The translations under genes and the position numbers were made by a program. The notes under the pieces were generated by a model. The model saw nothing but the letters and a program-made list of their open reading frames with translations. It was not told the DNA's origin and searched no databases. Positions 1-64,000 of a stretch of DNA of 64,000 nucleotides are shown here, one piece after another (position 1 is the first letter of the stretch; each line of letters opens with the position of its first letter). The stretch is from Candidatus Babeliales bacterium (GTDB taxonomy: Bacteria; Babelota; Babeliae; Babelales; JANWKD01): the NCBI GenBank assembly GCA_963722255.1, contig CAVRJO010000001.1, positions 384,001 to 448,000 on the forward strand, in the 5' to 3' direction.

Positions 1-219
1 CAATAGCTTCGAGCAAAAAACATAATAAAAAAGAAAATAATGGATAGAAAAGCAAACTGGGATGTTGCAGAAAAATCTTACTGCCAAGCTTACAAATTTT
101 CATCGTTTGATTAAACATCGTAACTAAACGCATTACTCATCTCTCCTTCTTTTATTTTTTAAAAGCTTTGCGCGATAACCGAACAAAGCATCATGTGTAT
201 CGTGAGCAATGCACCAGTC

Positions 220-858
220 TTACTGTTCTTTTTTAGTGAGTAAAAACTCGTACACAATTTGGCTCCATGTTTCCATGGTATTAAAATAACTTTTACATTC
301 ATCTAAAGTCACTAATTGTCCATTTTTAAGTTCAGATTTTACAGAAATATGAGGAGTAGACCCCTCAATTAAAAAGACGAATCCTACATGCACTTGCCCA
401 ACAGGCGTTGCATCGTCATTTAAAATTCCCAGCGGTTTAATGGTAAACGAATCATTATAGGAAACCTCTTCATGAAATTCTCGTTCAGCCCATGAAAAAA
501 TCGAGTTGTTCGTTAAATCTTCTTCACGAATATGCCCGCCAATACCAAGAGAATATTTATTTTTTAATCTATTTTCTGTTGCATTATCACGCCGTTGCAT
601 TAAAAAATAGGAATCTTTATGCGAAAAAATCAGATAAGGAATAATTTGTTTATAGGAAGGATCAATTTCCATTGCTGAGCGAGGTAGAAACTCTTTTTTT
701 TGGTTAATAAGTTTCAAATAAGAATCAAAATCAACCTGCTTTAACCCAGCCCATGAAGCTTCGTGCTTAAAAAATTCAGCCCTTTTTACCACTAAAATCA
801 TCTCATCTTGTTTGCTAACAACCGGTTGTCCTGTTTTTTGAATTTGTAATGATGCCAT
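220..858 (-). CDS. NUDIX/MutT-like predicted phosphoesterase (COG4112-type)
   Basis: Motifs YKQIIPY, RLxxKYSLGIGGHI, AEREFHEEV (Nudix-box-like), VGQVHVG. Confidence 0.8.
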   Translation of the reverse strand: MASLQIQKTGQPVVSKQDEMILVVKRAEFFKHEASWAGLKQVDFDSYLKLINQKKEFLPRSAMEIDPSYKQIIPYLIFSHKDSYFLMQRRDNATENRLKNKYSLGIGGHIREEDLTNNSIFSWAEREFHEEVSYNDSFTIKPLGILNDDATPVGQVHVGFVFLIEGSTPHISVKSELKNGQLVTLDECKSYFNTMETWSQIVYEFLLTKKEQ

Positions 859-991
859 ACTTTTCTCTTATAGTATAATTAAAGAAAACTTTTACACTCG
901 ATACTTTTTATTCTGCTTTTTTTATCAATAAAGTGCAAATAAAATATGGAAGGGTATACAATACTCCTTTTGGCATCACTCATTCAAAATA

Positions 992-1372
992 CTAGAGAAG
1001 ATTCGCTTTCTCCATCATTTCCTTTAATTCTTCAGCCGTAATCGTTTTTATGCCACGTTCATGCCATGTTTCTTGACGATTCAAATACTCTTCTTGGCAT
1101 GCACCGGCACACGGCAAACCCTTTTGATTCCATTCAGCAAGCCCACCCTCATATGCCCAAACCGATTCAAAGCCTAAGGCATCAAAAATACGCCATGCTT
1201 TTTCACTAATGGGACAATTATACGATCCACAATAGACAACAATGGGTGTCTTTTTATCAAGTGTCCGTGCATAACTTTCAATTTTATCTAAAGGTACGCT
1301 CATTGATCCAATTATATGACAATCATCATAATATTTTTTAGCCAATGCATTAATCACAATCAACTTTGCCAT
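992..1372 (-). CDS. Rhodanese-like domain protein
   Basis: HIIGSMSVP, IVVYC active-site loop, YEGGLAEW; GGAG SD upstream. Confidence 0.85.
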   Translation of the reverse strand: MAKLIVINALAKKYYDDCHIIGSMSVPLDKIESYARTLDKKTPIVVYCGSYNCPISEKAWRIFDALGFESVWAYEGGLAEWNQKGLPCAGACQEEYLNRQETWHERGIKTITAEELKEMMEKANLL

Positions 1373-1538
1373 CTATTCTCCTTTACGTAGTAACGTTACT
1401 TCTTATGCCCAGTAATATCATGATGGTTGAAAAAAAGTATAGAGTTATGGTATAGGAAACATCACAAATATTTTTGTAGATCTTTTTACCAATTTTTTAC
1501 TATGCTTTACACAAAAAAAGTTAAAAGGAGGAACCTGC

Positions 1539-1637
1539 ATGACCACTATCATTAAATATATGCGTAATAAGATCTATATTTATTGGCTTAAATCAAAAAT
1601 GACCTACTATTTTTTTCGACATATAAGAAAATTGTAA
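1539..1637 (+). CDS. Small basic/aromatic 32-aa protein (below ORF-track cutoff)
   Basis: AAGGAGGA SD just upstream of ATG; MTTIIKYMRNKIYIYWLKSKMTYYFFRHIRKL. Confidence 0.45.
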   Translation: MTTIIKYMRNKIYIYWLKSKMTYYFFRHIRKL

Positions 1638-1763
1638 TCATGGAATTCCTGATTTAATAGGCCAACTCTAGATTTTTATGTAATATATTTCATCAAATAA
1701 AAAAATATCGTATCCTTTACAAAGGAATTTCTCCTAAGAACATTACCATTTTAGTAGGAGCAT

Positions 1764-2411
1764 ATGGAAAAAAGGTTGCTAGTATTTAGTATACTTTTAT
1801 TACTCTATGCCCAAGCTATGGAAAAAGAAGAAACCGATATTAAAGAATGTTTAGATCGATATTTTCATGAAAATTCCGAACCCTATATAGTAAGCCAGCT
1901 TTCTTTGTATACGATTTTACAACCAGATCCTGATGCTCATCCTTATCAAGTGCAACAACTCCTTTTTACACAAGAGTATTATTTAAATGATTCTGAACTA
2001 AGCTTACTTTGCACAACACATGATAAAGAACCCACTCAAAGCTATCCACTAAAACGCATCCTGCAACATAAGAAACTGCAGAAAAAGCTTATTAAAGATC
2101 TTATAAAAGCCAAAGCTGATTGGTATACAATAAACAGTGCTTTGTTAGTATTTTATGCTTATTGCGATAATCTCTTTAGGCTCTTAACCGATAGCTTTAG
2201 TATAAAGCATGAACTAAAACGAGTAACAGCCCGCTTGACCTATCATGTTGCTTACTCTTACTATAACAGAAACTCCCCGGAAATGGCGCAAAGAATTTTA
2301 AATGCGTACATGAAAGAAAGAATATTGATGATAGAGTGCCACGATATTTATCAAGATATAAACAAGCTTTTAGAAAAATGCGAATATGTAATTAATCAAC
2401 AAAAAAGCTAA
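1764..2411 (+). CDS. Hypothetical secreted protein (signal peptide then ME)
   Basis: AGGAG SD; hydrophobic N-terminus ending AQA|MEKEE. Confidence 0.75.
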   Translation: MEKRLLVFSILLLLYAQAMEKEETDIKECLDRYFHENSEPYIVSQLSLYTILQPDPDAHPYQVQQLLFTQEYYLNDSELSLLCTTHDKEPTQSYPLKRILQHKKLQKKLIKDLIKAKADWYTINSALLVFYAYCDNLFRLLTDSFSIKHELKRVTARLTYHVAYSYYNRNSPEMAQRILNAYMKERILMIECHDIYQDINKLLEKCEYVINQQKS

Positions 2412-2443
2412 AGCCTTTCAGTTTTATAAACTGAAAGGCTTTA
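2409..2443. terminator. Bidirectional intrinsic terminator
   Basis: Stem taaagcctttcagttt/aaactgaaaggcttta between convergent genes. Confidence 0.8.
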
Positions 2444-2472
2444 TTGTAATCTATAGTATTAATAGTGATTTA

Positions 2473-3477
2473 TTAATCTTTCTCTTTTTCTTTTTCATAG
2501 GGAAATAGCTCTTCTCCCTCCTCTCCCGATTCTTCACCAGTTTCAACGCTCTCTTCTATTGCTTTTCCGGTTTTAAGGCTTTCTATTTTGCGATAAAGAT
2601 TATCCAAAAAGGCCATATCTTGGGAAATATTTCTCGGATCGTAATATTTCTGAAGTCCCGTTATGGAAATAATATCAAAATTATTTCGCACATCTTGGAG
2701 ATTTTTTTTCAATTTTTTAATTTGTGTCAAATCTGTGTCATACATTAATATGCTTTCTTTATTAATATCTAATTTTTTAAAAAAATCCAAATCATTCTTA
2801 ACATTTAATAGCACTCTTTTCAATTCTTTGATTTGCTTCTCTTGGGCAATTCTCTTCTGATTTTCTTGATATTCACGATCTTGTCTTTCAACCGTTTTAA
2901 TAACGTCCTCAATTATATTTTCATATTTTTTTCCCAAAATCTTTTGCTGCTTTTCTACACTTTGCTGAGCGCCTTCTAATTCATTGATATCTTTTACAAA
3001 ATCAGATTCAATTCTTTTTAATTCTTCATTCAGTTTTTTTTGTTCTTCTGTTTTTCTAGTTTTAGAATTGAACTGGTATTCCAATGCATTCCTAAAACTA
3101 TATAAAGGATTAAGATCATCAAGATATGAAGAGAATTGCGAACTCTTAACTTTATTGCTATAAAGATCATCTAACATGTCATCATAAAGTCGATTTAAAT
3201 CATTATTTATCTTTTTTAAACGTTCTATTCTTTTTTGCATTTGTTCTGTAGAGGGCAATTCATTCTTTGTTTGAAGCTTAACTAACTTCTCCTTATATTG
3301 CTCTATTAATCCAGCTCTTCTTTCCTCTTTTTCATTCTTCCGAGTTATCAATTCTTCAGCACTTTTCCAAAGCCTATTTAAATAGCCACTTCCCCAACGA
3401 GTCAATCTTTCCATACCCTGTAATGACATCCCTGCAGAAAGCGCTAACAATACCGCACATAATACTCTCTTATACAT
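2473..3477 (-). CDS. Hypothetical secreted coiled-coil protein with acidic tail
   Basis: Start moved to MYKRV after AAGGAAGGG; signal ending LQG|MER; K/E/Q-rich heptads. Confidence 0.75.
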   Translation of the reverse strand: MYKRVLCAVLLALSAGMSLQGMERLTRWGSGYLNRLWKSAEELITRKNEKEERRAGLIEQYKEKLVKLQTKNELPSTEQMQKRIERLKKINNDLNRLYDDMLDDLYSNKVKSSQFSSYLDDLNPLYSFRNALEYQFNSKTRKTEEQKKLNEELKRIESDFVKDINELEGAQQSVEKQQKILGKKYENIIEDVIKTVERQDREYQENQKRIAQEKQIKELKRVLLNVKNDLDFFKKLDINKESILMYDTDLTQIKKLKKNLQDVRNNFDIISITGLQKYYDPRNISQDMAFLDNLYRKIESLKTGKAIEESVETGEESGEEGEELFPYEKEKEKD

Positions 3478-3707
3478 ACTAAACCCTTCCTTTTTTTGAA
3501 AATACCTATCCATTTAATAAAATTACTATTATAATTAATATATCAAAAAAGCATTATTTTATTCAATAATAAATATTTTTAACTATTTTTTTAATGAAAA
3601 TTAATATTTTTAACTATTCTGGTACCATCTATCACTTTTTTGGCGTATACTCTCTATAAAAAGGCATTAAAAAACAGTAAAAGACTCCCTATAAAATCAA
3701 GGAGCTC

Positions 3708-4103
3708 ATGAAACTACTAAAAAAACGACTTTTATACCCCATAATAACCTTATCTATTATTTCTTTTTTCATGTATGCGAATGCATACGGCTCTCTTATT
3801 GATTCTCTAGAAGAAGTTGAATATATGGTTGGACTCAATGCCCTTGATTGGATAAAAATGGCTATTGGCATCATTACTATAGTTGGTGGCGTAGGACTTT
3901 TTATAACAACAAGCGACAAACGTTCTCATTGGCCCGCATATCTACGCAGAACTTTCTTTGGCATTTTTATATTTTGCAATGTTTCTTTCCAAATGCTTTT
4001 TCATGTTATTAATGTTCCTAATCGGCGATCAGTTGTTTGCTTTTTAGGCTCATGCTTGAATAAACATTTAAAAACTCAGCTTCATACCCAAGGAGTCTTA
4101 TGA
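3708..4103 (+). CDS. Small membrane protein, HWP-motif paralog 1
   Basis: AAGGAG SD; hydrophobic segments; clear similarity to 5828..6208. Confidence 0.75.
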   Translation: MKLLKKRLLYPIITLSIISFFMYANAYGSLIDSLEEVEYMVGLNALDWIKMAIGIITIVGGVGLFITTSDKRSHWPAYLRRTFFGIFIFCNVSFQMLFHVINVPNRRSVVCFLGSCLNKHLKTQLHTQGVL

Positions 4104-4852
4104 AAACCATATTTATTGTATTCCTAGTTTTTAATAGTGCGCTTCCATTAAATCTTACAGCAATGCAAGAGCAAGAAATAAATCTTGAATCTGAAAAAAT
4201 ACCTAGCTTAAAAAACCTGCTGTGCACAAAAATTATTGATGATATTGCTCAAAACAGACTTTCATTGGATATTCTTGATACCATACCTTTTGAATTAGCT
4301 CAAGAACTAGTTAATACATCCTTTAAAGACAGAAAAGACACGCTTGCCCATTTTTATGCTCAAAAAGCCGTTAAAAATAAATCACAAACCATTGAATGGT
4401 TAGAAAAATTAAACTACGTACTCTCTAAAGGGTTTACTAATGTCAACTCTCATGATACCATTCCACTTACACACAGCTTAGTTACAAGCACAACAACAGA
4501 TCGTGCTTTAGATCTTTTATGGGTGCTTCTTAAAAGAGGTGCTTGCATAAATAAATTATATCTCCATCAAAATCTCTTAGAAGCAGCTATTTCACATCGC
4601 AACTTACCAGCGGTAAAAATTCTTACTGAAAATACCAATGCTACAGTAGATCTTACTATATCTGAATACCCACAACCATGTTTAATGCGACGAATTAATG
4701 AATTTTTCAAAACTGATCCTGTATATAGTTACGTACATGATCATGTAGATCTGTATAAATCACGCAGTAATAATCGTTATGTCCTTGCCCCCTGTTGTTC
4801 TGAAGGCGGCCATGAGCCTTATAGCTCAGACCAAAACAAATATTTCATGTAA
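4100..4852 (+). CDS. Secreted ankyrin-repeat protein with N-terminal BC-box/Cullin-box-like motif
   Basis: Signal LTA|MQE; IPSLKNLL...LDTIPFELAQEL; ankyrin-like LLKRGACIN and LLEAAISHRNLPAVKIL. Confidence 0.65.
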   Translation: MKTIFIVFLVFNSALPLNLTAMQEQEINLESEKIPSLKNLLCTKIIDDIAQNRLSLDILDTIPFELAQELVNTSFKDRKDTLAHFYAQKAVKNKSQTIEWLEKLNYVLSKGFTNVNSHDTIPLTHSLVTSTTTDRALDLLWVLLKRGACINKLYLHQNLLEAAISHRNLPAVKILTENTNATVDLTISEYPQPCLMRRINEFFKTDPVYSYVHDHVDLYKSRSNNRYVLAPCCSEGGHEPYSSDQNKYFM

Positions 4853-4982
4853 GGAATCTATTAAATTAATTTTGCAGTAAAACAACAGTTTTTTCACACA
4901 AACTGAAATATTTGTTGCAAATATATATTTTTCTGTTAGAATGGAAATAGTTGATTATTAATTTATTTTGTAGGAGTTACTC

Positions 4983-5150
4983 ATGTCATTTGATATGAAA
5001 ACTAATTATACACAAAACGTACAAAGGTCGTCTCAGACGTCTTTTTGTCATGCTTTTAATTCACTTTTCTTTTTCTTCTCAAAGATCAACAACGTCATCT
5101 TATTACCTGTCTTAGGTTTATCAATTATTATTGTGCGATTAGCACTGTAA
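4983..5150 (+). CDS. Small 55-aa protein with hydrophobic C-terminus (below ORF-track cutoff)
   Basis: AGGAG SD; MSFDMKTNY...VILLPVLGLSIIIVRLAL. Confidence 0.5.
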   Translation: MSFDMKTNYTQNVQRSSQTSFCHAFNSLFFFFSKINNVILLPVLGLSIIIVRLAL

Positions 5151-5386
5151 TATATTCTATTTTCCCTGAATTTTTTCTATTTTTTAAAAATTTTTCAGCT
5201 ACGTAAAAACTGAAAACGTTAAAGTTTTTACCAGCTTTGTTTTTCGATTAATCGAAATAACCTATTGGTTTAACACCATAGTGTATAAACGCGTTATACC
5301 TATGCTGTTAGCCCAGCGAATTTCCGGCCGGATTTTCGATTTATTGTATTTTTGTAATTTTAATATTGGTTTAAAGGAATTTTATT

Positions 5387-5761
5387 ATGAAAAAAATAAC
5401 TGTATTTTGCCTATTCACTGCGTTCTATGCATGCAATACCATAAAGGGCATGGAAATCAAAAACAGTAACTATGCCTATACTACGCAGGATGATTATATG
5501 ACCGGTAAAGCGGTAATCACCCATACAAAACAATGTGCGGCTATGGGTTCTGTAGCATCGGGATTTGCTTTTTTCACCGCAACAGCAGCACGTCATATGC
5601 ATTGGCCCTATTGGATAAAACGAGCACCGCTTTTTGGATTCATATCTTTCAATGCAATTGGTCAAATACCAACCATAACCGGCATGGATCAAGACCCTAA
5701 AAAAACAACTTTTGTTGGACAGATGTTTAATTATATGGTTAATGGAAAACGGAAAGCATAA
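5387..5761 (+). CDS. Small secreted/membrane protein, distant HWP-motif paralog
   Basis: AAAGGA SD; signal IKG|MEIK; HWPYWIKRAPLFGFISFN aligns with HWPAxxRRxFFGIFxFCN. Confidence 0.7.
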   Translation: MKKITVFCLFTAFYACNTIKGMEIKNSNYAYTTQDDYMTGKAVITHTKQCAAMGSVASGFAFFTATAARHMHWPYWIKRAPLFGFISFNAIGQIPTITGMDQDPKKTTFVGQMFNYMVNGKRKA

Positions 5762-5827
5762 GGTGAATGGGGTGTGATTTTTTATAAAAAATCACACCCC
5801 ATTCACAAACTTACGATAAGGAATTTT

Positions 5828-6208
5828 ATGAAAAATAAAACATTAAAAAAAATGAAACAAGCAATTTTCCAGACGTTGGCGCTATTAACGGGCACCTTAG
5901 CGACTTTTGCTCTTAAGGCAGAGGCTCTAAACGATACCCTTGAGCATTCTCATGGATTATATGCACTAGACATAATAAAAATGGTTCTTGGAATCATAAC
6001 AATCATCGGCGCCTTTGGTTTTTTTATCACAACAAGCCAAAAACGCGCTCATTGGCCAGCTCATTTTCGACGAATATTTTTTGGCATTTTCGTGTTTTGC
6101 AATATTATCAGTCAAGCTCTTTTTAATGTTGTTAATATCCCGGCTAACAAAAAAATAATCTGTACTCTTGGTAAATGCGTAAAAATGTTATCTAAAAAAT
6201 CTCTCTAA
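5828..6208 (+). CDS. Small membrane protein, HWP-motif paralog 2
   Basis: AAGGA SD before ATG 5828; shares LxALDxIKMxxGIITIxG...FITTSxKRxHWPA with 3708..4103. Confidence 0.75.
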   Translation: MKNKTLKKMKQAIFQTLALLTGTLATFALKAEALNDTLEHSHGLYALDIIKMVLGIITIIGAFGFFITTSQKRAHWPAHFRRIFFGIFVFCNIISQALFNVVNIPANKKIICTLGKCVKMLSKKSL

Positions 6209-6221
6209 TGAAAGGAAAATC

Positions 6222-7247
6222 GTGACAAAAACAATAACTAAAAAGCCATTTGGAACTGTATTCACTGATCATATGTTTGTCATGGAATGGACAAAAGAAA
6301 AAGGCTGGCATAATCAACGCATTCAAACATACCAGGATTTTACAATGGATCCGGCTTCATCAAATCTGCACTATGGACAAGAAATATTTGAAGGCATGAA
6401 AGCATTTTGCACTATTGATAACAAACCAGTTCTATTTCGACCCCGCAACAACCTAAACAGAATGAATAATTCTGCGCGCATAATGTGCATGCCAGAAATT
6501 AATATTGAAGAGGTTCTTCAATGGTTAAAAAAAGTTGTAGTACAAGATCGATCATGGATACCCAATGAAATGGGAACTGCTCTTTATATTCGCCCTACGA
6601 TGATTGCGTCTGAAAAAACTCTTAATGTGAATCCCGCATCACACTATCTTTTCTTCATTATTTTATCTCCTGTAGGAGCACTTTATGAACAAGGATTCAA
6701 TACGGTACCCATTCTAGTTTCTGAAAAATATACCCGAGCATCATCAGGTGGCGTTGGCCAAGCAAAAGCTGCAGGAAACTATGGTGCCAGCATGCGTGCA
6801 GTGCAGGAGGCCAAATCTGTTGGCTGTGCTCAAGTTTTATGGCTCGATCCTATTCAACGTACGTATATTGAAGAAGTTGGCGCCATGAACATTTTTTTTG
6901 TAATCAACAATAGGTTAGTTACCCCATCTTTAACTGATTCAATTCTTGCAGGCATCACACGCCTTTCTCTTATTGAGCTCAGCAAACAGATGGATATGCC
7001 TGTAGAAGAACGTCGAATTTCTATCGATGAAATCGTTAATGGAATAGAAAATGGCACGGTCACAGAAATATTTGGCTCAGGAACTGCTGCAGTAATTTCA
7101 CCGGTTGGTAGCTTACGCTATAAAAATAAAGTTTATATCGTTAACAATAATCAAACGGGTCCAATCACGCAAAAATTGTTCACAATGCTTACTAATATTC
7201 AATATGGCATTAGCGAAGATAAAAATAAATGGATAGAATTAGTATAA
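6222..7247 (+). CDS. ilvE: Branched-chain amino acid aminotransferase
   Basis: FTDHMF, LHYGQEIFEGMKA, LYIRP, AKAAGNY (PLP Lys), EEVGAMNIF, ILAGITR, GSGTAAVISPVG. Confidence 0.95.
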   Translation: MTKTITKKPFGTVFTDHMFVMEWTKEKGWHNQRIQTYQDFTMDPASSNLHYGQEIFEGMKAFCTIDNKPVLFRPRNNLNRMNNSARIMCMPEINIEEVLQWLKKVVVQDRSWIPNEMGTALYIRPTMIASEKTLNVNPASHYLFFIILSPVGALYEQGFNTVPILVSEKYTRASSGGVGQAKAAGNYGASMRAVQEAKSVGCAQVLWLDPIQRTYIEEVGAMNIFFVINNRLVTPSLTDSILAGITRLSLIELSKQMDMPVEERRISIDEIVNGIENGTVTEIFGSGTAAVISPVGSLRYKNKVYIVNNNQTGPITQKLFTMLTNIQYGISEDKNKWIELV

Positions 7248-7315
7248 TGAATCTATACATATGACCACCACTTATTTAATAGTCATTAAAAATAGACTTT
7301 ACATGGATAAAAAAT

Positions 7316-8871
7316 ATGAAGTTACTTCCAACTGATATTAGTTCTCTTGATACTATGCTAAAAAAAACTATCTGTATATAGATAAAACACACTATATCTA
7401 TAACCTCTTAAAAAGTGGCAGCAGATTTTATTTCCTTTCGCGTCCTCGTCGTTTTGGTAAATCCTTACTGATTTCAACTCTACAAGAAATTTTTTCGGGC
7501 AATAAACAATTATTCAAAGATCTTTGGTTAGGATCAAGTGATTATTCTTGGCAAGAATATCCTATTATTAAACTTGATTTTTCAAGAATCGATCACTCAA
7601 CTGATGAAGAATTAAAAATTAATCTTATCTGGAAATTAAAAACAATTGCGCAAGAATATAGTATAAACATTGAACAAGCGCCTAGCGCAGGTTCAATGTT
7701 AGAAACGCTCGTAATTGAACTTTCCAAAAAAAATCCCGTTGTTATCCTTATCGATGAATATGATAAACCAATTCTTGATCACCTACGAGATCCTGAACAA
7801 GCACACAAGCAACAAGCAATTTTAAGCAGCTTCTATACCACTATAAAAAGCCTCGAACAGCACTTGCATTTTGTTTTTTTAACCGGTGTTAGTAGGTTTG
7901 CAAAAACGTCACTTTTTTCCGGAATTAATAATCTCAATGATATTTCACTCAAACCAGAGGCGGCCACGCTCTTAGGCTATACACAAGAAGAGATTCTGCA
8001 GAATTTTCAACCGTATCTTGAAACAGTCGCGCAAAAGCATAACACCTCAATAGAGGTTGCAATTCAAGAATTACAACGATGGTATAACGGCTATAGGTTT
8101 TCTAAATCGCCACAAAAAGTATATAATCCTTTTTCCGTGCTTTACTGCTTAAAAGATCAAGAATTTTATAACTACTGGTTTGAATCGGGAACGCCAACCT
8201 TTCTAGTTCATCTGATTAAAAAACAGTATGATTCACTTGAGGCAATAGACACTATTCAGATCGATCGTGACAGCTTGGGCAATTTTGAGATTGAGGATAT
8301 TCCGCTTATCCCACTCTTATTTCAAACAGGCTACTTAACTATTTCTGACTATAATGAAAAAACAGATCTTGTTACCTTACATTTTCCAAACCAAGAAGTG
8401 ACTGAATCATTTACCAAATTTCTTGTTTCAATTCTTGCTGAAACAACAACCTCAACGGTAAAAAAATTAAGCATTCAACTTGTTGAAGCGCTTGAAGAAA
8501 CAGATCTGGATAGATTCTGCACACTCTTGCAAGCTTTTTTTGCCCATATTCCCTGTTACTTGCATACAAAAAAAGAAAGTTTCTATCATGCTTTGCTACA
8601 AGCACTTTTTACTCTACTGTCTCTTGAAGCCCAATCGGAAATTTTAACTGATAAAGGGCGTATAGACATGATACTAAATTTTAAAAATACTATTTTTTTG
8701 TTTGAATTTAAATTCAATGCCTCTCCTAAAACTGCTTTAAAGCAAATCAAAGAAAAACGATATTATGAACGATACATACACTTAAACAAACAGATCATTT
8801 TAGTTGGACTAGCATTCAACCAATCCGATAAAATTTTACAGCTAAAACATGTCGAAGAAGTTTTACTTTAA
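7316..8871 (+). CDS. AAA-ATPase-like + PD-(D/E)XK nuclease protein, copy 1 (one frameshift in A-run at 7360-7367)
   Basis: ATG 7316 MKLLPTDIS; adding one A gives NYLYIDKT...FLSRPRRFGKSLL in frame with 7696..8871 (LIDEYDKP, YNGY, NYWFESGTP, GRID...FEFK, QIKEKRY). Confidence 0.85.
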
Positions 8872-8902
8872 AACTTAAAAAATTTTCATATAAGGATTTT
8901 CG

Positions 8903-11374
8903 ATGAATTATGATATAAAAAAAATAGAAAAAAAATGGCAAGAATATTGGCATGATCATAAGATTGGTCAAGCAAAGCCAACAGGCGATGGGAAAAAATA
9001 TTATTGCTTAGATATGTTCCCTTATCCTTCTGGCTCAGGGTTACATGTTGGCCATTGGCGCGGCTATGTTCTTTCTGATGTCTATGCACGTATCAAATGG
9101 CTCCAAGGATATAATGTTTTGCATCCTATGGGTTGGGATGCATTTGGACTGCCTGCAGAAAATGATGCAATTAAAAAAGGAATTCATCCAGCAAATTGGT
9201 ACAGCGCGAAATATTGCTACATTTTAAACAACAACTGCAAGAAGTTGGTGCAATTTATGATTGGTCAAAAGAGCTTAATACCACCGATCCAAATTATTAT
9301 AAATGGACCCAATGGATTTTTTTGCAAATGTATAAAGCAGGTCTTGCATATCGAAGCGAATATGCCGATTAACTGGTGCCCTTCTTGTTTGACTGGTCTT
9401 GCAAATGAAGAAGTGGTCAATGGCGGCTGTGAGCGTTGTGGCACACATGTTGTACAAAAAAAAATTCGCTCAATGGGTATTACGAATTACCGAATATGCA
9501 GAAAAACTTCTTGCATGGTCTTGATAACCTTGAATGGCCAGAAAAAGTTAAACTTGATGCAACGAAACTGGATTGGCAAAAGCGAAGGGATTATTTTTAC
9601 TGCACCGGTTAAAGATAGCGATTTGACAATTCAAACATTTTCAGCCCATTTTGAAGCATGCTATGCCGATACATTTGTGGTGATTGCACCAGATCATCCG
9701 TTATTGCAAATGCTTCTTGAAGGTGAACATAACATGAAAGAAAAGTTCTCGATTTTTGCAAAGAATTAGTTAAAAATCGTGCTGAAACAAACATCGTATG
9801 ATACAAAGAATCAGAAGGATTTTTACCGGACGATATATTATTGATCCCTTGGTAATGGCGATCTTCCTATTTGGGTTGCAAGTTATGCCTTAGCAGATTA
9901 TGGCACAGGTATTGTAAAATGTTCCGCGCATGATGAACGTGATTTTGCATTTGCAAAAAAATATACCATTCCGCTCAAAGTTGGTTTAATTCCTGCAGAT
10001 AGATCCTGAATTGCGAAACAAGTTAAAACTCAAGAAGTGTGCTATACCGATATGGATCAATGGTATTCTTACTTGAACCTGCACCATTTGCTGGTAAAAC
10101 GCAGGTCGGTACGCAATACAATTATGCTGATTATTTAGTTGATACATAGGCTTAGCTGCAACGAAAAAGTTAGCTATAAACTTACGTGATTGGATCTTTT
10201 CGCGTCAGCGTTATTGGGGCGAACCAATTCCTTTAATTCATTGTCGTCAATGTGGCATTGTTCCGGTTCCTGAAGATCAGTTTCCTGTAATACTTCCTGA
10301 AGTTGAACATTATCAACCAACTGGAACGGGCGAATCGCCATTGCAGCAATTACCGATTGGGTCAATACTACCATGTCCACAATGTGGAGGACCTGCAAAG
10401 CGTGAAACAAATACTATGCCACAATGGGCAGGTTCATGTTGGTATTTTTTACGCTATCCAAATCCACATCTTAAAAGATGAACCATTTGATCAAAAAGAT
10501 ATGAATTATTGGTTGCCGGTTGATTTATATGTTGGTGGTGTTGAACATGCAATTTTGCATCTATTGTATTCACGCTTTTATGTAAAAGTTCTATATGATC
10601 TTGGTTATTTGCCATTTCGATGAACCATTTACGCATCTTATTTAATCAAGGAATGGTAAATCAAGATATTCAGAAAAATCTGGCGCTGTTGAAAAAATGT
10701 CAAAATCTAAAGGCAATGTGGTCAACCCTGATGAAATCGTGCAAGAGTATGGTTCAGATGTATTGCGAATGTATATTCTTTTTATGGGACCTCCAGAACT
10801 TGATTGTGAATGGCAAGATGCGGGCATTGAAGGTATCAAACGATTCCTTCATAAATTATGGGATTATGTAACAAATCCTACGACAATTTTGCAAGATAAT
10901 GAACAAGAAGATAGTACAGTAACAAAGCGGTTCCATAAATTTTTAAAAGAATTTCAAGAGCGCCTTGATCATTTTAAGCCAAACACAGCAATTTCTGCTG
11001 CCATGGAATGGCTTAATGATGCAACAACAGGGCATATGAAGTTGAGCAGAAAAACAGCACAAGAACTTTTTGTTGCCTTATCATGCATGATTCCTCATAT
11101 GTCAAGCGAACTTCTTGAGCAACTGCTTGGTAAAAAACTTGAAGAGTGCGCATGGCCCGTATTTGATAAAAATTTAACAATAGACGATACTGTGCCACTT
11201 ATTATTCAAGTGAATGGAAAAATGCGTGGAGAACTTACCATTGAACGAAAGAGCACACAAGAAATTGTTGAACCTCAAGCCCGTGAACTCATTGCAAAAT
11301 GGCTTGAAAATAAAACAATAGTAAAAGTAATTTTTGTACAAGATCGTTTAATAAACTTTGTTGTTAAGGAATAA
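8903..11374 (+). CDS. leuS: Leucine--tRNA ligase, broken by many frameshifts (probable sequence errors)
   Basis: [101 protein letters not shown] recovered across shifting frames. Confidence 0.95.
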
Positions 11375-11381
11375 TGCTATC

Positions 11382-11419
11382 AAAAAATCTGCTAATGTAA
11401 TTATTAGCAGATTTTTTTT
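11382..11419 (+). terminator. Intrinsic terminator after leuS (probably bidirectional)
   Basis: aaaaaatctgctaat-loop-attagcagatttttttt. Confidence 0.85.
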
Positions 11420-11497
11420 CTTCTGAATTTATTCAACATTGAACACCAAAAATTAGCCTTTTTTTCTTGTATATCCCTCAGTGCAAAAATTGATGTA

Positions 11498-11746
11498 TCA
11501 AAAAAGCCAACACCAATTTTCAGTAGTTTGTGGCCTACCGTGCGCTCGTATCATAGCAGCGTACAATGCATCTGCTTGTGTAATTCTTTGACCCATCTCA
11601 TTTTGTTGTTTTGCAACTGCAAGAGCAACTTGAATTTCAAAAAGCGAAGGTCGTTCATTACCATATTCATCAACTTTATTTTCCATACTTTTCAAAGAGG
11701 CAACGACACTCAAACAGTAAATAAAACAGATAACAATTTTATTCAT
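11498..11746 (-). CDS. Small secreted protein ending CWLF
   Basis: Start MNKIV after GAGGGAG SD; signal LKS|MENK. Confidence 0.65.
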   Translation of the reverse strand: MNKIVICFIYCLSVVASLKSMENKVDEYGNERPSLFEIQVALAVAKQQNEMGQRITQADALYAAMIRAHGRPQTTENWCWLF

Positions 11747-11896
11747 ACTACTCCCTCGTACTAATAACCTTAGTGCTAGTTTATACCTAATTAAAAATCT
11801 TGTGCAATGCTTCATGCCTACAACATACTAGTATTTTATGGAACAGTTTGTATGATTAGCTATAGTCTCTATAGTAAAAAAACGAAAATAATCTCT

Positions 11897-12253
11897 ATGA
11901 AAAAAAATATCTTCTTGATCTTCGTACTTTTGTTAACTCAGTTAAATTCCGTTTCATGCAACATATTCGAACTTCGTGATTTAGAATATTTAATAATTGG
12001 AACCATAGTTAATAGAACGTGTAAACCTAATTTAATAGATACTTTCGATAAAATAATCACGAGTAAAGCATTAAATTGCAACGAAAAGATGATGGCCTTT
12101 GCGCTCTTTAAGCTCCATGAAACAGCTCCTGTAATTCAAGAGGTAATGGAAGAAACAAGAGCTCTCCATAAAAATAAGTTTGACTATCTGGATACTCTTT
12201 ATAGCTTAATGATACATAACAAAGATGTTGTACCAATGAATAGCTGTAACTAA
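11897..12253 (+). CDS. Hypothetical exported protein
   Basis: MKKNIFLIFVLLL signal-like start; weak SD. Confidence 0.55.
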   Translation: MKKNIFLIFVLLLTQLNSVSCNIFELRDLEYLIIGTIVNRTCKPNLIDTFDKIITSKALNCNEKMMAFALFKLHETAPVIQEVMEETRALHKNKFDYLDTLYSLMIHNKDVVPMNSCN

Positions 12254-12266
12254 TATGCTCTAAATT

Positions 12267-13394
12267 CTATGACAATAATTTTATGCGCCAACCGGCTTCC
12301 ATATACCGCTTAACCTCAGTATAATTTTTATTAAAATCTTGATCCAATTCTGTTAAACGCATTATACCTTTATCAGTTTTAACCCATGGATTGATCCCGC
12401 GAAATTTATTTTTAATAAGCATATCATACTCATCGGTTTCAACGCACTTGATATGTTCTTCAACATGTAATGCTTTTTGTAAATGGCTTTGCAATTCTGT
12501 ATCATCCGATTGTATCAGCTTATTCCAAACTAGTTCATCCGTAGAAAAATAGATATCATCAAGTGTTATTAATCCAATTGCCAATGCACGTTGTAATACT
12601 GCCGCGCTATATTCATTTGCCATATAACATTTATAATTATTCCATCCATTTATATTTTGCATAAAATAAAAAGGCACGTGGGCAACTTTTTTTGCTAACT
12701 CGGGATCAGTAAAAATCCACCGACCATCTTCTACAACAATATTGTTTACAATCTGCTGAATATCATCAGACGTCAACAATCCATCAACAAAACCACCTTG
12801 TAAATTATATTCTAAGCGATCTGCACAAACCTCAGGTAAATTTTGTTCAAGCAGGGTAAATCCATCATTTTTATGCAAAATGTCTTGAACTGAAATACCA
12901 TGTTTTTTCAAAATCTCAGGGATACTGGTACTCTTAATAAAATTTTCATGATTATTATCTTGATAAGAATTTTCACCCAATTGAGAAATTTTAAATAAAA
13001 AGTCCCCTACATGTGAAAATACCGTGTGTGAGACATCATGCAACAATCCGGCAATTTGTTCATTGAGGGGCGCTCCAAATTTACGCAAAAGTACAAAAAC
13101 GCCAACTGAATGATCAAATCGATTATATTCTTGTTTTTTTACTGTATAATAATTTGTTCCATATTGTCGTATATCTTTTAATCTCTGTACATACTTATCA
13201 TTAATCAAATCGATCAACACGGGTTCAGTAATAGTAAAATCACCATATAACGTTGATAATACCAACTCTTTGCTTACATTATTTTTTTCACGATTTTTTT
13301 CACGCAAAAAATACAGCCCTCCCACTACACATACAACTCCAATAATCACAAACACCGGCAGTATTTTTTTTAACATAAAATCATTCCCATACAT
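12267..13394 (-). CDS. HD-domain phosphohydrolase with N-terminal membrane anchor
   Basis: QRLKDIRQYG, RFDHSVG, GLLHDVSHTVFSH, CADRLEY (HD superfamily, dNTPase-like motifs). Confidence 0.85.
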   Translation of the reverse strand: MYGNDFMLKKILPVFVIIGVVCVVGGLYFLREKNREKNNVSKELVLSTLYGDFTITEPVLIDLINDKYVQRLKDIRQYGTNYYTVKKQEYNRFDHSVGVFVLLRKFGAPLNEQIAGLLHDVSHTVFSHVGDFLFKISQLGENSYQDNNHENFIKSTSIPEILKKHGISVQDILHKNDGFTLLEQNLPEVCADRLEYNLQGGFVDGLLTSDDIQQIVNNIVVEDGRWIFTDPELAKKVAHVPFYFMQNINGWNNYKCYMANEYSAAVLQRALAIGLITLDDIYFSTDELVWNKLIQSDDTELQSHLQKALHVEEHIKCVETDEYDMLIKNKFRGINPWVKTDKGIMRLTELDQDFNKNYTEVKRYMEAGWRIKLLS

Positions 13395-13592
13395 AAGATT
13401 TTTAAAATGAATGTACTATAATTTAACATTTATAAAGATTAATGGAAACTAGATTCTACAAAAACTAATTCAAAGATAAAAATTAATAAGCTATTTTGAA
13501 GATGCAAAACATCTAATAAAATAATAATTTCTTGTTTTTTTGTACTATTTACCACTAAGGTAAACAGGACAATAATTTTGAGGAGAAAAACC

Positions 13593-14252
13593 ATGAAAAT
13601 ATTTTTAGATACCGCCCATAGTGGAGATATTGAACAATGGAGTTATGTAATTGATGGTGTTACCACCAATCCTTCACACCTTGCAAAAGAAAAAACCAAC
13701 CCGACTAAACAAATCTTAAAAATTTGTTCCCTCATGAACCCTAAAGAGGTTAGTGTTGAAATAACAGAAAATAATCCTAAAGCAGTTTATGATCAAGCAA
13801 AAAAAATAGCACAACTAGCACCTAATGTTGTTGTCAAAATACCATGCTTTGCAGCGTATTATCAGATTATTAAAAAGCTGGTAGAAGAAAATGTGCCACT
13901 CAATATCACCTTGCTTTTTTCACTTAATCAAGGTCTATTTATGAGCAAACTTGGCGTACGCTATATTTCTCCTTTTGTCGGTCGAATTGATGATAATGAT
14001 GGCAACGGCATAGAACTTTTATATGAGTTGCGCGAAATGATTGACCGCTATGGTTATCAAACACAAATTCTAGCGGCATCCTTACGTCATGTACGCCATC
14101 TTCATGAAGCTATCGCAGCCGGCGCAGATGTTGCAACAATACCACCAGAACTTTTAAAAAAAGCTACCGAGCATATTTTAACTGATAAGGGCATTGAGCT
14201 TTTTAATGCCGATTGGAAAAAATTAGGAATATCTCACTTTCCTGAACTATGA
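13593..14252 (+). CDS. tal: Transaldolase / fructose-6-phosphate aldolase (small TalC/Fsa type)
   Basis: KIFLDTA, GVTTNPS, VVVKIP, NITLLFS, YISPFVGRIDD, ILAASLR; AGGAG SD. Confidence 0.9.
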   Translation: MKIFLDTAHSGDIEQWSYVIDGVTTNPSHLAKEKTNPTKQILKICSLMNPKEVSVEITENNPKAVYDQAKKIAQLAPNVVVKIPCFAAYYQIIKKLVEENVPLNITLLFSLNQGLFMSKLGVRYISPFVGRIDDNDGNGIELLYELREMIDRYGYQTQILAASLRHVRHLHEAIAAGADVATIPPELLKKATEHILTDKGIELFNADWKKLGISHFPEL

Positions 14253-15391
14253 ACACAAAAAAGTTATCGGTTGTATTCGTTACCAATAATTATATCCCTT
14301 ATCAAGGCGGCGTTGTTAGTTCAATTCTTGCAACAAGGGATGGATTACGCAAAAATGGCCATACAGTGAATATCATTACGCTTGACTATACCGGCAATCA
14401 TGCTCACGAAGATGGTGTATTACGTATGAACTGCCCGGTGCGCTTTATATATAAAAAAAATCATATGGCGCTTCCTTTATTCCCTCATCTAAACCTTGAT
14501 CGACTTTTTAAACAATTAAAGCCAGATATTGTGCATATGCATCATCCATTTTTATTAGGGCAAGCTGCACTACTAACGGCAAAAAAAAATAAGATACCGA
14601 CCGTTTTTACCTACCATACCTTGTATGAATATTATTTACACTATGTACCTTTACCTAAACAAATTTTACATCACGCTCTACAAAAAAGAGTTCGCTCATT
14701 TTGTAATACTGTTGATGGCATAATTGCACCTGGAACAGTTGTTGAAGAACGAATACGAGAATATGCACCAGAAAAAACTGTCCGAATTATTCCCAGCAGC
14801 ATTGCACCAATTTTTTTTGAGCCATCGCAAACTCCATCAAAAAATCCACACATGCCTTTAACCCTTTTAACGGTAAGCAGATTTACACACGAAAAAAATA
14901 TTACCTTCTTACTTGATGTTATGAAACTTCTTGAAAAAAATAGCCTTCGCTTAATTCTTGCAGGATACGGCTCTGCATATACATACCTTAGAAATTATGC
15001 CTATTGTATCAAAAATTTATCACCCAATCAGGTCATTTTTATTGAAAAACCATCCAAAGAGCAACTCCTTCAGCTCTATAAACAAGCTCATCTTTTCCTT
15101 TTTGCCTCAACAAGCGATACCCAAGGGCTCGTTTTAGCTGAAGCTATGTCCCAAGGAACTCCGGTTATTGCCCTTTATGGACCTGGTCAAAAAGATATTA
15201 TCAAAAATGGCATCAATGGTTTTTTAGTGCAAACAAGTGAAGAAATGGCTAAAAAAATAGTAGCTACCCTTTCAAATCATCAACTCTTACGTGATTTACA
15301 AAAAAATGCCTTAAAAACGGCTCAAAATTACACCAATGACTATCTTATTGAAAGCCTCACAGATTTCTACCAATTTCTTATAAAACAGTAA
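14249..15391 (+). CDS. Glycosyltransferase family 4
   Basis: YIPYQGGVVSS, DIVHMHHPF, VFTYHT, SRFTHEKN, FASTSDTQGLVLAEAM; overlaps tal stop. Confidence 0.9.
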   Translation: MNTKKLSVVFVTNNYIPYQGGVVSSILATRDGLRKNGHTVNIITLDYTGNHAHEDGVLRMNCPVRFIYKKNHMALPLFPHLNLDRLFKQLKPDIVHMHHPFLLGQAALLTAKKNKIPTVFTYHTLYEYYLHYVPLPKQILHHALQKRVRSFCNTVDGIIAPGTVVEERIREYAPEKTVRIIPSSIAPIFFEPSQTPSKNPHMPLTLLTVSRFTHEKNITFLLDVMKLLEKNSLRLILAGYGSAYTYLRNYAYCIKNLSPNQVIFIEKPSKEQLLQLYKQAHLFLFASTSDTQGLVLAEAMSQGTPVIALYGPGQKDIIKNGINGFLVQTSEEMAKKIVATLSNHQLLRDLQKNALKTAQNYTNDYLIESLTDFYQFLIKQ

Positions 15392-15436
15392 AAACTCCTT
15401 AAATTACCTATTTTTTACGACTTTTACACTAAAAAG

Positions 15437-15464
15437 TTGACAATCTCTCCCCTTATGATACAAT
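15437..15464 (+). promoter_or_regulatory. Sigma70-type promoter
   Basis: TTGACA-N16-TACAAT with extended TG. Confidence 0.65.
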
Positions 15465-15501
15465 TAATTCAGATAGAAAATTTTAATGAAATGGGGCTTA
15501 T

Positions 15502-15951
15502 ATGAAATTGATTAAAAAAACCAAAATTTTACTCTTATTTTTATCCCTAACCATTGGCTCACAATCTGCGCAAGCATATTGGCTTGAATCGGTTACTAAA
15601 CCATTAACACCATTATGGAAAAACCAATTTGCTACTCTTATGACTCTTTCAACGGTCATTCTTGCATATACCTGCTACAGTTTTTGGAAACAAAATAGAA
15701 TAATCAAACACAAGCTCGAAAAGAAGTGCAAAAAATTAACAATTATAGCAGAAGAATTTAATTCATTGAATAAAAGCATTGCACAATTTAAACACATGAT
15801 GCTTCATCAATCAACTCAAATTAGAAATGGAGATCCTTCAAGTCCTGAAGACATAAATAGACATTCAAGAGATATTCAGCCATTTGATTCTGTTGCCGAG
15901 GCTTACTTAGCAGTTCAACAGTTTCAACGGATAAAAAGAAACGAAAATTAG
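15502..15951 (+). CDS. Hypothetical secreted/membrane protein
   Basis: Signal ending AQA, one TM helix, coiled-coil. Confidence 0.7.
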   Translation: MKLIKKTKILLLFLSLTIGSQSAQAYWLESVTKPLTPLWKNQFATLMTLSTVILAYTCYSFWKQNRIIKHKLEKKCKKLTIIAEEFNSLNKSIAQFKHMMLHQSTQIRNGDPSSPEDINRHSRDIQPFDSVAEAYLAVQQFQRIKRNEN

Positions 15952-16001
15952 CCACAACCCTGTGGTCGATTTCTTATTTGTCTGCTATACTAAGGAGTAT
16001 T

Positions 16002-17978
16002 ATGAAAAATAAACTATTTAAGCTTCACTCTCCTTTTGCACCAGCCGGAAGCCAGCCAAAAGCAATCGAAAAACTCAGCACCAATAGACCAGGCAAATCA
16101 ACCCTCGTTGGGGTGACCGGGTCAGGAAAAACTTTTACCTTGGCTAACGTAATTGCAAACCAAGATAAACCGGTTCTAATTTTGTCTCCCAATAAAACAT
16201 TGGCAGCACAGCTTTATGAGGAGTTTTCACTCTTCTTTCCTGAAAATAAGGTCTGCTATTTTGTCAGTTATTATGACTATTATCAACCGGAATCGTATTT
16301 ACCTGCTCAAGATATTTATGTCCCCAAAGAAACAAAAGTTAATAGCGAAATTGAACGGTTGCGCGTTGAAGCTGCTGCTTCAATAATAAATCGAAAAGAT
16401 ACAATTGTTATTGCTTCGGTTTCAGCTATTTATTCGTTGGGAAATCCGACCGATTATCGAAATTTAACCCTACAGCTTGCCATTGGTCAAAAGATTAAAC
16501 GATCCGATTTACTGAATAAATTGATTTTTATTCAATACAAACGAAATGATATCGAACGCAGTTCAGGAACCTTTGCCGTTATAGGCAACACCATAGAAAT
16601 CAATTTACCTTATCAAAAAGAAAAACTTAGAATTGAACTTTTTGGTGATACGATAGAATCATTGCAATGGATTGATAAAACTAATAATAATGTGCTTATG
16701 AATCTTGATAACACCTTAGTTTTTCCTGCAAAGCATTTTGTTACAACAGAAGAAAAGAAACAGGCCGCAATTGCAAGTATTCAGAAAGAAGTTTCTGAAT
16801 GGGCCCCTAATATGCCCAATGCACTCTATCAAGAACGCATTAGACAGCGCGTTGCGCATGATCTAGAAATGTTACAGGAAGTGGGATATTGTTCAGGTAT
16901 TGAAAACTATTCTGTTTATTTTGATGGCCGATCATCAGGTCAAAAACCGTATTGTCTTTTTGATTTCTTTAGTGATGAGTTTTTACTTATTGTTGATGAA
17001 TCACATATTGCTTTACCGCAACTTAAAGGCATGTACGCTGGCGATAAAGCGCGCAAAAAATCGCTCATCGATTTTGGTTTTAGATTGCCTTCTGCAGCCG
17101 ATAACCGTCCTTTAAAATTTGAAGAAATTGAACGATTTTTTAACGATACGATTTTTGTTTCTGCTACACCAGGTCCTTATGAGTTACAACATTCTGACCA
17201 AATTGTAGAACAGATTATACGCCCTACTGGATTACTTGATCCGCTTATAGAAATTCATCCAAGAACTAATCAGATTGAACATTTAATTAAGCAAATAACT
17301 GAAACTAAAGAAAAAGGATTCAGATCGCTTGTTATGGTTCTTACCAAAAAGTTAGCTGAAGAGCTCGCTCATTATCTTGAAGAGCGTCAGATTAAAGTAT
17401 GCTATTTGCATAGCGAAATAAAAACGCCTGAGCGAAGTGAACTTTTGCATAAATTACGACTTGGTGTTTTTGACGTACTTGTCGGAGTCAACTTATTACG
17501 CGAGGGTATCGATTTACCTGAAGTAGCATTAGTTGCTATCATGGATGGCGACGTAGAAAGCTTTTTGCGTGATAAACGGTCACTCATTCAGATTATTGGA
17601 CGTGCTGCGCGAAATAATGAATCACGGGTTGTTGTATATGCTGATAAAATGACCGATTCACTCAAAAACACTATTGAAGAAACGAAACGAAGACGCGAAA
17701 TTCAAGAAGCCTACAACCTTGAACATGGTGTTACGCCTACAAGCGTTAAACGCGATGTAACCAAATCAATTTCAAAACTTCAAAGTGCAATTGCCCTTGC
17801 TTCAAAAGGCAAAAAGGCACAAAAACAACATCAAACACTGGAAGAAGCAGAAAAACGCATTGCAATACTGGAAACCGAAATGCAAGAAGCTGCTGAAGCA
17901 TTTAACTTTGAAAAGGCTATTGCGTTACGACAAGAATGGTTTGATTTGAAAAAAATGGTTAATGAGACCAAAAAATAG
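16002..17978 (+). CDS. uvrB: Excinuclease ABC subunit B
   Basis: GVTGSGKT, PNKTLAAQL, YYDYYQPE, DESH, GFRLPSA.DNRPL, NLLREGID, GRAARN, C-terminal UVR FEKAIALR; AAGGAG SD. Confidence 0.97.
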   Translation: MKNKLFKLHSPFAPAGSQPKAIEKLSTNRPGKSTLVGVTGSGKTFTLANVIANQDKPVLILSPNKTLAAQLYEEFSLFFPENKVCYFVSYYDYYQPESYLPAQDIYVPKETKVNSEIERLRVEAAASIINRKDTIVIASVSAIYSLGNPTDYRNLTLQLAIGQKIKRSDLLNKLIFIQYKRNDIERSSGTFAVIGNTIEINLPYQKEKLRIELFGDTIESLQWIDKTNNNVLMNLDNTLVFPAKHFVTTEEKKQAAIASIQKEVSEWAPNMPNALYQERIRQRVAHDLEMLQEVGYCSGIENYSVYFDGRSSGQKPYCLFDFFSDEFLLIVDESHIALPQLKGMYAGDKARKKSLIDFGFRLPSAADNRPLKFEEIERFFNDTIFVSATPGPYELQHSDQIVEQIIRPTGLLDPLIEIHPRTNQIEHLIKQITETKEKGFRSLVMVLTKKLAEELAHYLEERQIKVCYLHSEIKTPERSELLHKLRLGVFDVLVGVNLLREGIDLPEVALVAIMDGDVESFLRDKRSLIQIIGRAARNNESRVVVYADKMTDSLKNTIEETKRRREIQEAYNLEHGVTPTSVKRDVTKSISKLQSAIALASKGKKAQKQHQTLEEAEKRIAILETEMQEAAEAFNFEKAIALRQEWFDLKKMVNETKK

Positions 17979-18000
17979 ATCTTTTTGATCGCTTATAAAT

Positions 18001-18029
18001 TTGACAAATTGAAATTATTGTCATAAAAT
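18001..18029 (+). promoter_or_regulatory. Sigma70-type promoter for protease trio
   Basis: TTGACA-N17-TAAAAT; overlaps an inverted repeat tgacaa...ttgtca. Confidence 0.6.
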
Positions 18030-18081
18030 AATTAATAGATTATTATTTTAAAAAAATATAAATATACCATAGCGAGAATTC

Positions 18082-18693
18082 ATGAAAAAATTAGTATTAT
18101 CCTTGAGCTTGATGCTTCTATCACTATCCCAGACAAAAAGCATGCATTCAGAAATTTTTAAAAATATCCCAACTTCAAGCGCTTTAACTATAGTAAAAAA
18201 AATGGTCTTAACCGTTTGTGGAAAATATGCACTTGACCCTCTAGTAAATAGCATTCATGAACTAGGACACATGCTCACTCTAAAATTATTATTAGGAGTT
18301 GATAGTACTATTCATTTAACTATAGTTCCTTGGCGCCCACCATATTTTCAATTAAAAGAACCTATGGTTCTTCCAAAAGGATTACGTCTAGCGTCAGTTT
18401 ATGCTGCAGGACCATTAGCTGGATTATTGGCGATCTATTCGCTCTCTAAACTTAATAATATTCGTTATGAATATTTCACCGGAACGCCAATCATGCAAGC
18501 AGTAACAACCGGTTTAATAAAGCCATTTTTCAATAGTGACCAAAGCTGGACAACAAAAACAGTATTAGGTTGGATGATAGTAGACCAATTATTTAATTTT
18601 ATTCCCTTGAAACTTTATTTGCCACAACTAGGAGAGTCAAAAAGTGATGGATATCAAATACTTGAAGCATTAGATTATTATCAAGAAAAATAA
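18082..18693 (+). CDS. M50-like membrane zinc metalloprotease, paralog 1
   Basis: HELGH, YAAGP, FNFIP, SDGY; signal peptide. Confidence 0.75.
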   Translation: MKKLVLSLSLMLLSLSQTKSMHSEIFKNIPTSSALTIVKKMVLTVCGKYALDPLVNSIHELGHMLTLKLLLGVDSTIHLTIVPWRPPYFQLKEPMVLPKGLRLASVYAAGPLAGLLAIYSLSKLNNIRYEYFTGTPIMQAVTTGLIKPFFNSDQSWTTKTVLGWMIVDQLFNFIPLKLYLPQLGESKSDGYQILEALDYYQEK

Positions 18694-18707
18694 AATTTAG
18701 GAAAATA

Positions 18708-19469
18708 ATGAACAAAAAAATAAACATGGTTGCATTCCAGCTCATTCTTAGCGCAACCTTTATTTTTCCCAAAATCGAGGCATCTTTAAAAGATACAAAC
18801 TCTCAACAACTAAACTCTGCAAAGCTACCATTTATCATTATTGACGCATCAGACATTAAACCTGCAATTAACCCTGCTTGGCAAAAAATCGATAAACATA
18901 TTACAAAAAAGTACGCCTCATATGGAACTGATGCAATAGGAAAAATAGCATTTCAAACAATGCTAGGACTTGCCATTACTAAATTAAGTTCAGTGGTGCA
19001 TGAACTAGGCCATGCTACAGCCTTTAAACTTTTATTAGGCCTATCAACGTCTCTATATATACCTTTAACCTTGAAACCTGCTTTGCATGGCTGTATTGTT
19101 TTTGATCAATGTCCTAAAGAAGGTATTAATATGGCTCTCATGTATGCCGCCGGCCCTTTATTTGGCATTGTAACAGGCTTTGCTGCTTTAAAAATAAATT
19201 CAATAATTCACGAACTTATAACCAATACAAAACTACCTATAAAAGAAAGATTACTAGTCGGTTTTAAAAAACCCTTTTTTCATGAGAAACAACAACCCGG
19301 AATTACTATATCGGCGCTTTATATATTTTTTAATCAAATAACTCAATTTATCCCACAAAAAGCTGTTCTTCCGCAGATCCTTTCAACCGATAATAATAAT
19401 GGCATAACATTCTCAGATGGATATGGTTTTTTGCAAGCCCTTGGGTTCAACAACATCCCTACATTTTAA
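18708..19469 (+). CDS. M50-like membrane zinc metalloprotease, paralog 2
   Basis: HELGH, YAAGP, QFIP, SDGY. Confidence 0.75.
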   Translation: MNKKINMVAFQLILSATFIFPKIEASLKDTNSQQLNSAKLPFIIIDASDIKPAINPAWQKIDKHITKKYASYGTDAIGKIAFQTMLGLAITKLSSVVHELGHATAFKLLLGLSTSLYIPLTLKPALHGCIVFDQCPKEGINMALMYAAGPLFGIVTGFAALKINSIIHELITNTKLPIKERLLVGFKKPFFHEKQQPGITISALYIFFNQITQFIPQKAVLPQILSTDNNNGITFSDGYGFLQALGFNNIPTF

Positions 19470-19549
19470 AATCCAACATTTTAAAAAAAATTATTTTCAC
19501 TATACTTTTACTTTAATCATCTACGTTAAACTATTAGGTAAGGATTTAT

Positions 19550-20134
19550 ATGCATCTCAAAAAATTAATAGCTTCTTTATGCTTCCTCTTAGCAGCAAAC
19601 CATACGTCACAAACTATGAATCTGGAATATTTTAAAAATATGGCCTCTCAAGAAACTATAAAAACAGTTGGCGTTGCATTAGGTGCATTTTGCTTGATCA
19701 ATCCTCAGTTTTGTAATTTTCATGAACTATGCCATGGCCTTACGGTAAAAGCATTGTTTAATCTGCCGGTAACTTATAAATTCGAATTTCTTCCTTGGAA
19801 ATTCCCTGCCTATGACTATGATAAATCAAAAGTTCCACTAAAAGGATTACGCAGAGCTCTTTTGCATGCAAGTGGCACCGTAGGTGGATTAGCTGCGATT
19901 TATGCAGCATCAAAATGTGTCAATATTGGCATAGAATACTATGGCGGTCAATCACTTATCGAAGCTGTTTCCAATGGATTACAAAAATCATTTTTTTCAT
20001 GCGATCAGCATTTTGCAAGGCGACTGGTTTGCGCAGGCTTAATTACGACACAACTGGCAAATCTAATTCCCTTCAAGTGGCCTTTTGAAAGTGATGGTTA
20101 TCGCACTCTAAAGGCTTTGAATATTATAGAATAA
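19550..20134 (+). CDS. M50-like membrane zinc metalloprotease, paralog 3
   Basis: HELCH, HASG, NLIP, SDGY; signal peptide. Confidence 0.7.
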   Translation: MHLKKLIASLCFLLAANHTSQTMNLEYFKNMASQETIKTVGVALGAFCLINPQFCNFHELCHGLTVKALFNLPVTYKFEFLPWKFPAYDYDKSKVPLKGLRRALLHASGTVGGLAAIYAASKCVNIGIEYYGGQSLIEAVSNGLQKSFFSCDQHFARRLVCAGLITTQLANLIPFKWPFESDGYRTLKALNIIE

Positions 20135-20372
20135 CCCGAATTCGATGAATAAACGTAGATTCCTGCAAGCAAAAAAATATTGTGAACATCAATGATGTCA
20201 TCACGAGGAACGAAACAAAGTGTAGTGACGTGGTGACCCAGTAATAAAATGAAAAGCCTTTATAACTGGGTTGCTTCGCAAGCTCGCAATGACATTCGTA
20301 AAATTATTTTCCACAGCAAAGCATTGATTTGATGCTATTTTTTCATTTTTTATTATCATCGAATTCGCGTTA
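20132..20372. mobile_element. MITE-like element with internal REP/RPE-like palindrome
   Basis: 17-bp inverted ends taacccgaattcgatga / tcatcgaattcgcgtta (1 mismatch); interior gtcatcacgagg...ctcgcaatgac and acccagt...actgggt. Confidence 0.7.
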
Positions 20373-20428
20373 GAATAGCAAAGACTATAAAAAATAGTAT
20401 CTCTAGAAATTTAGAAGTGTTGTATCGC

Positions 20429-20800
20429 TTACTGCATACAACACTTCTTTTTTTCATTTCCTGAAATTTCATCTGACTCTTTTATATCAGCGCTGCTGAT
20501 ATCAATACATATCAAGAAAAAATCATAGGTAATACAATAACAAGTAAACGGCTCATATAAGGTAACACGTGATTCATGTGCATCAAATACTGCTTTCAAA
20601 CAATTTGATTCAATAACTTTTTTGGGTACCTGTAAATCAACCGATTCTTGCATAAGTTGCTCGGCAATATCTTTTTTTGTTACCCATGGTTCTACAGCAG
20701 AAACTATTTCATCAAAATTCAAGAGCATACTGCTACATGGCTTTGATATAAACAATAAAGCTGTACAAGAAAGAATTTTTACATAGTGAGCTTTTTGCAT
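20429..20800 (-). CDS. Hypothetical secreted protein ending KKKCCMQ (CaaX-like)
   Basis: AAGGAG SD; signal-like N-terminus; polybasic plus CaaX C-terminus. Confidence 0.7.
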   Translation of the reverse strand: MQKAHYVKILSCTALLFISKPCSSMLLNFDEIVSAVEPWVTKKDIAEQLMQESVDLQVPKKVIESNCLKAVFDAHESRVTLYEPFTCYCITYDFFLICIDISSADIKESDEISGNEKKKCCMQ

Positions 20801-20857
20801 ACTATCTCCTTAGAACCTACCTCAATTTCTACTATTTCAGATATAAAGCATTATTTA

Positions 20858-20902
20858 AAAATTATGCATACATACTAAAAAATAATATGTATGCATAATT
20901 TT
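20858..20902 (-). terminator. Hairpin/terminator after P-loop kinase gene
   Basis: aaaattatgcatacata...tatgtatgcataatttt. Confidence 0.65.
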
Positions 20903-20926
20903 ATTAATGAGCAAGAATAATAATCA

Positions 20927-21727
20927 TTAATATATACAACAGGCATCATAATAATAGCGTTGATATAGAGCTTCTCTCATTATTTTCTCATTTTTTTTAC
21001 AAGCATTATCTACAGATTCATCTATTTGCAGTACGAATGGCAACAAATCTTCTGCACCCTCTTTAGGAGAAATATCCGATGTATCAAGTTTAAAATCATA
21101 GTGCTTATGATCATCCACAATCTCTTGTAATCTCGATCCTTTTCTATAATGTTGCTCGAAATAACATTCTAATCTATGTTGCAACGTATCATCCGATGCA
21201 TTTCTTTCTTGTAACCTCTTTTTTGCAATTTCATACGAACAAAAAACTTTAATCAAAGCAATAGTTTGAAGCTTCTTTCTAAAAACATATAGAAAATCGA
21301 GGAAACTTCCTCGATTCATAAAGCAATGATCTACTATTACCAACTTTCCTTCAACCATTTTTTCCAAGATTTGATTGTAAAAAATAACAAAATCTTGTTG
21401 TATTTCCTGTTTGATACCTTTTAAATAAGGATCTGCAAAAATATGAATTCCCTTATTTTCAAAATAAGCTATTTGTTCTTTGGTATAGTTACTATTATTG
21501 GACACTTCTACTTGATATCTATCAAAACTCATATGAGATACATTATTAATTCCTTTTTCATGAGCAAGATTCACCAACGACTTTGCCAAAGATGTTTTTC
21601 CTGCGCATGAAGGACCGTTCAAAAGCGCAAGACGAATATCATTATCATGCCTTTCTTCCATACAAAAAGTCGAAGCGCATGCAAATAAAAATCCGCTTAA
21701 TAAAACTTGTATACTAGTACTGTTCAT
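20927..21727 (-). CDS. Secreted P-loop kinase (chloramphenicol phosphotransferase/AAA_33-like)
   Basis: LLNGPSCAGKTS Walker A, VIVDH, RLQERN lid, YDFKLDTS; signal FC|MEER; ends CCIY. Confidence 0.75.
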   Translation of the reverse strand: MNSTSIQVLLSGFLFACASTFCMEERHDNDIRLALLNGPSCAGKTSLAKSLVNLAHEKGINNVSHMSFDRYQVEVSNNSNYTKEQIAYFENKGIHIFADPYLKGIKQEIQQDFVIFYNQILEKMVEGKLVIVDHCFMNRGSFLDFLYVFRKKLQTIALIKVFCSYEIAKKRLQERNASDDTLQHRLECYFEQHYRKGSRLQEIVDDHKHYDFKLDTSDISPKEGAEDLLPFVLQIDESVDNACKKNEKIMREALYQRYYYDACCIY

Positions 21728-21794
21728 TGTAAATTCCTCATAAATTTCAAATGAGTGCATACCTAAAAAAGATATGCACCCATATTTTTTTTAT

Positions 21795-22577
21795 TTAAAC
21801 ATAATCAAGGCGTCTTTTAAACTTTCTTAATGCATGTGCATAAAAAAGAACTATAAACAACCACAACATTCCTAAACATAACCAAAAATTAATAAAACCA
21901 TCTTGGCCCAATACCGCTGAACGCGATGCTTCAAAAGCATAGATCATGGGATTAAGCAATGAAACATAACTCCAAGATGGATATGCCTTATTAAGCGTGT
22001 TCCATGAGTATTGGTAACAACCAAAAGTCCATAAAATAAGAACAAAACGCATCCAGATATGGGGAAAGTTCATACTTTTTTTAACCCAACTTGCAATCCA
22101 TAAGCCATAAAACCCAAAAAATATATTTATACTTACAAAGGATAGTGCAAGTTTTATTATTGAAAGATTACTCAGATTAAATAAAGAACCTAATAGAATT
22201 TTACCCACCGGCAACGTAAATATATTCAGAAATAAGGAGGTTAATGCAAAACCGATGCCAATTTTAATAAAAAGCAGCCATGCAGGTAAAGGCAAAGCCA
22301 ATTGATAGGAAATACTATTAGTTCCTTCCATATCAGCAACCATAATTTGTGCTTTGTTTATTGCATTAAATAAACACATACTGGTCATAGTTCCCACCAG
22401 AATAAAGCTGCCATACTCATTTCCAATACCCATATGAGGTAATATATAACTACTTACCAACACAATTGAGGCAGGAAAAAGGAGTGCATCAATAACATTT
22501 GCAAAAAAATCTTGAAAAAAAACGCGTAATTCTTGCCAGAGAAGCCAGCCAAAAACGGCTAATGATCTTCTTTTCAT
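21795..22577 (-). CDS. ABC-2 type transporter permease
   Basis: About six TM segments, LLNPMIYAFEASR motif; coupled to ATPase gene. Confidence 0.85.
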   Translation of the reverse strand: MKRRSLAVFGWLLWQELRVFFQDFFANVIDALLFPASIVLVSSYILPHMGIGNEYGSFILVGTMTSMCLFNAINKAQIMVADMEGTNSISYQLALPLPAWLLFIKIGIGFALTSLFLNIFTLPVGKILLGSLFNLSNLSIIKLALSFVSINIFFGFYGLWIASWVKKSMNFPHIWMRFVLILWTFGCYQYSWNTLNKAYPSWSYVSLLNPMIYAFEASRSAVLGQDGFINFWLCLGMLWLFIVLFYAHALRKFKRRLDYV

Positions 22578-23323
22578 AAAGTTCCCTCTGTTTTCATAAG
22601 TTCTAAAAATACTTCTTCTAAATTTGCTTTGTTAAAACTAGTTTTTAACGATTCAGGTTTATCAATGAGCACAACTTTGCCTTTATCAAGAATACAAACT
22701 CTATCGGCCAAATATTCTGCTTCATCAAGATAATGTGTTGTTAAAATCACCGTTACGCCAGTTTCTTTGAGACTTTTAATAAGATCCCAAAGCTGTCTTC
22801 TAATATGTGGATCTAAAGCAACGGTCGGCTCATCAAGTAATACTAAAGAAGGTTTGTGCATCAAAGCGCGCGCAATTAAGAGACGTTGTTTATAGCCACC
22901 CGATAAAATATCAACCTTATGCTGCGCATAGCGAGTGAGCTCAAACTTTTCCATAAAAAATCGTGCATTATGCACTATCTCTTCTTGTGATAATCCATAA
23001 TATCTACCGGCAAAAATCAAATTTTCTTCAACAGTTAATGTTGATTCAAAATTTGGTTTTTGAGGGCAAAAACCAATCGATTGCCGATACCCATTAATAT
23101 CTGAATATATTGAAGCCTGCTTATAGCGCAGTTCTCCTTTGGTTGCAGGATGAATAGTTGCAATTATGGAAGACAGTGTTGTCTTACCAGCACCGTTGAC
23201 ACCAAGAAGGCCAAAAATTTCTCCTTGCTGAATATCAAAAGAAACATTTTTAAGCGCTTCAATAGTACCTTTATCAGTTTTATAGGTCTTACAAAGATTC
23301 CTAATTTGTAAAAGTGGTAGCAT
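22574..23323 (-). CDS. ABC transporter ATP-binding protein
   Basis: GVNGAGKT, LSGGYKQR, LLDEP, TTHY. Confidence 0.95.
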   Translation of the reverse strand: MLPLLQIRNLCKTYKTDKGTIEALKNVSFDIQQGEIFGLLGVNGAGKTTLSSIIATIHPATKGELRYKQASIYSDINGYRQSIGFCPQKPNFESTLTVEENLIFAGRYYGLSQEEIVHNARFFMEKFELTRYAQHKVDILSGGYKQRLLIARALMHKPSLVLLDEPTVALDPHIRRQLWDLIKSLKETGVTVILTTHYLDEAEYLADRVCILDKGKVVLIDKPESLKTSFNKANLEEVFLELMKTEGTL

Positions 23324-23755
23324 AGTTCTACCTTTCAAAAATAGTTCAAAAAAATAATAGTATCGTTTAGTACAAGCATTAGTTACCTAAGCTTGCAAAA
23401 AAATTATGGTAATTTGTGTAAGATGAGAAAAAGAGAAGTAGATTAGAACAAAATATGGTAAATGCATATCTATTCTATAGAAAACAAAATTCGTTCTCAG
23501 TAAAAATCAGTTCATCATTCCCCCAGGACACGTTTGGTGTGCTGGGATTAGACAATTGTGGGAATAATAATCGGAAATTGTAGATTAATCACGAAAATAA
23601 CCTTTTTTAGTATTTTTACAGTTTATTCTGTCCTTTTTTAGATTAATACAAATAAATAATAAAATCAATGCATATTTTATATAAATGCAAGCTTCAAGCC
23701 ATATAGTAGAATATTAGCTCAGTAATCATAGCTCTTGAAGATAAAACATAATAGA

Positions 23756-24073
23756 TTAGTGTTGCAGTTGCTCAAGTTCCTGATTTAAAAAATAGGTCAA
23801 TACTGTCCGAATTATAACCAATGCTCCAAGCATCCCAATCTCATAATAATCGGGAGTGACAATAGTTTTGATAATGTCAGCAGCAAGAAGAAACTCAACT
23901 GCCAATACAATAGTGCGGCCTAAATTGAGGCGCATTAAGTCAACGTCTAAAGGAATTCGATAGATACAATGTTGTAAAAAATATACACATGCACGAATAA
24001 CACCATAACAAATTATTCCAACGCCAATTAAATCAATAAGATACATAATCCACATAAGAATAGTAGTAATCAT
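23756..24073 (-). CDS. DUF1622-like membrane protein
   Basis: RLNLGRTIVLAVEFLLAADIIKTI...IIRTVLTYFL. Confidence 0.8.
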   Translation of the reverse strand: MITTILMWIMYLIDLIGVGIICYGVIRACVYFLQHCIYRIPLDVDLMRLNLGRTIVLAVEFLLAADIIKTIVTPDYYEIGMLGALVIIRTVLTYFLNQELEQLQH

Positions 24074-24226
24074 TCTCTTTCCTTTTTGATGATTCATTTG
24101 CTATTTTTAAGTAAGAGTAATGATGAAATAGTTGGAAATGCAATACTTTATCCAAACACCAAGCATATAAAAGGACTCATAGTCGTTACTACGGAGAATT
24201 CGTTAAAAATCGATTGGACCTGTGCT

Positions 24227-24874
24227 ATGAAACAATACTTTTTACCAACATTTTTTATTTTTTTAAATGTCTTTAAACCAACTCTCTGCATGCAAAGAGA
24301 TTTCGCTCTCCATAAAGAAAGAAATCTGTATCGTTGGTCACAACTTATGTATATTCAAGCACTTATGGAGCCAAACCTACTCGTTCAACAGGACCTTTTT
24401 AATCAAGCCCATACCTTAGCAACGACAAAAGACCTTAGAAAGAAAATCGAAAAATCAAAAAGATTTGCGCAAAAAAGCTATGCTGCCGATGCAAAAAAAG
24501 CCCTTCTATCAAAGTTAGTTGCTCAACAACTAGTAAAAGAGGCCAAAAGGAAAAATAAAGAATTAGCGCACAAAAAAGCAGAATTATCAAAAAGCAAACA
24601 ACGAAAAATAATTCGTCAAGAGTATATTCGATTAGTAGAAGAAAAAAACAGGCTCTTGGATCTTGCACAAAAAGAATATATTGCTGCAGCAATGTTCTAT
24701 CTTTTAGTATATGACAATGCACAAAAAGAGCGGTATCTTTCATATGCTGAAGATATTGTCAGCAAAAAGATATATGAAATTGAAATTGAACAGATGTCAA
24801 CCTCACATATCTTTACTATATATAATGAAAAAATTAATCTTTTTAAAGAAATACAAAAACGCAAAGGAAATTAG
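24227..24874 (+). CDS. Hypothetical secreted helical, Lys-rich protein
   Basis: Start MKQYF; signal TLC|MQRD; abuts M3 peptidase gene. Confidence 0.65.
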   Translation: MKQYFLPTFFIFLNVFKPTLCMQRDFALHKERNLYRWSQLMYIQALMEPNLLVQQDLFNQAHTLATTKDLRKKIEKSKRFAQKSYAADAKKALLSKLVAQQLVKEAKRKNKELAHKKAELSKSKQRKIIRQEYIRLVEEKNRLLDLAQKEYIAAAMFYLLVYDNAQKERYLSYAEDIVSKKIYEIEIEQMSTSHIFTIYNEKINLFKEIQKRKGN

Positions 24875-24876
24875 TT

Positions 24877-26958
24877 ATGAAATCTGGTAGTATACTAGTG
24901 GTTGCTTTACTAATACTCATAAGCGGCCTTATTTTTTGGCATATAACACTCAAAACAGAAAATTACACTATGATATATTCAATAAAAACAGTAGATGATA
25001 TTCATAAAATTTTTCCACATGATATCGCTGGAATTAAGTCACTAGCGTCTCAAGCAATACAAGAGGCAGAACAAAGGATCGCAGAGCTCATTGAACGTAC
25101 ACCTGAAAAACGAACTGTTGAAAATACTCTTTATGGATTCGATACGGCCTACATGCATTTTAGGCAAGCAATTGCCACGCTTGAAGCCCTTGTGTTATTA
25201 AGTCCTGATGATGCAATTCGCACAGAAGCAGAAAAAGAATCAGTCGTACTTCAAAAAAAATTTATAGATCTTTTTGCCCAAAATAAAGCATTATATACTG
25301 TGCTCAATGAGTTTAATGAAGCGTATAAAAATAGCCCTTTACTCTCAGCAGAAGAGCATTATTTTCTTAACGAAACAGTCTTGGATTATCAACGAAATGG
25401 CCTTGATCTACCTGACGAACAACGTAAAAAGGTTATCGAATTACAAAAAGAGCTTGCTGAGCTTTGTACTGAATTTTCTCAAAATATCGCAACCGACAAA
25501 AGTTCTATAACGGTAACGCGTAATGAACTTGCTGGCTTAGAAGATTCATTTATTGATGCTTTAAAAAAGACGGACGATGGCCGTTTTATTCTTGGCGTCG
25601 ATTATCCAACATTTTTTGCTGTAATGTCATTTGCACAATCAAGCGAAACGCGAAAAAAATTATACAATGCCTTTAATAATCGCGCATATCCTATAAATAC
25701 CCCCGTTTTACAAAAAATAATCGAAAAACGACATGAATTGGCTCAAATGCTTGGGTTTACAAGCTTTGCACATCTTTCATTGGCAAGTGAAATGGTGCAT
25801 AATCCTGAACGAGCATTGCAATTTCTTACTGACCTTCTTAAAAGAATCAATACTAAAGAAGCATTAGAGTTTAAAGAATTAACCAAAGAGCTTCCGCCTT
25901 CTGTCAAACTTTCAAATGGGAAAATGCATCCTTGGGATAAAACCTATCTTATTGAACAGTACAAAAAATCACATTTTAATCTCGATGAAAACCTTATAAC
26001 TCATTATTTCCCCATGGATAACACCATTAAAGAACTTTTATCAATTTATGAACAGTTTTTAAACGTTACCTTTAAAGAGGAACCAATAAAAGGTTTATGG
26101 CATCCCGATGTCCGCTGTATTGCCGTTTACAATAATAATCAATTAGCTGGATATCTTTTACTTGATCTTTATCCTAGACCCAATAAATTCAGCCATGCAT
26201 GCCAAACAACTATAATACCAGCACGAATCAATAACGATGGCTCAATTGAACCAGCACTTGCAATTGTTATTGCAAACTTTCCAAAAGCTACAGCAACACA
26301 GCCAGCCTTGCTTCCACGGCGCGATGTTACGACTTTTTTCCATGAATTTGGCCATGCATTACATGCTTTACTTGGCGCTACACATCTTGCTGCAACATCA
26401 GGAACCAATGTAAAAACAGATTTTGTTGAAATGCCATCACAGATGCTGGAAGAATGGCTTTGGGACAAAGATATCCTAAAGAAAATTAGTTCACATTATC
26501 AAACAGGGAAACCACTTTCTGATGATGTTATCAATACCCTACTAAGCATTAAAAATATTAGTACCGGCAATGATCTACAGCGTCAAATTGTCTTTGGTCT
26601 TTTATCACTTACACTTTTTAATGAAAGTGATAAGAAAGATATTGATGCTATTTTCAAAAAGATTTATGAAAATACCCGTGTTCATGAAGAATTTGACCCT
26701 AACGCACATCCTTATGATTCTTTTGGCCATTTAACCGATTATGGTGCAAAATATTACAGCTATTTATGGTCAAAAGTATTTGCTCTTGATCTTTTTGAAA
26801 CAATAAAAAAAGTTGGTTTATTAAACCCGGAAATTGGGGTTCGCTATAAAGAGATGATTCTTGCACCGGGCGGTAGCAAAGATCCTAATGAATTATTAAA
26901 AGATTTCTTAGGTCGTGAACCTAATAATGATGCGTTTATGCATGATTTAGGATTGTAA
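24877..26958 (+). CDS. M3 family oligopeptidase (thimet/oligopeptidase A-like) with N-terminal anchor, copy A
   Basis: LDLYPRPNKFSHA, FFHEFGHALH, DFVEMPSQMLEEW, YYSYLWS, FLGREPN. Confidence 0.93.
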   Translation: MKSGSILVVALLILISGLIFWHITLKTENYTMIYSIKTVDDIHKIFPHDIAGIKSLASQAIQEAEQRIAELIERTPEKRTVENTLYGFDTAYMHFRQAIATLEALVLLSPDDAIRTEAEKESVVLQKKFIDLFAQNKALYTVLNEFNEAYKNSPLLSAEEHYFLNETVLDYQRNGLDLPDEQRKKVIELQKELAELCTEFSQNIATDKSSITVTRNELAGLEDSFIDALKKTDDGRFILGVDYPTFFAVMSFAQSSETRKKLYNAFNNRAYPINTPVLQKIIEKRHELAQMLGFTSFAHLSLASEMVHNPERALQFLTDLLKRINTKEALEFKELTKELPPSVKLSNGKMHPWDKTYLIEQYKKSHFNLDENLITHYFPMDNTIKELLSIYEQFLNVTFKEEPIKGLWHPDVRCIAVYNNNQLAGYLLLDLYPRPNKFSHACQTTIIPARINNDGSIEPALAIVIANFPKATATQPALLPRRDVTTFFHEFGHALHALLGATHLAATSGTNVKTDFVEMPSQMLEEWLWDKDILKKISSHYQTGKPLSDDVINTLLSIKNISTGNDLQRQIVFGLLSLTLFNESDKKDIDAIFKKIYENTRVHEEFDPNAHPYDSFGHLTDYGAKYYSYLWSKVFALDLFETIKKVGLLNPEIGVRYKEMILAPGGSKDPNELLKDFLGREPNNDAFMHDLGL

Positions 26959-26959
26959 C

Positions 26960-27013
26960 AAAAAGAAAGAGGCGTTTATGAAGAAATTTTCATAAGCGCC
27001 TTTTCTATTTTTT
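26960..27013. terminator. Bidirectional terminator
   Basis: gaggcgtttatgaa...ttcataagcgcctttt. Confidence 0.7.
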
Positions 27014-27384
27014 AATAGAATATATAGCCTGATTTTAAATACCATGATGCAATAAGCCAACGGTGACAGCCCATGCTTCTGCAGTAAATGCATTTGTTAT
27101 ACCACCACTCAGTCCTCCAGCAACAATTCCAGCTATCACAGTTTTAGTAAGCACCTCAGTAGCTACTCCGTAGCGAATATTCTATCCATTTCACTATACG
27201 TAAGCGCTGCTGGAATAACAAATGTTGGAATTACAGTAGCAGCAATTGTTACAGCTGTTTTCGCCTTAGGATGTGTTGCAAAATAGTTTCTAAGATCTTG
27301 TAACCCAATACCAAAAGTCTGGGTTGAAGCCGAAACTAAAACTATCGCCAATGCTATTTTAGAAATTAATGATTTTTTCATCAT
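27012..27384 (-). CDS. Small secreted Gly/Ala-rich membrane protein, copy 1 (frameshift near 27180; 3' end approximate)
   Basis: MMKKSLISKIALAIVLVSASTQTFG; alternate frame continues IAGIVAGGLSGGITNAF. Confidence 0.6.
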
Positions 27385-27481
27385 TTGTCCTTTATTTTAA
27401 CTAAAAAAATAACAATTTTACTCTATAATTCTATAAAATATATCATATTTGTCAATTTTCTATAATGCCTTCAAAAGGCTT

Positions 27482-27857
27482 TTATTTGTTAATGATTCCT
27501 GGTATAAAGAAAAAACCACATAATGAGGCTAAGCTTACACCGGCTAATCCTGTAGCAACACAATATTCAGCAGGGTAGTTTTTAGCTAAGATACGATACG
27601 AATGCCTCCAATACTCTACCAAGAAGGTTAACAAATTCATTCCTGTGTTTACACGTTGACGTGCAACCATAATATCCCATAAAGTCAAATCGACGGGAAT
27701 TACAGTAGCCGGTATCAATGTTGCTGCAGCAACCAAACTGCCTTTAATTACTGGATGCTTTTAAACCACTCAATACCTGAACCACCAAATGCCTGAGTTG
27801 AAGCTGAAACTAAAACTATCGCTAATGCTATTTTAGAAATTAATGTTTTTTCATCAT
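27482..27857 (-). CDS. Small secreted Gly/Ala-rich membrane protein, copy 2 (5' frameshifts)
   Basis: Same leader DNA as copies 1 and 3 with indels; body shares LAxxYPAxY with copy 3. Confidence 0.6.
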
Positions 27858-27977
27858 TTTGTCCTTTATTTTAACTATAAAAAATAACAATTTTACTCTA
27901 TAATTCTATCAAATATATCATATTTGTCAATTTTATATAATACATTCAAAAAAAGTACAAATGTGTCCATTATATGC

Positions 27978-28023
27978 TCGTGAGCCTAATAATGATGCGT
28001 TTATGCACGATTTGGGATTATAA
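27978..28023 (+). repeat. 46-bp relic of M3 peptidase A 3' end
   Basis: Matches 26913..26958 with 4 mismatches, all synonymous (REPNNDAFMHDLGL*). Confidence 0.9.
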
Positions 28024-28063
28024 TAAAAAAGAGGATATTGCACTTAATGCAATATCCTCTTTG
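28024..28063. terminator. Bidirectional terminator
   Basis: aaagaggatattgca-ctta-atgcaatatcctcttt. Confidence 0.8.
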
Positions 28064-28126
28064 TATCTCTAAACTACAATCTATTTTTATCAATAATTAG
28101 CTGCAAAAATCAATCCCGGTAATGCA

Positions 28127-28483
28127 TCACAAAGCATTACTAATGAAAATAGTTGCAAAAGTTAATGCTACAGCAGTTACATATCCAGCTGGATATTTTT
28201 CAGCTAATGTTCGTGAAGCAAATGCAATTCCAGCACCAATACCACAATCAACTGCTAGCATAGTTGCCGAAAGATTATGCCCATCAGCCTGTTGTAAAAA
28301 AGCTAGCATTACAGGAATGTAAGTCGCAGGTACATAAGTCGCAATGTTAACAACTGTGGATTTAACAAGCGGCTTTTTAAAAAATTTTTTAACATCTTTT
28401 ATCCCAATACCAAAAGCCTGGGTTGAAGCCGAAACTAATACTATAGCCAACGCTATTTTAGAAATTAATGATTTTTTCATCAT
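28127..28483 (-). CDS. Small secreted Gly/Ala-rich membrane protein, copy 3
   Basis: Same leader; GIGAGIAFA; AAAGGA SD; duplicated upstream region with TTGACA-N16-TAGAAT. Confidence 0.75.
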   Translation of the reverse strand: MMKKSLISKIALAIVLVSASTQAFGIGIKDVKKFFKKPLVKSTVVNIATYVPATYIPVMLAFLQQADGHNLSATMLAVDCGIGAGIAFASRTLAEKYPAGYVTAVALTFATIFISNAL

Positions 28484-28687
28484 TTATCCTTTATTTTAAC
28501 TAAAAAAAATAACAATTTTACTCTGCAATTCTATCAAATATATCATATTTGTCAATTTTTGTTAAAAATAAGCTTTTCAGATTCCCCCAGGAAGGCGACA
28601 GCGCTTCGATGCTTTTGACAAAATAGTCAATTTTATAATAATCTATATTTGTATTATTAAATATATATAAAAAATGGAATAGTTTCT

Positions 28688-30756
28688 ATGAAAAAAATAC
28701 ATATACTTTTAACACTCTTTCTTGGGGTGACCGTGCTCACCTTAGTTAGTCTCAACAATAGACAGGTACCAACCTCAGGTCACAAAGCTTTATTTCAAAA
28801 AATGTTTCCTAAGACAGAAAAGGAAATTGTTGCTCTAGCAACAAAGGCTATTCAAGAAGCGAAAGAATCCCTGGCTAAATTGACTTCAGGAAGCCAGGAA
28901 CAGAGAACTTTTGCCACTACAATTCAGGCGTATGATACCATAAAAAATAACTTTCTAAATACAAGCCGTATTATAGGAGCAATCCCTATGGTATATCCTC
29001 AGGAGGCTTTAAGAACCAGAGCCCAGGAACAATTATTACTCTTACAAAAAGCAGAAATTGAGCTTTTTGAACATAATCATGATCTTTTTACTACACTTAA
29101 GAGGTATTATAAGGAAAAAGCTCCTTCTGAAAATCTTACTGAAACGCAAACCAATTTTCTTGAATCGGTAATGCAAGGTTTTAAAACAACAGGTCTTACC
29201 TTATCTCCTGATCAAAAAAAAGAAGTGATTGAACTCAAACAAAGAATTACAACCCTGTCTATCACATTCCAAAAAAATATTTCAAAACCTCATGATAAAA
29301 CCTTATTAGTTTCTGGCCAAGATCTTCAAGGTCTTTCTGAAAATTTTATAAAAAATTTAAAACAAACCGCTGATGGACATTACATACTTACGTGCGATTC
29401 TGGTACGTATACAACAATTATGATCTCATGTTCAGTAAGTTCAACACGAGAAAAAATTTATAAGCTCTTTCTTGATCGTTCATATCCAAACAATATGGAT
29501 GTATTAAAAGATTTGCTTACCTGCAAAAACAAGCTTGCTCAGTTGCTGGGATATGCAAGTGGAGCAGATCTTGAATTGTGTACCACTATGGCAAAAACAC
29601 CTGAATGCGCTGAACAGTTTCTTATGAAGCTTGCACACGACATCGAACCTCTGGAAACGCAAGAATTTAAAACTCTTATACAAAATCTTCCATCAGATGT
29701 CAGATTATCACCAGATGGAAAACTTTACCCTTGGGATAGAACCTATCTCATGGAACAGTATAAAAAAAACAAAAGCACCCTCGATGAAAATCTCATTGCA
29801 GAATATTTTCCTCTAGAAAACACGCTTAAAGAACTTTTTTCATTATATGAAAAGTTTTTTAACATACAATTTCATCGTGAACCAATTCATGGTCTTTGGG
29901 ATCAAGATCTTCAGATTCTTACTATTTACCAAAATAATGAAATCGTAGGTTACTTACTCCTCGATCTTTTTGCAAGACCAAATAAATTTCATAATGCCTG
30001 CCACACAGCGCTTATTACTCCACAACTTTTAACCACAGGTGCAATCAAACCGGGTGTATCATTGGTGCTTGCACATTTTGCGCGACCGCTTAAAAACCAT
30101 ACAACTCTTTTAAAACATGATGATGTTTCAACACTCTATCATGAATTTGGGCACGCACTGCAGCGTTGCTCGGCGCATCACCCTTTGCAACAGTTTCAGG
30201 AACCTTGGTAAAAAGAGATTTTGTTGAAGTACCATCGCAAATGCTTGAAGAATGGTTGTGGGATAAAGAAATTTTACAAAAGATAAGCTCACATTATAAA
30301 ACAAAAGAATCTTTGCCGGATACCCTCGCTGACACACTCATAGCAACTAAAAAAATTCATGCGGCAACACATGCACAAACCCAACTATTCTATTCGCTTA
30401 TGTCATTACTCTTTTTTAAGGATGGTGCACGTGAAGATTTACATGGCTTGTTTAAAAAGATTTACCAGCAAGTAAAGGTTCATGATTATTATTGCTCAGA
30501 AGTCCACGGCTACCTCTCATTTACCCATTTTATTACCTATGATGCTAAATATTATAGTTATGTATGGTCAAAAGTATTTGCGCTTGATCTTTTTGATTCT
30601 ATAAAAAAAGTCGGTTTATTAAATCCGGAAGTTGGCGTTCGATTTAAAGAAATTGTTCTCGCACCGGGTGGCAGCAAAGATCCTCATGCTTTACTTGTAG
30701 AGTTTCTAGGCCGAGAGCCAAATGATACTGCATATCTGAATAATTTGAAGCTTTAA
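28688..30756 (+). CDS. M3 family oligopeptidase, copy B (single frameshift near 30160)
   Basis: LYHEFGHAL then frame change to LGASPFATVSGT..DFVEVPSQMLEEW..FLGREPN; colinear with copy A. Confidence 0.88.
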
Positions 30757-30761
30757 AAAAT

Positions 30762-30793
30762 AAAAGCCGCTGTAGATAATAACCACAGCGGCC
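30762..30793. terminator. Terminator between convergent genes
   Basis: gccgctgt...acagcggc stem with flanking A-run. Confidence 0.7.
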
Positions 30794-30818
30794 TAACAAA
30801 TATAATACTAATAGTAGA

Positions 30819-31406
30819 TTAGTTCACACGATACTCATTAATTCCACGATAAACTAAAGCACCACCCACTAAGGAATAGGGAAGCCATTTACTAAAAGAC
30901 CCCGCAAATGTAGCAACCATTCTTAATTTTGAAGTTTTTTCTTTTCTTCTTTTTGCATCTGCACAATAAGCAAAAGCATTCTTTAAAGCAGGAATGGAAA
31001 TAAGTCCTACTACAATTGCTGTTGGCTTAATCAAAGAAGTTAATTCTACTTGTTGAGACCATGAACAACAGCGCGCCGCAAGAGCACAGCCTATACCTGC
31101 AGGAAGTCCGTAGCAGAGTGTATCTATAAAACTTTCACCCAAAATATCTATTTTTTTGCTCATAAGACGACCCCATAAATCAGTACGTTGTTTATAGAAA
31201 TTGATCCAATCATCTGATTCAACTAAAACTTTAGTAACTAATTTACTAGCACCAACAAAAGCGGCCGCCGCAAGAGCTATTTTTCCAGCTTCTTTGGTTA
31301 ACACGGTATTCTTGAGCATTTCAGCATACTGCATAGAAAAAACCGTACTTGACGATCCAACAAGCATTATCCCCATAAAAATCTTTGAAAATTGAAAATT
31401 TTTCAT
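30819..31406 (-). CDS. Hypothetical secreted/membrane protein
   Basis: Start MKNFQF after AAAGGA; signal VFS|MQY; several Gly/Ala-rich hydrophobic segments. Confidence 0.7.
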   Translation of the reverse strand: MKNFQFSKIFMGIMLVGSSSTVFSMQYAEMLKNTVLTKEAGKIALAAAAFVGASKLVTKVLVESDDWINFYKQRTDLWGRLMSKKIDILGESFIDTLCYGLPAGIGCALAARCCSWSQQVELTSLIKPTAIVVGLISIPALKNAFAYCADAKRRKEKTSKLRMVATFAGSFSKWLPYSLVGGALVYRGINEYRVN

Positions 31407-31494
31407 AATAAAATCCTTTATGTATATATATTTTTTCATTTTCAAAATTGTAGGATAAATTGATTGGTCCGTCAATTAATCGATTTTTTTGTAA

Positions 31495-32184
31495 TCAATT
31501 TTTTTGAGGTTCAGCAATCAGTTCATAGATATACACAGAGGTTGATGACGACCACGTCATCGGTAATTGTAAGGTATCTTGCAATACAAAACGCTTATGT
31601 GCTGGCAATTGCTTTAAGGTAACTATACGAAGTCCAGGTTTTAATGTTAAAAGCTTATTGCTAATCTTTTGCATCAACTCCGGGCTAAAACAGGTAGAGC
31701 ACATAAAAAATATCGTTACATCATTGGGAAGCGCATCAAGAATATCCGCATGATAGAATTCTAATGAACGATTTCGAGGTAAAAGGTTATCTTTTGCAAG
31801 AGCATTTTTAATCTTTAAAGCTTTTTCAAATCGTTCTTTGGATAATTCTATACCAATACTTTTTACAACATCAGTAGCAAAGAAAAAATGAACAACAAGT
31901 TTACCAACTCCCGAACCTGCATCAACAAAAACATCAGTTTTTTGCGGCTTAAGGTATTTTATGAGCTCATCGGCACCCTCAACGGTCATTTCACCATAGG
32001 TAGGAGCACCACCATGCTTACGTATATGTGCCTCATCTTCATTGGGGATGCCAAATCCGGTAACATTGGTATAGTATCGATCTATAATCTCTTGAGCATC
32101 AAATTTTTTTAATGCTGGAACAGTAAAAAGACCCACAATCAAAAAGATCAGTACCAAACATACACAATGAATATTTTGCTTCAT
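31495..32184 (-). CDS. DOT1-like SAM-dependent methyltransferase with N-terminal signal/anchor
   Basis: TYGEM, DVFVDAGSGVGKLV, GIEL, IFFMCSTCF, LKPGLRIVT, MTWS match DOT1-family motif order. Confidence 0.75.
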   Translation of the reverse strand: MKQNIHCVCLVLIFLIVGLFTVPALKKFDAQEIIDRYYTNVTGFGIPNEDEAHIRKHGGAPTYGEMTVEGADELIKYLKPQKTDVFVDAGSGVGKLVVHFFFATDVVKSIGIELSKERFEKALKIKNALAKDNLLPRNRSLEFYHADILDALPNDVTIFFMCSTCFSPELMQKISNKLLTLKPGLRIVTLKQLPAHKRFVLQDTLQLPMTWSSSTSVYIYELIAEPQKN

Positions 32185-32201
32185 GCCAAAAACCTTTTTT
32201 A

Positions 32202-32237
32202 ACAAGAGGGAGCGAACAGCAATTCGCTCCCTCTTGT
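32202..32237. terminator. GC-rich intergenic hairpin
   Basis: acaagagggagcgaa-loop-ttcgctccctcttgt; no clear U-tract on the minus strand. Confidence 0.55.
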
Positions 32238-32249
32238 ATAGATTAGAAA

Positions 32250-33592
32250 CTATTGTACGGCAACTTGAGATTGAGCCTCTTGTTGCATTCCTTGCAGCTC
32301 TTCTACGCCTTCAGGAACAATCCCAACTTGATGTTGTAATCGAACAACGACATCGGCAATCTGATTTAAAGCGCGTGCTTGATTACGTGCAATCTCACGA
32401 TAACTATTAGCTTCTTGTGCAGAATTTGGTGAAGCTGCCCGAGAAAGATCAATTCCTTGAAGATCGACCGTTCCAAATTGAACGCCCAATTTTTGTTGAT
32501 CTTCTTGAGCAATTTGCGCCAATGCTCTAATTGCATCTGCGTCTGCAGCAAGATTAGTACCAAGCTCACTTGATGTCTGTACTGCAGGAGGATTTTGCAC
32601 TTGCTGATGTTGTGCACCAACATATGATTCTAACTGATTAAGCTGGTCTGCCAATGAAACAATTGCATCAGCTTGTTGCTGCAATCCAACATTAAGTTTA
32701 TCGACTGCATCCTGTACTTGTTCAGACTGTTGTTGTACATAGACAACACGTTCTTGCTCCGGCATTGATTCATACTCAACATCCGAAACAGTTTGAACCG
32801 GCTGAATATCATCAAAATACCAAGGATTATAGCCAAAAGAGTTAAAGCCCCACCACCACCACGGTGACAAGAAGAAGTTCCATAATCCCCACCAGCCAAA
32901 GTAACCAAATCCGCCGCCCCACCAGCCATTATTAAAGTTATTAAAATTATTACGATTATAATGGCCATGTCCTGCATGATTAAGCCCATGCGCATGCGCA
33001 AGATGACCATGAGTACCATGTTTTCCTAAGAGGTTTTTGCCCCCCGCTGCTCGTCCTCGAGCTCCCGCACCTTTGCCACCGGCAAGCCTACCTGCCCTAA
33101 TCCTCTACCGCCTTTTGTAATTCCTTGTCCTTTAGCAACGCCAAGGCCTCTTCCTGCTGCAAGTCTACCTGCACCGGCCCTTCCTCCTGCGCCCCCCAAA
33201 TTACCATGACCAATTTGACCTATACGAGCTCGTTGTGCCGTTGAAAGTCTACCTCTACCTGCACCCGCACCTCTACCTGCTCCTGTAAATCCACGACCGC
33301 CACCGGCACGAGAAACTGTTCGCACACGGCCTCCGCCATAACCGGCACCGTGTCCAAATCCACTACCACGAGAAACTCTTTGAACATGACTTCCGCCGCC
33401 ATAACCGCGAGAAACATGTTGAACGTGACCTCCGCCGCCTCTAAATCCACCGCCACGACCTCCGCCGCCATGGAATCCGCCACCGCCATGGCCACCACCA
33501 CCATGACCTCCACCTCCACGAGCAAAAATATCGTCATTGCACATGTTTACTGCTAGTGCAATGGCAGTTATTAGTAGTAACTTTTTATTCAT
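32250..33592 (-). CDS. Secreted Gly/Arg-rich low-complexity protein (one gene, frameshift near 33096)
   Basis: Adding one G joins 33026..33592 to a continuous frame (GAGRLAGG..HGHLAHAH..GWWGGGFG..) ending in 32250..32870; AAAGGAG SD. Confidence 0.8.
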
Positions 33593-33882
33593 TAACCACT
33601 CCTTTATTATTTTTTATAGGGGCACCATGTCACAATATCATTTTAATTGTACAAAATGCATAAAATATAAATCAACATATTGATATTTATTTTTATTTGA
33701 AATTTTGAACTATGAATGCAATGCTAGTTTTTTGTCGTTTGGTAAAATGCAACTCTGTTCATGATGATTCAATTATTTTTCAAATATATTTTCTTCTGAT
33801 TCGTTTTAAAATAATATTATTAATAAACTGTTACATTTATTTCTTAACAGAGTCCCTTGTATAACCTAAATGAGTTATTTTA

Positions 33883-34479
33883 ATGGAAAAGCATGTAGGC
33901 ATTGTTTTAAAAAAATATAGTCCTCAAAAACAAAAAATATCTATTTTTGATCGTATATTAGGTAAAATTGAAGTGATGTATGCAAATGATAGGTCTATTC
34001 AATCTATTCATCACGGATCTTTGATACACTATTATATAGAACAAAAATATTTCAATTTTTATCACATTACCCAATGTGAAGTGCAAGCAGTTCCCTTTGA
34101 ATTAGCTCAACACGATATTAATTTTTTACATCATATTCTTGAATTAAGTTATTATTTTTTACCACTTAATAGCGCATACCCCGAGACATTCGAACTCGTA
34201 AAAAAAGCCCTTAATAACGCCATTCTTGATAAGGCGATTATATTGTTACGTTTTTTTTCTTCTCTTGGTATTTATTCAGAAGATCTTCCTTTTGAAAAAA
34301 ATTATTTTCACCGTTTACTTTCTGATCATTTTGAAACTATACTTAAAGAAAAATTTAATGAGACACAACTAAAACAAATAGATTTGTGGCTCATACGGTG
34401 TAAACAATTGCACCCTTATAGTAAAAATTTTAAAACTAATTATATACTGACAAGATGCAATGATGAAAAAAAATATTAA
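33883..34479 (+). CDS. recO: Divergent DNA repair protein RecO-like
   Basis: GIVLK...ISIFDRILGKI N-terminal OB-like pattern; ILELSYYFLP...FELV...LRFFSSLG helical pattern. Confidence 0.55.
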   Translation: MEKHVGIVLKKYSPQKQKISIFDRILGKIEVMYANDRSIQSIHHGSLIHYYIEQKYFNFYHITQCEVQAVPFELAQHDINFLHHILELSYYFLPLNSAYPETFELVKKALNNAILDKAIILLRFFSSLGIYSEDLPFEKNYFHRLLSDHFETILKEKFNETQLKQIDLWLIRCKQLHPYSKNFKTNYILTRCNDEKKY

Positions 34480-37400
34480 CGGTTTAGTCCTACTTTTCTT
34501 AGTCTGCTGGACAGCGCCAACTTTTTCTGGAATTTTTAATTATTTTGGTTTTGGATCATCGCAAAGCGAAAGTCCCGGTAAACTAAGAATACCTCTTGGA
34601 ATTAACGAAAAAAAAGAGCAGCTCGAACGATTAAAAAACGATTTAAAGGACCTTGAAGCTACACAAAGTGAGTTTTTGGCAACTATTCAATCACATCTCG
34701 ATCAAAATAGTATCGCTATTAATGAAATAAAAGAAAAACAGATAGGCGCTTCAACGCAAGAACTACCTTTTTTAAATAAAGTACTTTCTATTCTTAATGA
34801 AACCTATCAAACGCTCTTTAATCTACAATTCTTTAGAAAAGAACTGATTAACAATATTGAACAACATATACAACTTATTGAGTCATACCTTAAAGACCCG
34901 GAATTCAAATCGATAAGCCTTAATGTCCAATCTTTCTACTCCTTTAGTGATTTACAGGATGTAGCGCAGAAAATCACTGTTGAAGAAGATCTTCTCAACC
35001 ATTTAATTGAACAAAAAAATGAAGCCACTATTGATCTTGATACTGCCAAAAGAAAGATAATTTCGCTTACAAAAGAGTTTGAAGAGAGAAAAAAGCAACA
35101 AGCAGAATTTAGCACAAAATTAAAAGATCCAAAAGCACGATACGCCAGTTCAGATTTCGATTTTAAACAACTTGGTAAGCTGGTTGATCTGGAAAAAAAT
35201 TTTCTATCTTTTGAAAAACAACTGGCTGAGCTTAAAGTACAAACGATTACGCGCAAACTTTCATTGCTTGAAACAACACTCGCTCTTGAGGCTGACAAAT
35301 TAAAAATTTACAAAGCAAATTTAGTTAAAATTAAAGATGGATTAAGAATAGAACCCAAAGATATTCAAAAAGCAAAAGATAAATTGGAAGTAGTTAAAAA
35401 AGAGTCTCTTGCTACGCGCGATAAACTTTATGCAACCATTAAAGAACTTTCTGCACAACGAGATAGCACCCTTAAAGAACTTGAACAGTTAAAGAAAAAG
35501 TATAATTTAAGCGATTTGACTGCATTGGGAGTAACCACTTGGAACACTATTCCAACTTCTCTAAATGATTGGGTAAAACTCAGTGAAATCGGTTTAAAAG
35601 ATAGCCAAATATCATTACTTGAAAACAAAATTGATACTATACGCGCAACTATTGATTTAGAGGTGTATAAATTTAAGCGCAATGATATTGATTTTGAAAT
35701 ATTAAACTCATGGTATAAAATAACACGTCGTCAATTTAAAACTAATGATGAGATTCTAGAGGATCTTAGAAATTATCAAACACTTATTACAGAATTCACT
35801 CGAGAAGAAGCTAATATAAAAGATAAGCGCAATACACTTGCCAATCTTATTGCTATAAGAAACAAGAATTTAACAAATCTAAAAAATCTTATAAGCGAGC
35901 TAAAAGGGGCAAAAAGCATTGTTTTTAAATCTGCTAACAATAAATATATTTATTGCTTAAGTCGATTTAACCAGACAGAAAAAATAGTTGAAGAACAGAT
36001 CGAAAATAATAATCAGCTTCTCAAAAATTACGCTGATTTAATTACACTCATAAATAGCACACAACAAGATCTTACCAATATAACCTCGGAACTAGAAACT
36101 AAAAGCATTTGGCAGCGTTCTGAATATGCAATTTCATGGAACGGCGTAAAAAATATTGGATCTGACTTAGGTTTCTTCATTAAGGATATGCAAAAACTTT
36201 TTGCTCATTTTATTTTTGGCCTTTATTCTTCACTACGTTCTACCCTCTCTAAAATTATATATCATCCCTTTAACCTTATTGTATTTCTGATAAAAATTAT
36301 TTTTCTGCTCTTTTTATATTGGTTCCTAAGGTCTCGGCTTTTATCTTTCATTGTTTCAAGCGGAAGTTATAAACCCCAAAACCAATCAATGCTTATTCTT
36401 TCAAAGCTTATTGAATTTTTATCAACCTTTGCTTACTCATATTTCACCTGTATTTTTATTTGGTGTACATGCTTTTGCCTCATCTATTTTAATTATATTA
36501 CCGATAGTTTTCTACAAGTACTCTTTTATTTAGGATCAATACTATTTCTCTGCTATTTGGTTTACCGTTTTATTAATTATCTTATAAAATTTAATGAAAA
36601 AAATGAGTATGTTCTGTTTAACCAATTTTTTCAAAAGCGATTCACCTTTGTATTTGGGCTATTTGCCTATTTAAGCATTATTCTTTTATTTTTCAGAGAA
36701 GCATTTATTGTCGCAACCTATCATGCATCAGAATTCCCTACAATTCTTTTGGCTGTTTACTCTGTCATTATTAGAACACTCATTATATTTTCCATAGGCA
36801 AAGATGAGATAATTAGTTTTTTACCACAACGCGGCGCAGCATGGAAAACAGTTGCAGATTTTATTAATAGATACTATTACCTTCTTTTAGGAATTATAAT
36901 TGGCTTAATGCTGATAAGCGATCCCTATATTGGCGGTTATGGCAACCTCGTTTCATTTATTCTCTGGGGATGCATTGGCACTGTTGTTCTTCTAAAATTA
37001 CTTCTTATTCTTCAAAACTATATTAAGAAAAAATCTTCAACTATATTTTTCAAAATTGATGAAGAATCGATTCGTGAACGATTTGTCTATGCAAAAACAT
37101 GGTATGGCCTCTTTGTTGTCGCACTCTTTGCTCTTTTTGTCATACTTGGCATTGTTTTAAGCTTAAAGATCTGGGGCAAATCGATTTCTATACAAGAAAT
37201 CACCTCCATTTTAAATTACGGCTTATTTAGTACGGGATTTGACCAAACAATACAACAACATATTTGGCTTACTCCGCTCAAAGTCTTCGTCATTATCTTA
37301 TTTATTTTTGCGGGATTCATAGTTGCTTTTACTATCAACCGCTTCGTTCTTAATAGAATATTTCAACTTTTACCGGTAGACATTGGAATTCAAAATACTA

Positions 37401-38083
37401 TTACCAGTTTAACGCGCTATCTTATTTTCATAGCCGCTATTTTCTTAGGGTTTAATTGGGGCGGGCTGGGTAGTCTTCTTCTTGGATTAGGTTTGGTAAT
37501 TGCCAGTATCGGTTATATTGTCAAAGAACCAATTGGAGACTTCATCTCATATTTTATAATTTTGGTTCAAAGGCCATTAAAAATAGGTGATTTAGTAAAA
37601 ATCAACGATATTCTTGGTGTCGTACGCCACATTACACCAAGGTCAGTTATTATACGATCAAAAAATAGTTTTACCATTGTCATGCCAAATACTATGGTCA
37701 TTAATCAACCGGTTCTCAATTGGAACTATTCACGAGGATTTATTGCATTTGATGATATACTCTTCACAGTTCCTTATAGCGTTGACCCGCTTTTTGTTAA
37801 AACAATAGTTGCTGAAGTACTTGATGCTAATACCGATATTTTAAAAAGCCCTCGTCCCATTATTCGTCTTGAAAATTTTGGTGAAAATGGATACGAATTC
37901 CTTTTACGTGGCTTTTTAAGCAGTAATAAAACACTTGATATTTGGGATATTGCAAGTAACGTGCGTCTCGCATTAGTTCAGGCATTACAAAAGAATGGAA
38001 TCTCTCTTGCAGTTCCTACTCGATTAGTTCTTACAAAAGAGTTGACTCATGTTTCTGATACTGAACCTATCAAAGAACGGTAA
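34460..38083 (+). CDS. Large MscS-family mechanosensitive channel (MscK-like)
   Basis: Signal peptide, long coiled-coil, many TM helices, QRPLKIGDLV, IVMPN, NWNYS, SPRP C-terminal MscS domain. Confidence 0.9.
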   Translation: MMKKNINGLVLLFLVCWTAPTFSGIFNYFGFGSSQSESPGKLRIPLGINEKKEQLERLKNDLKDLEATQSEFLATIQSHLDQNSIAINEIKEKQIGASTQELPFLNKVLSILNETYQTLFNLQFFRKELINNIEQHIQLIESYLKDPEFKSISLNVQSFYSFSDLQDVAQKITVEEDLLNHLIEQKNEATIDLDTAKRKIISLTKEFEERKKQQAEFSTKLKDPKARYASSDFDFKQLGKLVDLEKNFLSFEKQLAELKVQTITRKLSLLETTLALEADKLKIYKANLVKIKDGLRIEPKDIQKAKDKLEVVKKESLATRDKLYATIKELSAQRDSTLKELEQLKKKYNLSDLTALGVTTWNTIPTSLNDWVKLSEIGLKDSQISLLENKIDTIRATIDLEVYKFKRNDIDFEILNSWYKITRRQFKTNDEILEDLRNYQTLITEFTREEANIKDKRNTLANLIAIRNKNLTNLKNLISELKGAKSIVFKSANNKYIYCLSRFNQTEKIVEEQIENNNQLLKNYADLITLINSTQQDLTNITSELETKSIWQRSEYAISWNGVKNIGSDLGFFIKDMQKLFAHFIFGLYSSLRSTLSKIIYHPFNLIVFLIKIIFLLFLYWFLRSRLLSFIVSSGSYKPQNQSMLILSKLIEFLSTFAYSYFTCIFIWCTCFCLIYFNYITDSFLQVLFYLGSILFLCYLVYRFINYLIKFNEKNEYVLFNQFFQKRFTFVFGLFAYLSIILLFFREAFIVATYHASEFPTILLAVYSVIIRTLIIFSIGKDEIISFLPQRGAAWKTVADFINRYYYLLLGIIIGLMLISDPYIGGYGNLVSFILWGCIGTVVLLKLLLILQNYIKKKSSTIFFKIDEESIRERFVYAKTWYGLFVVALFALFVILGIVLSLKIWGKSISIQEITSILNYGLFSTGFDQTIQQHIWLTPLKVFVIILFIFAGFIVAFTINRFVLNRIFQLLPVDIGIQNTITSLTRYLIFIAAIFLGFNWGGLGSLLLGLGLVIASIGYIVKEPIGDFISYFIILVQRPLKIGDLVKINDILGVVRHITPRSVIIRSKNSFTIVMPNTMVINQPVLNWNYSRGFIAFDDILFTVPYSVDPLFVKTIVAEVLDANTDILKSPRPIIRLENFGENGYEFLLRGFLSSNKTLDIWDIASNVRLALVQALQKNGISLAVPTRLVLTKELTHVSDTEPIKER

Positions 38084-38600
38084 TATTAAAGGTATTGTGC
38101 ATGCAATATATTTAATACAAAGGAATTATATTTAACAGTATTTTACTTGTCTAAAATACTGTAGACAAAAGGACACCAACGTTCCGTTGGATCGTTCTCC
38201 CGCTCCAATATGGCCCACTTCAACATTAATGCTTACAGCATTAAGTTTTCGGGACCACGTGTAGCTACCGGAGATATTTTATAGATTGTTTCCTTTGAGC
38301 ACAACCGTTGAAGGGCTTGCAGCATATTCCGTAGGAATATGTGAGGGCCCGCCTTTTGTGCGACAGAGATTCCTAAGATACTTCTTAGGTGCCCTTGTAT
38401 TAAAGGTATTGGGCACGCAATACCTTTATAAATAAATTATTATTTTGGTTTTAGGTATTATTGACATAAAAAATACCTAAGTTAAAAAAATGTATTATAA
38501 AAAAAATGTATTAAAGGTATTGTGCATACAATACCTTTATAAATAAAATCTTAGTAAAAGGAATTAGGGTTATAGGGATTTTATAGCAGAAAAATACCTA
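38084..38600. repeat. Three palindromic repeats (AAAGGTATTG-N6-CAATACCTTT type) at about 38084, 38397 and 38508, each followed by a second hairpin
   Basis: Copies 2 and 3 are 40-mers differing only at 3 loop positions; copy 1 more degenerate. Confidence 0.85.
38165..38398 (-). ncRNA. Structured non-coding RNA, family unassigned (6S RNA-like candidate)
   Basis: GC-richer island with no ORF; ends pair (aagggcacc/ggtgtcctt); several internal stems; G.U pairs only on the minus strand. Confidence 0.6.
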
Positions 38601-38607
38601 ACACTAA

Positions 38608-38817
38608 TTATTTGGAGCTTTTTTTAAGTAATGAGCGAACAGTCTCAACGCCACCAACTTTGATAAAACCATAAGCAGCAAGTAAAACACCACCAATAAT
38701 AACAATCGTGTTAAGCCATGTTTGAAAAAAACCAAATGCATATAAAAGCACTATAATGCCAAGAATTATATACACATATCCTTTTTGGCTTTCATTTAAA
38801 TGAAACTTATTAGTCAT
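38608..38817 (-). CDS. Small two-TM membrane protein
   Basis: AAGGAG SD; two hydrophobic helices. Confidence 0.75.
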   Translation of the reverse strand: MTNKFHLNESQKGYVYIILGIIVLLYAFGFFQTWLNTIVIIGGVLLAAYGFIKVGGVETVRSLLKKSSK

Positions 38818-39016
38818 ATCTTCTCCTTTTAGAATAGTTCATTACAACCTTTTAGAAGCATACTAAACTATACTTTTATAGTTCAATATTATTGAAAAAA
38901 ATTAATTTCACCTTAAGCAAGATACGCAGTCATTTACTTTTTATTCAATTTGTATATAATATTAGTAGCTTATAAAAGGAAACAATACTGTTTTACCCTA
39001 TAAATCTTAAAGAATT

Positions 39017-39667
39017 GTGAGTTTTATGAATATTTTTAAAATAAGCATCCATGTACTAGTTATCTTATCACTGGGTAGTTCAATAAATGGTATGGAAAAT
39101 GGAAAAGATCAACTCTTAAAAAAAGTAGTTATCGGAACCTATGTTTCAACAATTTTAGCTGAAATAGCTTTAATCGCATCACCAGCGTTTCAATCATTCA
39201 TCTTTGGTAATGAAACTGTCAATGAAGCAACTAAAAATCATATTCAGTTGCTAGCAAATTCATATAACATAAGTTCAGTTCCAACTATACAGCAGGGATA
39301 TTCATTGTGGCACAAAATTGTTGGTTCAATATTTTCCAACCATGCAACGTTATTTGTTAATCCCTCTGCAAACATTCTAACCTCCGATGCTAAAGACGAT
39401 ATTAAAAAAAGCCTTATCGCTATAGAATTCAATCGAGATCGAAACATTCTTATAGCAGCTTTAGCTGTGCCTATCTTTGTATATGGAACCCTTACGGCAG
39501 GATCGTTATTTCTTAAAAATATAGTCCCAACAGAGAATGGTATTCTGAGTAAAATCAAAATAGGGATCGATTATCTTTCTCAAAATTTTAAGCTAACGGC
39601 TTTAATAACCCTTGGAACAATCTACGGATTCATTAAAGCACAGGATTATTATTTAGCACGACGCTAA
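39017..39667 (+). CDS. Hypothetical secreted/membrane protein
   Basis: Signal ING|MENG; three further hydrophobic segments. Confidence 0.7.
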   Translation: MSFMNIFKISIHVLVILSLGSSINGMENGKDQLLKKVVIGTYVSTILAEIALIASPAFQSFIFGNETVNEATKNHIQLLANSYNISSVPTIQQGYSLWHKIVGSIFSNHATLFVNPSANILTSDAKDDIKKSLIAIEFNRDRNILIAALAVPIFVYGTLTAGSLFLKNIVPTENGILSKIKIGIDYLSQNFKLTALITLGTIYGFIKAQDYYLARR

Positions 39668-39878
39668 TAACCAAAGTAATATTTTTCAATAATTTCTGGC
39701 TTTATTCTATAAACTCTCTCTATACTGCTAATTTTGAAAAATTATATACTATCATATATCATAAATAAGCTGATTCATAAAAATCTAAAATTTTCTAATC
39801 TATTGAATACCCTCAAAAAAATATGCTATTATAAATATAAATACTAAAATGGCAAACCATAAAAAGGGGGTTAAAAAC

Positions 39879-40463
39879 ATGAAGAATAGTAAAAAATTTC
39901 TACTTATATTTATTCCATTATTCGTATCATCCTATGCTTTGGGTATGGAAAAATCTTTAGAAGAGCGGATAAAAAACCTGGAGGATAAAGTTGCTTTACT
40001 GGAAAAATCAAGCGAAGCACCAACCTATGAAAAATGTTCTCCAGATGGAAAAAATTGTAAAAGAATTACTCAAAAAAAAGCTTCTACTATAATCCGTAAA
40101 AAAGGGAAACGTCATAGAATAAGAAGATGTCGCGGTAGTCGTTGTGATTGGTTGGCTGGTCATGGAAATGTACAACAAAAATTCCAAGAACTACAAAAAA
40201 AATATGGAATAAAACCATTAACTTCACAAGAATTTGCTGCGGTACAAGGTGGAAAGCAACAACCGGGAGTAACACAGGCACAATTCAATAAACTTCGATC
40301 ACAAATTAATGAACTGTTATCAAGCAAAACTGCAACTGAAGAAGAAATAAACAAAAAAATTGATGAATTTGCACGATTAAATCCTGCGCGTAGACCTTCT
40401 CCTGAAGATTATAGAGAAGTTTTAAAAGCAAAAATTGAAGCAGAACGAGAAGAAGTAGAATAA
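39879..40463 (+). CDS. Hypothetical secreted basic protein with NLS-like stretch
   Basis: AAGGGGG SD; signal ALG|MEKS; RKKGKRHRIRR; two Cys pairs. Confidence 0.75.
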   Translation: MKNSKKFLLIFIPLFVSSYALGMEKSLEERIKNLEDKVALLEKSSEAPTYEKCSPDGKNCKRITQKKASTIIRKKGKRHRIRRCRGSRCDWLAGHGNVQQKFQELQKKYGIKPLTSQEFAAVQGGKQQPGVTQAQFNKLRSQINELLSSKTATEEEINKKIDEFARLNPARRPSPEDYREVLKAKIEAEREEVE

Positions 40464-40469
40464 GAATTT

Positions 40470-40508
40470 AATAATGATTGTTGCTCGGCAAGAGCAACAA
40501 TCATTATT
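40470..40508. terminator. Bidirectional terminator
   Basis: 17-bp stem aataatgattgttgctc/gagcaacaatcattatt. Confidence 0.8.
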
Positions 40509-40551
40509 GCAAATTAATAAACCTAACGAAAAATGCTTATTCTTACTAAAA

Positions 40552-41106
40552 CTAACTCTCTATAAATCCCGCAATTGGCCAAGGATTTGTAAAATCTAAA
40601 TGAAAATCAGATAATGGCTGATGATGCACTAAAAAATGAATCATTTGAACTTTAATACCATTTTCTCGAATAGTTTTTAACAACCCCTCAACCCACATTA
40701 ATTTTGCATACGTTGATTGATTTTTGGTAAAAGGATTACGATCAAAGGAAATGTATGCTTCGCAACCGGATGGAGATACTAGTACCGATTGCAACGATAC
40801 CTTTTTTTCCATAACTTTTTCTTCATCAAGTAAGGCTAACCAGCATGTTATCACATGAATCAAGGTATCTGCTTTATCATCAGACCACAAAAGTTCTGTC
40901 TCTTCAGCATGCCATGCATCATTGTTCCAATAAAATCGCGTTATACGTTTTTTTGTAATCTGAACGACATTCTGCTGCTCTTTCTGTGTTGCATTTTTTT
41001 TTGGTAGATTGATAATAATCCATTGTTGATTATAGGCAAAGTAGCAGAATGAAAAGAGCATACAACCAACGCCGCTTAGTACCCAATATAGTAGATGATT
41101 CTTCAT
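40552..41106 (-). CDS. Membrane-anchored protein, GerMN-like
   Basis: N-terminal TM; AYISF...VEGLLKTI...IHFLV pattern; coupled to amidase. Confidence 0.5.
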   Translation of the reverse strand: MKNHLLYWVLSGVGCMLFSFCYFAYNQQWIIINLPKKNATQKEQQNVVQITKKRITRFYWNNDAWHAEETELLWSDDKADTLIHVITCWLALLDEEKVMEKKVSLQSVLVSPSGCEAYISFDRNPFTKNQSTYAKLMWVEGLLKTIRENGIKVQMIHFLVHHQPLSDFHLDFTNPWPIAGFIES

Positions 41107-41774
41107 AAAGCAGTATCCAATACTGATAATACCTGCAGCAAACTCTGCATAAGAGGAGTTACATATAAACTCCATTGATCCTTTTTTTTCAAACTTATTT
41201 CAATGCCAATTGCCGGACCAACAATACCTATTAATGGTTTAAAAGGTACTCCAATTGTCCCTTTATATTCAAAAAGTGAAGCATACGATTTTTGCTTTAA
41301 AGATTGTTCTAATGCAGTTGCTATCTTTTTTGTCGTAGAAAGCTTCGTTCGATGTGCCTTATCATAAGGAATAAAAGCAAGGTCAACGGTTGGTTTTTGC
41401 CAACAATCAGTACTATCGTTAAGAAAATAATAAACAAAAAGCTCAGGCTTTGGCGCATCTTCATAATAAAAATGAAAACTTACATAAAGATCAACGTCTA
41501 ATCTATTTGCAAAACTTGCATTCTGCAAAGGTTCTAATGATTCACCGGGAAATCGTGTTAAAATAACTCGTAATGAAGGATCATGAATCTCAAGATATTT
41601 TTTTAGCTTTTCAGCAAATTGAAGCGTAATTCCTCGCTCAAAAGAATCTTCGATTATCCGCCCTGCATGTTTAGCATCACCGGCCGGATCGAGCATAAGA
41701 GTAAATTGCCGCGCACAAGAGATCTGAAAAAGTATGCTCCAAAAAAATAGTTGTAGAAATTTTTTTATCGACAT
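41103..41774 (-). CDS. N-acetylmuramoyl-L-alanine amidase (Amidase_3-like, atypical first Zn ligand)
   Basis: LDPAGD, ERGITL, VILTR, FANRLDVDLYVSFH, AIGIEI. Confidence 0.8.
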   Translation of the reverse strand: MSIKKFLQLFFWSILFQISCARQFTLMLDPAGDAKHAGRIIEDSFERGITLQFAEKLKKYLEIHDPSLRVILTRFPGESLEPLQNASFANRLDVDLYVSFHFYYEDAPKPELFVYYFLNDSTDCWQKPTVDLAFIPYDKAHRTKLSTTKKIATALEQSLKQKSYASLFEYKGTIGVPFKPLIGIVGPAIGIEISLKKKDQWSLYVTPLMQSLLQVLSVLDTAL

Positions 41775-43949
41775 GCCAAATCACTCGTTAGATACTGTTG
41801 TAAAAAGGTAACTCTCTTCATCATCTTATTATTTGTTACTGCCATGGCAACGGCCTTTGGCTGACCTATGATAATACAAAGTCTTTTAGCTCGTGTAATT
41901 GCAGTATAAAGCAGATTTCTTTGTAAGAGCATATAATGCTGCATAAATAATGGAATTATAACTGCTGAATATTCTGAACCTTGGCTTTTATGAATCGAAA
42001 GCGTATATGCTAAAACAAGCTCATTAAATTCATCAAACTCATATTCCACACTCCGTTCAAAAAAAATAACACTCATTTTTTTTTCTTCAAAATCAAGACC
42101 TTCAATAGTTCCACAATCACCATTAAAAACAGATTTATCGTAATTATTGCGAATTTGCATCACACGATCACCTACTTTAAAAATGGTGCCACCAAATTGG
42201 ATTGAGGGTCGATCTGCATGAGAATTCAAAAGAAGTTGCAGATCTTGATTTAGTTTTATTGTTCCTGCAATACCTCTATTCATAGGCACCAATACTGTTG
42301 CATCATCAGGAGCTATGTTAAAAGTTTTAAGGGTTGTCGAAAATATTTTTTTAAGATGCTCAATTACTAGTTCCGGTTTTTCTTCCTTGATAAAAAAGAA
42401 ATCTTTTTTTACATCGGGTAAGTATGAAATAGGAAATTCACCATGATTAACCTTATGTGCATTAACAATAATCATACTGTTCTGCGCTTGCCGAAAAATC
42501 TGTGTCAGCCGCACTATCGGGAATTTTACCGCTTGCAATCATATCATTCAAAAAGTTACCCGCCCCTACTGAAGGCAACTGATCACAATCGCCTATAAAA
42601 AGAACGTGTGCATGAAAAGGAACCGCTTTCAAAAGAGCAAGCGCCAAAAAAATATCGATCATTGATGATTCATCAATAATTAAAAAATCCAATTGCAAAG
42701 CATTTTTTTCATTATGCACAAAGCTCATCGTACCTACATCAAATTCAAGCAAGCGATGAAGCGTCATTGCATAGCGCCCCGTCCCCTCAATAATGCGTTT
42801 TGCAGCGCGCCCGGTTGGTGCTGCTAAACGATAAGTACAGGAATTTTCATCAAGAATTTCCAGTAACTTTTTAATTAGTGTTGTTTTACCAGTTCCCGGG
42901 CCACCCGTTATAACGGTTACCTTATTTTGCAAACAGGTCATTATACCATGCTGCTGATCTTCATTAAGGCACAGCGTTATGCCATCGTCACACGAAATTT
43001 TTTTGTACACCGCATCCAGATCAAACGATTTTTCTGTTTTTTGCTCCAATAAATTGTGCAATTTTGCCGCTACTCCTTTTTCAGAAAAATAATATTGTGA
43101 TACAGTAATATAATGATTATTTTCATAGGAAATAAGTTTAATTTTATCTTGATCATAGAGTTGATGTAGCGCCATTTTTAAAAGATCGGTACTTTCTTCT
43201 TCTAAAAGCTCAAGCAACTCTATCGTCTGTTTTTTGAGATCATCAAGCACACAATACAAATGCCCCTTAGTGGTTGCTTCACTGATTACAAAAATCATCG
43301 CAGCTTTAATACGTTTGACCGAATTTTTTTCTAAACCAAGCTTAAGAGCAATCGCATCCGCTGTTTTAAAACCGATACCCCATATATCTTCTGATAACCG
43401 ATAGGGATTATCAGTAACCAATGCGATCGATTCTTTACCATATTTTTTATAAATTTTGAGTGCATGCGCTGTGGAGACTCCTTTGTCTTGCAAAAAGACC
43501 ATAAGGTTTGAAATCTCTTTTTGATCATGCCATGCGGTAATAATCTGCTCAAGCCTTTTTTGTCCAATTCCTCCAACCTCTTTAAGTCGTTCCGGAAATT
43601 GATCAATAATAGTAAGAACTTGTGCACCAAAATAGTCAACCAACTTTTCTGCGTATACTTTTCCTATACCCTTAATAAGGCCTGAACCAAGATATTTCTT
43701 TAATCCAATGATCGATTCGGGTAGTTGTATTGAACAGCTGTGAATCTCAAATTGCCGGCCAAACTTCTGATGCATGACCCAGACACCCTTCAAGCATACT
43801 TGCTGGCCCGGTTGAAGATGCGATGCATTACCCTTTGCTATAGCAGAACTTTTATGCAATAAGGTAAGAGCGACAATGGCAAAATTGCTCTCCTCATTTT
43901 TAAACAAAATCTTATCAACAGTTCCAATAAGTTCTTCAATTTGGTTCAT
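41765..43949 (-). CDS. recD2: ATP-dependent RecD2-like helicase (single frameshift near 42520)
   Basis: GIGFKTAD, GGPGTGKT, APTGRAA, IIDESSM, GDCDQLPSVGAG, LTQIFRQA, GDRVMQIRN, SIHKSQGSEY, LLYTAITRA. Confidence 0.93.
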
Positions 43950-44114
43950 AAAAGCACTTTTTTAAACACTAAAAATAGAGAGTATCATAGTATAGAGTAC
44001 CATTTTTAATTTTTTTTTATATTACGGCTTTCATTGCGTTTGATTGACTATTTATTATAATTACTTACGATATAACTAATTTGTACAATTAATTTTATAC
44101 CATAAGGATTTTTT

Positions 44115-45209
44115 ATGAAAAAAACTATTATTGCTCTAGTCCTTTCTTTAAGTTTTTTAAATACATCAGTTTATGGAATGGAGAAGAAAGCACCAAAAGC
44201 TGAAAACCTAACCCCTGAAGAAATATTTGAAAGAATATATCCATGCATTATTGATGAAGAAACAGCTTTGAACGCAACAGTAAATGTTAAGCCATTTCAA
44301 CCAGCTTTACAACCACTTCTTCATACCTGGCAAGTTAACTATGCTCGAGCTGCAAATAACAAAAAATTTTCAGAATCAGATATTTTAGCGGAGATTAAGC
44401 TATGGACCCGCATAACAGTAGAACAACCGTCTAATCCTATATATACATCCCCATTACATAAAGAAACAAACTCTGACAGAAATTCTTATCAGTTCCGAGA
44501 ATTTTTTATGAAATTAGCCTCAACAATTTATGTAGCAAGTGATGCTATTGCATTTTATAAGACATATGATGTAATTCGCCAAAATGAAGACATTATTGAT
44601 CAAATATTAGAAAGAAAAGAGTCTTCTCATTCTGCACCTGAAGGTGGTGAAAAGGAAGAGAAAACGTTTCGATTCCAAAAGACTAATGTATGGGAAGTGT
44701 TAACAAAGGGCTATCCAAAATTAAATGCTAGTGCAAATGTTGCAGAATTTCTGAATCATTTGTCTTTAGATTTTAATGAAGGAGTGTATGTGGTTGAGCA
44801 ATCTCATGATATAAGACTGTCGCCACAATCTACACGAGAAAAAGATTCCACCGATGAAAATATAGATGGACTCTCTATTTTGAAACTTATCAAAAAAAGG
44901 TTTCCTGGAAAAAAAATAGAATCGAACAATCCAAGATTACTTGATAATCTCAAGGAATCAATGTTCAGAACTGAAAATGATACGGTAATGATCAACTTTG
45001 CTAGCATTACACACAAACCAATAGAACCCAAAACCGAAAAAGAAGCAAACAAAAAACAAGCTCCTCTTGAAAACACCTCAAATACCAATAACACGGCAAA
45101 AAACAGCTCTAAATTCACACCTAACTCTTTTGCTTGCGGTGCTCTAACAACATTGGGAATTGTTGGCATTTGTTATATACCAAAATTATATCATTGGTTT
45201 CGCTCATAA
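44115..45209 (+). CDS. Hypothetical secreted protein with C-terminal TM anchor
   Basis: AAGGA SD; signal VYG|MEKK; C-terminal hydrophobic helix. Confidence 0.75.
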   Translation: MKKTIIALVLSLSFLNTSVYGMEKKAPKAENLTPEEIFERIYPCIIDEETALNATVNVKPFQPALQPLLHTWQVNYARAANNKKFSESDILAEIKLWTRITVEQPSNPIYTSPLHKETNSDRNSYQFREFFMKLASTIYVASDAIAFYKTYDVIRQNEDIIDQILERKESSHSAPEGGEKEEKTFRFQKTNVWEVLTKGYPKLNASANVAEFLNHLSLDFNEGVYVVEQSHDIRLSPQSTREKDSTDENIDGLSILKLIKKRFPGKKIESNNPRLLDNLKESMFRTENDTVMINFASITHKPIEPKTEKEANKKQAPLENTSNTNNTAKNSSKFTPNSFACGALTTLGIVGICYIPKLYHWFRS

Positions 45210-45219
45210 ATAAATTGTA

Positions 45220-45255
45220 AAGAGGTCATAGTATTACGCTATACTATGACCTCTT
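45220..45255 (+). terminator. Intergenic hairpin/terminator
   Basis: aagaggtcatagtat/atactatgacctctt. Confidence 0.7.
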
Positions 45256-45278
45256 ACTATTAGCTGAAAGAATTTCCT

Positions 45279-45809
45279 ATGCGTATAACAATTTTGGCAC
45301 CATGCATCATCATATTTTTTTCACTGGCTCTTAATGCAATGGAAGAATCAAATGAAGAAAGTCATACAGCGTTAAGCTCTTCTTCTATCAATACTGTAGT
45401 AGATGACACACAAAAAACTCAGATTTTTTTTGGTACGCTAGAAACTATACCATTTCTTATCAAAAATGGAGCATCAATTGCACACCATGATTCTCGTGGA
45501 TATTCTGTAATCGATCATTTCATTTTTGAAAGAAAATTTCTAGAAGCAGCGTGCGCATTAGAACATGCGGATGAAAAAGCGGCAAATGAAGCAATCTCAA
45601 AAAAGACAAGCTATTTATTCACCGACCCCTACAACCATGTGCTTGAATTTTCTGATAACGATGAAATTCAAATTCATAAAATTCTTTATGAAAAGTCAGT
45701 GGTGATACAAGAAGGCGTCCTGGGACACTTTCCAAGAATTCTTACCATTCAAGACTGGATCGCTCTTTTTAAAATCATGGCTCCTTATTGCCAACGGCTT
45801 AATTATTAA
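45279..45809 (+). CDS. Secreted protein with ankyrin-like segment
   Basis: Signal LNA|MEES; IPFLIKNGASIAHHDSRGYSV. Confidence 0.6.
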   Translation: MRITILAPCIIIFFSLALNAMEESNEESHTALSSSSINTVVDDTQKTQIFFGTLETIPFLIKNGASIAHHDSRGYSVIDHFIFERKFLEAACALEHADEKAANEAISKKTSYLFTDPYNHVLEFSDNDEIQIHKILYEKSVVIQEGVLGHFPRILTIQDWIALFKIMAPYCQRLNY

Positions 45810-46705
45810 AAATTTATCCCTGCAGTCCACCATGCCAGAATGATCCGTTTAACATTAAATTCATTGAACCGCAGCTCAAATCCATACGAGATTCCCCATG
45901 AGATAGCTGCATGGTAATTATTGATCAAAAAGCGATATTTATAATCAAAATAAAAACTATGTGCGCTATAAGCAAAATCTTTTGCCACGTCATCAAGCGA
46001 TGGCGAAATGGTTGCACCAAAGAAAAAAGTTGGGTTATAGCCAAATGAAACTCTATGTTTTTCTGGTTGCGTGCTAATACGCATCAAAACAATCAAGTCA
46101 GCCAGATTACCAGCACTAAATTTAAAACGCGTACCGCTAACTGTTTGCCTTCTTGGAAAGAAATGAATAAATCGTCCCGCCATCCTGATTGAGTAGCCAG
46201 GATTAAGCTCAGAAAAATTAAAAGCTCCACTGAGTTGTGCTCCTAACCCAACTTCACCATAACCAAATTGAGGATTTACAATTGATCTATCCTTATGCGT
46301 TGGTATGCCAAAAAGAACGGAAAGCGTTCCCTTTGTTCGTTCATTTGGTTCAAAACTATAGCCAGAATAGATAAGAAGGTCGTCAGTTTCTGCCTTTGAA
46401 AGATGTAAATCAATGTTTTTTGCTTGCACTTGGGCCGCTGCCCAATCTATTCGTATATAGAAGGGATCTGAAACATGAATATAGGTCGCCATACCTCCTG
46501 CATAATCTTCACGTTGACCAGTGTACTGATGTCTGTAAAGATTAAATGCTAATAATGAAGCAACCGAATAAGGCCCGGTAATTTCAGTGCGATGCCGTTT
46601 CGTTGTTTCTGCGATACGAAAGTTATAAACAATTGAGGTAACGCATATAAGATACGGAACATAACAAAAAGCCGTATAAAAAATTATAAGTTTTTTGATC
46701 TTCAT
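45806..46705 (-). CDS. Putative outer-membrane beta-barrel protein, paralog 1
   Basis: Signal peptide, alternating aromatic strands, C-terminal Phe (AGINF). Confidence 0.65.
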   Translation of the reverse strand: MKIKKLIIFYTAFCYVPYLICVTSIVYNFRIAETTKRHRTEITGPYSVASLLAFNLYRHQYTGQREDYAGGMATYIHVSDPFYIRIDWAAAQVQAKNIDLHLSKAETDDLLIYSGYSFEPNERTKGTLSVLFGIPTHKDRSIVNPQFGYGEVGLGAQLSGAFNFSELNPGYSIRMAGRFIHFFPRRQTVSGTRFKFSAGNLADLIVLMRISTQPEKHRVSFGYNPTFFFGATISPSLDDVAKDFAYSAHSFYFDYKYRFLINNYHAAISWGISYGFELRFNEFNVKRIILAWWTAGINF

Positions 46706-46720
46706 ACTTCTTTCTTTTAC

Positions 46721-47617
46721 TTAAAAACTAAAACTCCACAAACCCCATACTGTTATAATGCGTTTGTTACCAAATTCTCTTGGCTCAAAATCAAAGCCAT
46801 ATGAAGCTGCTATCGCTAATGCTGAGGGGTGCATCTTTATATTAAATTTATATTTATAAACACCAAAAAAGCTATTACGTTTAAACTCTGATTGTTTAAC
46901 TGCATCAACAAGATCAGGAGTAATGGAGCCACCACATAACAATGTTGGGTTATACCCAATATCACAATGACTATTTCCAAATTTGATATGTAATGCAACA
47001 TAGAGATCTACTAAGGTACCTAAACTAAAATGGTAACTCTTTGAATCTATCTGTACATTCCGTTTAAAAAAATGAATAGCACGCGCAGCAACGCGCAATG
47101 AATAATCTTTAGTGTGTTCAGAAAAAATAAATGAACCATCGAATTGGCCACCAAGTCCTACTTGGGCAAATCCAAATTGAGGCTCAATGATACTGTGATC
47201 ATTATGTGTCGGAACGCCAAAAAATCCTGAAATAGTACATTTTGATCGCTCATTGGGCGCAAAGCTATAACCCGCAGAAAATAAAAGATCATCAGTTTGC
47301 GTTTTTACAAAAGTACCATGATCCGCATTAACTTGCGCAAATGCCCAGTCAACACGTGCATAATAGGTTTCAGGACTATAAATATAACTCACCATGTTTC
47401 CACCATAATTGTGGCGAGCTCCTGAATATTTATTCCTAAATTGATTAAATGGCGTTAACGCTAATGTTGACGGGTGTTCACCATTTTTGTCAAATGCTTG
47501 TCGCTTGGTGGTTTCAGCAATCTTTATGTTGTAAACAATTGAGATGCTACTGTATAGTTGAATAAAGTAAACTAAACAAACAACTGCTAGTAATGTTTTT
47601 ACTTTTAACACAAACAC
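46721..47617 (-). CDS. Putative outer-membrane beta-barrel protein, paralog 2
   Basis: Shares SIVYNxxIAETTKR, TDDLL, FGxPTH, PQFG, GYNPT with paralog 1; ends WSFSF. Confidence 0.65.
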   Translation of the reverse strand: MFVLKVKTLLAVVCLVYFIQLYSSISIVYNIKIAETTKRQAFDKNGEHPSTLALTPFNQFRNKYSGARHNYGGNMVSYIYSPETYYARVDWAFAQVNADHGTFVKTQTDDLLFSAGYSFAPNERSKCTISGFFGVPTHNDHSIIEPQFGFAQVGLGGQFDGSFIFSEHTKDYSLRVAARAIHFFKRNVQIDSKSYHFSLGTLVDLYVALHIKFGNSHCDIGYNPTLLCGGSITPDLVDAVKQSEFKRNSFFGVYKYKFNIKMHPSALAIAASYGFDFEPREFGNKRIITVWGLWSFSF

Positions 47618-47659
47618 CTAATTTAGAAAAATTTAAACAACACATCATCACGAGGAACT

Positions 47660-48619
47660 CTATTTTCTCTTGGCTTTCTCCTTAGCCTCAAATTCAGCGC
47701 GTGCTTTTTCGCAACTATAGTAAAGTGCTTCTAAAAAATCAGTTAGATCGGTACAAAATTCATCCAAAGCACGGCAACTTGTCATCTTCTTTTGAAAAGC
47801 TACAACTTCTTGGCCTTCATCTACATTTGACCACTCAAGCAAAAAGCTATAGGGCCTACGATATTTCAAACAAAACTCTACTACTAGTTTTAACATCATG
47901 CTTTTAGTCCCTTCCATCTTGAGTGCGAATGGTTCATTAGCAGTAACAAAATCTTTGATTGCCATTTTCAGACAAGGAATCAAAGCCATCATTTTTTTCT
48001 GATACGTATCAGTTATTTCTTTTAATTCTTTAAGATAAGCATTTTTGTTTTTAATGTGTTTATGCTTTATCTCTTCTTCTTTATTAATAATAGTTTGTTC
48101 ATGCTGCCTTGTAACTTCTAATTGCATTTTAGTAAACTCGTATTCACATTCATCAGGATCTGAAATAGAACGTTTAATATGCTCACATTGTTCAACTATT
48201 TTTTTATCTATAGCTTGATCCAATGAAGATTTTACCATAATCCATTCATCCTTAAATGATTTTACATTTACATACTTTGCTTCCAATGCAGCTTTTTGTT
48301 CAGTAAATTCCTTGGTAAGAGCGCGTTCATAATCAGCAAGCCAATGTAAGGTTCTTACCTCTTCTTCAAAAGGATAAAATCCAACAAATTTTTTAGTTGA
48401 AGGATCTTGTATACCAAACTGAATTTTACGGATTTCACGTCGCACATGCAAAACGTCTCCCATGGCAACTGCATCTAATGCATAGGGTTTATTATCAAGC
48501 CACTTAATTATGGGACTCGTTAATCTAGGCTTTGAAGATGGAGGCGCATATACTAAACTACTCATTAAACAAGGAATAATCAGTGCTTTTTTCACAAAAA
48601 TATTTTTCATAGAAATCAC
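47660..48619 (-). CDS. Secreted helical/coiled-coil protein
   Basis: Signal ending VYA; K/E-rich central region. Confidence 0.7.
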   Translation of the reverse strand: MISMKNIFVKKALIIPCLMSSLVYAPPSSKPRLTSPIIKWLDNKPYALDAVAMGDVLHVRREIRKIQFGIQDPSTKKFVGFYPFEEEVRTLHWLADYERALTKEFTEQKAALEAKYVNVKSFKDEWIMVKSSLDQAIDKKIVEQCEHIKRSISDPDECEYEFTKMQLEVTRQHEQTIINKEEEIKHKHIKNKNAYLKELKEITDTYQKKMMALIPCLKMAIKDFVTANEPFALKMEGTKSMMLKLVVEFCLKYRRPYSFLLEWSNVDEGQEVVAFQKKMTSCRALDEFCTDLTDFLEALYYSCEKARAEFEAKEKAKRK

Positions 48620-48645
48620 CTTTTTTAATTAAAAAAAATTGTTCT

Positions 48646-50247
48646 TTAAATAGCTGCAGAATAACGAAACGATAGAGTAAAATCTCTCCCTATACCGCTA
48701 TTCAAAATTGTATAATCACCATATACGGTAAGATTCCAATCAAACCAATCGCCATCTTCTCGATAATAACAAATCGTTCCAAAAATTTTATTTTGAAATT
48801 CACCCGGACGCGTTGCAATATCAGTGCGAATATTAGCTATTTGCAGTGGGTTAGCATGAATTGGTCCTAAACGTTCTCGATCTTGCCACCATAAATCATA
48901 GCCGATTCCAAAAGACCATGTTTCTCCAAAATAACCGCTCAGTTCTGATGCAAATCGTACAATAAATCCCGGATAAATACTGGTAGAATATACTTTTGGA
49001 ATGAATGTATCAATAAGTTGCATATTTAAGAAAGCTAACTTTTCAGGAGCTTGAGCAGGATCTGCACCTTCTTCCGTCGTGTAAGGCTCTCGTGCAGTGA
49101 ACTCTTGAGGAAACTTCTTTGTTATATAAAATCTTCTTTCAGATGAAGGGAAAAGATATTCTATTTCTCCTCGAGTTGTAATCTTAAATCGTTCATTCAA
49201 TGGCAAGTCGTTCTCAAAAAAGAATCCGGCACCAATATGACCACCATTACCCATGCTTACCTGCAAAAGATTTGCTGATAATTTATCAAAAGCCGAGACT
49301 AGAAAATCAATTGAAAGCTGTGTTACAAGATCAGTATTGGGCGGTGTTCCTAACGCTAATTGAAACAACGAAAGCAGATCAAATGGACAATGCTTTGAAT
49401 TTTTATTAAAATCTCCACCAATCAAACCTCGCTCAAAAGCAAACGCCGTAGGAAAGGTCATTAAGGCACCAACATTTAAACCAAAATTTTCTTGATCAAC
49501 TAAAAAACAACCCGCACAAACACGAGTGTCACCAAGCCCAAAGGCATCACTGACAAAATGCTCATGAAGCTCTTTTCTACTTGTTGATCCTGAATTATCG
49601 GTATCAAAAAAGTTTGAGTTCATAATGAGAGCCTGTTCCTCAGGCGTTACAAAAAAATTACGTTCATTATAATAAAATGGTGTCCTTAATTCTAGATTCC
49701 AAGAATCCCAAACACCAAAAGCACCAAACAGAAAACCTGTTCTACGCTCTTGCATTTTTAACAAACCAAGCAAAGCAATGGCATCCGGAATATTAATACC
49801 AAAATCATCCTCATCAATATCACGAATGATATTTTCATCATTGAGGTTCCAATATGAGGTAATATTGGTCCCTGCTTCAGTAAAATTATCAAGACTTGTC
49901 TGATTATAAAAAAACCAAGCACTGCCTTGAACACCACATTCAGGCAAGCAAAAATCATGCAAATAATTAAAAGGATAATCTAAAAGGGAACGACGCCGTT
50001 GATTTGCGGGAAATGTGAATAAGTATAAATTTGTTTGAAGCCTATCTTGCAATAACAAGGGTGGTGCTGCAATAAAATCAAGAACATCCTGCGCAGTTAT
50101 ATCACTCCCTGCCCGCACAACAAATTTCCATGGTACACTATCTGCTAAAGCATCTAATTCATCAATTTCATATTCAGCAACAAGCTTATTGTGCACGAGG
50201 ACGAGTAATAATCCCGCGCATAAGGCTTTACCTACATTTTTCTTCAT
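48646..50247 (-). CDS. Putative outer-membrane beta-barrel protein (large)
   Basis: Signal peptide; amphipathic strands; GLGD and GNGGH motifs; ends FTLSFRYSAAI. Confidence 0.55.
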   Translation of the reverse strand: MKKNVGKALCAGLLLVLVHNKLVAEYEIDELDALADSVPWKFVVRAGSDITAQDVLDFIAAPPLLLQDRLQTNLYLFTFPANQRRRSLLDYPFNYLHDFCLPECGVQGSAWFFYNQTSLDNFTEAGTNITSYWNLNDENIIRDIDEDDFGINIPDAIALLGLLKMQERRTGFLFGAFGVWDSWNLELRTPFYYNERNFFVTPEEQALIMNSNFFDTDNSGSTSRKELHEHFVSDAFGLGDTRVCAGCFLVDQENFGLNVGALMTFPTAFAFERGLIGGDFNKNSKHCPFDLLSLFQLALGTPPNTDLVTQLSIDFLVSAFDKLSANLLQVSMGNGGHIGAGFFFENDLPLNERFKITTRGEIEYLFPSSERRFYITKKFPQEFTAREPYTTEEGADPAQAPEKLAFLNMQLIDTFIPKVYSTSIYPGFIVRFASELSGYFGETWSFGIGYDLWWQDRERLGPIHANPLQIANIRTDIATRPGEFQNKIFGTICYYREDGDWFDWNLTVYGDYTILNSGIGRDFTLSFRYSAAI

Positions 50248-50441
50248 CTATTACTTTCTTAACTTCAATATCAATCATTGTTAACGCTTTACCAAATTCA
50301 AAGCTCCTAAATTGGTTATTTATCTTACTGTATTTTTATTCGTATGACAAAAGAAGACAGATCATAATCTTTTTATTATTATTCTTCTATGCTAATCTTT
50401 CTAAGAAGTCAAAAAAATAATCATAAAAAAGGTTAACGCAG

Positions 50442-51626
50442 ATGCCCATGAAGCGATTACCAATTTTTATAAGTAATTTTCCAGAAATGATTAATGATGA
50501 GTATGCTTACATAGATAAAACTGAACAGATTTATAATCTGGTCAAAAATAAGGGATTTTATTTTCTTTCGCGTCCTCGTCGTTTTGGTAAATCACTCCTT
50601 GTTTCTACCTTAAAAGAAGTTTTTTTGGCAAATAAAAAGTTGTTTAACAATCTTTGGATTAGTAACAGCGATTATGTATGGGAAAAATACCCGATTATTG
50701 AAATCGATTTTTCACAGATACCGCGCTTAACAACAGATGAGTTTAGATCTGCGCTCAACCGGCATTTAAAAAACATAGCAGCCGAATATACTCTACTCCT
50801 TCCGGGCGATTTAAATACTCCTGAAGAAACATTGATAACATTGGTTAAAGGACTGAATAAACATACCCATAATAACATTGTCATTCTTATTGATGAATAT
50901 GATAAACCGATTATTGATCATATTCATAGCCATGAAGAAGCTACTAAGTATCAGGCAATTTTAAGAAGTTTTTACACAACCATTAAAAGTCTCGAGCACC
51001 ATCTTCATTTTGTTTTTCTTACCGGCGTCAGCAATTCCAAAAACATCGGTCTTTTCCGGAATTAATAACTTAAACGATATCTCTCTTAAACCTGAAGCTG
51101 CTCAGCTTTTAGGTTACACTCATGATGAAATACAGCATTATTTACACGAATATTGTGAAGAATTTGCACAAAAAGCTCATAAACCTCTCGAAGAAATTAC
51201 GAAACTACTCACCACATGGTATAATGGTTATAGATTTTCAAAATCACCAACTAAAGTATATAACCCTTTTTCAGTACTCTATTGCCTTCATGATAAAGAG
51301 TTTCAAAACTATTGGTTTGCTTCCGGCACACCAACGTTCCTTATAACATTGCTCAAAAAAGAGTATGAATATATTGAAAATATAGAAGAGATTGAACTTT
51401 CTCCTGAAAGCTTTGGCACGTTCGAACTCAATGATATTCCGCTTGTTCCTCTGCTTTTTCAAACGGGATACCTGACCATCAAAGATTTTAATGAGAGACC
51501 GGCATGTTTAAACTTGGTTTCCCGAATTGTGAAGTGCAAGAAACATACAAAGCCTTAATTGGTTTATCATTTATACATACCAATAATGAGATGCATTTAG
51601 AACATGTTGAAGAAGTTTTTAACTAA
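50442..51626 (+). pseudogene. AAA-ATPase/PD-(D/E)XK protein copy 2; frameshifted and lacking the nuclease domain
   Basis: Near-identical to 55675 copy at the 5' end; jumps from GFPNCEVQETYKA to LIGLSFIH..HLEHVEEVFN*. Confidence 0.85.
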
Positions 51627-51850
51627 CAAAAATTCAATGAATTAAAACGACAAATGTCATTCCGAGGCAATCTTATTGCCGTGGGAACCCAGGCAATTAA
51701 ATTATTCTTTACAAAAGCATCGCTAACCAATATCAGTACGGTTCTATAGTATCTTTCAATTGCTTTTAATTTTTCTTTAAGCAGTTCTATTTCTTCTTGC
51801 AACGACGTAATTTTTCTTTCAAACTGTTCACATTCTGACCCCGATACCAT
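51623..51850 (-). CDS. Small coiled-coil protein, originally directly downstream of the ankyrin gene
   Basis: AAGG SD overlapping restored ankyrin stop; FERKITSLQEEIELLKEKLK heptads. Confidence 0.5.
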   Translation of the reverse strand: MVSGSECEQFERKITSLQEEIELLKEKLKAIERYYRTVLILVSDAFVKNNLIAWVPTAIRLPRNDICRFNSLNFC

Positions 51851-51906
51851 TTTACCTTATCCTGATTGATCAGTATTTTGCAAAGCACTTTTCTCCAAAA
51901 GATAAT

Positions 51907-52818
51907 AGACCTCTTCTGAAACTATAAATTTTATGGCATAATCATAATCGATTTATAAAAAAAGGGTAAGCGATTATGAAGTATGAAAAATTAAAAATTT
52001 CATCAGAAAAAAACTTTAGAAGAGTAACTGGAGTAAAACGAAAAACATTTGAAGTATTGGTTTCTATTTTAAAAGAAGCGCAAAAAATAAAAAAGGCAAA
52101 GGGAGGACGTCCAAATAAGCTCAGTATTGAAGAAATGCTTTTGATGACTCTTGAATATATACGGGAATATCGAACGTATCTTCATATTGCGACAAGTTAT
52201 GGCATTGCTGAAAGCAATGCATTTGAAGCAATACGATGGGTTGAAAATACTCTTATTCAAAGCAAAGAATTTAGATTGCCTGGCAGAAAAGCGCTACTGA
52301 AAAGCGATAATGAATTTGAAGTTATTTTAATAGATGCAACTGAAAGTCCTATTGAACGTCCTAAAAAAAACAGCGGAAATTTTATTCCGGTAAGAAAAAA
52401 CGTCATACTATAAAAACTCAGGTAGTTGTAAACAAAAAAACAAAAGAAATTGTTTGTACAAATTTTTCAGATGGTAAACGACATGATTTTAAACTCTTCA
52501 AAACTTCAAAAATTCACTTCGCAAAATCTACTGAAGTTCTTACAGATACAGGTTATTTAGGTCTAAAAAAAATTCATAATAATACTTCTATGCCAAAGAA
52601 AAAAAGTAAAAAAAATCCTTTAACATTAACAGATAAACAACGAAATAGAGAATTATCAAGCCAGCGTGTTTTAAATGAGCATGTAATTGGTATGATAAAA
52701 CGTTTTAAAATAGTTGCTGACAAATATCGCAATCGACGAAAAAGATTTGGGCTCCGTTTCAATCTTATTGCGGGTATCTATAATTTTGAGTTGGTTAAAT
52801 GAGTTTCAGAAGAGGTCT
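51907..52818 (+). mobile_element. IS5-family (ISL2/IS702-like) insertion sequence
   Basis: Perfect 17-bp IR agacctcttctgaaact; AAT target duplication; transposase inside. Confidence 0.92.
51976..52802 (+). CDS. IS5-family DDE transposase, two ORFs joined by -1 shift at A-run 52363-52370
   Basis: FRRVTGV, GRPNKLS, LIDATESPIERPK then KQRKFYSGKKKRHTIK, HDF, DTGY, RVLNEHVIGMIKRFKI. Confidence 0.9.
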
Positions 52819-52832
52819 AATCTTTAACTTTT

Positions 52833-53976
52833 CAGGACTTCCGCAAGAGTATTTAAAGATCTGATCTAGACGTATTTTTAAAAATAAATAGACTCTCCCA
52901 AAACGTTCAAATCAAAGGAGAGCCTAAAATGATCATCTCAAATAATATAACAACTTATCCATTTCTTACAATCCTAATAAATATTGGCAAAAGAAGTTTT
53001 GAAAACATGGGTAGGTTTATTAAAAAAAGTGGCGACACTATAAGTCGAATGTTGCGACCTGGACGGCGAAAGTCTAGAGGCATCAAAAAAAATTGCGCAA
53101 CAAATTTTTGCCAATAAAAAAACTTTAATAGTCAGCAATCGATGAAACGACTATCAAAAAAATTTATTCTCAAATGATGGAAGGCACGGGGTGGCTTTTT
53201 GACACCAAAATTGGCAGAAGTGATTAATGCGTATAAGCTGATTATTGCATCGATTACAGATGGCAAGTTCACTGTGCCAATATGCGCTGCTTTTACATTT
53301 GGTAAGAGAATTTTATAAAAATCCAAGTGAAGCATAAGAATCACTGTAAAATTTTTTATTAAAACTGCTCAGGACCTTTTTCCTAGTATAAAAATTATAG
53401 CTTTTTTGGATGGGGCATTTGCCACTGTAAACTATCTAAAATGGGCTATAGAAAATAACATTGCAACTGAAGTGCGAATGCACAGTAATCGAGTTGTTGA
53501 GTATAAAGGTAAAAAGAAAAAGCTACGAGAAATAAAAGAAATAAGACCAAAGGGCAGACAAATGGCTCGAACGGTTTAAGTTATTTGGCAAGGTCTTTCT
53601 CTGGATGTTACAGCTGTAAGGCGCATTGATAAGCATGGCGATGAAACAATCGTTTTCCAAGCGGCTACTTATAAAGCAACGCCAAGCCAACATGCTAAAA
53701 ATTATAAATGGCGTTGGGGCATAGAAAAATTATATAGAACGACAAAGCAAAGTATAGGATTACAAGAATGTTTTTCAAGAAAAATAGGTACACAATTTGA
53801 TCATATTTGTGCTGTATTATTAGCTTATTCAATCGCTCAACTGGAAATGAAAAAAAATGGATTATAAAAATGCAGAAGACGCTATCAGAGCTTTTAAGAA
53901 AAAAAATCCTGCTTTTTTAAATCGATGAATTATGGCTCTAGATCAAAACAATGCTAGTGTTTATGCGTAATTCCTG
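52833..53976 (+). mobile_element. IS701/IS4-like insertion sequence with disrupted DDE transposase (about 52929-53970)
   Basis: Imperfect IR caggacttccgca / tgcgtaattcctg; 7-bp duplication AACTTTT; AIDETTIKKIYS, FLDGAF, YKWRWGIEKLYRTTKQSIGL across frames. Confidence 0.85.
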
Positions 53977-55467
53977 AACTTTTTCATTCTTTGCATAATC
54001 AATTGCAGTTTTACCTTCATTATCGCGGATATCAACTCGAGCACCTTTTTCAATTAACCATGATATAGGCCTTATAGGATCAATCCTTATTATTTCTTCA
54101 GGTGTAGCTTCAACTAAATACATTAACGCTGTTTTACCATGCTTATCTTGAATATTAAGATCAACTGTTCCCCAGTAGGCATCAATGGCTTTTATAAGAT
54201 TTCTAAATATCGCATGAAAACTGCATATAACATCCGGATGCCTGCTGCAGATATCATGCCTATCGCGAATGTAAAATCTTTCAGCAACAATCATAAAAAG
54301 CGTCTGATCTAAATCTCCCAACTGTTTATTTAAATCAAAATATTCAGTTCTACGAATATAATCATGTGGATCTACCCATCGTGCATGTAAACTTTCAAAA
54401 GCAGATTCAGTTTCATCATTACGCTTTTTTGTAAGTAATTTGAGATTTACTTCTTTTGCTTCTAATAAAAAATTCTTCACTTTTTTGTTTTTTGCATAAT
54501 CAACCGCTGCTTTACCTTCATTATCTTGTAGAGTTATATAAGCACCTTTATCTAATAACATCTGTATTGGTTTAATAACATCACGATCAGTTTGTTCCGG
54601 AGTTGCTTCTACTAAATACATTAACGCAGTTTTTCCATTGGCATCTTGAATATTTACATCAATCCCGGGGACATCAAGCACCTTTGGTAGCATCCTTTGA
54701 TTTCTCCAAGGATCGCATTTGCCGTGAGCTGTGCACGGCTCACGATATTCAACCCAATAACTTTGAGCAACAGGCATCAAAACCGTTTGTTTAAGTTCAC
54801 CAAAGGGAATATTTAAGTTAACCTTACGTGAAATTAAGGTGTTCACTATAATTAAATTTACTGAACCATAAGACGCACCAAATCTTTTCATAGAATTAGC
54901 AATACGTATTTGAGAATAATAGTCTTTATTACCAGATTCTGTTTCTAATAAATATTTTTTAACTTTATCATCTTGTGCATAATCAAGAGCCGTCTTACCC
55001 TCATGATCTTTTATACGAAGATCAGCACCTTTAGAAAGTAAATTCTGAATTGAATCAATTATGCCCATGGAGCTATAATATTTGGCCCCTGGAGGATTAT
55101 TTTCTACTAAATAGATCAACGCCGTTTTCCCTTTTTTATCTTGAGCATTTACATCGATACCCGGCTTGTTAGCAAGCTCATTAAATAATCCCGAATTTCC
55201 AACACGAACTCCGCCATAAGGCATTGGCATATAAATCGAATATCTTTGTGCAAAAATCATTAAAGGTGTTTGTTCAAGCGGCCCACCGGTTTTATTTACA
55301 TCAGCCCCTTGTGCAACAAGCTCTTTTACACGATCATATATATCAACCGTTGGCTCATTACTCAGTATAAAATCAACAAGCGATTGATTAGAATCTTCGG
55401 CATTAGACCTCATTGTAATGAACAATATCAACATAAAAACAATTTTAATAAGGCTATTTTTTGCCAT
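53938..55467 (-). CDS. Secreted ankyrin-repeat protein of three tandem modules; C-terminus interrupted by IS
   Basis: Three copies of QTxxM...D(V/L)NxQDxxGKTAL(I/M)YLVE...KGA...DxEGKxAxDYA; signal MAKNSLIKIVF...SNA. Confidence 0.9.
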   Translation of the reverse strand: MAKNSLIKIVFMLILFITMRSNAEDSNQSLVDFILSNEPTVDIYDRVKELVAQGADVNKTGGPLEQTPLMIFAQRYSIYMPMPYGGVRVGNSGLFNELANKPGIDVNAQDKKGKTALIYLVENNPPGAKYYSSMGIIDSIQNLLSKGADLRIKDHEGKTALDYAQDDKVKKYLLETESGNKDYYSQIRIANSMKRFGASYGSVNLIIVNTLISRKVNLNIPFGELKQTVLMPVAQSYWVEYREPCTAHGKCDPWRNQRMLPKVLDVPGIDVNIQDANGKTALMYLVEATPEQTDRDVIKPIQMLLDKGAYITLQDNEGKAAVDYAKNKKVKNFLLEAKEVNLKLLTKKRNDETESAFESLHARWVDPHDYIRRTEYFDLNKQLGDLDQTLFMIVAERFYIRDRHDICSRHPDVICSFHAIFRNLIKAIDAYWGTVDLNIQDKHGKTALMYLVEATPEEIIRIDPIRPISWLIEKGARVDIRDNEGKTAIDYAKNEKVQELRINTSIVLI

Positions 55468-55674
55468 GAGTGACCCCTGATTTAAAAATAAACTTTCTTT
55501 ATAGTAAACAGTATAACAATATTTAATTTCTAATTGCAACAATATCAACAACCTCAAAAGAAGGTTTGACTTAATGAAAAACAACCCATGTATAGATCTT
55601 GGTATTATTATTCGTCTATGATAATCTTTAGTTAAGAAGTTAAAATTTTTTCCTAATAACCTACGCAGAAACTC

Positions 55675-57234
55675 ATGAAACGATTACCGATTTTTATAAG
55701 TAATTTTCCAGAAATGATTAATGATGAGTATGCTTACATAGATAAAACCGAACAGATTTATAATCTGGTCAAAAATAAGGGATTTTATTTTCTTTCGCGT
55801 CCTCGTCGTTTTGGTAAATCGCTCCTTGTTTCTACCTTAAAAGAAGTTTTTTTGGCAAATAAAAAGTTGTTTAACAATCTTTGGATTAGTAACAGCGATT
55901 ATGTATGGGAAAAATACCCGATTATTGAAATCGATTTTTCACAGATACCGCGCTTAACAACAGATGAGTTTAGATCTGCGCTCAACCGGCATTTAAAAAA
56001 CATAGCAGCCGAATATACTCTACTCCTTCCGGGCGATTTAAATACTCCTGAAGAAACATTGATAACATTGGTTAAAGAACTGAATAAACATACCCATAAT
56101 AACATTGTCATTCTTATTGATGAATATGATAAACCGATTATTGATCATATTCATAGCCATGAAGAAGCTACTAAGTATCAGGCAATTTTAAGAAGTTTTT
56201 ACACAACCATTAAAAGTCTCGAGCGCCATCTTCATTTTGTTTTTCTTACCGGCGTCAGCAAGTTTGCAAAAACATCGGTCTTTTCCGGAATTAATAACTT
56301 AAACGATATCTCTCTTAAACCTGAAGCTGCTCAGCTTTTAGGTTACACTCATGATGAAATACAGCATTATTTACACGAATATTGTGAAGAATTTGCACAA
56401 AAAGTTCATAAATCTCCTCAAGAAATCATGCAACTACTCACTAGTTGGTACAATGGCTATAGGTTTTCTGAATTAACCACTAAAGTATATAACCCTTTTT
56501 CAGTGCTCTATTGCCTTTATGATAAAAAATTTCAGAACTACTGGTATGCTTCGGGCACACCAACGTTTCTTATAACACTGCTCAAAAAACAATATGAATA
56601 TATTGAAAATGTGGAAGAAAGTGAGCTTTCTCCTGAAAGCTTTGGCACCTTTGAACTCAATGATATTCCGCTTGTTCCTCTGCTTTTTCAAACGGGATAC
56701 CTGACCATCAAAGATTTTAATGAACAAACTGGCATGTTTAAACTTGGTTTCCCGAATTATGAAGTTAAAGAATCATTTACAAAGTTTATTGTAACAACGT
56801 TAGCCCAAGCTTCAATATCAACCGTTGATGCTGCACTTGGTAAGTTTCGTGCTGCTTTAAAAAACAATGATCTCGATTTATTTTTTAGGACCTTACAAAA
56901 TCTTTTTGCTCACGTCCCGTACTCTATTCTTAAAGAAAGCTATTACCATGCATTATTTCAATTTTTATTGCGACTCTTATCTATAGAGGCACAATCGGAA
57001 ATTTTAACCAATACCGGACGGATTGATACGGTTTTAATCACTAAAACTCATGTTTATATTTTTGAACTTAAACTTAACAAATCTCCGCAAGTAGCATTAC
57101 AACAGATTAAAGATAAAAAGTATTATGAACGATATCTTTCCAGCGGCAAACAGATCATCTTAGTCGGTTTATCTTTTATACATAGCGATGATGAGATGCA
57201 TTTAGAACACGTTGAAGAAGTTTTTAACTCATAA
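55675..57234 (+). CDS. AAA-ATPase-like + PD-(D/E)XK nuclease protein, copy 3 (intact)
   Basis: YIDKT, SRPRRFGKS, IDEYDKP, ESYYH, GRID..IFELK, ALQQIKDKKY. Confidence 0.9.
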   Translation: MKRLPIFISNFPEMINDEYAYIDKTEQIYNLVKNKGFYFLSRPRRFGKSLLVSTLKEVFLANKKLFNNLWISNSDYVWEKYPIIEIDFSQIPRLTTDEFRSALNRHLKNIAAEYTLLLPGDLNTPEETLITLVKELNKHTHNNIVILIDEYDKPIIDHIHSHEEATKYQAILRSFYTTIKSLERHLHFVFLTGVSKFAKTSVFSGINNLNDISLKPEAAQLLGYTHDEIQHYLHEYCEEFAQKVHKSPQEIMQLLTSWYNGYRFSELTTKVYNPFSVLYCLYDKKFQNYWYASGTPTFLITLLKKQYEYIENVEESELSPESFGTFELNDIPLVPLLFQTGYLTIKDFNEQTGMFKLGFPNYEVKESFTKFIVTTLAQASISTVDAALGKFRAALKNNDLDLFFRTLQNLFAHVPYSILKESYYHALFQFLLRLLSIEAQSEILTNTGRIDTVLITKTHVYIFELKLNKSPQVALQQIKDKKYYERYLSSGKQIILVGLSFIHSDDEMHLEHVEEVFNS

Positions 57235-57314
57235 GATTAGCTTTTTTTGTTAAACTAATTAGACTAAAAAGAGCTGTTGTATAAAGAGTTTTTCCATCTT
57301 TAAGGAATCATACT

Positions 57315-58049
57315 ATGCAGGAAAATCGTCCTAAAAATTTTAGAAGAATCATCGTTGAAGGAAATATAGGCGCAGGCAAATCAACCTTTTTGCGCTTACT
57401 CCAAAACCATTTTTCTGCTCAATTTGTTTTCGAGCCTCATGAACAATGGCAAAATGTAGGTGGACACAACCTTTTAGATAAATTTTATACTGAACAAAAA
57501 CGTTGGGCTTATACCTTTCAGTCCTACGCTTTTGTAACACGCATGAGAGCAGATGAACAAGCTCTCAAAAACAACAACCACAATACACTCATAGTAGAAC
57601 GATCAGTATTTTCTGATCGTTATTGTTTTGCAAAAAACTGTTTTGAAATGGGCGTTATAACTCCTTTGGAATGGCAACTATATCAAGATTGGTTTGAATG
57701 GCTCGTTGAAACGCAAAATTATATTCCTGATGGATTTGTATATCTTAAAACTGATCCAAAAATCTGCCACCAACGAATGATGAATCGCAATAGAAGTGAA
57801 GAATCTGCCGTAAGTCTTGAATACCTCACTATGATTCATCAAAAGCATGAAGATTGGCTTATTAAGAAAATTGGTATCCCAAACTATTTACTCCATGTCC
57901 CTGTTTTAAGTTTAGAATGCGATACAGATTTTGAATTTGATTCTACTGAACTTCAAAAACATTTTCTTGCTATTGAAGAATTTTTCAACATCCCCACAAT
58001 GCATAAAGAGAATGATCTATCCTTTGAATCAAGGGCCAATGTGCAATAG
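57315..58049 (+). CDS. Deoxynucleoside kinase (dNK family)
   Basis: EGNIGAGKST, EPHEQW, RWAYTFQ, ERSVFSDRYCF, RNRSEE. Confidence 0.93.
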   Translation: MQENRPKNFRRIIVEGNIGAGKSTFLRLLQNHFSAQFVFEPHEQWQNVGGHNLLDKFYTEQKRWAYTFQSYAFVTRMRADEQALKNNNHNTLIVERSVFSDRYCFAKNCFEMGVITPLEWQLYQDWFEWLVETQNYIPDGFVYLKTDPKICHQRMMNRNRSEESAVSLEYLTMIHQKHEDWLIKKIGIPNYLLHVPVLSLECDTDFEFDSTELQKHFLAIEEFFNIPTMHKENDLSFESRANVQ

Positions 58050-58078
58050 AATAATGCTAAATTAGGAAAGTAGTAAAG

Positions 58079-59104
58079 ATGCAAAGAGCAAAAAAACAGT
58101 TGGTTCTTAAAAAATATACCTATTATATCTTCTTGAGTAGCATATTTTTATTAAATTTTAATGCTCTCAATACTATGGAAAATAATAATAAGCATAGAAA
58201 TAAAAGAAATAAAAGTTGTTTATCGACAAAACCCCAACCTAAACTTCAACCTAGTGAAAAATTTTTAACAAGCAATCCCAATCAAATTGATTATTTTAGT
58301 TCATTACCCATTGAATTAATCGCTTTTATAACTTTATTATTGCTTGAAAATCCTCTTAACCAAGAGAAACAATATCCTGATTTTGATATAGCGTTACGCG
58401 CTGTTTTACAAGATGTTACCTCTTTTGCATTAATAAACAAGGCCATGATGTTGATTTTTTCAGATACTGAATCTGATTTTGCAAAGCAGGCTGCAACTTA
58501 TCTTACTAACAATATCACCATCAAAATTGTACTATCGAGAGATTTTTCAAAAATAAATAATCGAGATAAATTAATTGTACCTTTTTTAAAAGTTGCCCTT
58601 AAAAATCATAGAGATTATCTTTTAAAACAATTTCAAATCAATCTCAAATGGATGGAGTCTTTAAAGCAGCACACGGCAGAAGCACTAAAAACGCTCAAGG
58701 ATTATCAAGAATTAACTTATGCTCCACATGAATATACAATATTTGGCCTAAATGGCTTTGCTTTAGACAGCATTTCTACTTTATTTACAATTTTTTATAG
58801 CGGTGTAGAGCTGAAAAAAATACATTACAATAGTAGTATACAGGTAAAAAAATTCTACGATTGGCATTTCGAAAGGAGATCGCACTATTGCACACTACTT
58901 TCATTTGCTCTTGATATGGTTAATTTTAGTAAGCTCCAGGATAAACCCTTTGATTTTATTAAACTACTTATAGCTCAAGGCGCTGATCATAGCAGGATCT
59001 GTACAATACCTACGTGTAAATATCCTACACCATGGCAAGAAGCTAAAGAAATTCAAACAAAAGATCCAAGAATTTTAGCTCTATTTGATGACAATACCAA
59101 TTAA
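58079..59104 (+). CDS. Secreted protein with F-box-like motif and C-terminal ankyrin-like segment
   Basis: Signal LNT|MENN; DYFSSLPIELIAFI; FIKLLIAQGAD. Confidence 0.6.
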   Translation: MQRAKKQLVLKKYTYYIFLSSIFLLNFNALNTMENNNKHRNKRNKSCLSTKPQPKLQPSEKFLTSNPNQIDYFSSLPIELIAFITLLLLENPLNQEKQYPDFDIALRAVLQDVTSFALINKAMMLIFSDTESDFAKQAATYLTNNITIKIVLSRDFSKINNRDKLIVPFLKVALKNHRDYLLKQFQINLKWMESLKQHTAEALKTLKDYQELTYAPHEYTIFGLNGFALDSISTLFTIFYSGVELKKIHYNSSIQVKKFYDWHFERRSHYCTLLSFALDMVNFSKLQDKPFDFIKLLIAQGADHSRICTIPTCKYPTPWQEAKEIQTKDPRILALFDDNTN

Positions 59105-59159
59105 TTCCTGACAAAAAGTGAATAAATTATTAAAAAAAACAAAAAAAATGCTTTCAGCC

Positions 59160-59189
59160 TTGCAAAATTGAAACAAAGAGAGTTACAAT
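59160..59189 (+). promoter_or_regulatory. Candidate promoter for atpE operon
   Basis: TTGCAA-N18-TACAAT. Confidence 0.5.
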
Positions 59190-59237
59190 GGTGTATTAGT
59201 GTAGCTCTTATAAAACGTGTCATTATAAAGGAATACT

Positions 59238-59483
59238 ATGGAAGGTATACTTATCGCTAAAGCGGCAGCACTTATTGGGTCTGCTTTTGTTATGGGCATT
59301 GGATGTATTGCGCCAGCTTATGGTCAAGGTTTGATTGGAGCTGAAGCCTGTAAAAATATAGGCAAATATCCCCAAAGTTCTAAAGAAATAAGAACAACTA
59401 TGCTTTTAGCTATGGGTATTGTTGAATCATCTGCAGTATACGCATTATTAATTGCTCTATTGTTGTTATTCTTACGTTCATAA
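59238..59483 (+). CDS. atpE: ATP synthase F0 subunit c
   Basis: Two-helix hairpin, PAYGQG, KYP loop, VESSAVY. Confidence 0.93.
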   Translation: MEGILIAKAAALIGSAFVMGIGCIAPAYGQGLIGAEACKNIGKYPQSSKEIRTTMLLAMGIVESSAVYALLIALLLLFLRS

Positions 59484-59514
59484 AAAGTAAATAGTCCTAT
59501 AGCGTAAGGCATCT

Positions 59515-59877
59515 ATGGATATTAATTTTACCTTTTTTGTACAACTTTTTCATTTTTTTATAGCCTATCAGATTATCGAAAAGCTATTTTGTAAGCCCAC
59601 AATCAGAGCAATTGAAAAGGAAAAAAAATCGTATTCCGATCTTATTGCTCAAATAACCTTACAACAACAAGAGCTTACAAAAAAAGAGGAATATAAACAA
59701 ACCGAATGGGATCGAATTAAACTTTTTTTTTCACAATCACTTCCTGTGGTAACAAAGAAAAAAGCTGCTCAACCAACCCAACCTATTCCAATGCCCTCAT
59801 TATCGGATCATGAAAAACGTGAATATCAACAAAAAATAGAGACTTTCTTGATGCAAAGGCTTCGTAATGTTGTATAA
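59515..59877 (+). CDS. atpF: ATP synthase F0 subunit b'-like
   Basis: MDINFTFFVQLFHF..KLFCKP resembles subunit b N-terminus; operon position. Confidence 0.7.
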   Translation: MDINFTFFVQLFHFFIAYQIIEKLFCKPTIRAIEKEKKSYSDLIAQITLQQQELTKKEEYKQTEWDRIKLFFSQSLPVVTKKKAAQPTQPIPMPSLSDHEKREYQQKIETFLMQRLRNVV

Positions 59878-60364
59878 AGTTTTTTCTCTAACAACATTTT
59901 TTCGTCTTGTGAATTTTATTGCTTTTGCAGGATTAGCAGTTTATTTATTTAAGCGATATCTTCTACCATCACTTTACAAACAAATTCATGAGAAAAAACT
60001 TTTATTACAAAATCTAGAGCATCAAAAACAAGGTATCAAATATCAATTAAACAATCTCGATCAAGCAATTGAACAACAAAATTTTCTTGGGCAAGAACTT
60101 ACACAAAAAATAAAAATCTGGGCAACCTATGTTCACACAAAAAATGAACAAGAACAGCTTGAACAACGTATAAATCAAGCAAAAATAGATAAAAAAACTG
60201 AGATTAAGAATCAAAAGCTACTCTTTGAACATGCTAATAAAGAATTTGTTCCTAAACTTATAAAAACGGTTGAACATGAGCTTGCACAAGAGTTTGAACA
60301 ACCCGATCAAGCAAAAAAATATAGTAATACTATTTTACGCTTTATAGAAGAAAGCTCACAATGA
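59867..60364 (+). CDS. atpF: ATP synthase F0 subunit b
   Basis: FRLVNFIAF TM then coiled-coil; operon position. Confidence 0.75.
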   Translation: MLYKVFSLTTFFRLVNFIAFAGLAVYLFKRYLLPSLYKQIHEKKLLLQNLEHQKQGIKYQLNNLDQAIEQQNFLGQELTQKIKIWATYVHTKNEQEQLEQRINQAKIDKKTEIKNQKLLFEHANKEFVPKLIKTVEHELAQEFEQPDQAKKYSNTILRFIEESSQ

Positions 60365-60900
60365 ATAGCAGTGAAATTGTGCTTGCAAAAAAATACGCAC
60401 AGGCCTTTTTAAATCTTTATATACAAGATATTTCATATAACGATTATTCAACAATCAAAGCAGCTGCACTCTATTTTAATAAGAACCATGCTTTTTTTTC
60501 GCTCCTTAATATTCCAACAATTTCATTACAACAAAAAAGAGATTCTCTTTATGCACTATTACGTGAATTACATATTTCAGAAATTTTTAACAAAATAGTT
60601 GAACTAATTATCAAGCACCAACGAATTTATTTAATTCCGGCTCTTTTTGATGCCTTAGTGCATGGCTATGAACAACGAAAAAAAATTATATCTTTTACCA
60701 TTACAAGTTCACACGAGTTATCAGGCGATGATCTTGAAATAATAAAAAAATTTCTTACAAAAAAAACAGATTCACATAGTGTATGTACCTTTAGAATTAA
60801 CAAAAAGTTACTAGCCGGAATACGAATGCAAAGCGATCTATTTCTTTGGGAATATTCTGTGGCAAAGCAGTTAAGAACAATAAATAAATGTATTAGGTAG
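60361..60900 (+). CDS. atpH: ATP synthase F1 subunit delta
   Basis: AKKYAQAF, ITSSHEL, LLAGIRM...YSVAKQL. Confidence 0.88.
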   Translation: MNSSEIVLAKKYAQAFLNLYIQDISYNDYSTIKAAALYFNKNHAFFSLLNIPTISLQQKRDSLYALLRELHISEIFNKIVELIIKHQRIYLIPALFDALVHGYEQRKKIISFTITSSHELSGDDLEIIKKFLTKKTDSHSVCTFRINKKLLAGIRMQSDLFLWEYSVAKQLRTINKCIR

Positions 60901-60912
60901 TAAGGACCAAAA

Positions 60913-62424
60913 ATGGACATAAAAAGCTCTGACTTAATAAGCCTGTTTGAAAAATCGCTTACCAATTTATCTCAAGAAAAACTTGAAGAAACAGGTGTTG
61001 TCATTCAAGTTGGCGACAATATCTGCAAAGTATACGGATTACTCAATGCCGTCTATGGTGAACTTATAGAGTTTGAAGGCGGTAATAAAGGAATAATCTT
61101 TAGTCTTGAAGAAGATTATGTTGCTATATTTTTGCTCTATACAACTATCGGTGTTGCTGAATTAGAAGTAGCTAAACGCACAGGCAGCGCTTTTAAAACA
61201 CCTGTTGGAAAAAATCTTCTTGGGCGTACTTTAAATGCGATTGGAAACCCTATTGATGCGCTCGGAGATCTCAATCCTGAAAGATATCGAACTATTGAAC
61301 AAACCGTACCGGGTATTATTGAGCGGAGCCCTATTGATGAACCTTTACAAACGGGAATTTTGGTTATTGACGCACTCTTTCCTATTGGAAAAGGACAGCG
61401 TGAACTTATTATAGGAAACAGAAATACCGGCAAAACATCAATTGTGCTTGATACAATTCTTAATCAAAAGGGCAAAAACGTCTATTGCGTGTATGTTTCT
61501 ATTGGACAACGCCAAGCAAATCTTGCACGTTTCATTCGTACCCTTGAAGAAAATGGCGCTCTTGATTATAGCGTTATAATTAGCGCTGATGCTAGTGAAT
61601 CGGCTCTCAATCAATATTTAGCACCTTATGTAGGTTGTACCATTGCAGAATATTTTAGAAATCAAGGTCAAGATGCTTTGATTATTTATGACGATTTAAC
61701 CAATCATGCAATTGCCTATAGAGAAATGTCATTATTATTACGCAGACCGCCTGGACGCGAAGCATATCCCGGAGATGTTTTCTTCCTTCATTCGCGACTT
61801 TTAGAACGCGCTGGTAAATTAACCAATGGTGGATCAGTAACAGCATTACCTATTGTACAAATTCAAAGTGATGATATCACAGCGTATATTCCTACCAATT
61901 TAATTTCGATTACCGACGGTCAAATCTTTTTAGATACACAACTTTTTAACCAAGGAATTCGACCGGCAGTTAATGTTGAACTTTCAGTTTCTCGTGTTGG
62001 AAGCGCTGCTCAAACAAAAGCAATTAAAAAAGTGACAAAATCATTACGCCTTGAAATCGCTCAATATAACGAACTCCTTGATTTTTCACAATTTGGAACA
62101 GAACTTGATATTATTTCTCAAAAAAGGCTTGCCCGCGGTGCCCTTGCTCAAGAAATTTTAAAACAAACTCAATTTACACATTACTCTTTTGTAGATGAAA
62201 CGATTATTATTTTTCTTTTAAAAGAAAACTTCTTGCATGATATTAAACCAAAAAATGTTCGACAATATATACAGCAATGCGTAAGTTACATTCAAAGCGT
62301 TTATTCAGATTTATATACCACGATTTTAGAATCTAAAGATTTAAGCGAAGAAAGTGCTAAACTTCTTTTTGATGCAGCACAAGAGTTTAAAAAAATATTT
62401 GTACCATCCGATGAATTAACATAG
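60913..62424 (+). CDS. atpA: ATP synthase F1 subunit alpha
   Basis: PIGKGQRELIIGNRNTGKT, LLRRPPGREAYPGDVF, YIPTNLISITDGQIFL, SVSRVG. Confidence 0.97.
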   Translation: MDIKSSDLISLFEKSLTNLSQEKLEETGVVIQVGDNICKVYGLLNAVYGELIEFEGGNKGIIFSLEEDYVAIFLLYTTIGVAELEVAKRTGSAFKTPVGKNLLGRTLNAIGNPIDALGDLNPERYRTIEQTVPGIIERSPIDEPLQTGILVIDALFPIGKGQRELIIGNRNTGKTSIVLDTILNQKGKNVYCVYVSIGQRQANLARFIRTLEENGALDYSVIISADASESALNQYLAPYVGCTIAEYFRNQGQDALIIYDDLTNHAIAYREMSLLLRRPPGREAYPGDVFFLHSRLLERAGKLTNGGSVTALPIVQIQSDDITAYIPTNLISITDGQIFLDTQLFNQGIRPAVNVELSVSRVGSAAQTKAIKKVTKSLRLEIAQYNELLDFSQFGTELDIISQKRLARGALAQEILKQTQFTHYSFVDETIIIFLLKENFLHDIKPKNVRQYIQQCVSYIQSVYSDLYTTILESKDLSEESAKLLFDAAQEFKKIFVPSDELT

Positions 62425-62431
62425 GATATGT

Positions 62432-63961
62432 ATGAAGAATTTACCACGAGATCTCAGTACCTTTAGTACCTTAATTACCAATAATTATGTTTATGTTGAT
62501 AAAACAGAACATATTTATAACTTGTATGCCACGGGTGATAGGTACCATTTTCTATCACGACCTCGTCGCTTTGGTAAATCACTTCTTATTTCAACGCTCA
62601 AAGAACTTTTTGAAGGGAATAAAGCCCTTTTTGAAAATTTGTGGATTAGTAATTCTGACTATGATTGGCAAAAATATCCCATAGTGCATCTTGATTTTGC
62701 TGCAATAGCGCAAAGAACTCCTCATGATGTAAGTAGCAGCCTTAATTACCATCTTGATGCAATTGCACATTCATATAGCCTCTCAGTTGAAGAGTGCAAA
62801 CTTCCTGAAGAAAAACTTGTTGCACTCGTTACAAAACTGGCACACTTTAATAAGGTAGTAATTCTTATTGATGAGTACAATTATCCTCTTTTAAGCCATT
62901 TAGCAACAGTAAAATTAGCTTCAGAACAAGAAAAGGTTCTCAAAAATTTTTATGGTGTTCTCAAAAGCCTTGATGCTCATTTGCGTGCTCTTTTTATTAC
63001 AGGGGTCAGCAAATTTTCTAAATCAACTATTTTTTCTGGCATCAATAATCTTATTGATCTTGGTATTAGTAGCAAAACAGCATGCCTGCTTGGCTTTACT
63101 GACCAAGAAATTAAACAGTATTTTCATGACCATATTGCTGCCTTTGCTCAAGCAAAAAAAAGAACACAGGCTTCAATCATCGCAGAAATGAAACGCTACT
63201 ACAATGGATATCGTTTCAGCCAAAATCCTATAACTGTCCACAATCCCTTTGGTGTTCTTTATTATTTGAAAGAACAAGAACTTAGAAACTACTGGTATGA
63301 ATCGGGCACACCGCTTATACTGGTAAATCTTCTTGATAAACAGCTTACAAGCCTTGAAACCATCGGACGAGTCGAATTTGAAGCAGAAACGCTTGATGCT
63401 TTTGATATGAGCAATATTCCTCTCATTATTCTTCTCTTACAAACAGGGTATTTAACCATTAAAGAATATGATCAAAAAACGAATAAATTTATTCTTGATT
63501 ACCCTAATGATTTTGTAGAAGAATCATTTAAAAAAAATGTTATTGAAGCACTTGCACATTCAAATAGTGTTACTATTGAACAATCCATTACGCTGTGCAG
63601 AGAAGCTTTTACCACTAACAATCTGGAAAAACTTAAAGATGCTTTGCATAATCTTCTTATTTACCTTCAATCGCCACTTTCGTTAGAGCCTAAAGATTTT
63701 TTTTATATCCTGTTTACTTTTCTTTTTTCATTACTTGATACAAGCATCACTAGTATAATTGTTAAATACAAGGATCATTTATTTCTTTCATTGACAACCG
63801 ATACTTTTTTCTATGAAGCAATTATATATTACACAAGACCCACGGCAGAAATACAAAAACCAGCGCAATCGCCCTATGCTAACTCAAACAAAACCTATGT
63901 ACGGTTTACTCTAACTATTAGCCAAACTCCTACAGGAGTCGCTATTGATTATACTCTATGA
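62432..63961 (+). CDS. AAA-ATPase-like protein copy 4 with degenerate C-terminal nuclease region
   Basis: YVDKT, SRPRRFGKS, IDEYNYP, NYWYESGTP; lacks GRID/FExK motifs. Confidence 0.85.
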   Translation: MKNLPRDLSTFSTLITNNYVYVDKTEHIYNLYATGDRYHFLSRPRRFGKSLLISTLKELFEGNKALFENLWISNSDYDWQKYPIVHLDFAAIAQRTPHDVSSSLNYHLDAIAHSYSLSVEECKLPEEKLVALVTKLAHFNKVVILIDEYNYPLLSHLATVKLASEQEKVLKNFYGVLKSLDAHLRALFITGVSKFSKSTIFSGINNLIDLGISSKTACLLGFTDQEIKQYFHDHIAAFAQAKKRTQASIIAEMKRYYNGYRFSQNPITVHNPFGVLYYLKEQELRNYWYESGTPLILVNLLDKQLTSLETIGRVEFEAETLDAFDMSNIPLIILLLQTGYLTIKEYDQKTNKFILDYPNDFVEESFKKNVIEALAHSNSVTIEQSITLCREAFTTNNLEKLKDALHNLLIYLQSPLSLEPKDFFYILFTFLFSLLDTSITSIIVKYKDHLFLSLTTDTFFYEAIIYYTRPTAEIQKPAQSPYANSNKTYVRFTLTISQTPTGVAIDYTL

Positions 63962-64000
63962 TGCAATTCCCGGTGAGTTTTTCAATGCCTCTTTACATCA

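Follow-up and report, generated by a model that had tools for sequence, protein, structure and literature searches.

The window, a stretch of 64,000 nucleotides, comes from the genome of a member of the Babeliales (Dependentiae), an amoeba-parasite-type bacterium. It encodes 16 signal-peptide-like proteins in which methionine (Met) directly follows small residues at positions -3 and -1, and 15 signal-peptide-like proteins that lack this motif. We call a protein with the motif a “carrier.” A preliminary description of the window had noted about 16 proteins with Met right after a signal-peptidase site, and all 16 show a Sec-type signal peptide, small -3/-1 residues, and then Met; the coordinates listed there are gene starts rather than positions of the internal Met. 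Signal peptides of this type have a basic n-region, about 10–15 hydrophobic residues, and a c-region with small -3/-1 residues, a layout that by eye is present in all 16. Each open reading frame begins M(K/N/R...), continues with a hydrophobic stretch and a small -3/-1 pair, and reaches the internal Met at residue 19–33. The residue after Met is Glu in 10 carriers, Gln in 3, and Asn, His, and Leu in 1 each. SD-like aaggag/aagga motifs precede most of the upstream ATGs. Our own gene caller mis-set or missed three of the 16 genes (18082, 21727, and 24227).

The first carrier (1764..2411, +) is an orphan of 215 aa with no Pfam family and a predicted signal peptide at residues 1–18 (YAQA↓MEK, the arrow marking the predicted cleavage site). 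It is followed by a coiled-coil-like orphan of 334 aa (2473..3477, -; signal peptide 1–21, SLQG↓MER), which has no homologue among 5.8 billion proteins and for which the public gene call uses an alternative upstream ATG at 3513, giving 346 aa. A protein of 250 aa (4100..4852, +; 1–21, NLTA↓MQE) has a weak, sub-threshold ankyrin match, and its same-genus orthologue (28% identity) retains ILYT↓MES. Two short orphans have 124 aa (5387..5761, +; 1–21, TIKG↓MEI) and 82 aa (11498..11746, -; 1–20, SLKS↓MEN). Two HExxH membrane proteins, one of 203 aa (18082..18693, +; 1–20, QTKS↓MHS; HELGH seen by eye) and one of 194 aa (19550..20134, +; 1–22, TSQT↓MNL), look related by eye, without an alignment. An orphan of 123 aa (20429..20800, -; 1–24, PCSS↓MLL) has the polybasic CaaX-like end KKKCCMQ. 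A CPT-like P-loop kinase of 266 aa (20927..21727, -; 1–22, STFC↓MEE; PF07931, E=1.4e-12) has the C-terminus CCIY; its three homologues (40–55% identity) all carry Met-Glu after the signal peptide, and two of the three end in a CaaX box, CLLS or CLLQ. The other carriers are orphans: one of 215 aa (24227..24874, +; 1–21, PTLC↓MQR); a membrane-type protein of 195 aa (30819..31406, -; 1–24, TVFS↓MQY); a membrane-type protein of 213–216 aa, depending on a start at GTG 39017 or ATG 39026 (39017..39667, +; SING↓MEN); a basic protein of 194 aa (39879..40463, +; 1–22, YALG↓MEK), whose same-genus reciprocal best hit (35% identity) retains YSIC↓MDP; a protein of 364 aa with a C-terminal hydrophobic tail (44115..45209, +; 1–21, SVYG↓MEK) and no homologue among 5.8 billion proteins; one of 176 aa (45279..45809, +; 1–20, ALNA↓MEE); and one of 341 aa with a long n-region (58079..59104, +; 1–32, ALNT↓MEN), which is missing at the syntenic site of a same-genus genome.

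With our own gene calls for the whole genome, 209 of 621 signal-peptide-like proteins, about one third, were carriers. Signal peptides were scored by a heuristic rule, which lets some cytoplasmic and polytopic proteins through as well. Under this rule, the placement of Met noted for the window extends to the whole genome: Met accounted for 279 of 4347 residues (6.4%) at 3–9 residues past the hydrophobic core and for 436 of 28521 (1.5%) in the reference zone at 15–60 residues (chi-square p ~1e-93). A von Heijne -3/-1 context preceded 216 of the 318 Met residues in the post-core zone (68%), compared with 1206 of 5589 positions pooled (22%) and 0–24% for each non-Met residue type. The distance of Met from the core peaked sharply at 4–9 residues, and the median Met position was residue 22. 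In the genome-wide logo, -1 was A, S, G, C, or T in 230 of 305 cases, with no filter applied on -1, and -3 was L, S, I, V, A, T, or C in 252 of 305. This -3/-1 pattern suggests that signal peptidase I cuts exactly before the Met. An unsupervised site model placed the site before Met in only 40 of 299 proteins, but the model had learned the hydrophobic core, not the cleavage site. In length and hydrophobicity, the carriers' signal peptides matched the other signal peptides of the genome.

Two other leader types did not fit. A type IV prepilin leader is a short basic leader, cut after Gly and followed by a hydrophobic segment with Glu at +5; in the carriers, the hydrophobic segment precedes the Met, and +3 to +9 are polar. 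Lipoprotein signal peptides have a lipobox with Cys at +1; here +1 is Met by definition, and enrichment of Cys is confined to -1 and -3.

The crudeness of the heuristic, together with a largest paralogue family that supplies 20 carriers, raises the question of whether the motif reflects chance, paralogy, or annotation artefact. However, the 209 carriers fall into 164 BLAST families, with 59% having no paralogue, and control genomes yielded 0–13% carriers with the same pipeline. Furthermore, the nucleotides at -3/-2 of the internal ATG are G in 54% and C in 59%, unlike the upstream DNA with its 26% GC. Given also the strength of the enrichment, we consider such an origin extremely improbable. 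Synonymous codons at -4 to +3 are used as in the rest of the genome, which places the signal at the level of the protein.

We regard it as very unlikely that the genes have two start codons and two products, with initiation at the first ATG yielding an exported protein and initiation at the internal ATG a cytoplasmic one. That the internal codon is invariably ATG holds by definition; the sequence 3' of it is A-rich. In relatives, some signal peptides can start only at GTG or TTG or lack a canonical start altogether, and gene callers therefore pick the internal ATG. An SD-like motif 4–18 nt upstream was nevertheless found at 0 of 214 internal ATGs, as against 61.7% of called starts, 7.4% of other internal Mets, and 7% of non-carrier c-regions; the zero is partly a product of the start rule, although only 14 genes could hide cases, at most a few. 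In addition, the -3/-1 residues indicate cleavage rather than initiation, and no use within the bacterium is evident for CaaX, ankyrin, and WD40 proteins.

The residue after the Met is also strongly biased. The source genome (G000) was compared with its relatives G001, G003, G020, and G058. At +2, Asp, Glu, Asn, or Gln occurred in 150 of 209 carriers (72%) in G000, 41 of 54 in G001, 46 of 61 in G003, and 35 of 49 in G020, i.e., in 71–76% of the carriers of these four genomes, compared with 22–31% at +3 to +8. Small residues were scarce at +2 (4–13% vs. 30–45% at +3 to +8), as were hydrophobic residues (5–13% vs. 17–20%). These frequencies bear out the earlier proposal of an end of the NatB-substrate type. 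Glu followed Met in 103 of 209 carriers (49%), whereas it occupied residue 2 in 53 of 943 native N-termini of non-exported proteins (5.6%). The Glu:Asp ratio at +2 was 10 to 1 in the source genome, and in another family Asp was at least as frequent as Glu. In G058, Met was enriched (8 of 27), but +2 was mostly small or mixed, with Asp, Glu, Asn, or Gln in only 1 of 8, so Met removal would be allowed there. When set against the rules for N-terminal fate given in the available part of PMC8037982, including its Table 1, the carriers share the Met-Asp/Glu/Asn/Gln end, and second residues that permit methionine aminopeptidase or form Met-hydrophobic degrons are scarce. In contrast to eukaryotic NatB ends, the Babeliales end would arise post-translationally, through signal peptidase in the bacterium. 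Acetylation by a ribosome-bound enzyme is not expected, because the Met-Glu end would form after translation.

We then compared the kinds of protein with and without the motif. The 45 sampled carriers comprised 7 ankyrin proteins, 2 WD40 proteins, 1 M48 protein, 1 protein with a sub-threshold synaptobrevin match, and 34 without a Pfam family. Classical envelope families were represented by none of these 45, compared with 12 of 96 non-carriers, which include BamA, Skp, a SurA-like protein, a PBP, two M23 proteins, S41, SecD, and FKBP. Ankyrin or WD40 domains were found in 9 of the 45 carriers and 3 of the 96 non-carriers, and three ankyrin proteins among the latter lack the Met. CaaX-like C-termini, some adjoining polybasic stretches, occurred in 11 of 209 carriers (5%) and 9 of 1355 other proteins (p ~1e-5); in the relatives, the counts were 6 of 211 and 9 of 1945. 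The preliminary description had contrasted a motif-bearing group of F-box-like, BC-box-like, and CaaX proteins with envelope proteins that lack the motif. The envelope and CaaX parts of this split stand, and the MscS, amidase, and beta-barrel-region proteins of the window do lack the Met. The F-box-like and BC-box-like assignments are not supported, since none of the 15 window orphans had an F-box or SOCS/BC-box Pfam match, even at E<=1. Nor does a description of the carriers as soluble effectors hold throughout: some are membrane proteins, either polytopic or tail-anchored, and others are conserved proteins, none of them obvious cytosolic effectors. As a class of at least 209 proteins, the carriers are a fast-turnover, effector-type secretome of orphans, ankyrin, WD40, and CaaX proteins, from which envelope housekeeping is excluded.

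Of 16 sampled genomes, 6 showed the trait strongly and 8 only at background level. The identical pipeline, applied to eight further genomes of Babeliales, gave 16 carriers of 245; for ten Dependentiae loci it gave 1 of 56, and for loci from outside the Dependentiae 1 of 90. Among 22 pairs of same-genus reciprocal best hits (23–67% identity), the Met was retained at the boundary in 17 under a strict rule and in 19 by eye, against a baseline of 32%; other Mets of the aligned blocks were conserved in 19 of 88 cases, and the positions flanking the Met were identical in only 0–9 of 19 pairs. The class is not fixed: in an automated orthologue table, 7 of the 24 carrier orthologues were scored as having a signal peptide but no Met, and, conversely, 7 of 78 non-carriers were paired with a carrier.

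These data bear on whether the Met is a fossil start codon. Genes that were once cytoplasmic, newborn, or recently acquired may have been extended upstream into a signal peptide, leaving the old initiator Met at +1 with no present role. The carriers are indeed young: 14 of the 16 in the window had no homologue in the sampled 600 kb of a same-genus genome (42% of its main contig, conserved syntenic region included), the two mentioned above had none in the protein collection searched, and carriers made up a smaller share of older genes, age being estimated through reciprocal best hits to G001, G003, and G020. Relatives of the CPT-like kinase without a signal peptide begin 3–12 residues before the P-loop strand, much like the Met, and the +2 residues of G058 look like native second residues. 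However, a relic would hardly be retained in most orthologue pairs while its flanks fall to 0–30% identity, nor does it account for Glu at +2 being far more frequent than at native residue 2. The Met sits exactly past the -3/-1 site without larger offsets, and orthologues with a signal peptide and a different +1 residue exist. Additionally, there is no shared 5' cassette, convincing 5'-only similarity being found in just 2 pairs among 209. We therefore think a fossil origin unlikely, and the Met is probably part of a selected, functional mature N-terminus of effectors.

A candidate mechanism for such a functional end is as follows. The Sec system would export the precursor, and signal peptidase I would cleave before the Met, so that the mature protein would start with Met-Glu or, less often, Met-Asn, Met-Gln, or Met-Asp. 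The protein would then exit the cell; beyond Sec, the only machinery detected is a type II secretion/type IV pilus-type apparatus. In the host cytosol, a free Met-Glu/Asp/Asn/Gln would be an N-terminus tolerated by eukaryotic cells, as it would be neither an Arg/N-degron nor a Met-hydrophobic degron. Methionine aminopeptidase would leave the Met in place because the enzyme needs a small second residue, and the effector would thus escape N-terminal destruction. Both delivery of the carriers to the host cytosol and a stabilising role there are presumed from sequence patterns, and we propose only tentatively that a Met-Glu-type end stabilises effectors in the host. Ser, Thr, or Val at +1 would also be stabilising, so stability alone does not predict Met, and it likewise leaves the 10:1 preference for Glu over Asp unexplained.

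The end might instead be read within the bacterium. As a second-step sorting tag, Met-Glu would be recognised in the periplasm by the type II-type apparatus or at vesicle loading, separating more than 200 unrelated effectors from resident periplasmic and outer-membrane proteins. The sharp split between effector-type and envelope classes fits this idea, as does a motif that is position-specific and conserved; because carrier and non-carrier signal peptides are otherwise alike, the information must sit at +1/+2. Two secretins and two GspE/PilB-type ATPases were found in the genome (93% complete), in which VirB4, VipB, and FHIPEP had no match, leaving the secretin/GspE-type system as the only one detected beyond Sec. 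Likewise, according to the available part of PMC4378268, type II secretion was the sole secretion system detected in Babela. A conceptual parallel, and for this sorting role only, is provided by the ER-ESCAPE tripeptides of Surf4/Erv29p, where the first residues left after the signal peptide is removed serve to sort the protein in the transport step that follows, although the part of PMC6097701 available describes a eukaryotic ER cargo receptor and another motif. Against a tag, the +2 preference varies by lineage (Glu, Asp/Glu, Asp, or none), and background-level Babeliales genomes still have ~40% signal-peptide proteins and the same secretion genes. No machinery co-distributed with the trait was found among the sampled genomes, where LepB copy number does not follow it either. 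To our knowledge, type II secretion has no linear N-terminal signal. On balance, we find a sorting tag rather unlikely.

A role confined to the bacterial envelope seems less likely still. Met-Glu could withstand aminopeptidases, whether periplasmic or secreted, or be suited to one of the two paralogues of signal peptidase I, and G000, G001, G003, and G020 do have two LepB genes each. Nevertheless, the two copies look by eye like close paralogues with Ser and Lys motifs in both, background-level genomes can also have two, and the motif covers only one third of substrates and omits the envelope proteins, which live longest in the periplasm. The precedent for such a role is the Q-rule of Bacteroidetes, in which Gln at +1 of signal peptidase I sites is cyclised to pyroglutamate and which, in the available parts of PMC5837995 and PMC10653852, is a lineage-specific +1 rule with a stabilising role. 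The two rules are alike in being lineage-specific for the residue exposed by signal peptidase I, and the Q-rule too came from genome-wide logos and is thought, in these parts, to set the fate of the mature N-terminus. They differ in that the Babeliales residue is Met, usually followed by Glu, and in that the Q-rule covers most substrates. The Met rule is also tied to effector-type proteins, skips envelope proteins, and is patchy within one order. Membership in the Q-rule can be rejected, with Gln at +1 of only 5.8% of rule-satisfying sites and Met at 17.9%. We know of no modifying enzyme for the Met-rule N-terminus. The words methionine, TM6, and Dependentiae have 0 occurrences in the available part of PMC5837995. 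The preliminary description knew of no characterised system with Met-Glu mature ends, and our literature search likewise found no description; the Met-Glu signal-peptidase rule is lineage-specific and seems to be previously undescribed.

Eukaryote-like repeats and C-terminal prenylation boxes also occur in the CaaX, ankyrin, and F-box effectors of the Legionella type, likewise proteins of an intracellular bacterium. Those effectors lack a signal peptide and exit by a type IV system, keeping the N-terminus with which they were made, whereas the Babeliales carriers have Sec signal peptides and the window proteins have no F-box Pfam match. We consider it plausible, though short of an even chance, that in some Babeliales signal peptidase I writes a Met plus acidic/amide mark that commits hundreds of unrelated, rapidly born effectors to the host, as the linear export signal so far missing for a type II-type system or as a host-degron-proof end. 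If so, sequence alone could suffice to predict Dependentiae effectors, and PEXEL/RXLR leaders would have a bacterial counterpart in this mark. In the Plasmodium PEXEL and oomycete RXLR-EER systems, too, a signal peptide and a short, conserved mark at the N-terminus are joined to effector bodies that are unrelated and evolve fast, and processing yields a defined new N-terminus that ends in an acidic or amide residue. In those leaders, RxLxE/Q/D or RxLR lies some 15–30 residues past the signal peptide and is served by a dedicated protease. The carriers come instead from a bacterium that has Sec plus a type II-type system, and they lack any RxL element; between +2 and +9, nothing stands out in the logo beyond Glu at +2 and a general run of polar residues, which sets them apart from true PEXEL/RXLR leaders. 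As the Met mark adjoins the -3/-1 residues of the signal peptidase site itself, no second protease would be needed.

Inspection of all 16 open reading frames confirmed, at the level of predicted sites, what the preliminary description had claimed for the window, namely 16 proteins with a Met directly after a predicted signal-peptidase site (carriers; genes at 1764, 3477, 4100, 5387, 11746, 18082, 19550, 20800, 21727, 24227, 31406, 39017, 39879, 44115, 45279, and 58079, these coordinates being gene starts). They share one layout, in which Met, Lys/Asn/Arg, a hydrophobic run, and a brief polar segment, whose -3 and -1 residues relative to the putative signal peptidase I cut are small, lead to a second Met at residue 19–33. 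The residue after this Met (+1), at position +2, is Glu in 10 carriers, Gln in three, and Asn, His, and Leu in one each. The idea that the signal peptides are non-coding upstream sequence translated in frame was rejected, as the coordinates mark true upstream starts; SD-like aaggag/aagga motifs occur at most of the upstream ATGs. The gene caller used here mis-set or missed three of the 16 genes (18082, 21727, and 24227). A further 15 signal-peptide-like proteins of the window lack the Met. No Pfam family was found in 15 of the 16 carriers, the remaining one being a CPT-like P-loop kinase, and the F-box-like and BC-box-like members once placed in the group were not recovered: the Pfam models for F-box and SOCS-box match no window carrier tested, even at E ≤ 1.

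The source assembly, within which the window lies, comprises 1.62 Mb in two contigs (34% GC), and the best named matches of its AtpA are from Dependentiae, TM6, and Babeliales MAGs (65–69% identity). We called 1,564 genes by a codon-usage score, and a protein was regarded as signal-peptide-like if it had a 9-residue uncharged core with a mean hydropathy of ≥ 1.9 and a net positive n-region. This definition captured 621 proteins (40%), which agrees with the 44% given for Chromulinavorax (PMC6561590); signal peptides and sites came from heuristic rules, with no trained predictor, so all cleavage positions are predicted. Met makes up 4.0–8.1% of residues 19–25 in the flagged set and 0.9–2.5% in other proteins. 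For these heuristic signal peptides, the expected genome-wide enrichment of Met over background is present: when offsets are counted from where the hydrophobic core ends, 279 of 4,347 residues are Met at +3 to +9, compared with 436 of 28,521 at +15 to +60 (p ∼ 1e-93). A logo was built from every Met ≤ 12 residues from the core, with neighbors unfiltered (n = 305). In this sample, 230 cases have A, S, G, C, or T at -1, 252 have L, S, I, V, A, T, or C at -3, and 102 have Glu at +2; bulky residues occupy -2. Of the 318 Mets in the c-region zone, 216 come after a von Heijne -3/-1 context, as compared with 22% for all positions and 0–24% for each other residue type, and Met is the commonest residue following rule-satisfying -3/-1 sites in this genome (17.9%). 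The class contains 209 members with the -3/-1 filter, or 214 with a slightly wider zone; both are undercounts because proteins without a basic n-region or with a non-ATG start escape. Carriers cluster on the chromosome (46 adjacent pairs vs. 27.8 ± 4.6 in shuffles). Two trained models were set aside. An unsupervised site model, trained on 245 signal peptides of low-Met genomes, chose a site before Met in just 40 of 299 proteins of the source genome, a rate that does not exceed that of control residues (6–17%); it had converged on the hydrophobic core, with L, I, K, and V as its +1 residues, and was judged invalid as a cleavage predictor, so that the rule-based -3/-1 test replaced it. A PWM trained on the carriers found the Met in 161 of 209, a result discarded as evidence because such training is circular.

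The mark does not reside in the nucleotide sequence as such: from -4 to +3, synonymous codons are used as in the genome at large. Nor is it an internal ribosome-binding site. An SD-like motif lies upstream of the internal ATG in 0 of 214 carriers, the corresponding frequencies being 61.7% at called starts, 7.4% at internal Mets of other kinds, and 7% in the c-regions of non-carriers; the start rule is biased toward this zero, with exceptions possible in only 14 genes, about four of which look real. The mark is also not one gene family, with the 209 carriers falling into 164 BLAST families and 59% having no paralogue; the largest family with carriers, ankyrin, has 35 members, 20 of them carriers. 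A shared 5′ cassette was rejected, similarity confined to the 5′ region being convincing in only two pairs among the 209 carriers, and a k-mer search for a common upstream motif yielded only enrichment of AT-rich words. Carrier GC3 equals that of the genome, i.e., is native, and carriers do not differ from non-carriers in the length, hydrophobicity, or n-region charge of their signal peptides. Prepilin, lipoprotein, and internal-start features do not account for the Met class. Signal peptidase I paralogues were rejected as the cause, since their copy number is 1–2 among 21 Babeliales genomes and does not track the Met trait; the two genes of the source genome (contig C2, 137884–138756 and 701907–702770) are close relatives by eye, and both have the Ser and Lys motifs.

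The enrichment expected at +2 was also found. D, E, N, or Q occupies this position in 150 of 209 carriers in the source genome, 41 of 54 in a genome of the same genus (G001), 46 of 61 in one of the same family (G003), and 35 of 49 in one of family f17 (G020), as compared with 22–31% at +3 to +8 of the same carriers. Small residues (4–13% vs. 30–45%) and hydrophobic residues (5–13% vs. 17–20%) are correspondingly depleted. The native residue 2 of non-exported proteins is K in 15%, N in 11%, A in 9%, and E in 5.6%, which means that the Met-Glu pair is not simply a leftover start context.

Relatives were analyzed with the same pipeline in pieces of 100–600 kb each, from a sample that omits the genomes G004 and G002 and several families, and strict carriers were counted among signal-peptide-like proteins. 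The counts were 73 of 227 in G001, 61 of 173 in G003, 49 of 153 in G020 (+2 = D in 16, E in 14), 12 of 41 in G024 and 5 of 42 in G040 (both family f18), 8 of 27 in G058 (family f3; +2 mixed), and 6 of 43 in G014 (family f11). Eight genomes pooled (G005, G016, G009, G008, G006, G018, G010, and G052) gave 16 of 245, ten Dependentiae loci around atpA (L061–L070) gave 1 of 56, and 70 non-Dependentiae loci (L071–L140) gave 1 of 90, with 0 of 30 in the diderm subset. The trait is patchy inside the order and tends toward larger genomes. Even in the eight low genomes, 16 of 40 zone Mets come after a -3/-1 site, compared with about 22% for other residues, so a faint version may be widespread. Carrier starts in relatives can be GTG/TTG only or lack a canonical form (G003_88, G003_271, L021–L040; G014_61, L141–L145). 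This is a warning for annotation, as with a weak, GTG, or TTG upstream start, gene callers, including the one used here, place the start at the internal ATG, and the signal peptide is lost.

Housekeeping genes in the window and in G001 are collinear (50–92% identity). For 14 of the 16 carriers, the 600 kb sampled from G001 yielded no detectable homologue; this sample includes the syntenic region, in which several syntenic gaps are simply empty. Two window carriers have zero homologues among 5.8 billion proteins. These missing homologues indicate that the carriers are young or very fast-evolving. Carriers of the source genome had 24 reciprocal best hits in the same 600 kb, including two polytopic false positives. 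The orthologue counts are small and partly made by eye: among the 22 remaining pairs (23–67% identity), 17 have Met after a strict -3/-1 site, 19 a boundary Met by eye, and three none, relative to a retention baseline of 32% (p = 2e-5 to 2e-7). As controls, 19 of 88 other Mets in aligned blocks were conserved, and identity at flanking positions was seen in 0–9 of 19 pairs. The automated table assigned the counterparts of the 24 carriers to carriers (10), signal peptides without Met (7), and non-signal-peptide proteins (7), and those of signal-peptide non-carriers to the same classes as 7, 52, and 19; it is noisier and weaker because the signal-peptide test wants a basic n-region and an ATG and fails many G001 n-regions. 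Farther out, Met was retained in five of nine pairs with G003 and two of four with G020. Retention across such diverged pairs points to a junction Met under selection but not fixed. One main rival holds that the Met is a fossil start codon remaining after upstream extension. This may well explain how the arrangement originated, but it leaves the maintenance of the Met unexplained, and we consider it unlikely.

Families were sampled from proteins lying whole inside 20-kb pieces of a 400-kb stretch of contig 2. At unequal Pfam cut-offs (E ≤ 1e-4 for carriers, ≤ 1e-5 for others), 34 of 45 carriers lacked a family; the others comprised seven ankyrin proteins, two WD40 proteins, an M48 protein, and a protein with a synaptobrevin match below threshold. 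Among the 96 other signal-peptide-like proteins, 59 lacked a family. Families of the latter include BamA, Skp, a SurA-like isomerase, PBP, two M23, S41, SecD, FKBP, BatD, VWA, NfeD, three GH1, S9, and three ankyrin proteins, with a few evident false positives of the signal-peptide test (ribosomal L4, PadR, and a dehydrogenase). The proposed division into eukaryote-like carriers and envelope proteins without the Met thus holds for ankyrin and WD40 on one side and BamA, Skp, and PBP on the other, but the three ankyrin non-carriers depart from it. The reported CaaX proteins are indeed over-represented: a CaaX-like C-terminus is found on 11 of 209 carriers, compared with 3 of the 412 signal-peptide-like non-carriers and 6 of the 943 proteins outside both groups; in relatives the counts are 6 of 211 carriers vs. 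9 of 1,945 others. A polybasic stretch precedes several of these ends in carriers (e.g., KKKCCMQ and KKKCSIQ). Sequence comparison shows that effector-like proteins bear a conserved, class-specific Met-(D/E/N/Q) immediately behind a putative signal-peptidase-type site.

The CPT-like P-loop kinase (20927–21727, minus strand) has three database homologues (40–55% identity), in which the signal peptides are unalignable and Met-Glu is invariant at the junction; CLLS or CLLQ forms the C-terminal end of two of the three. When 1.84 billion representatives were searched with a profile, three groups emerged. All members of the subfamily closest to the window gene have SP|M[E/D], and more distant kinases have a signal peptide without Met, or none and a start 3–12 residues before the P-loop strand. 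The window kinase and the proteins P0002, P0004, and P0008 represent a kinase family that combines a Sec signal peptide with a C-terminal CaaX box. This combination implies that the kinases would be exported by the bacterium and then prenylated by the host.

In eukaryotic cytosol, stability is decided by the N-terminal residue, and methionine aminopeptidase takes off Met only if a small residue comes next; degrons include ends that are basic or bulky hydrophobic, ends in Asp, Glu, Asn, or Gln, and Met-hydrophobic ends, with Cys, Pro, Gly, and Ala joining them in some contexts (PMC8037982). A free Met-Glu or Met-Asp end would then be one of few neutral choices in the host cytosol. Listeriolysin O is reportedly degraded by the host N-end rule, depending on its post-cleavage residue. 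Our preferred reading, held tentatively, is that cleavage would occur before the Met, with delivery to the host, and that the Met-Glu end may be suited to stability there; the CaaX tails suggest that at least part of the class works in host cytosol. This stability reading leaves unexplained why Ser or Thr would be unsuitable and why Glu is favored over Asp 10-to-1. The other main rival, a periplasmic sorting tag for a type II-type system, seems to us rather doubtful. The source genome has two secretins and two GspE/PilB ATPases, and VirB4, VipB, and FHIPEP were unmatched in it (genome 93% complete). This gene set agrees with Babela, for which type II is reported as the only secretion system found, with signal peptides in 79 of 126 ankyrin proteins (PMC4378268); two gspD copies are reported for TM6 genomes in another study (PMC4776705). 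Dependentiae pass about 40% of the proteome through Sec yet have no dedicated effector injection system; by what means ankyrin and orphan proteins in their hundreds reach the host is a question raised in earlier work (PMC4378268; PMC6561590). The Met mark offers a sequence rule for choosing candidate effectors, and mutation of the Met or Glu a testable handle on sorting or host-cytosol survival.

In layout, with a short mark set between the signal peptide and a variable effector body, the Met class is like PEXEL and RXLR leaders but lacks their defining motif. The nearest known system is the Bacteroidetes Q-rule, from which the Met class differs in residue, scope, and phylum; the Q-rule paper mentions neither Met nor TM6 (PMC5837995). 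The literature searched, with bioRxiv supplements and subscription journals outside its scope, contained no description of a +1 Met rule. The Met class would be the second case, after the Q-rule, of a signal peptidase I-exposed residue under lineage-specific selection.

Several other features of the window were recorded. The leucyl-tRNA synthetase (8903–11374, plus strand) is split over open reading frames at 8903–9769, 10303–10623, 10620–10871, and 10697–11374; it has two separate best hits in G001 and is a single gene in G003 and G020, and the split may reflect a frameshift, gene degradation, or an assembly error. Peptidase M3 is present in a second copy (28688–30756, plus strand) that consists of two overlapping frames, the intact M3 lying at 24877–26958, and a RecD2-type helicase (41765–43949, minus strand) likewise occupies two overlapping frames. 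In the ATP synthase operon (59238–63961, plus strand; c, b-like, delta, alpha), a PF09820 AAA-ATPase-like gene directly follows atpA, replacing atpG, and additional members of this AAA-ATPase/PD-(D/E)XK family, as copies or fragments, occur at 7696, 50442–51558, and 55675. A DOT1-like histone methyltransferase domain (31495–32205, minus strand; PF08123, E = 3.4e-17), preceded by an N-terminal hydrophobic segment without Met, marks a candidate effector aimed at host chromatin. Two neighboring membrane proteins with HExxH (18082–18693, HELGH, and 19550–20134, HELCH, plus strand), alike by eye, are both carriers, and the gene between them at 18708 has a weak Peptidase_M50B-like match. Two small exported proteins (27166–27384 and 28130–28483, minus strand), both without Met, have a near-identical signal peptide (MMKKSLISKIALAIVLVSASTQ..FG) and diverge after it. 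An exported protein at 33026–33592 (minus strand) consists mostly of GGGHGGGG-type glycine/histidine repeats.
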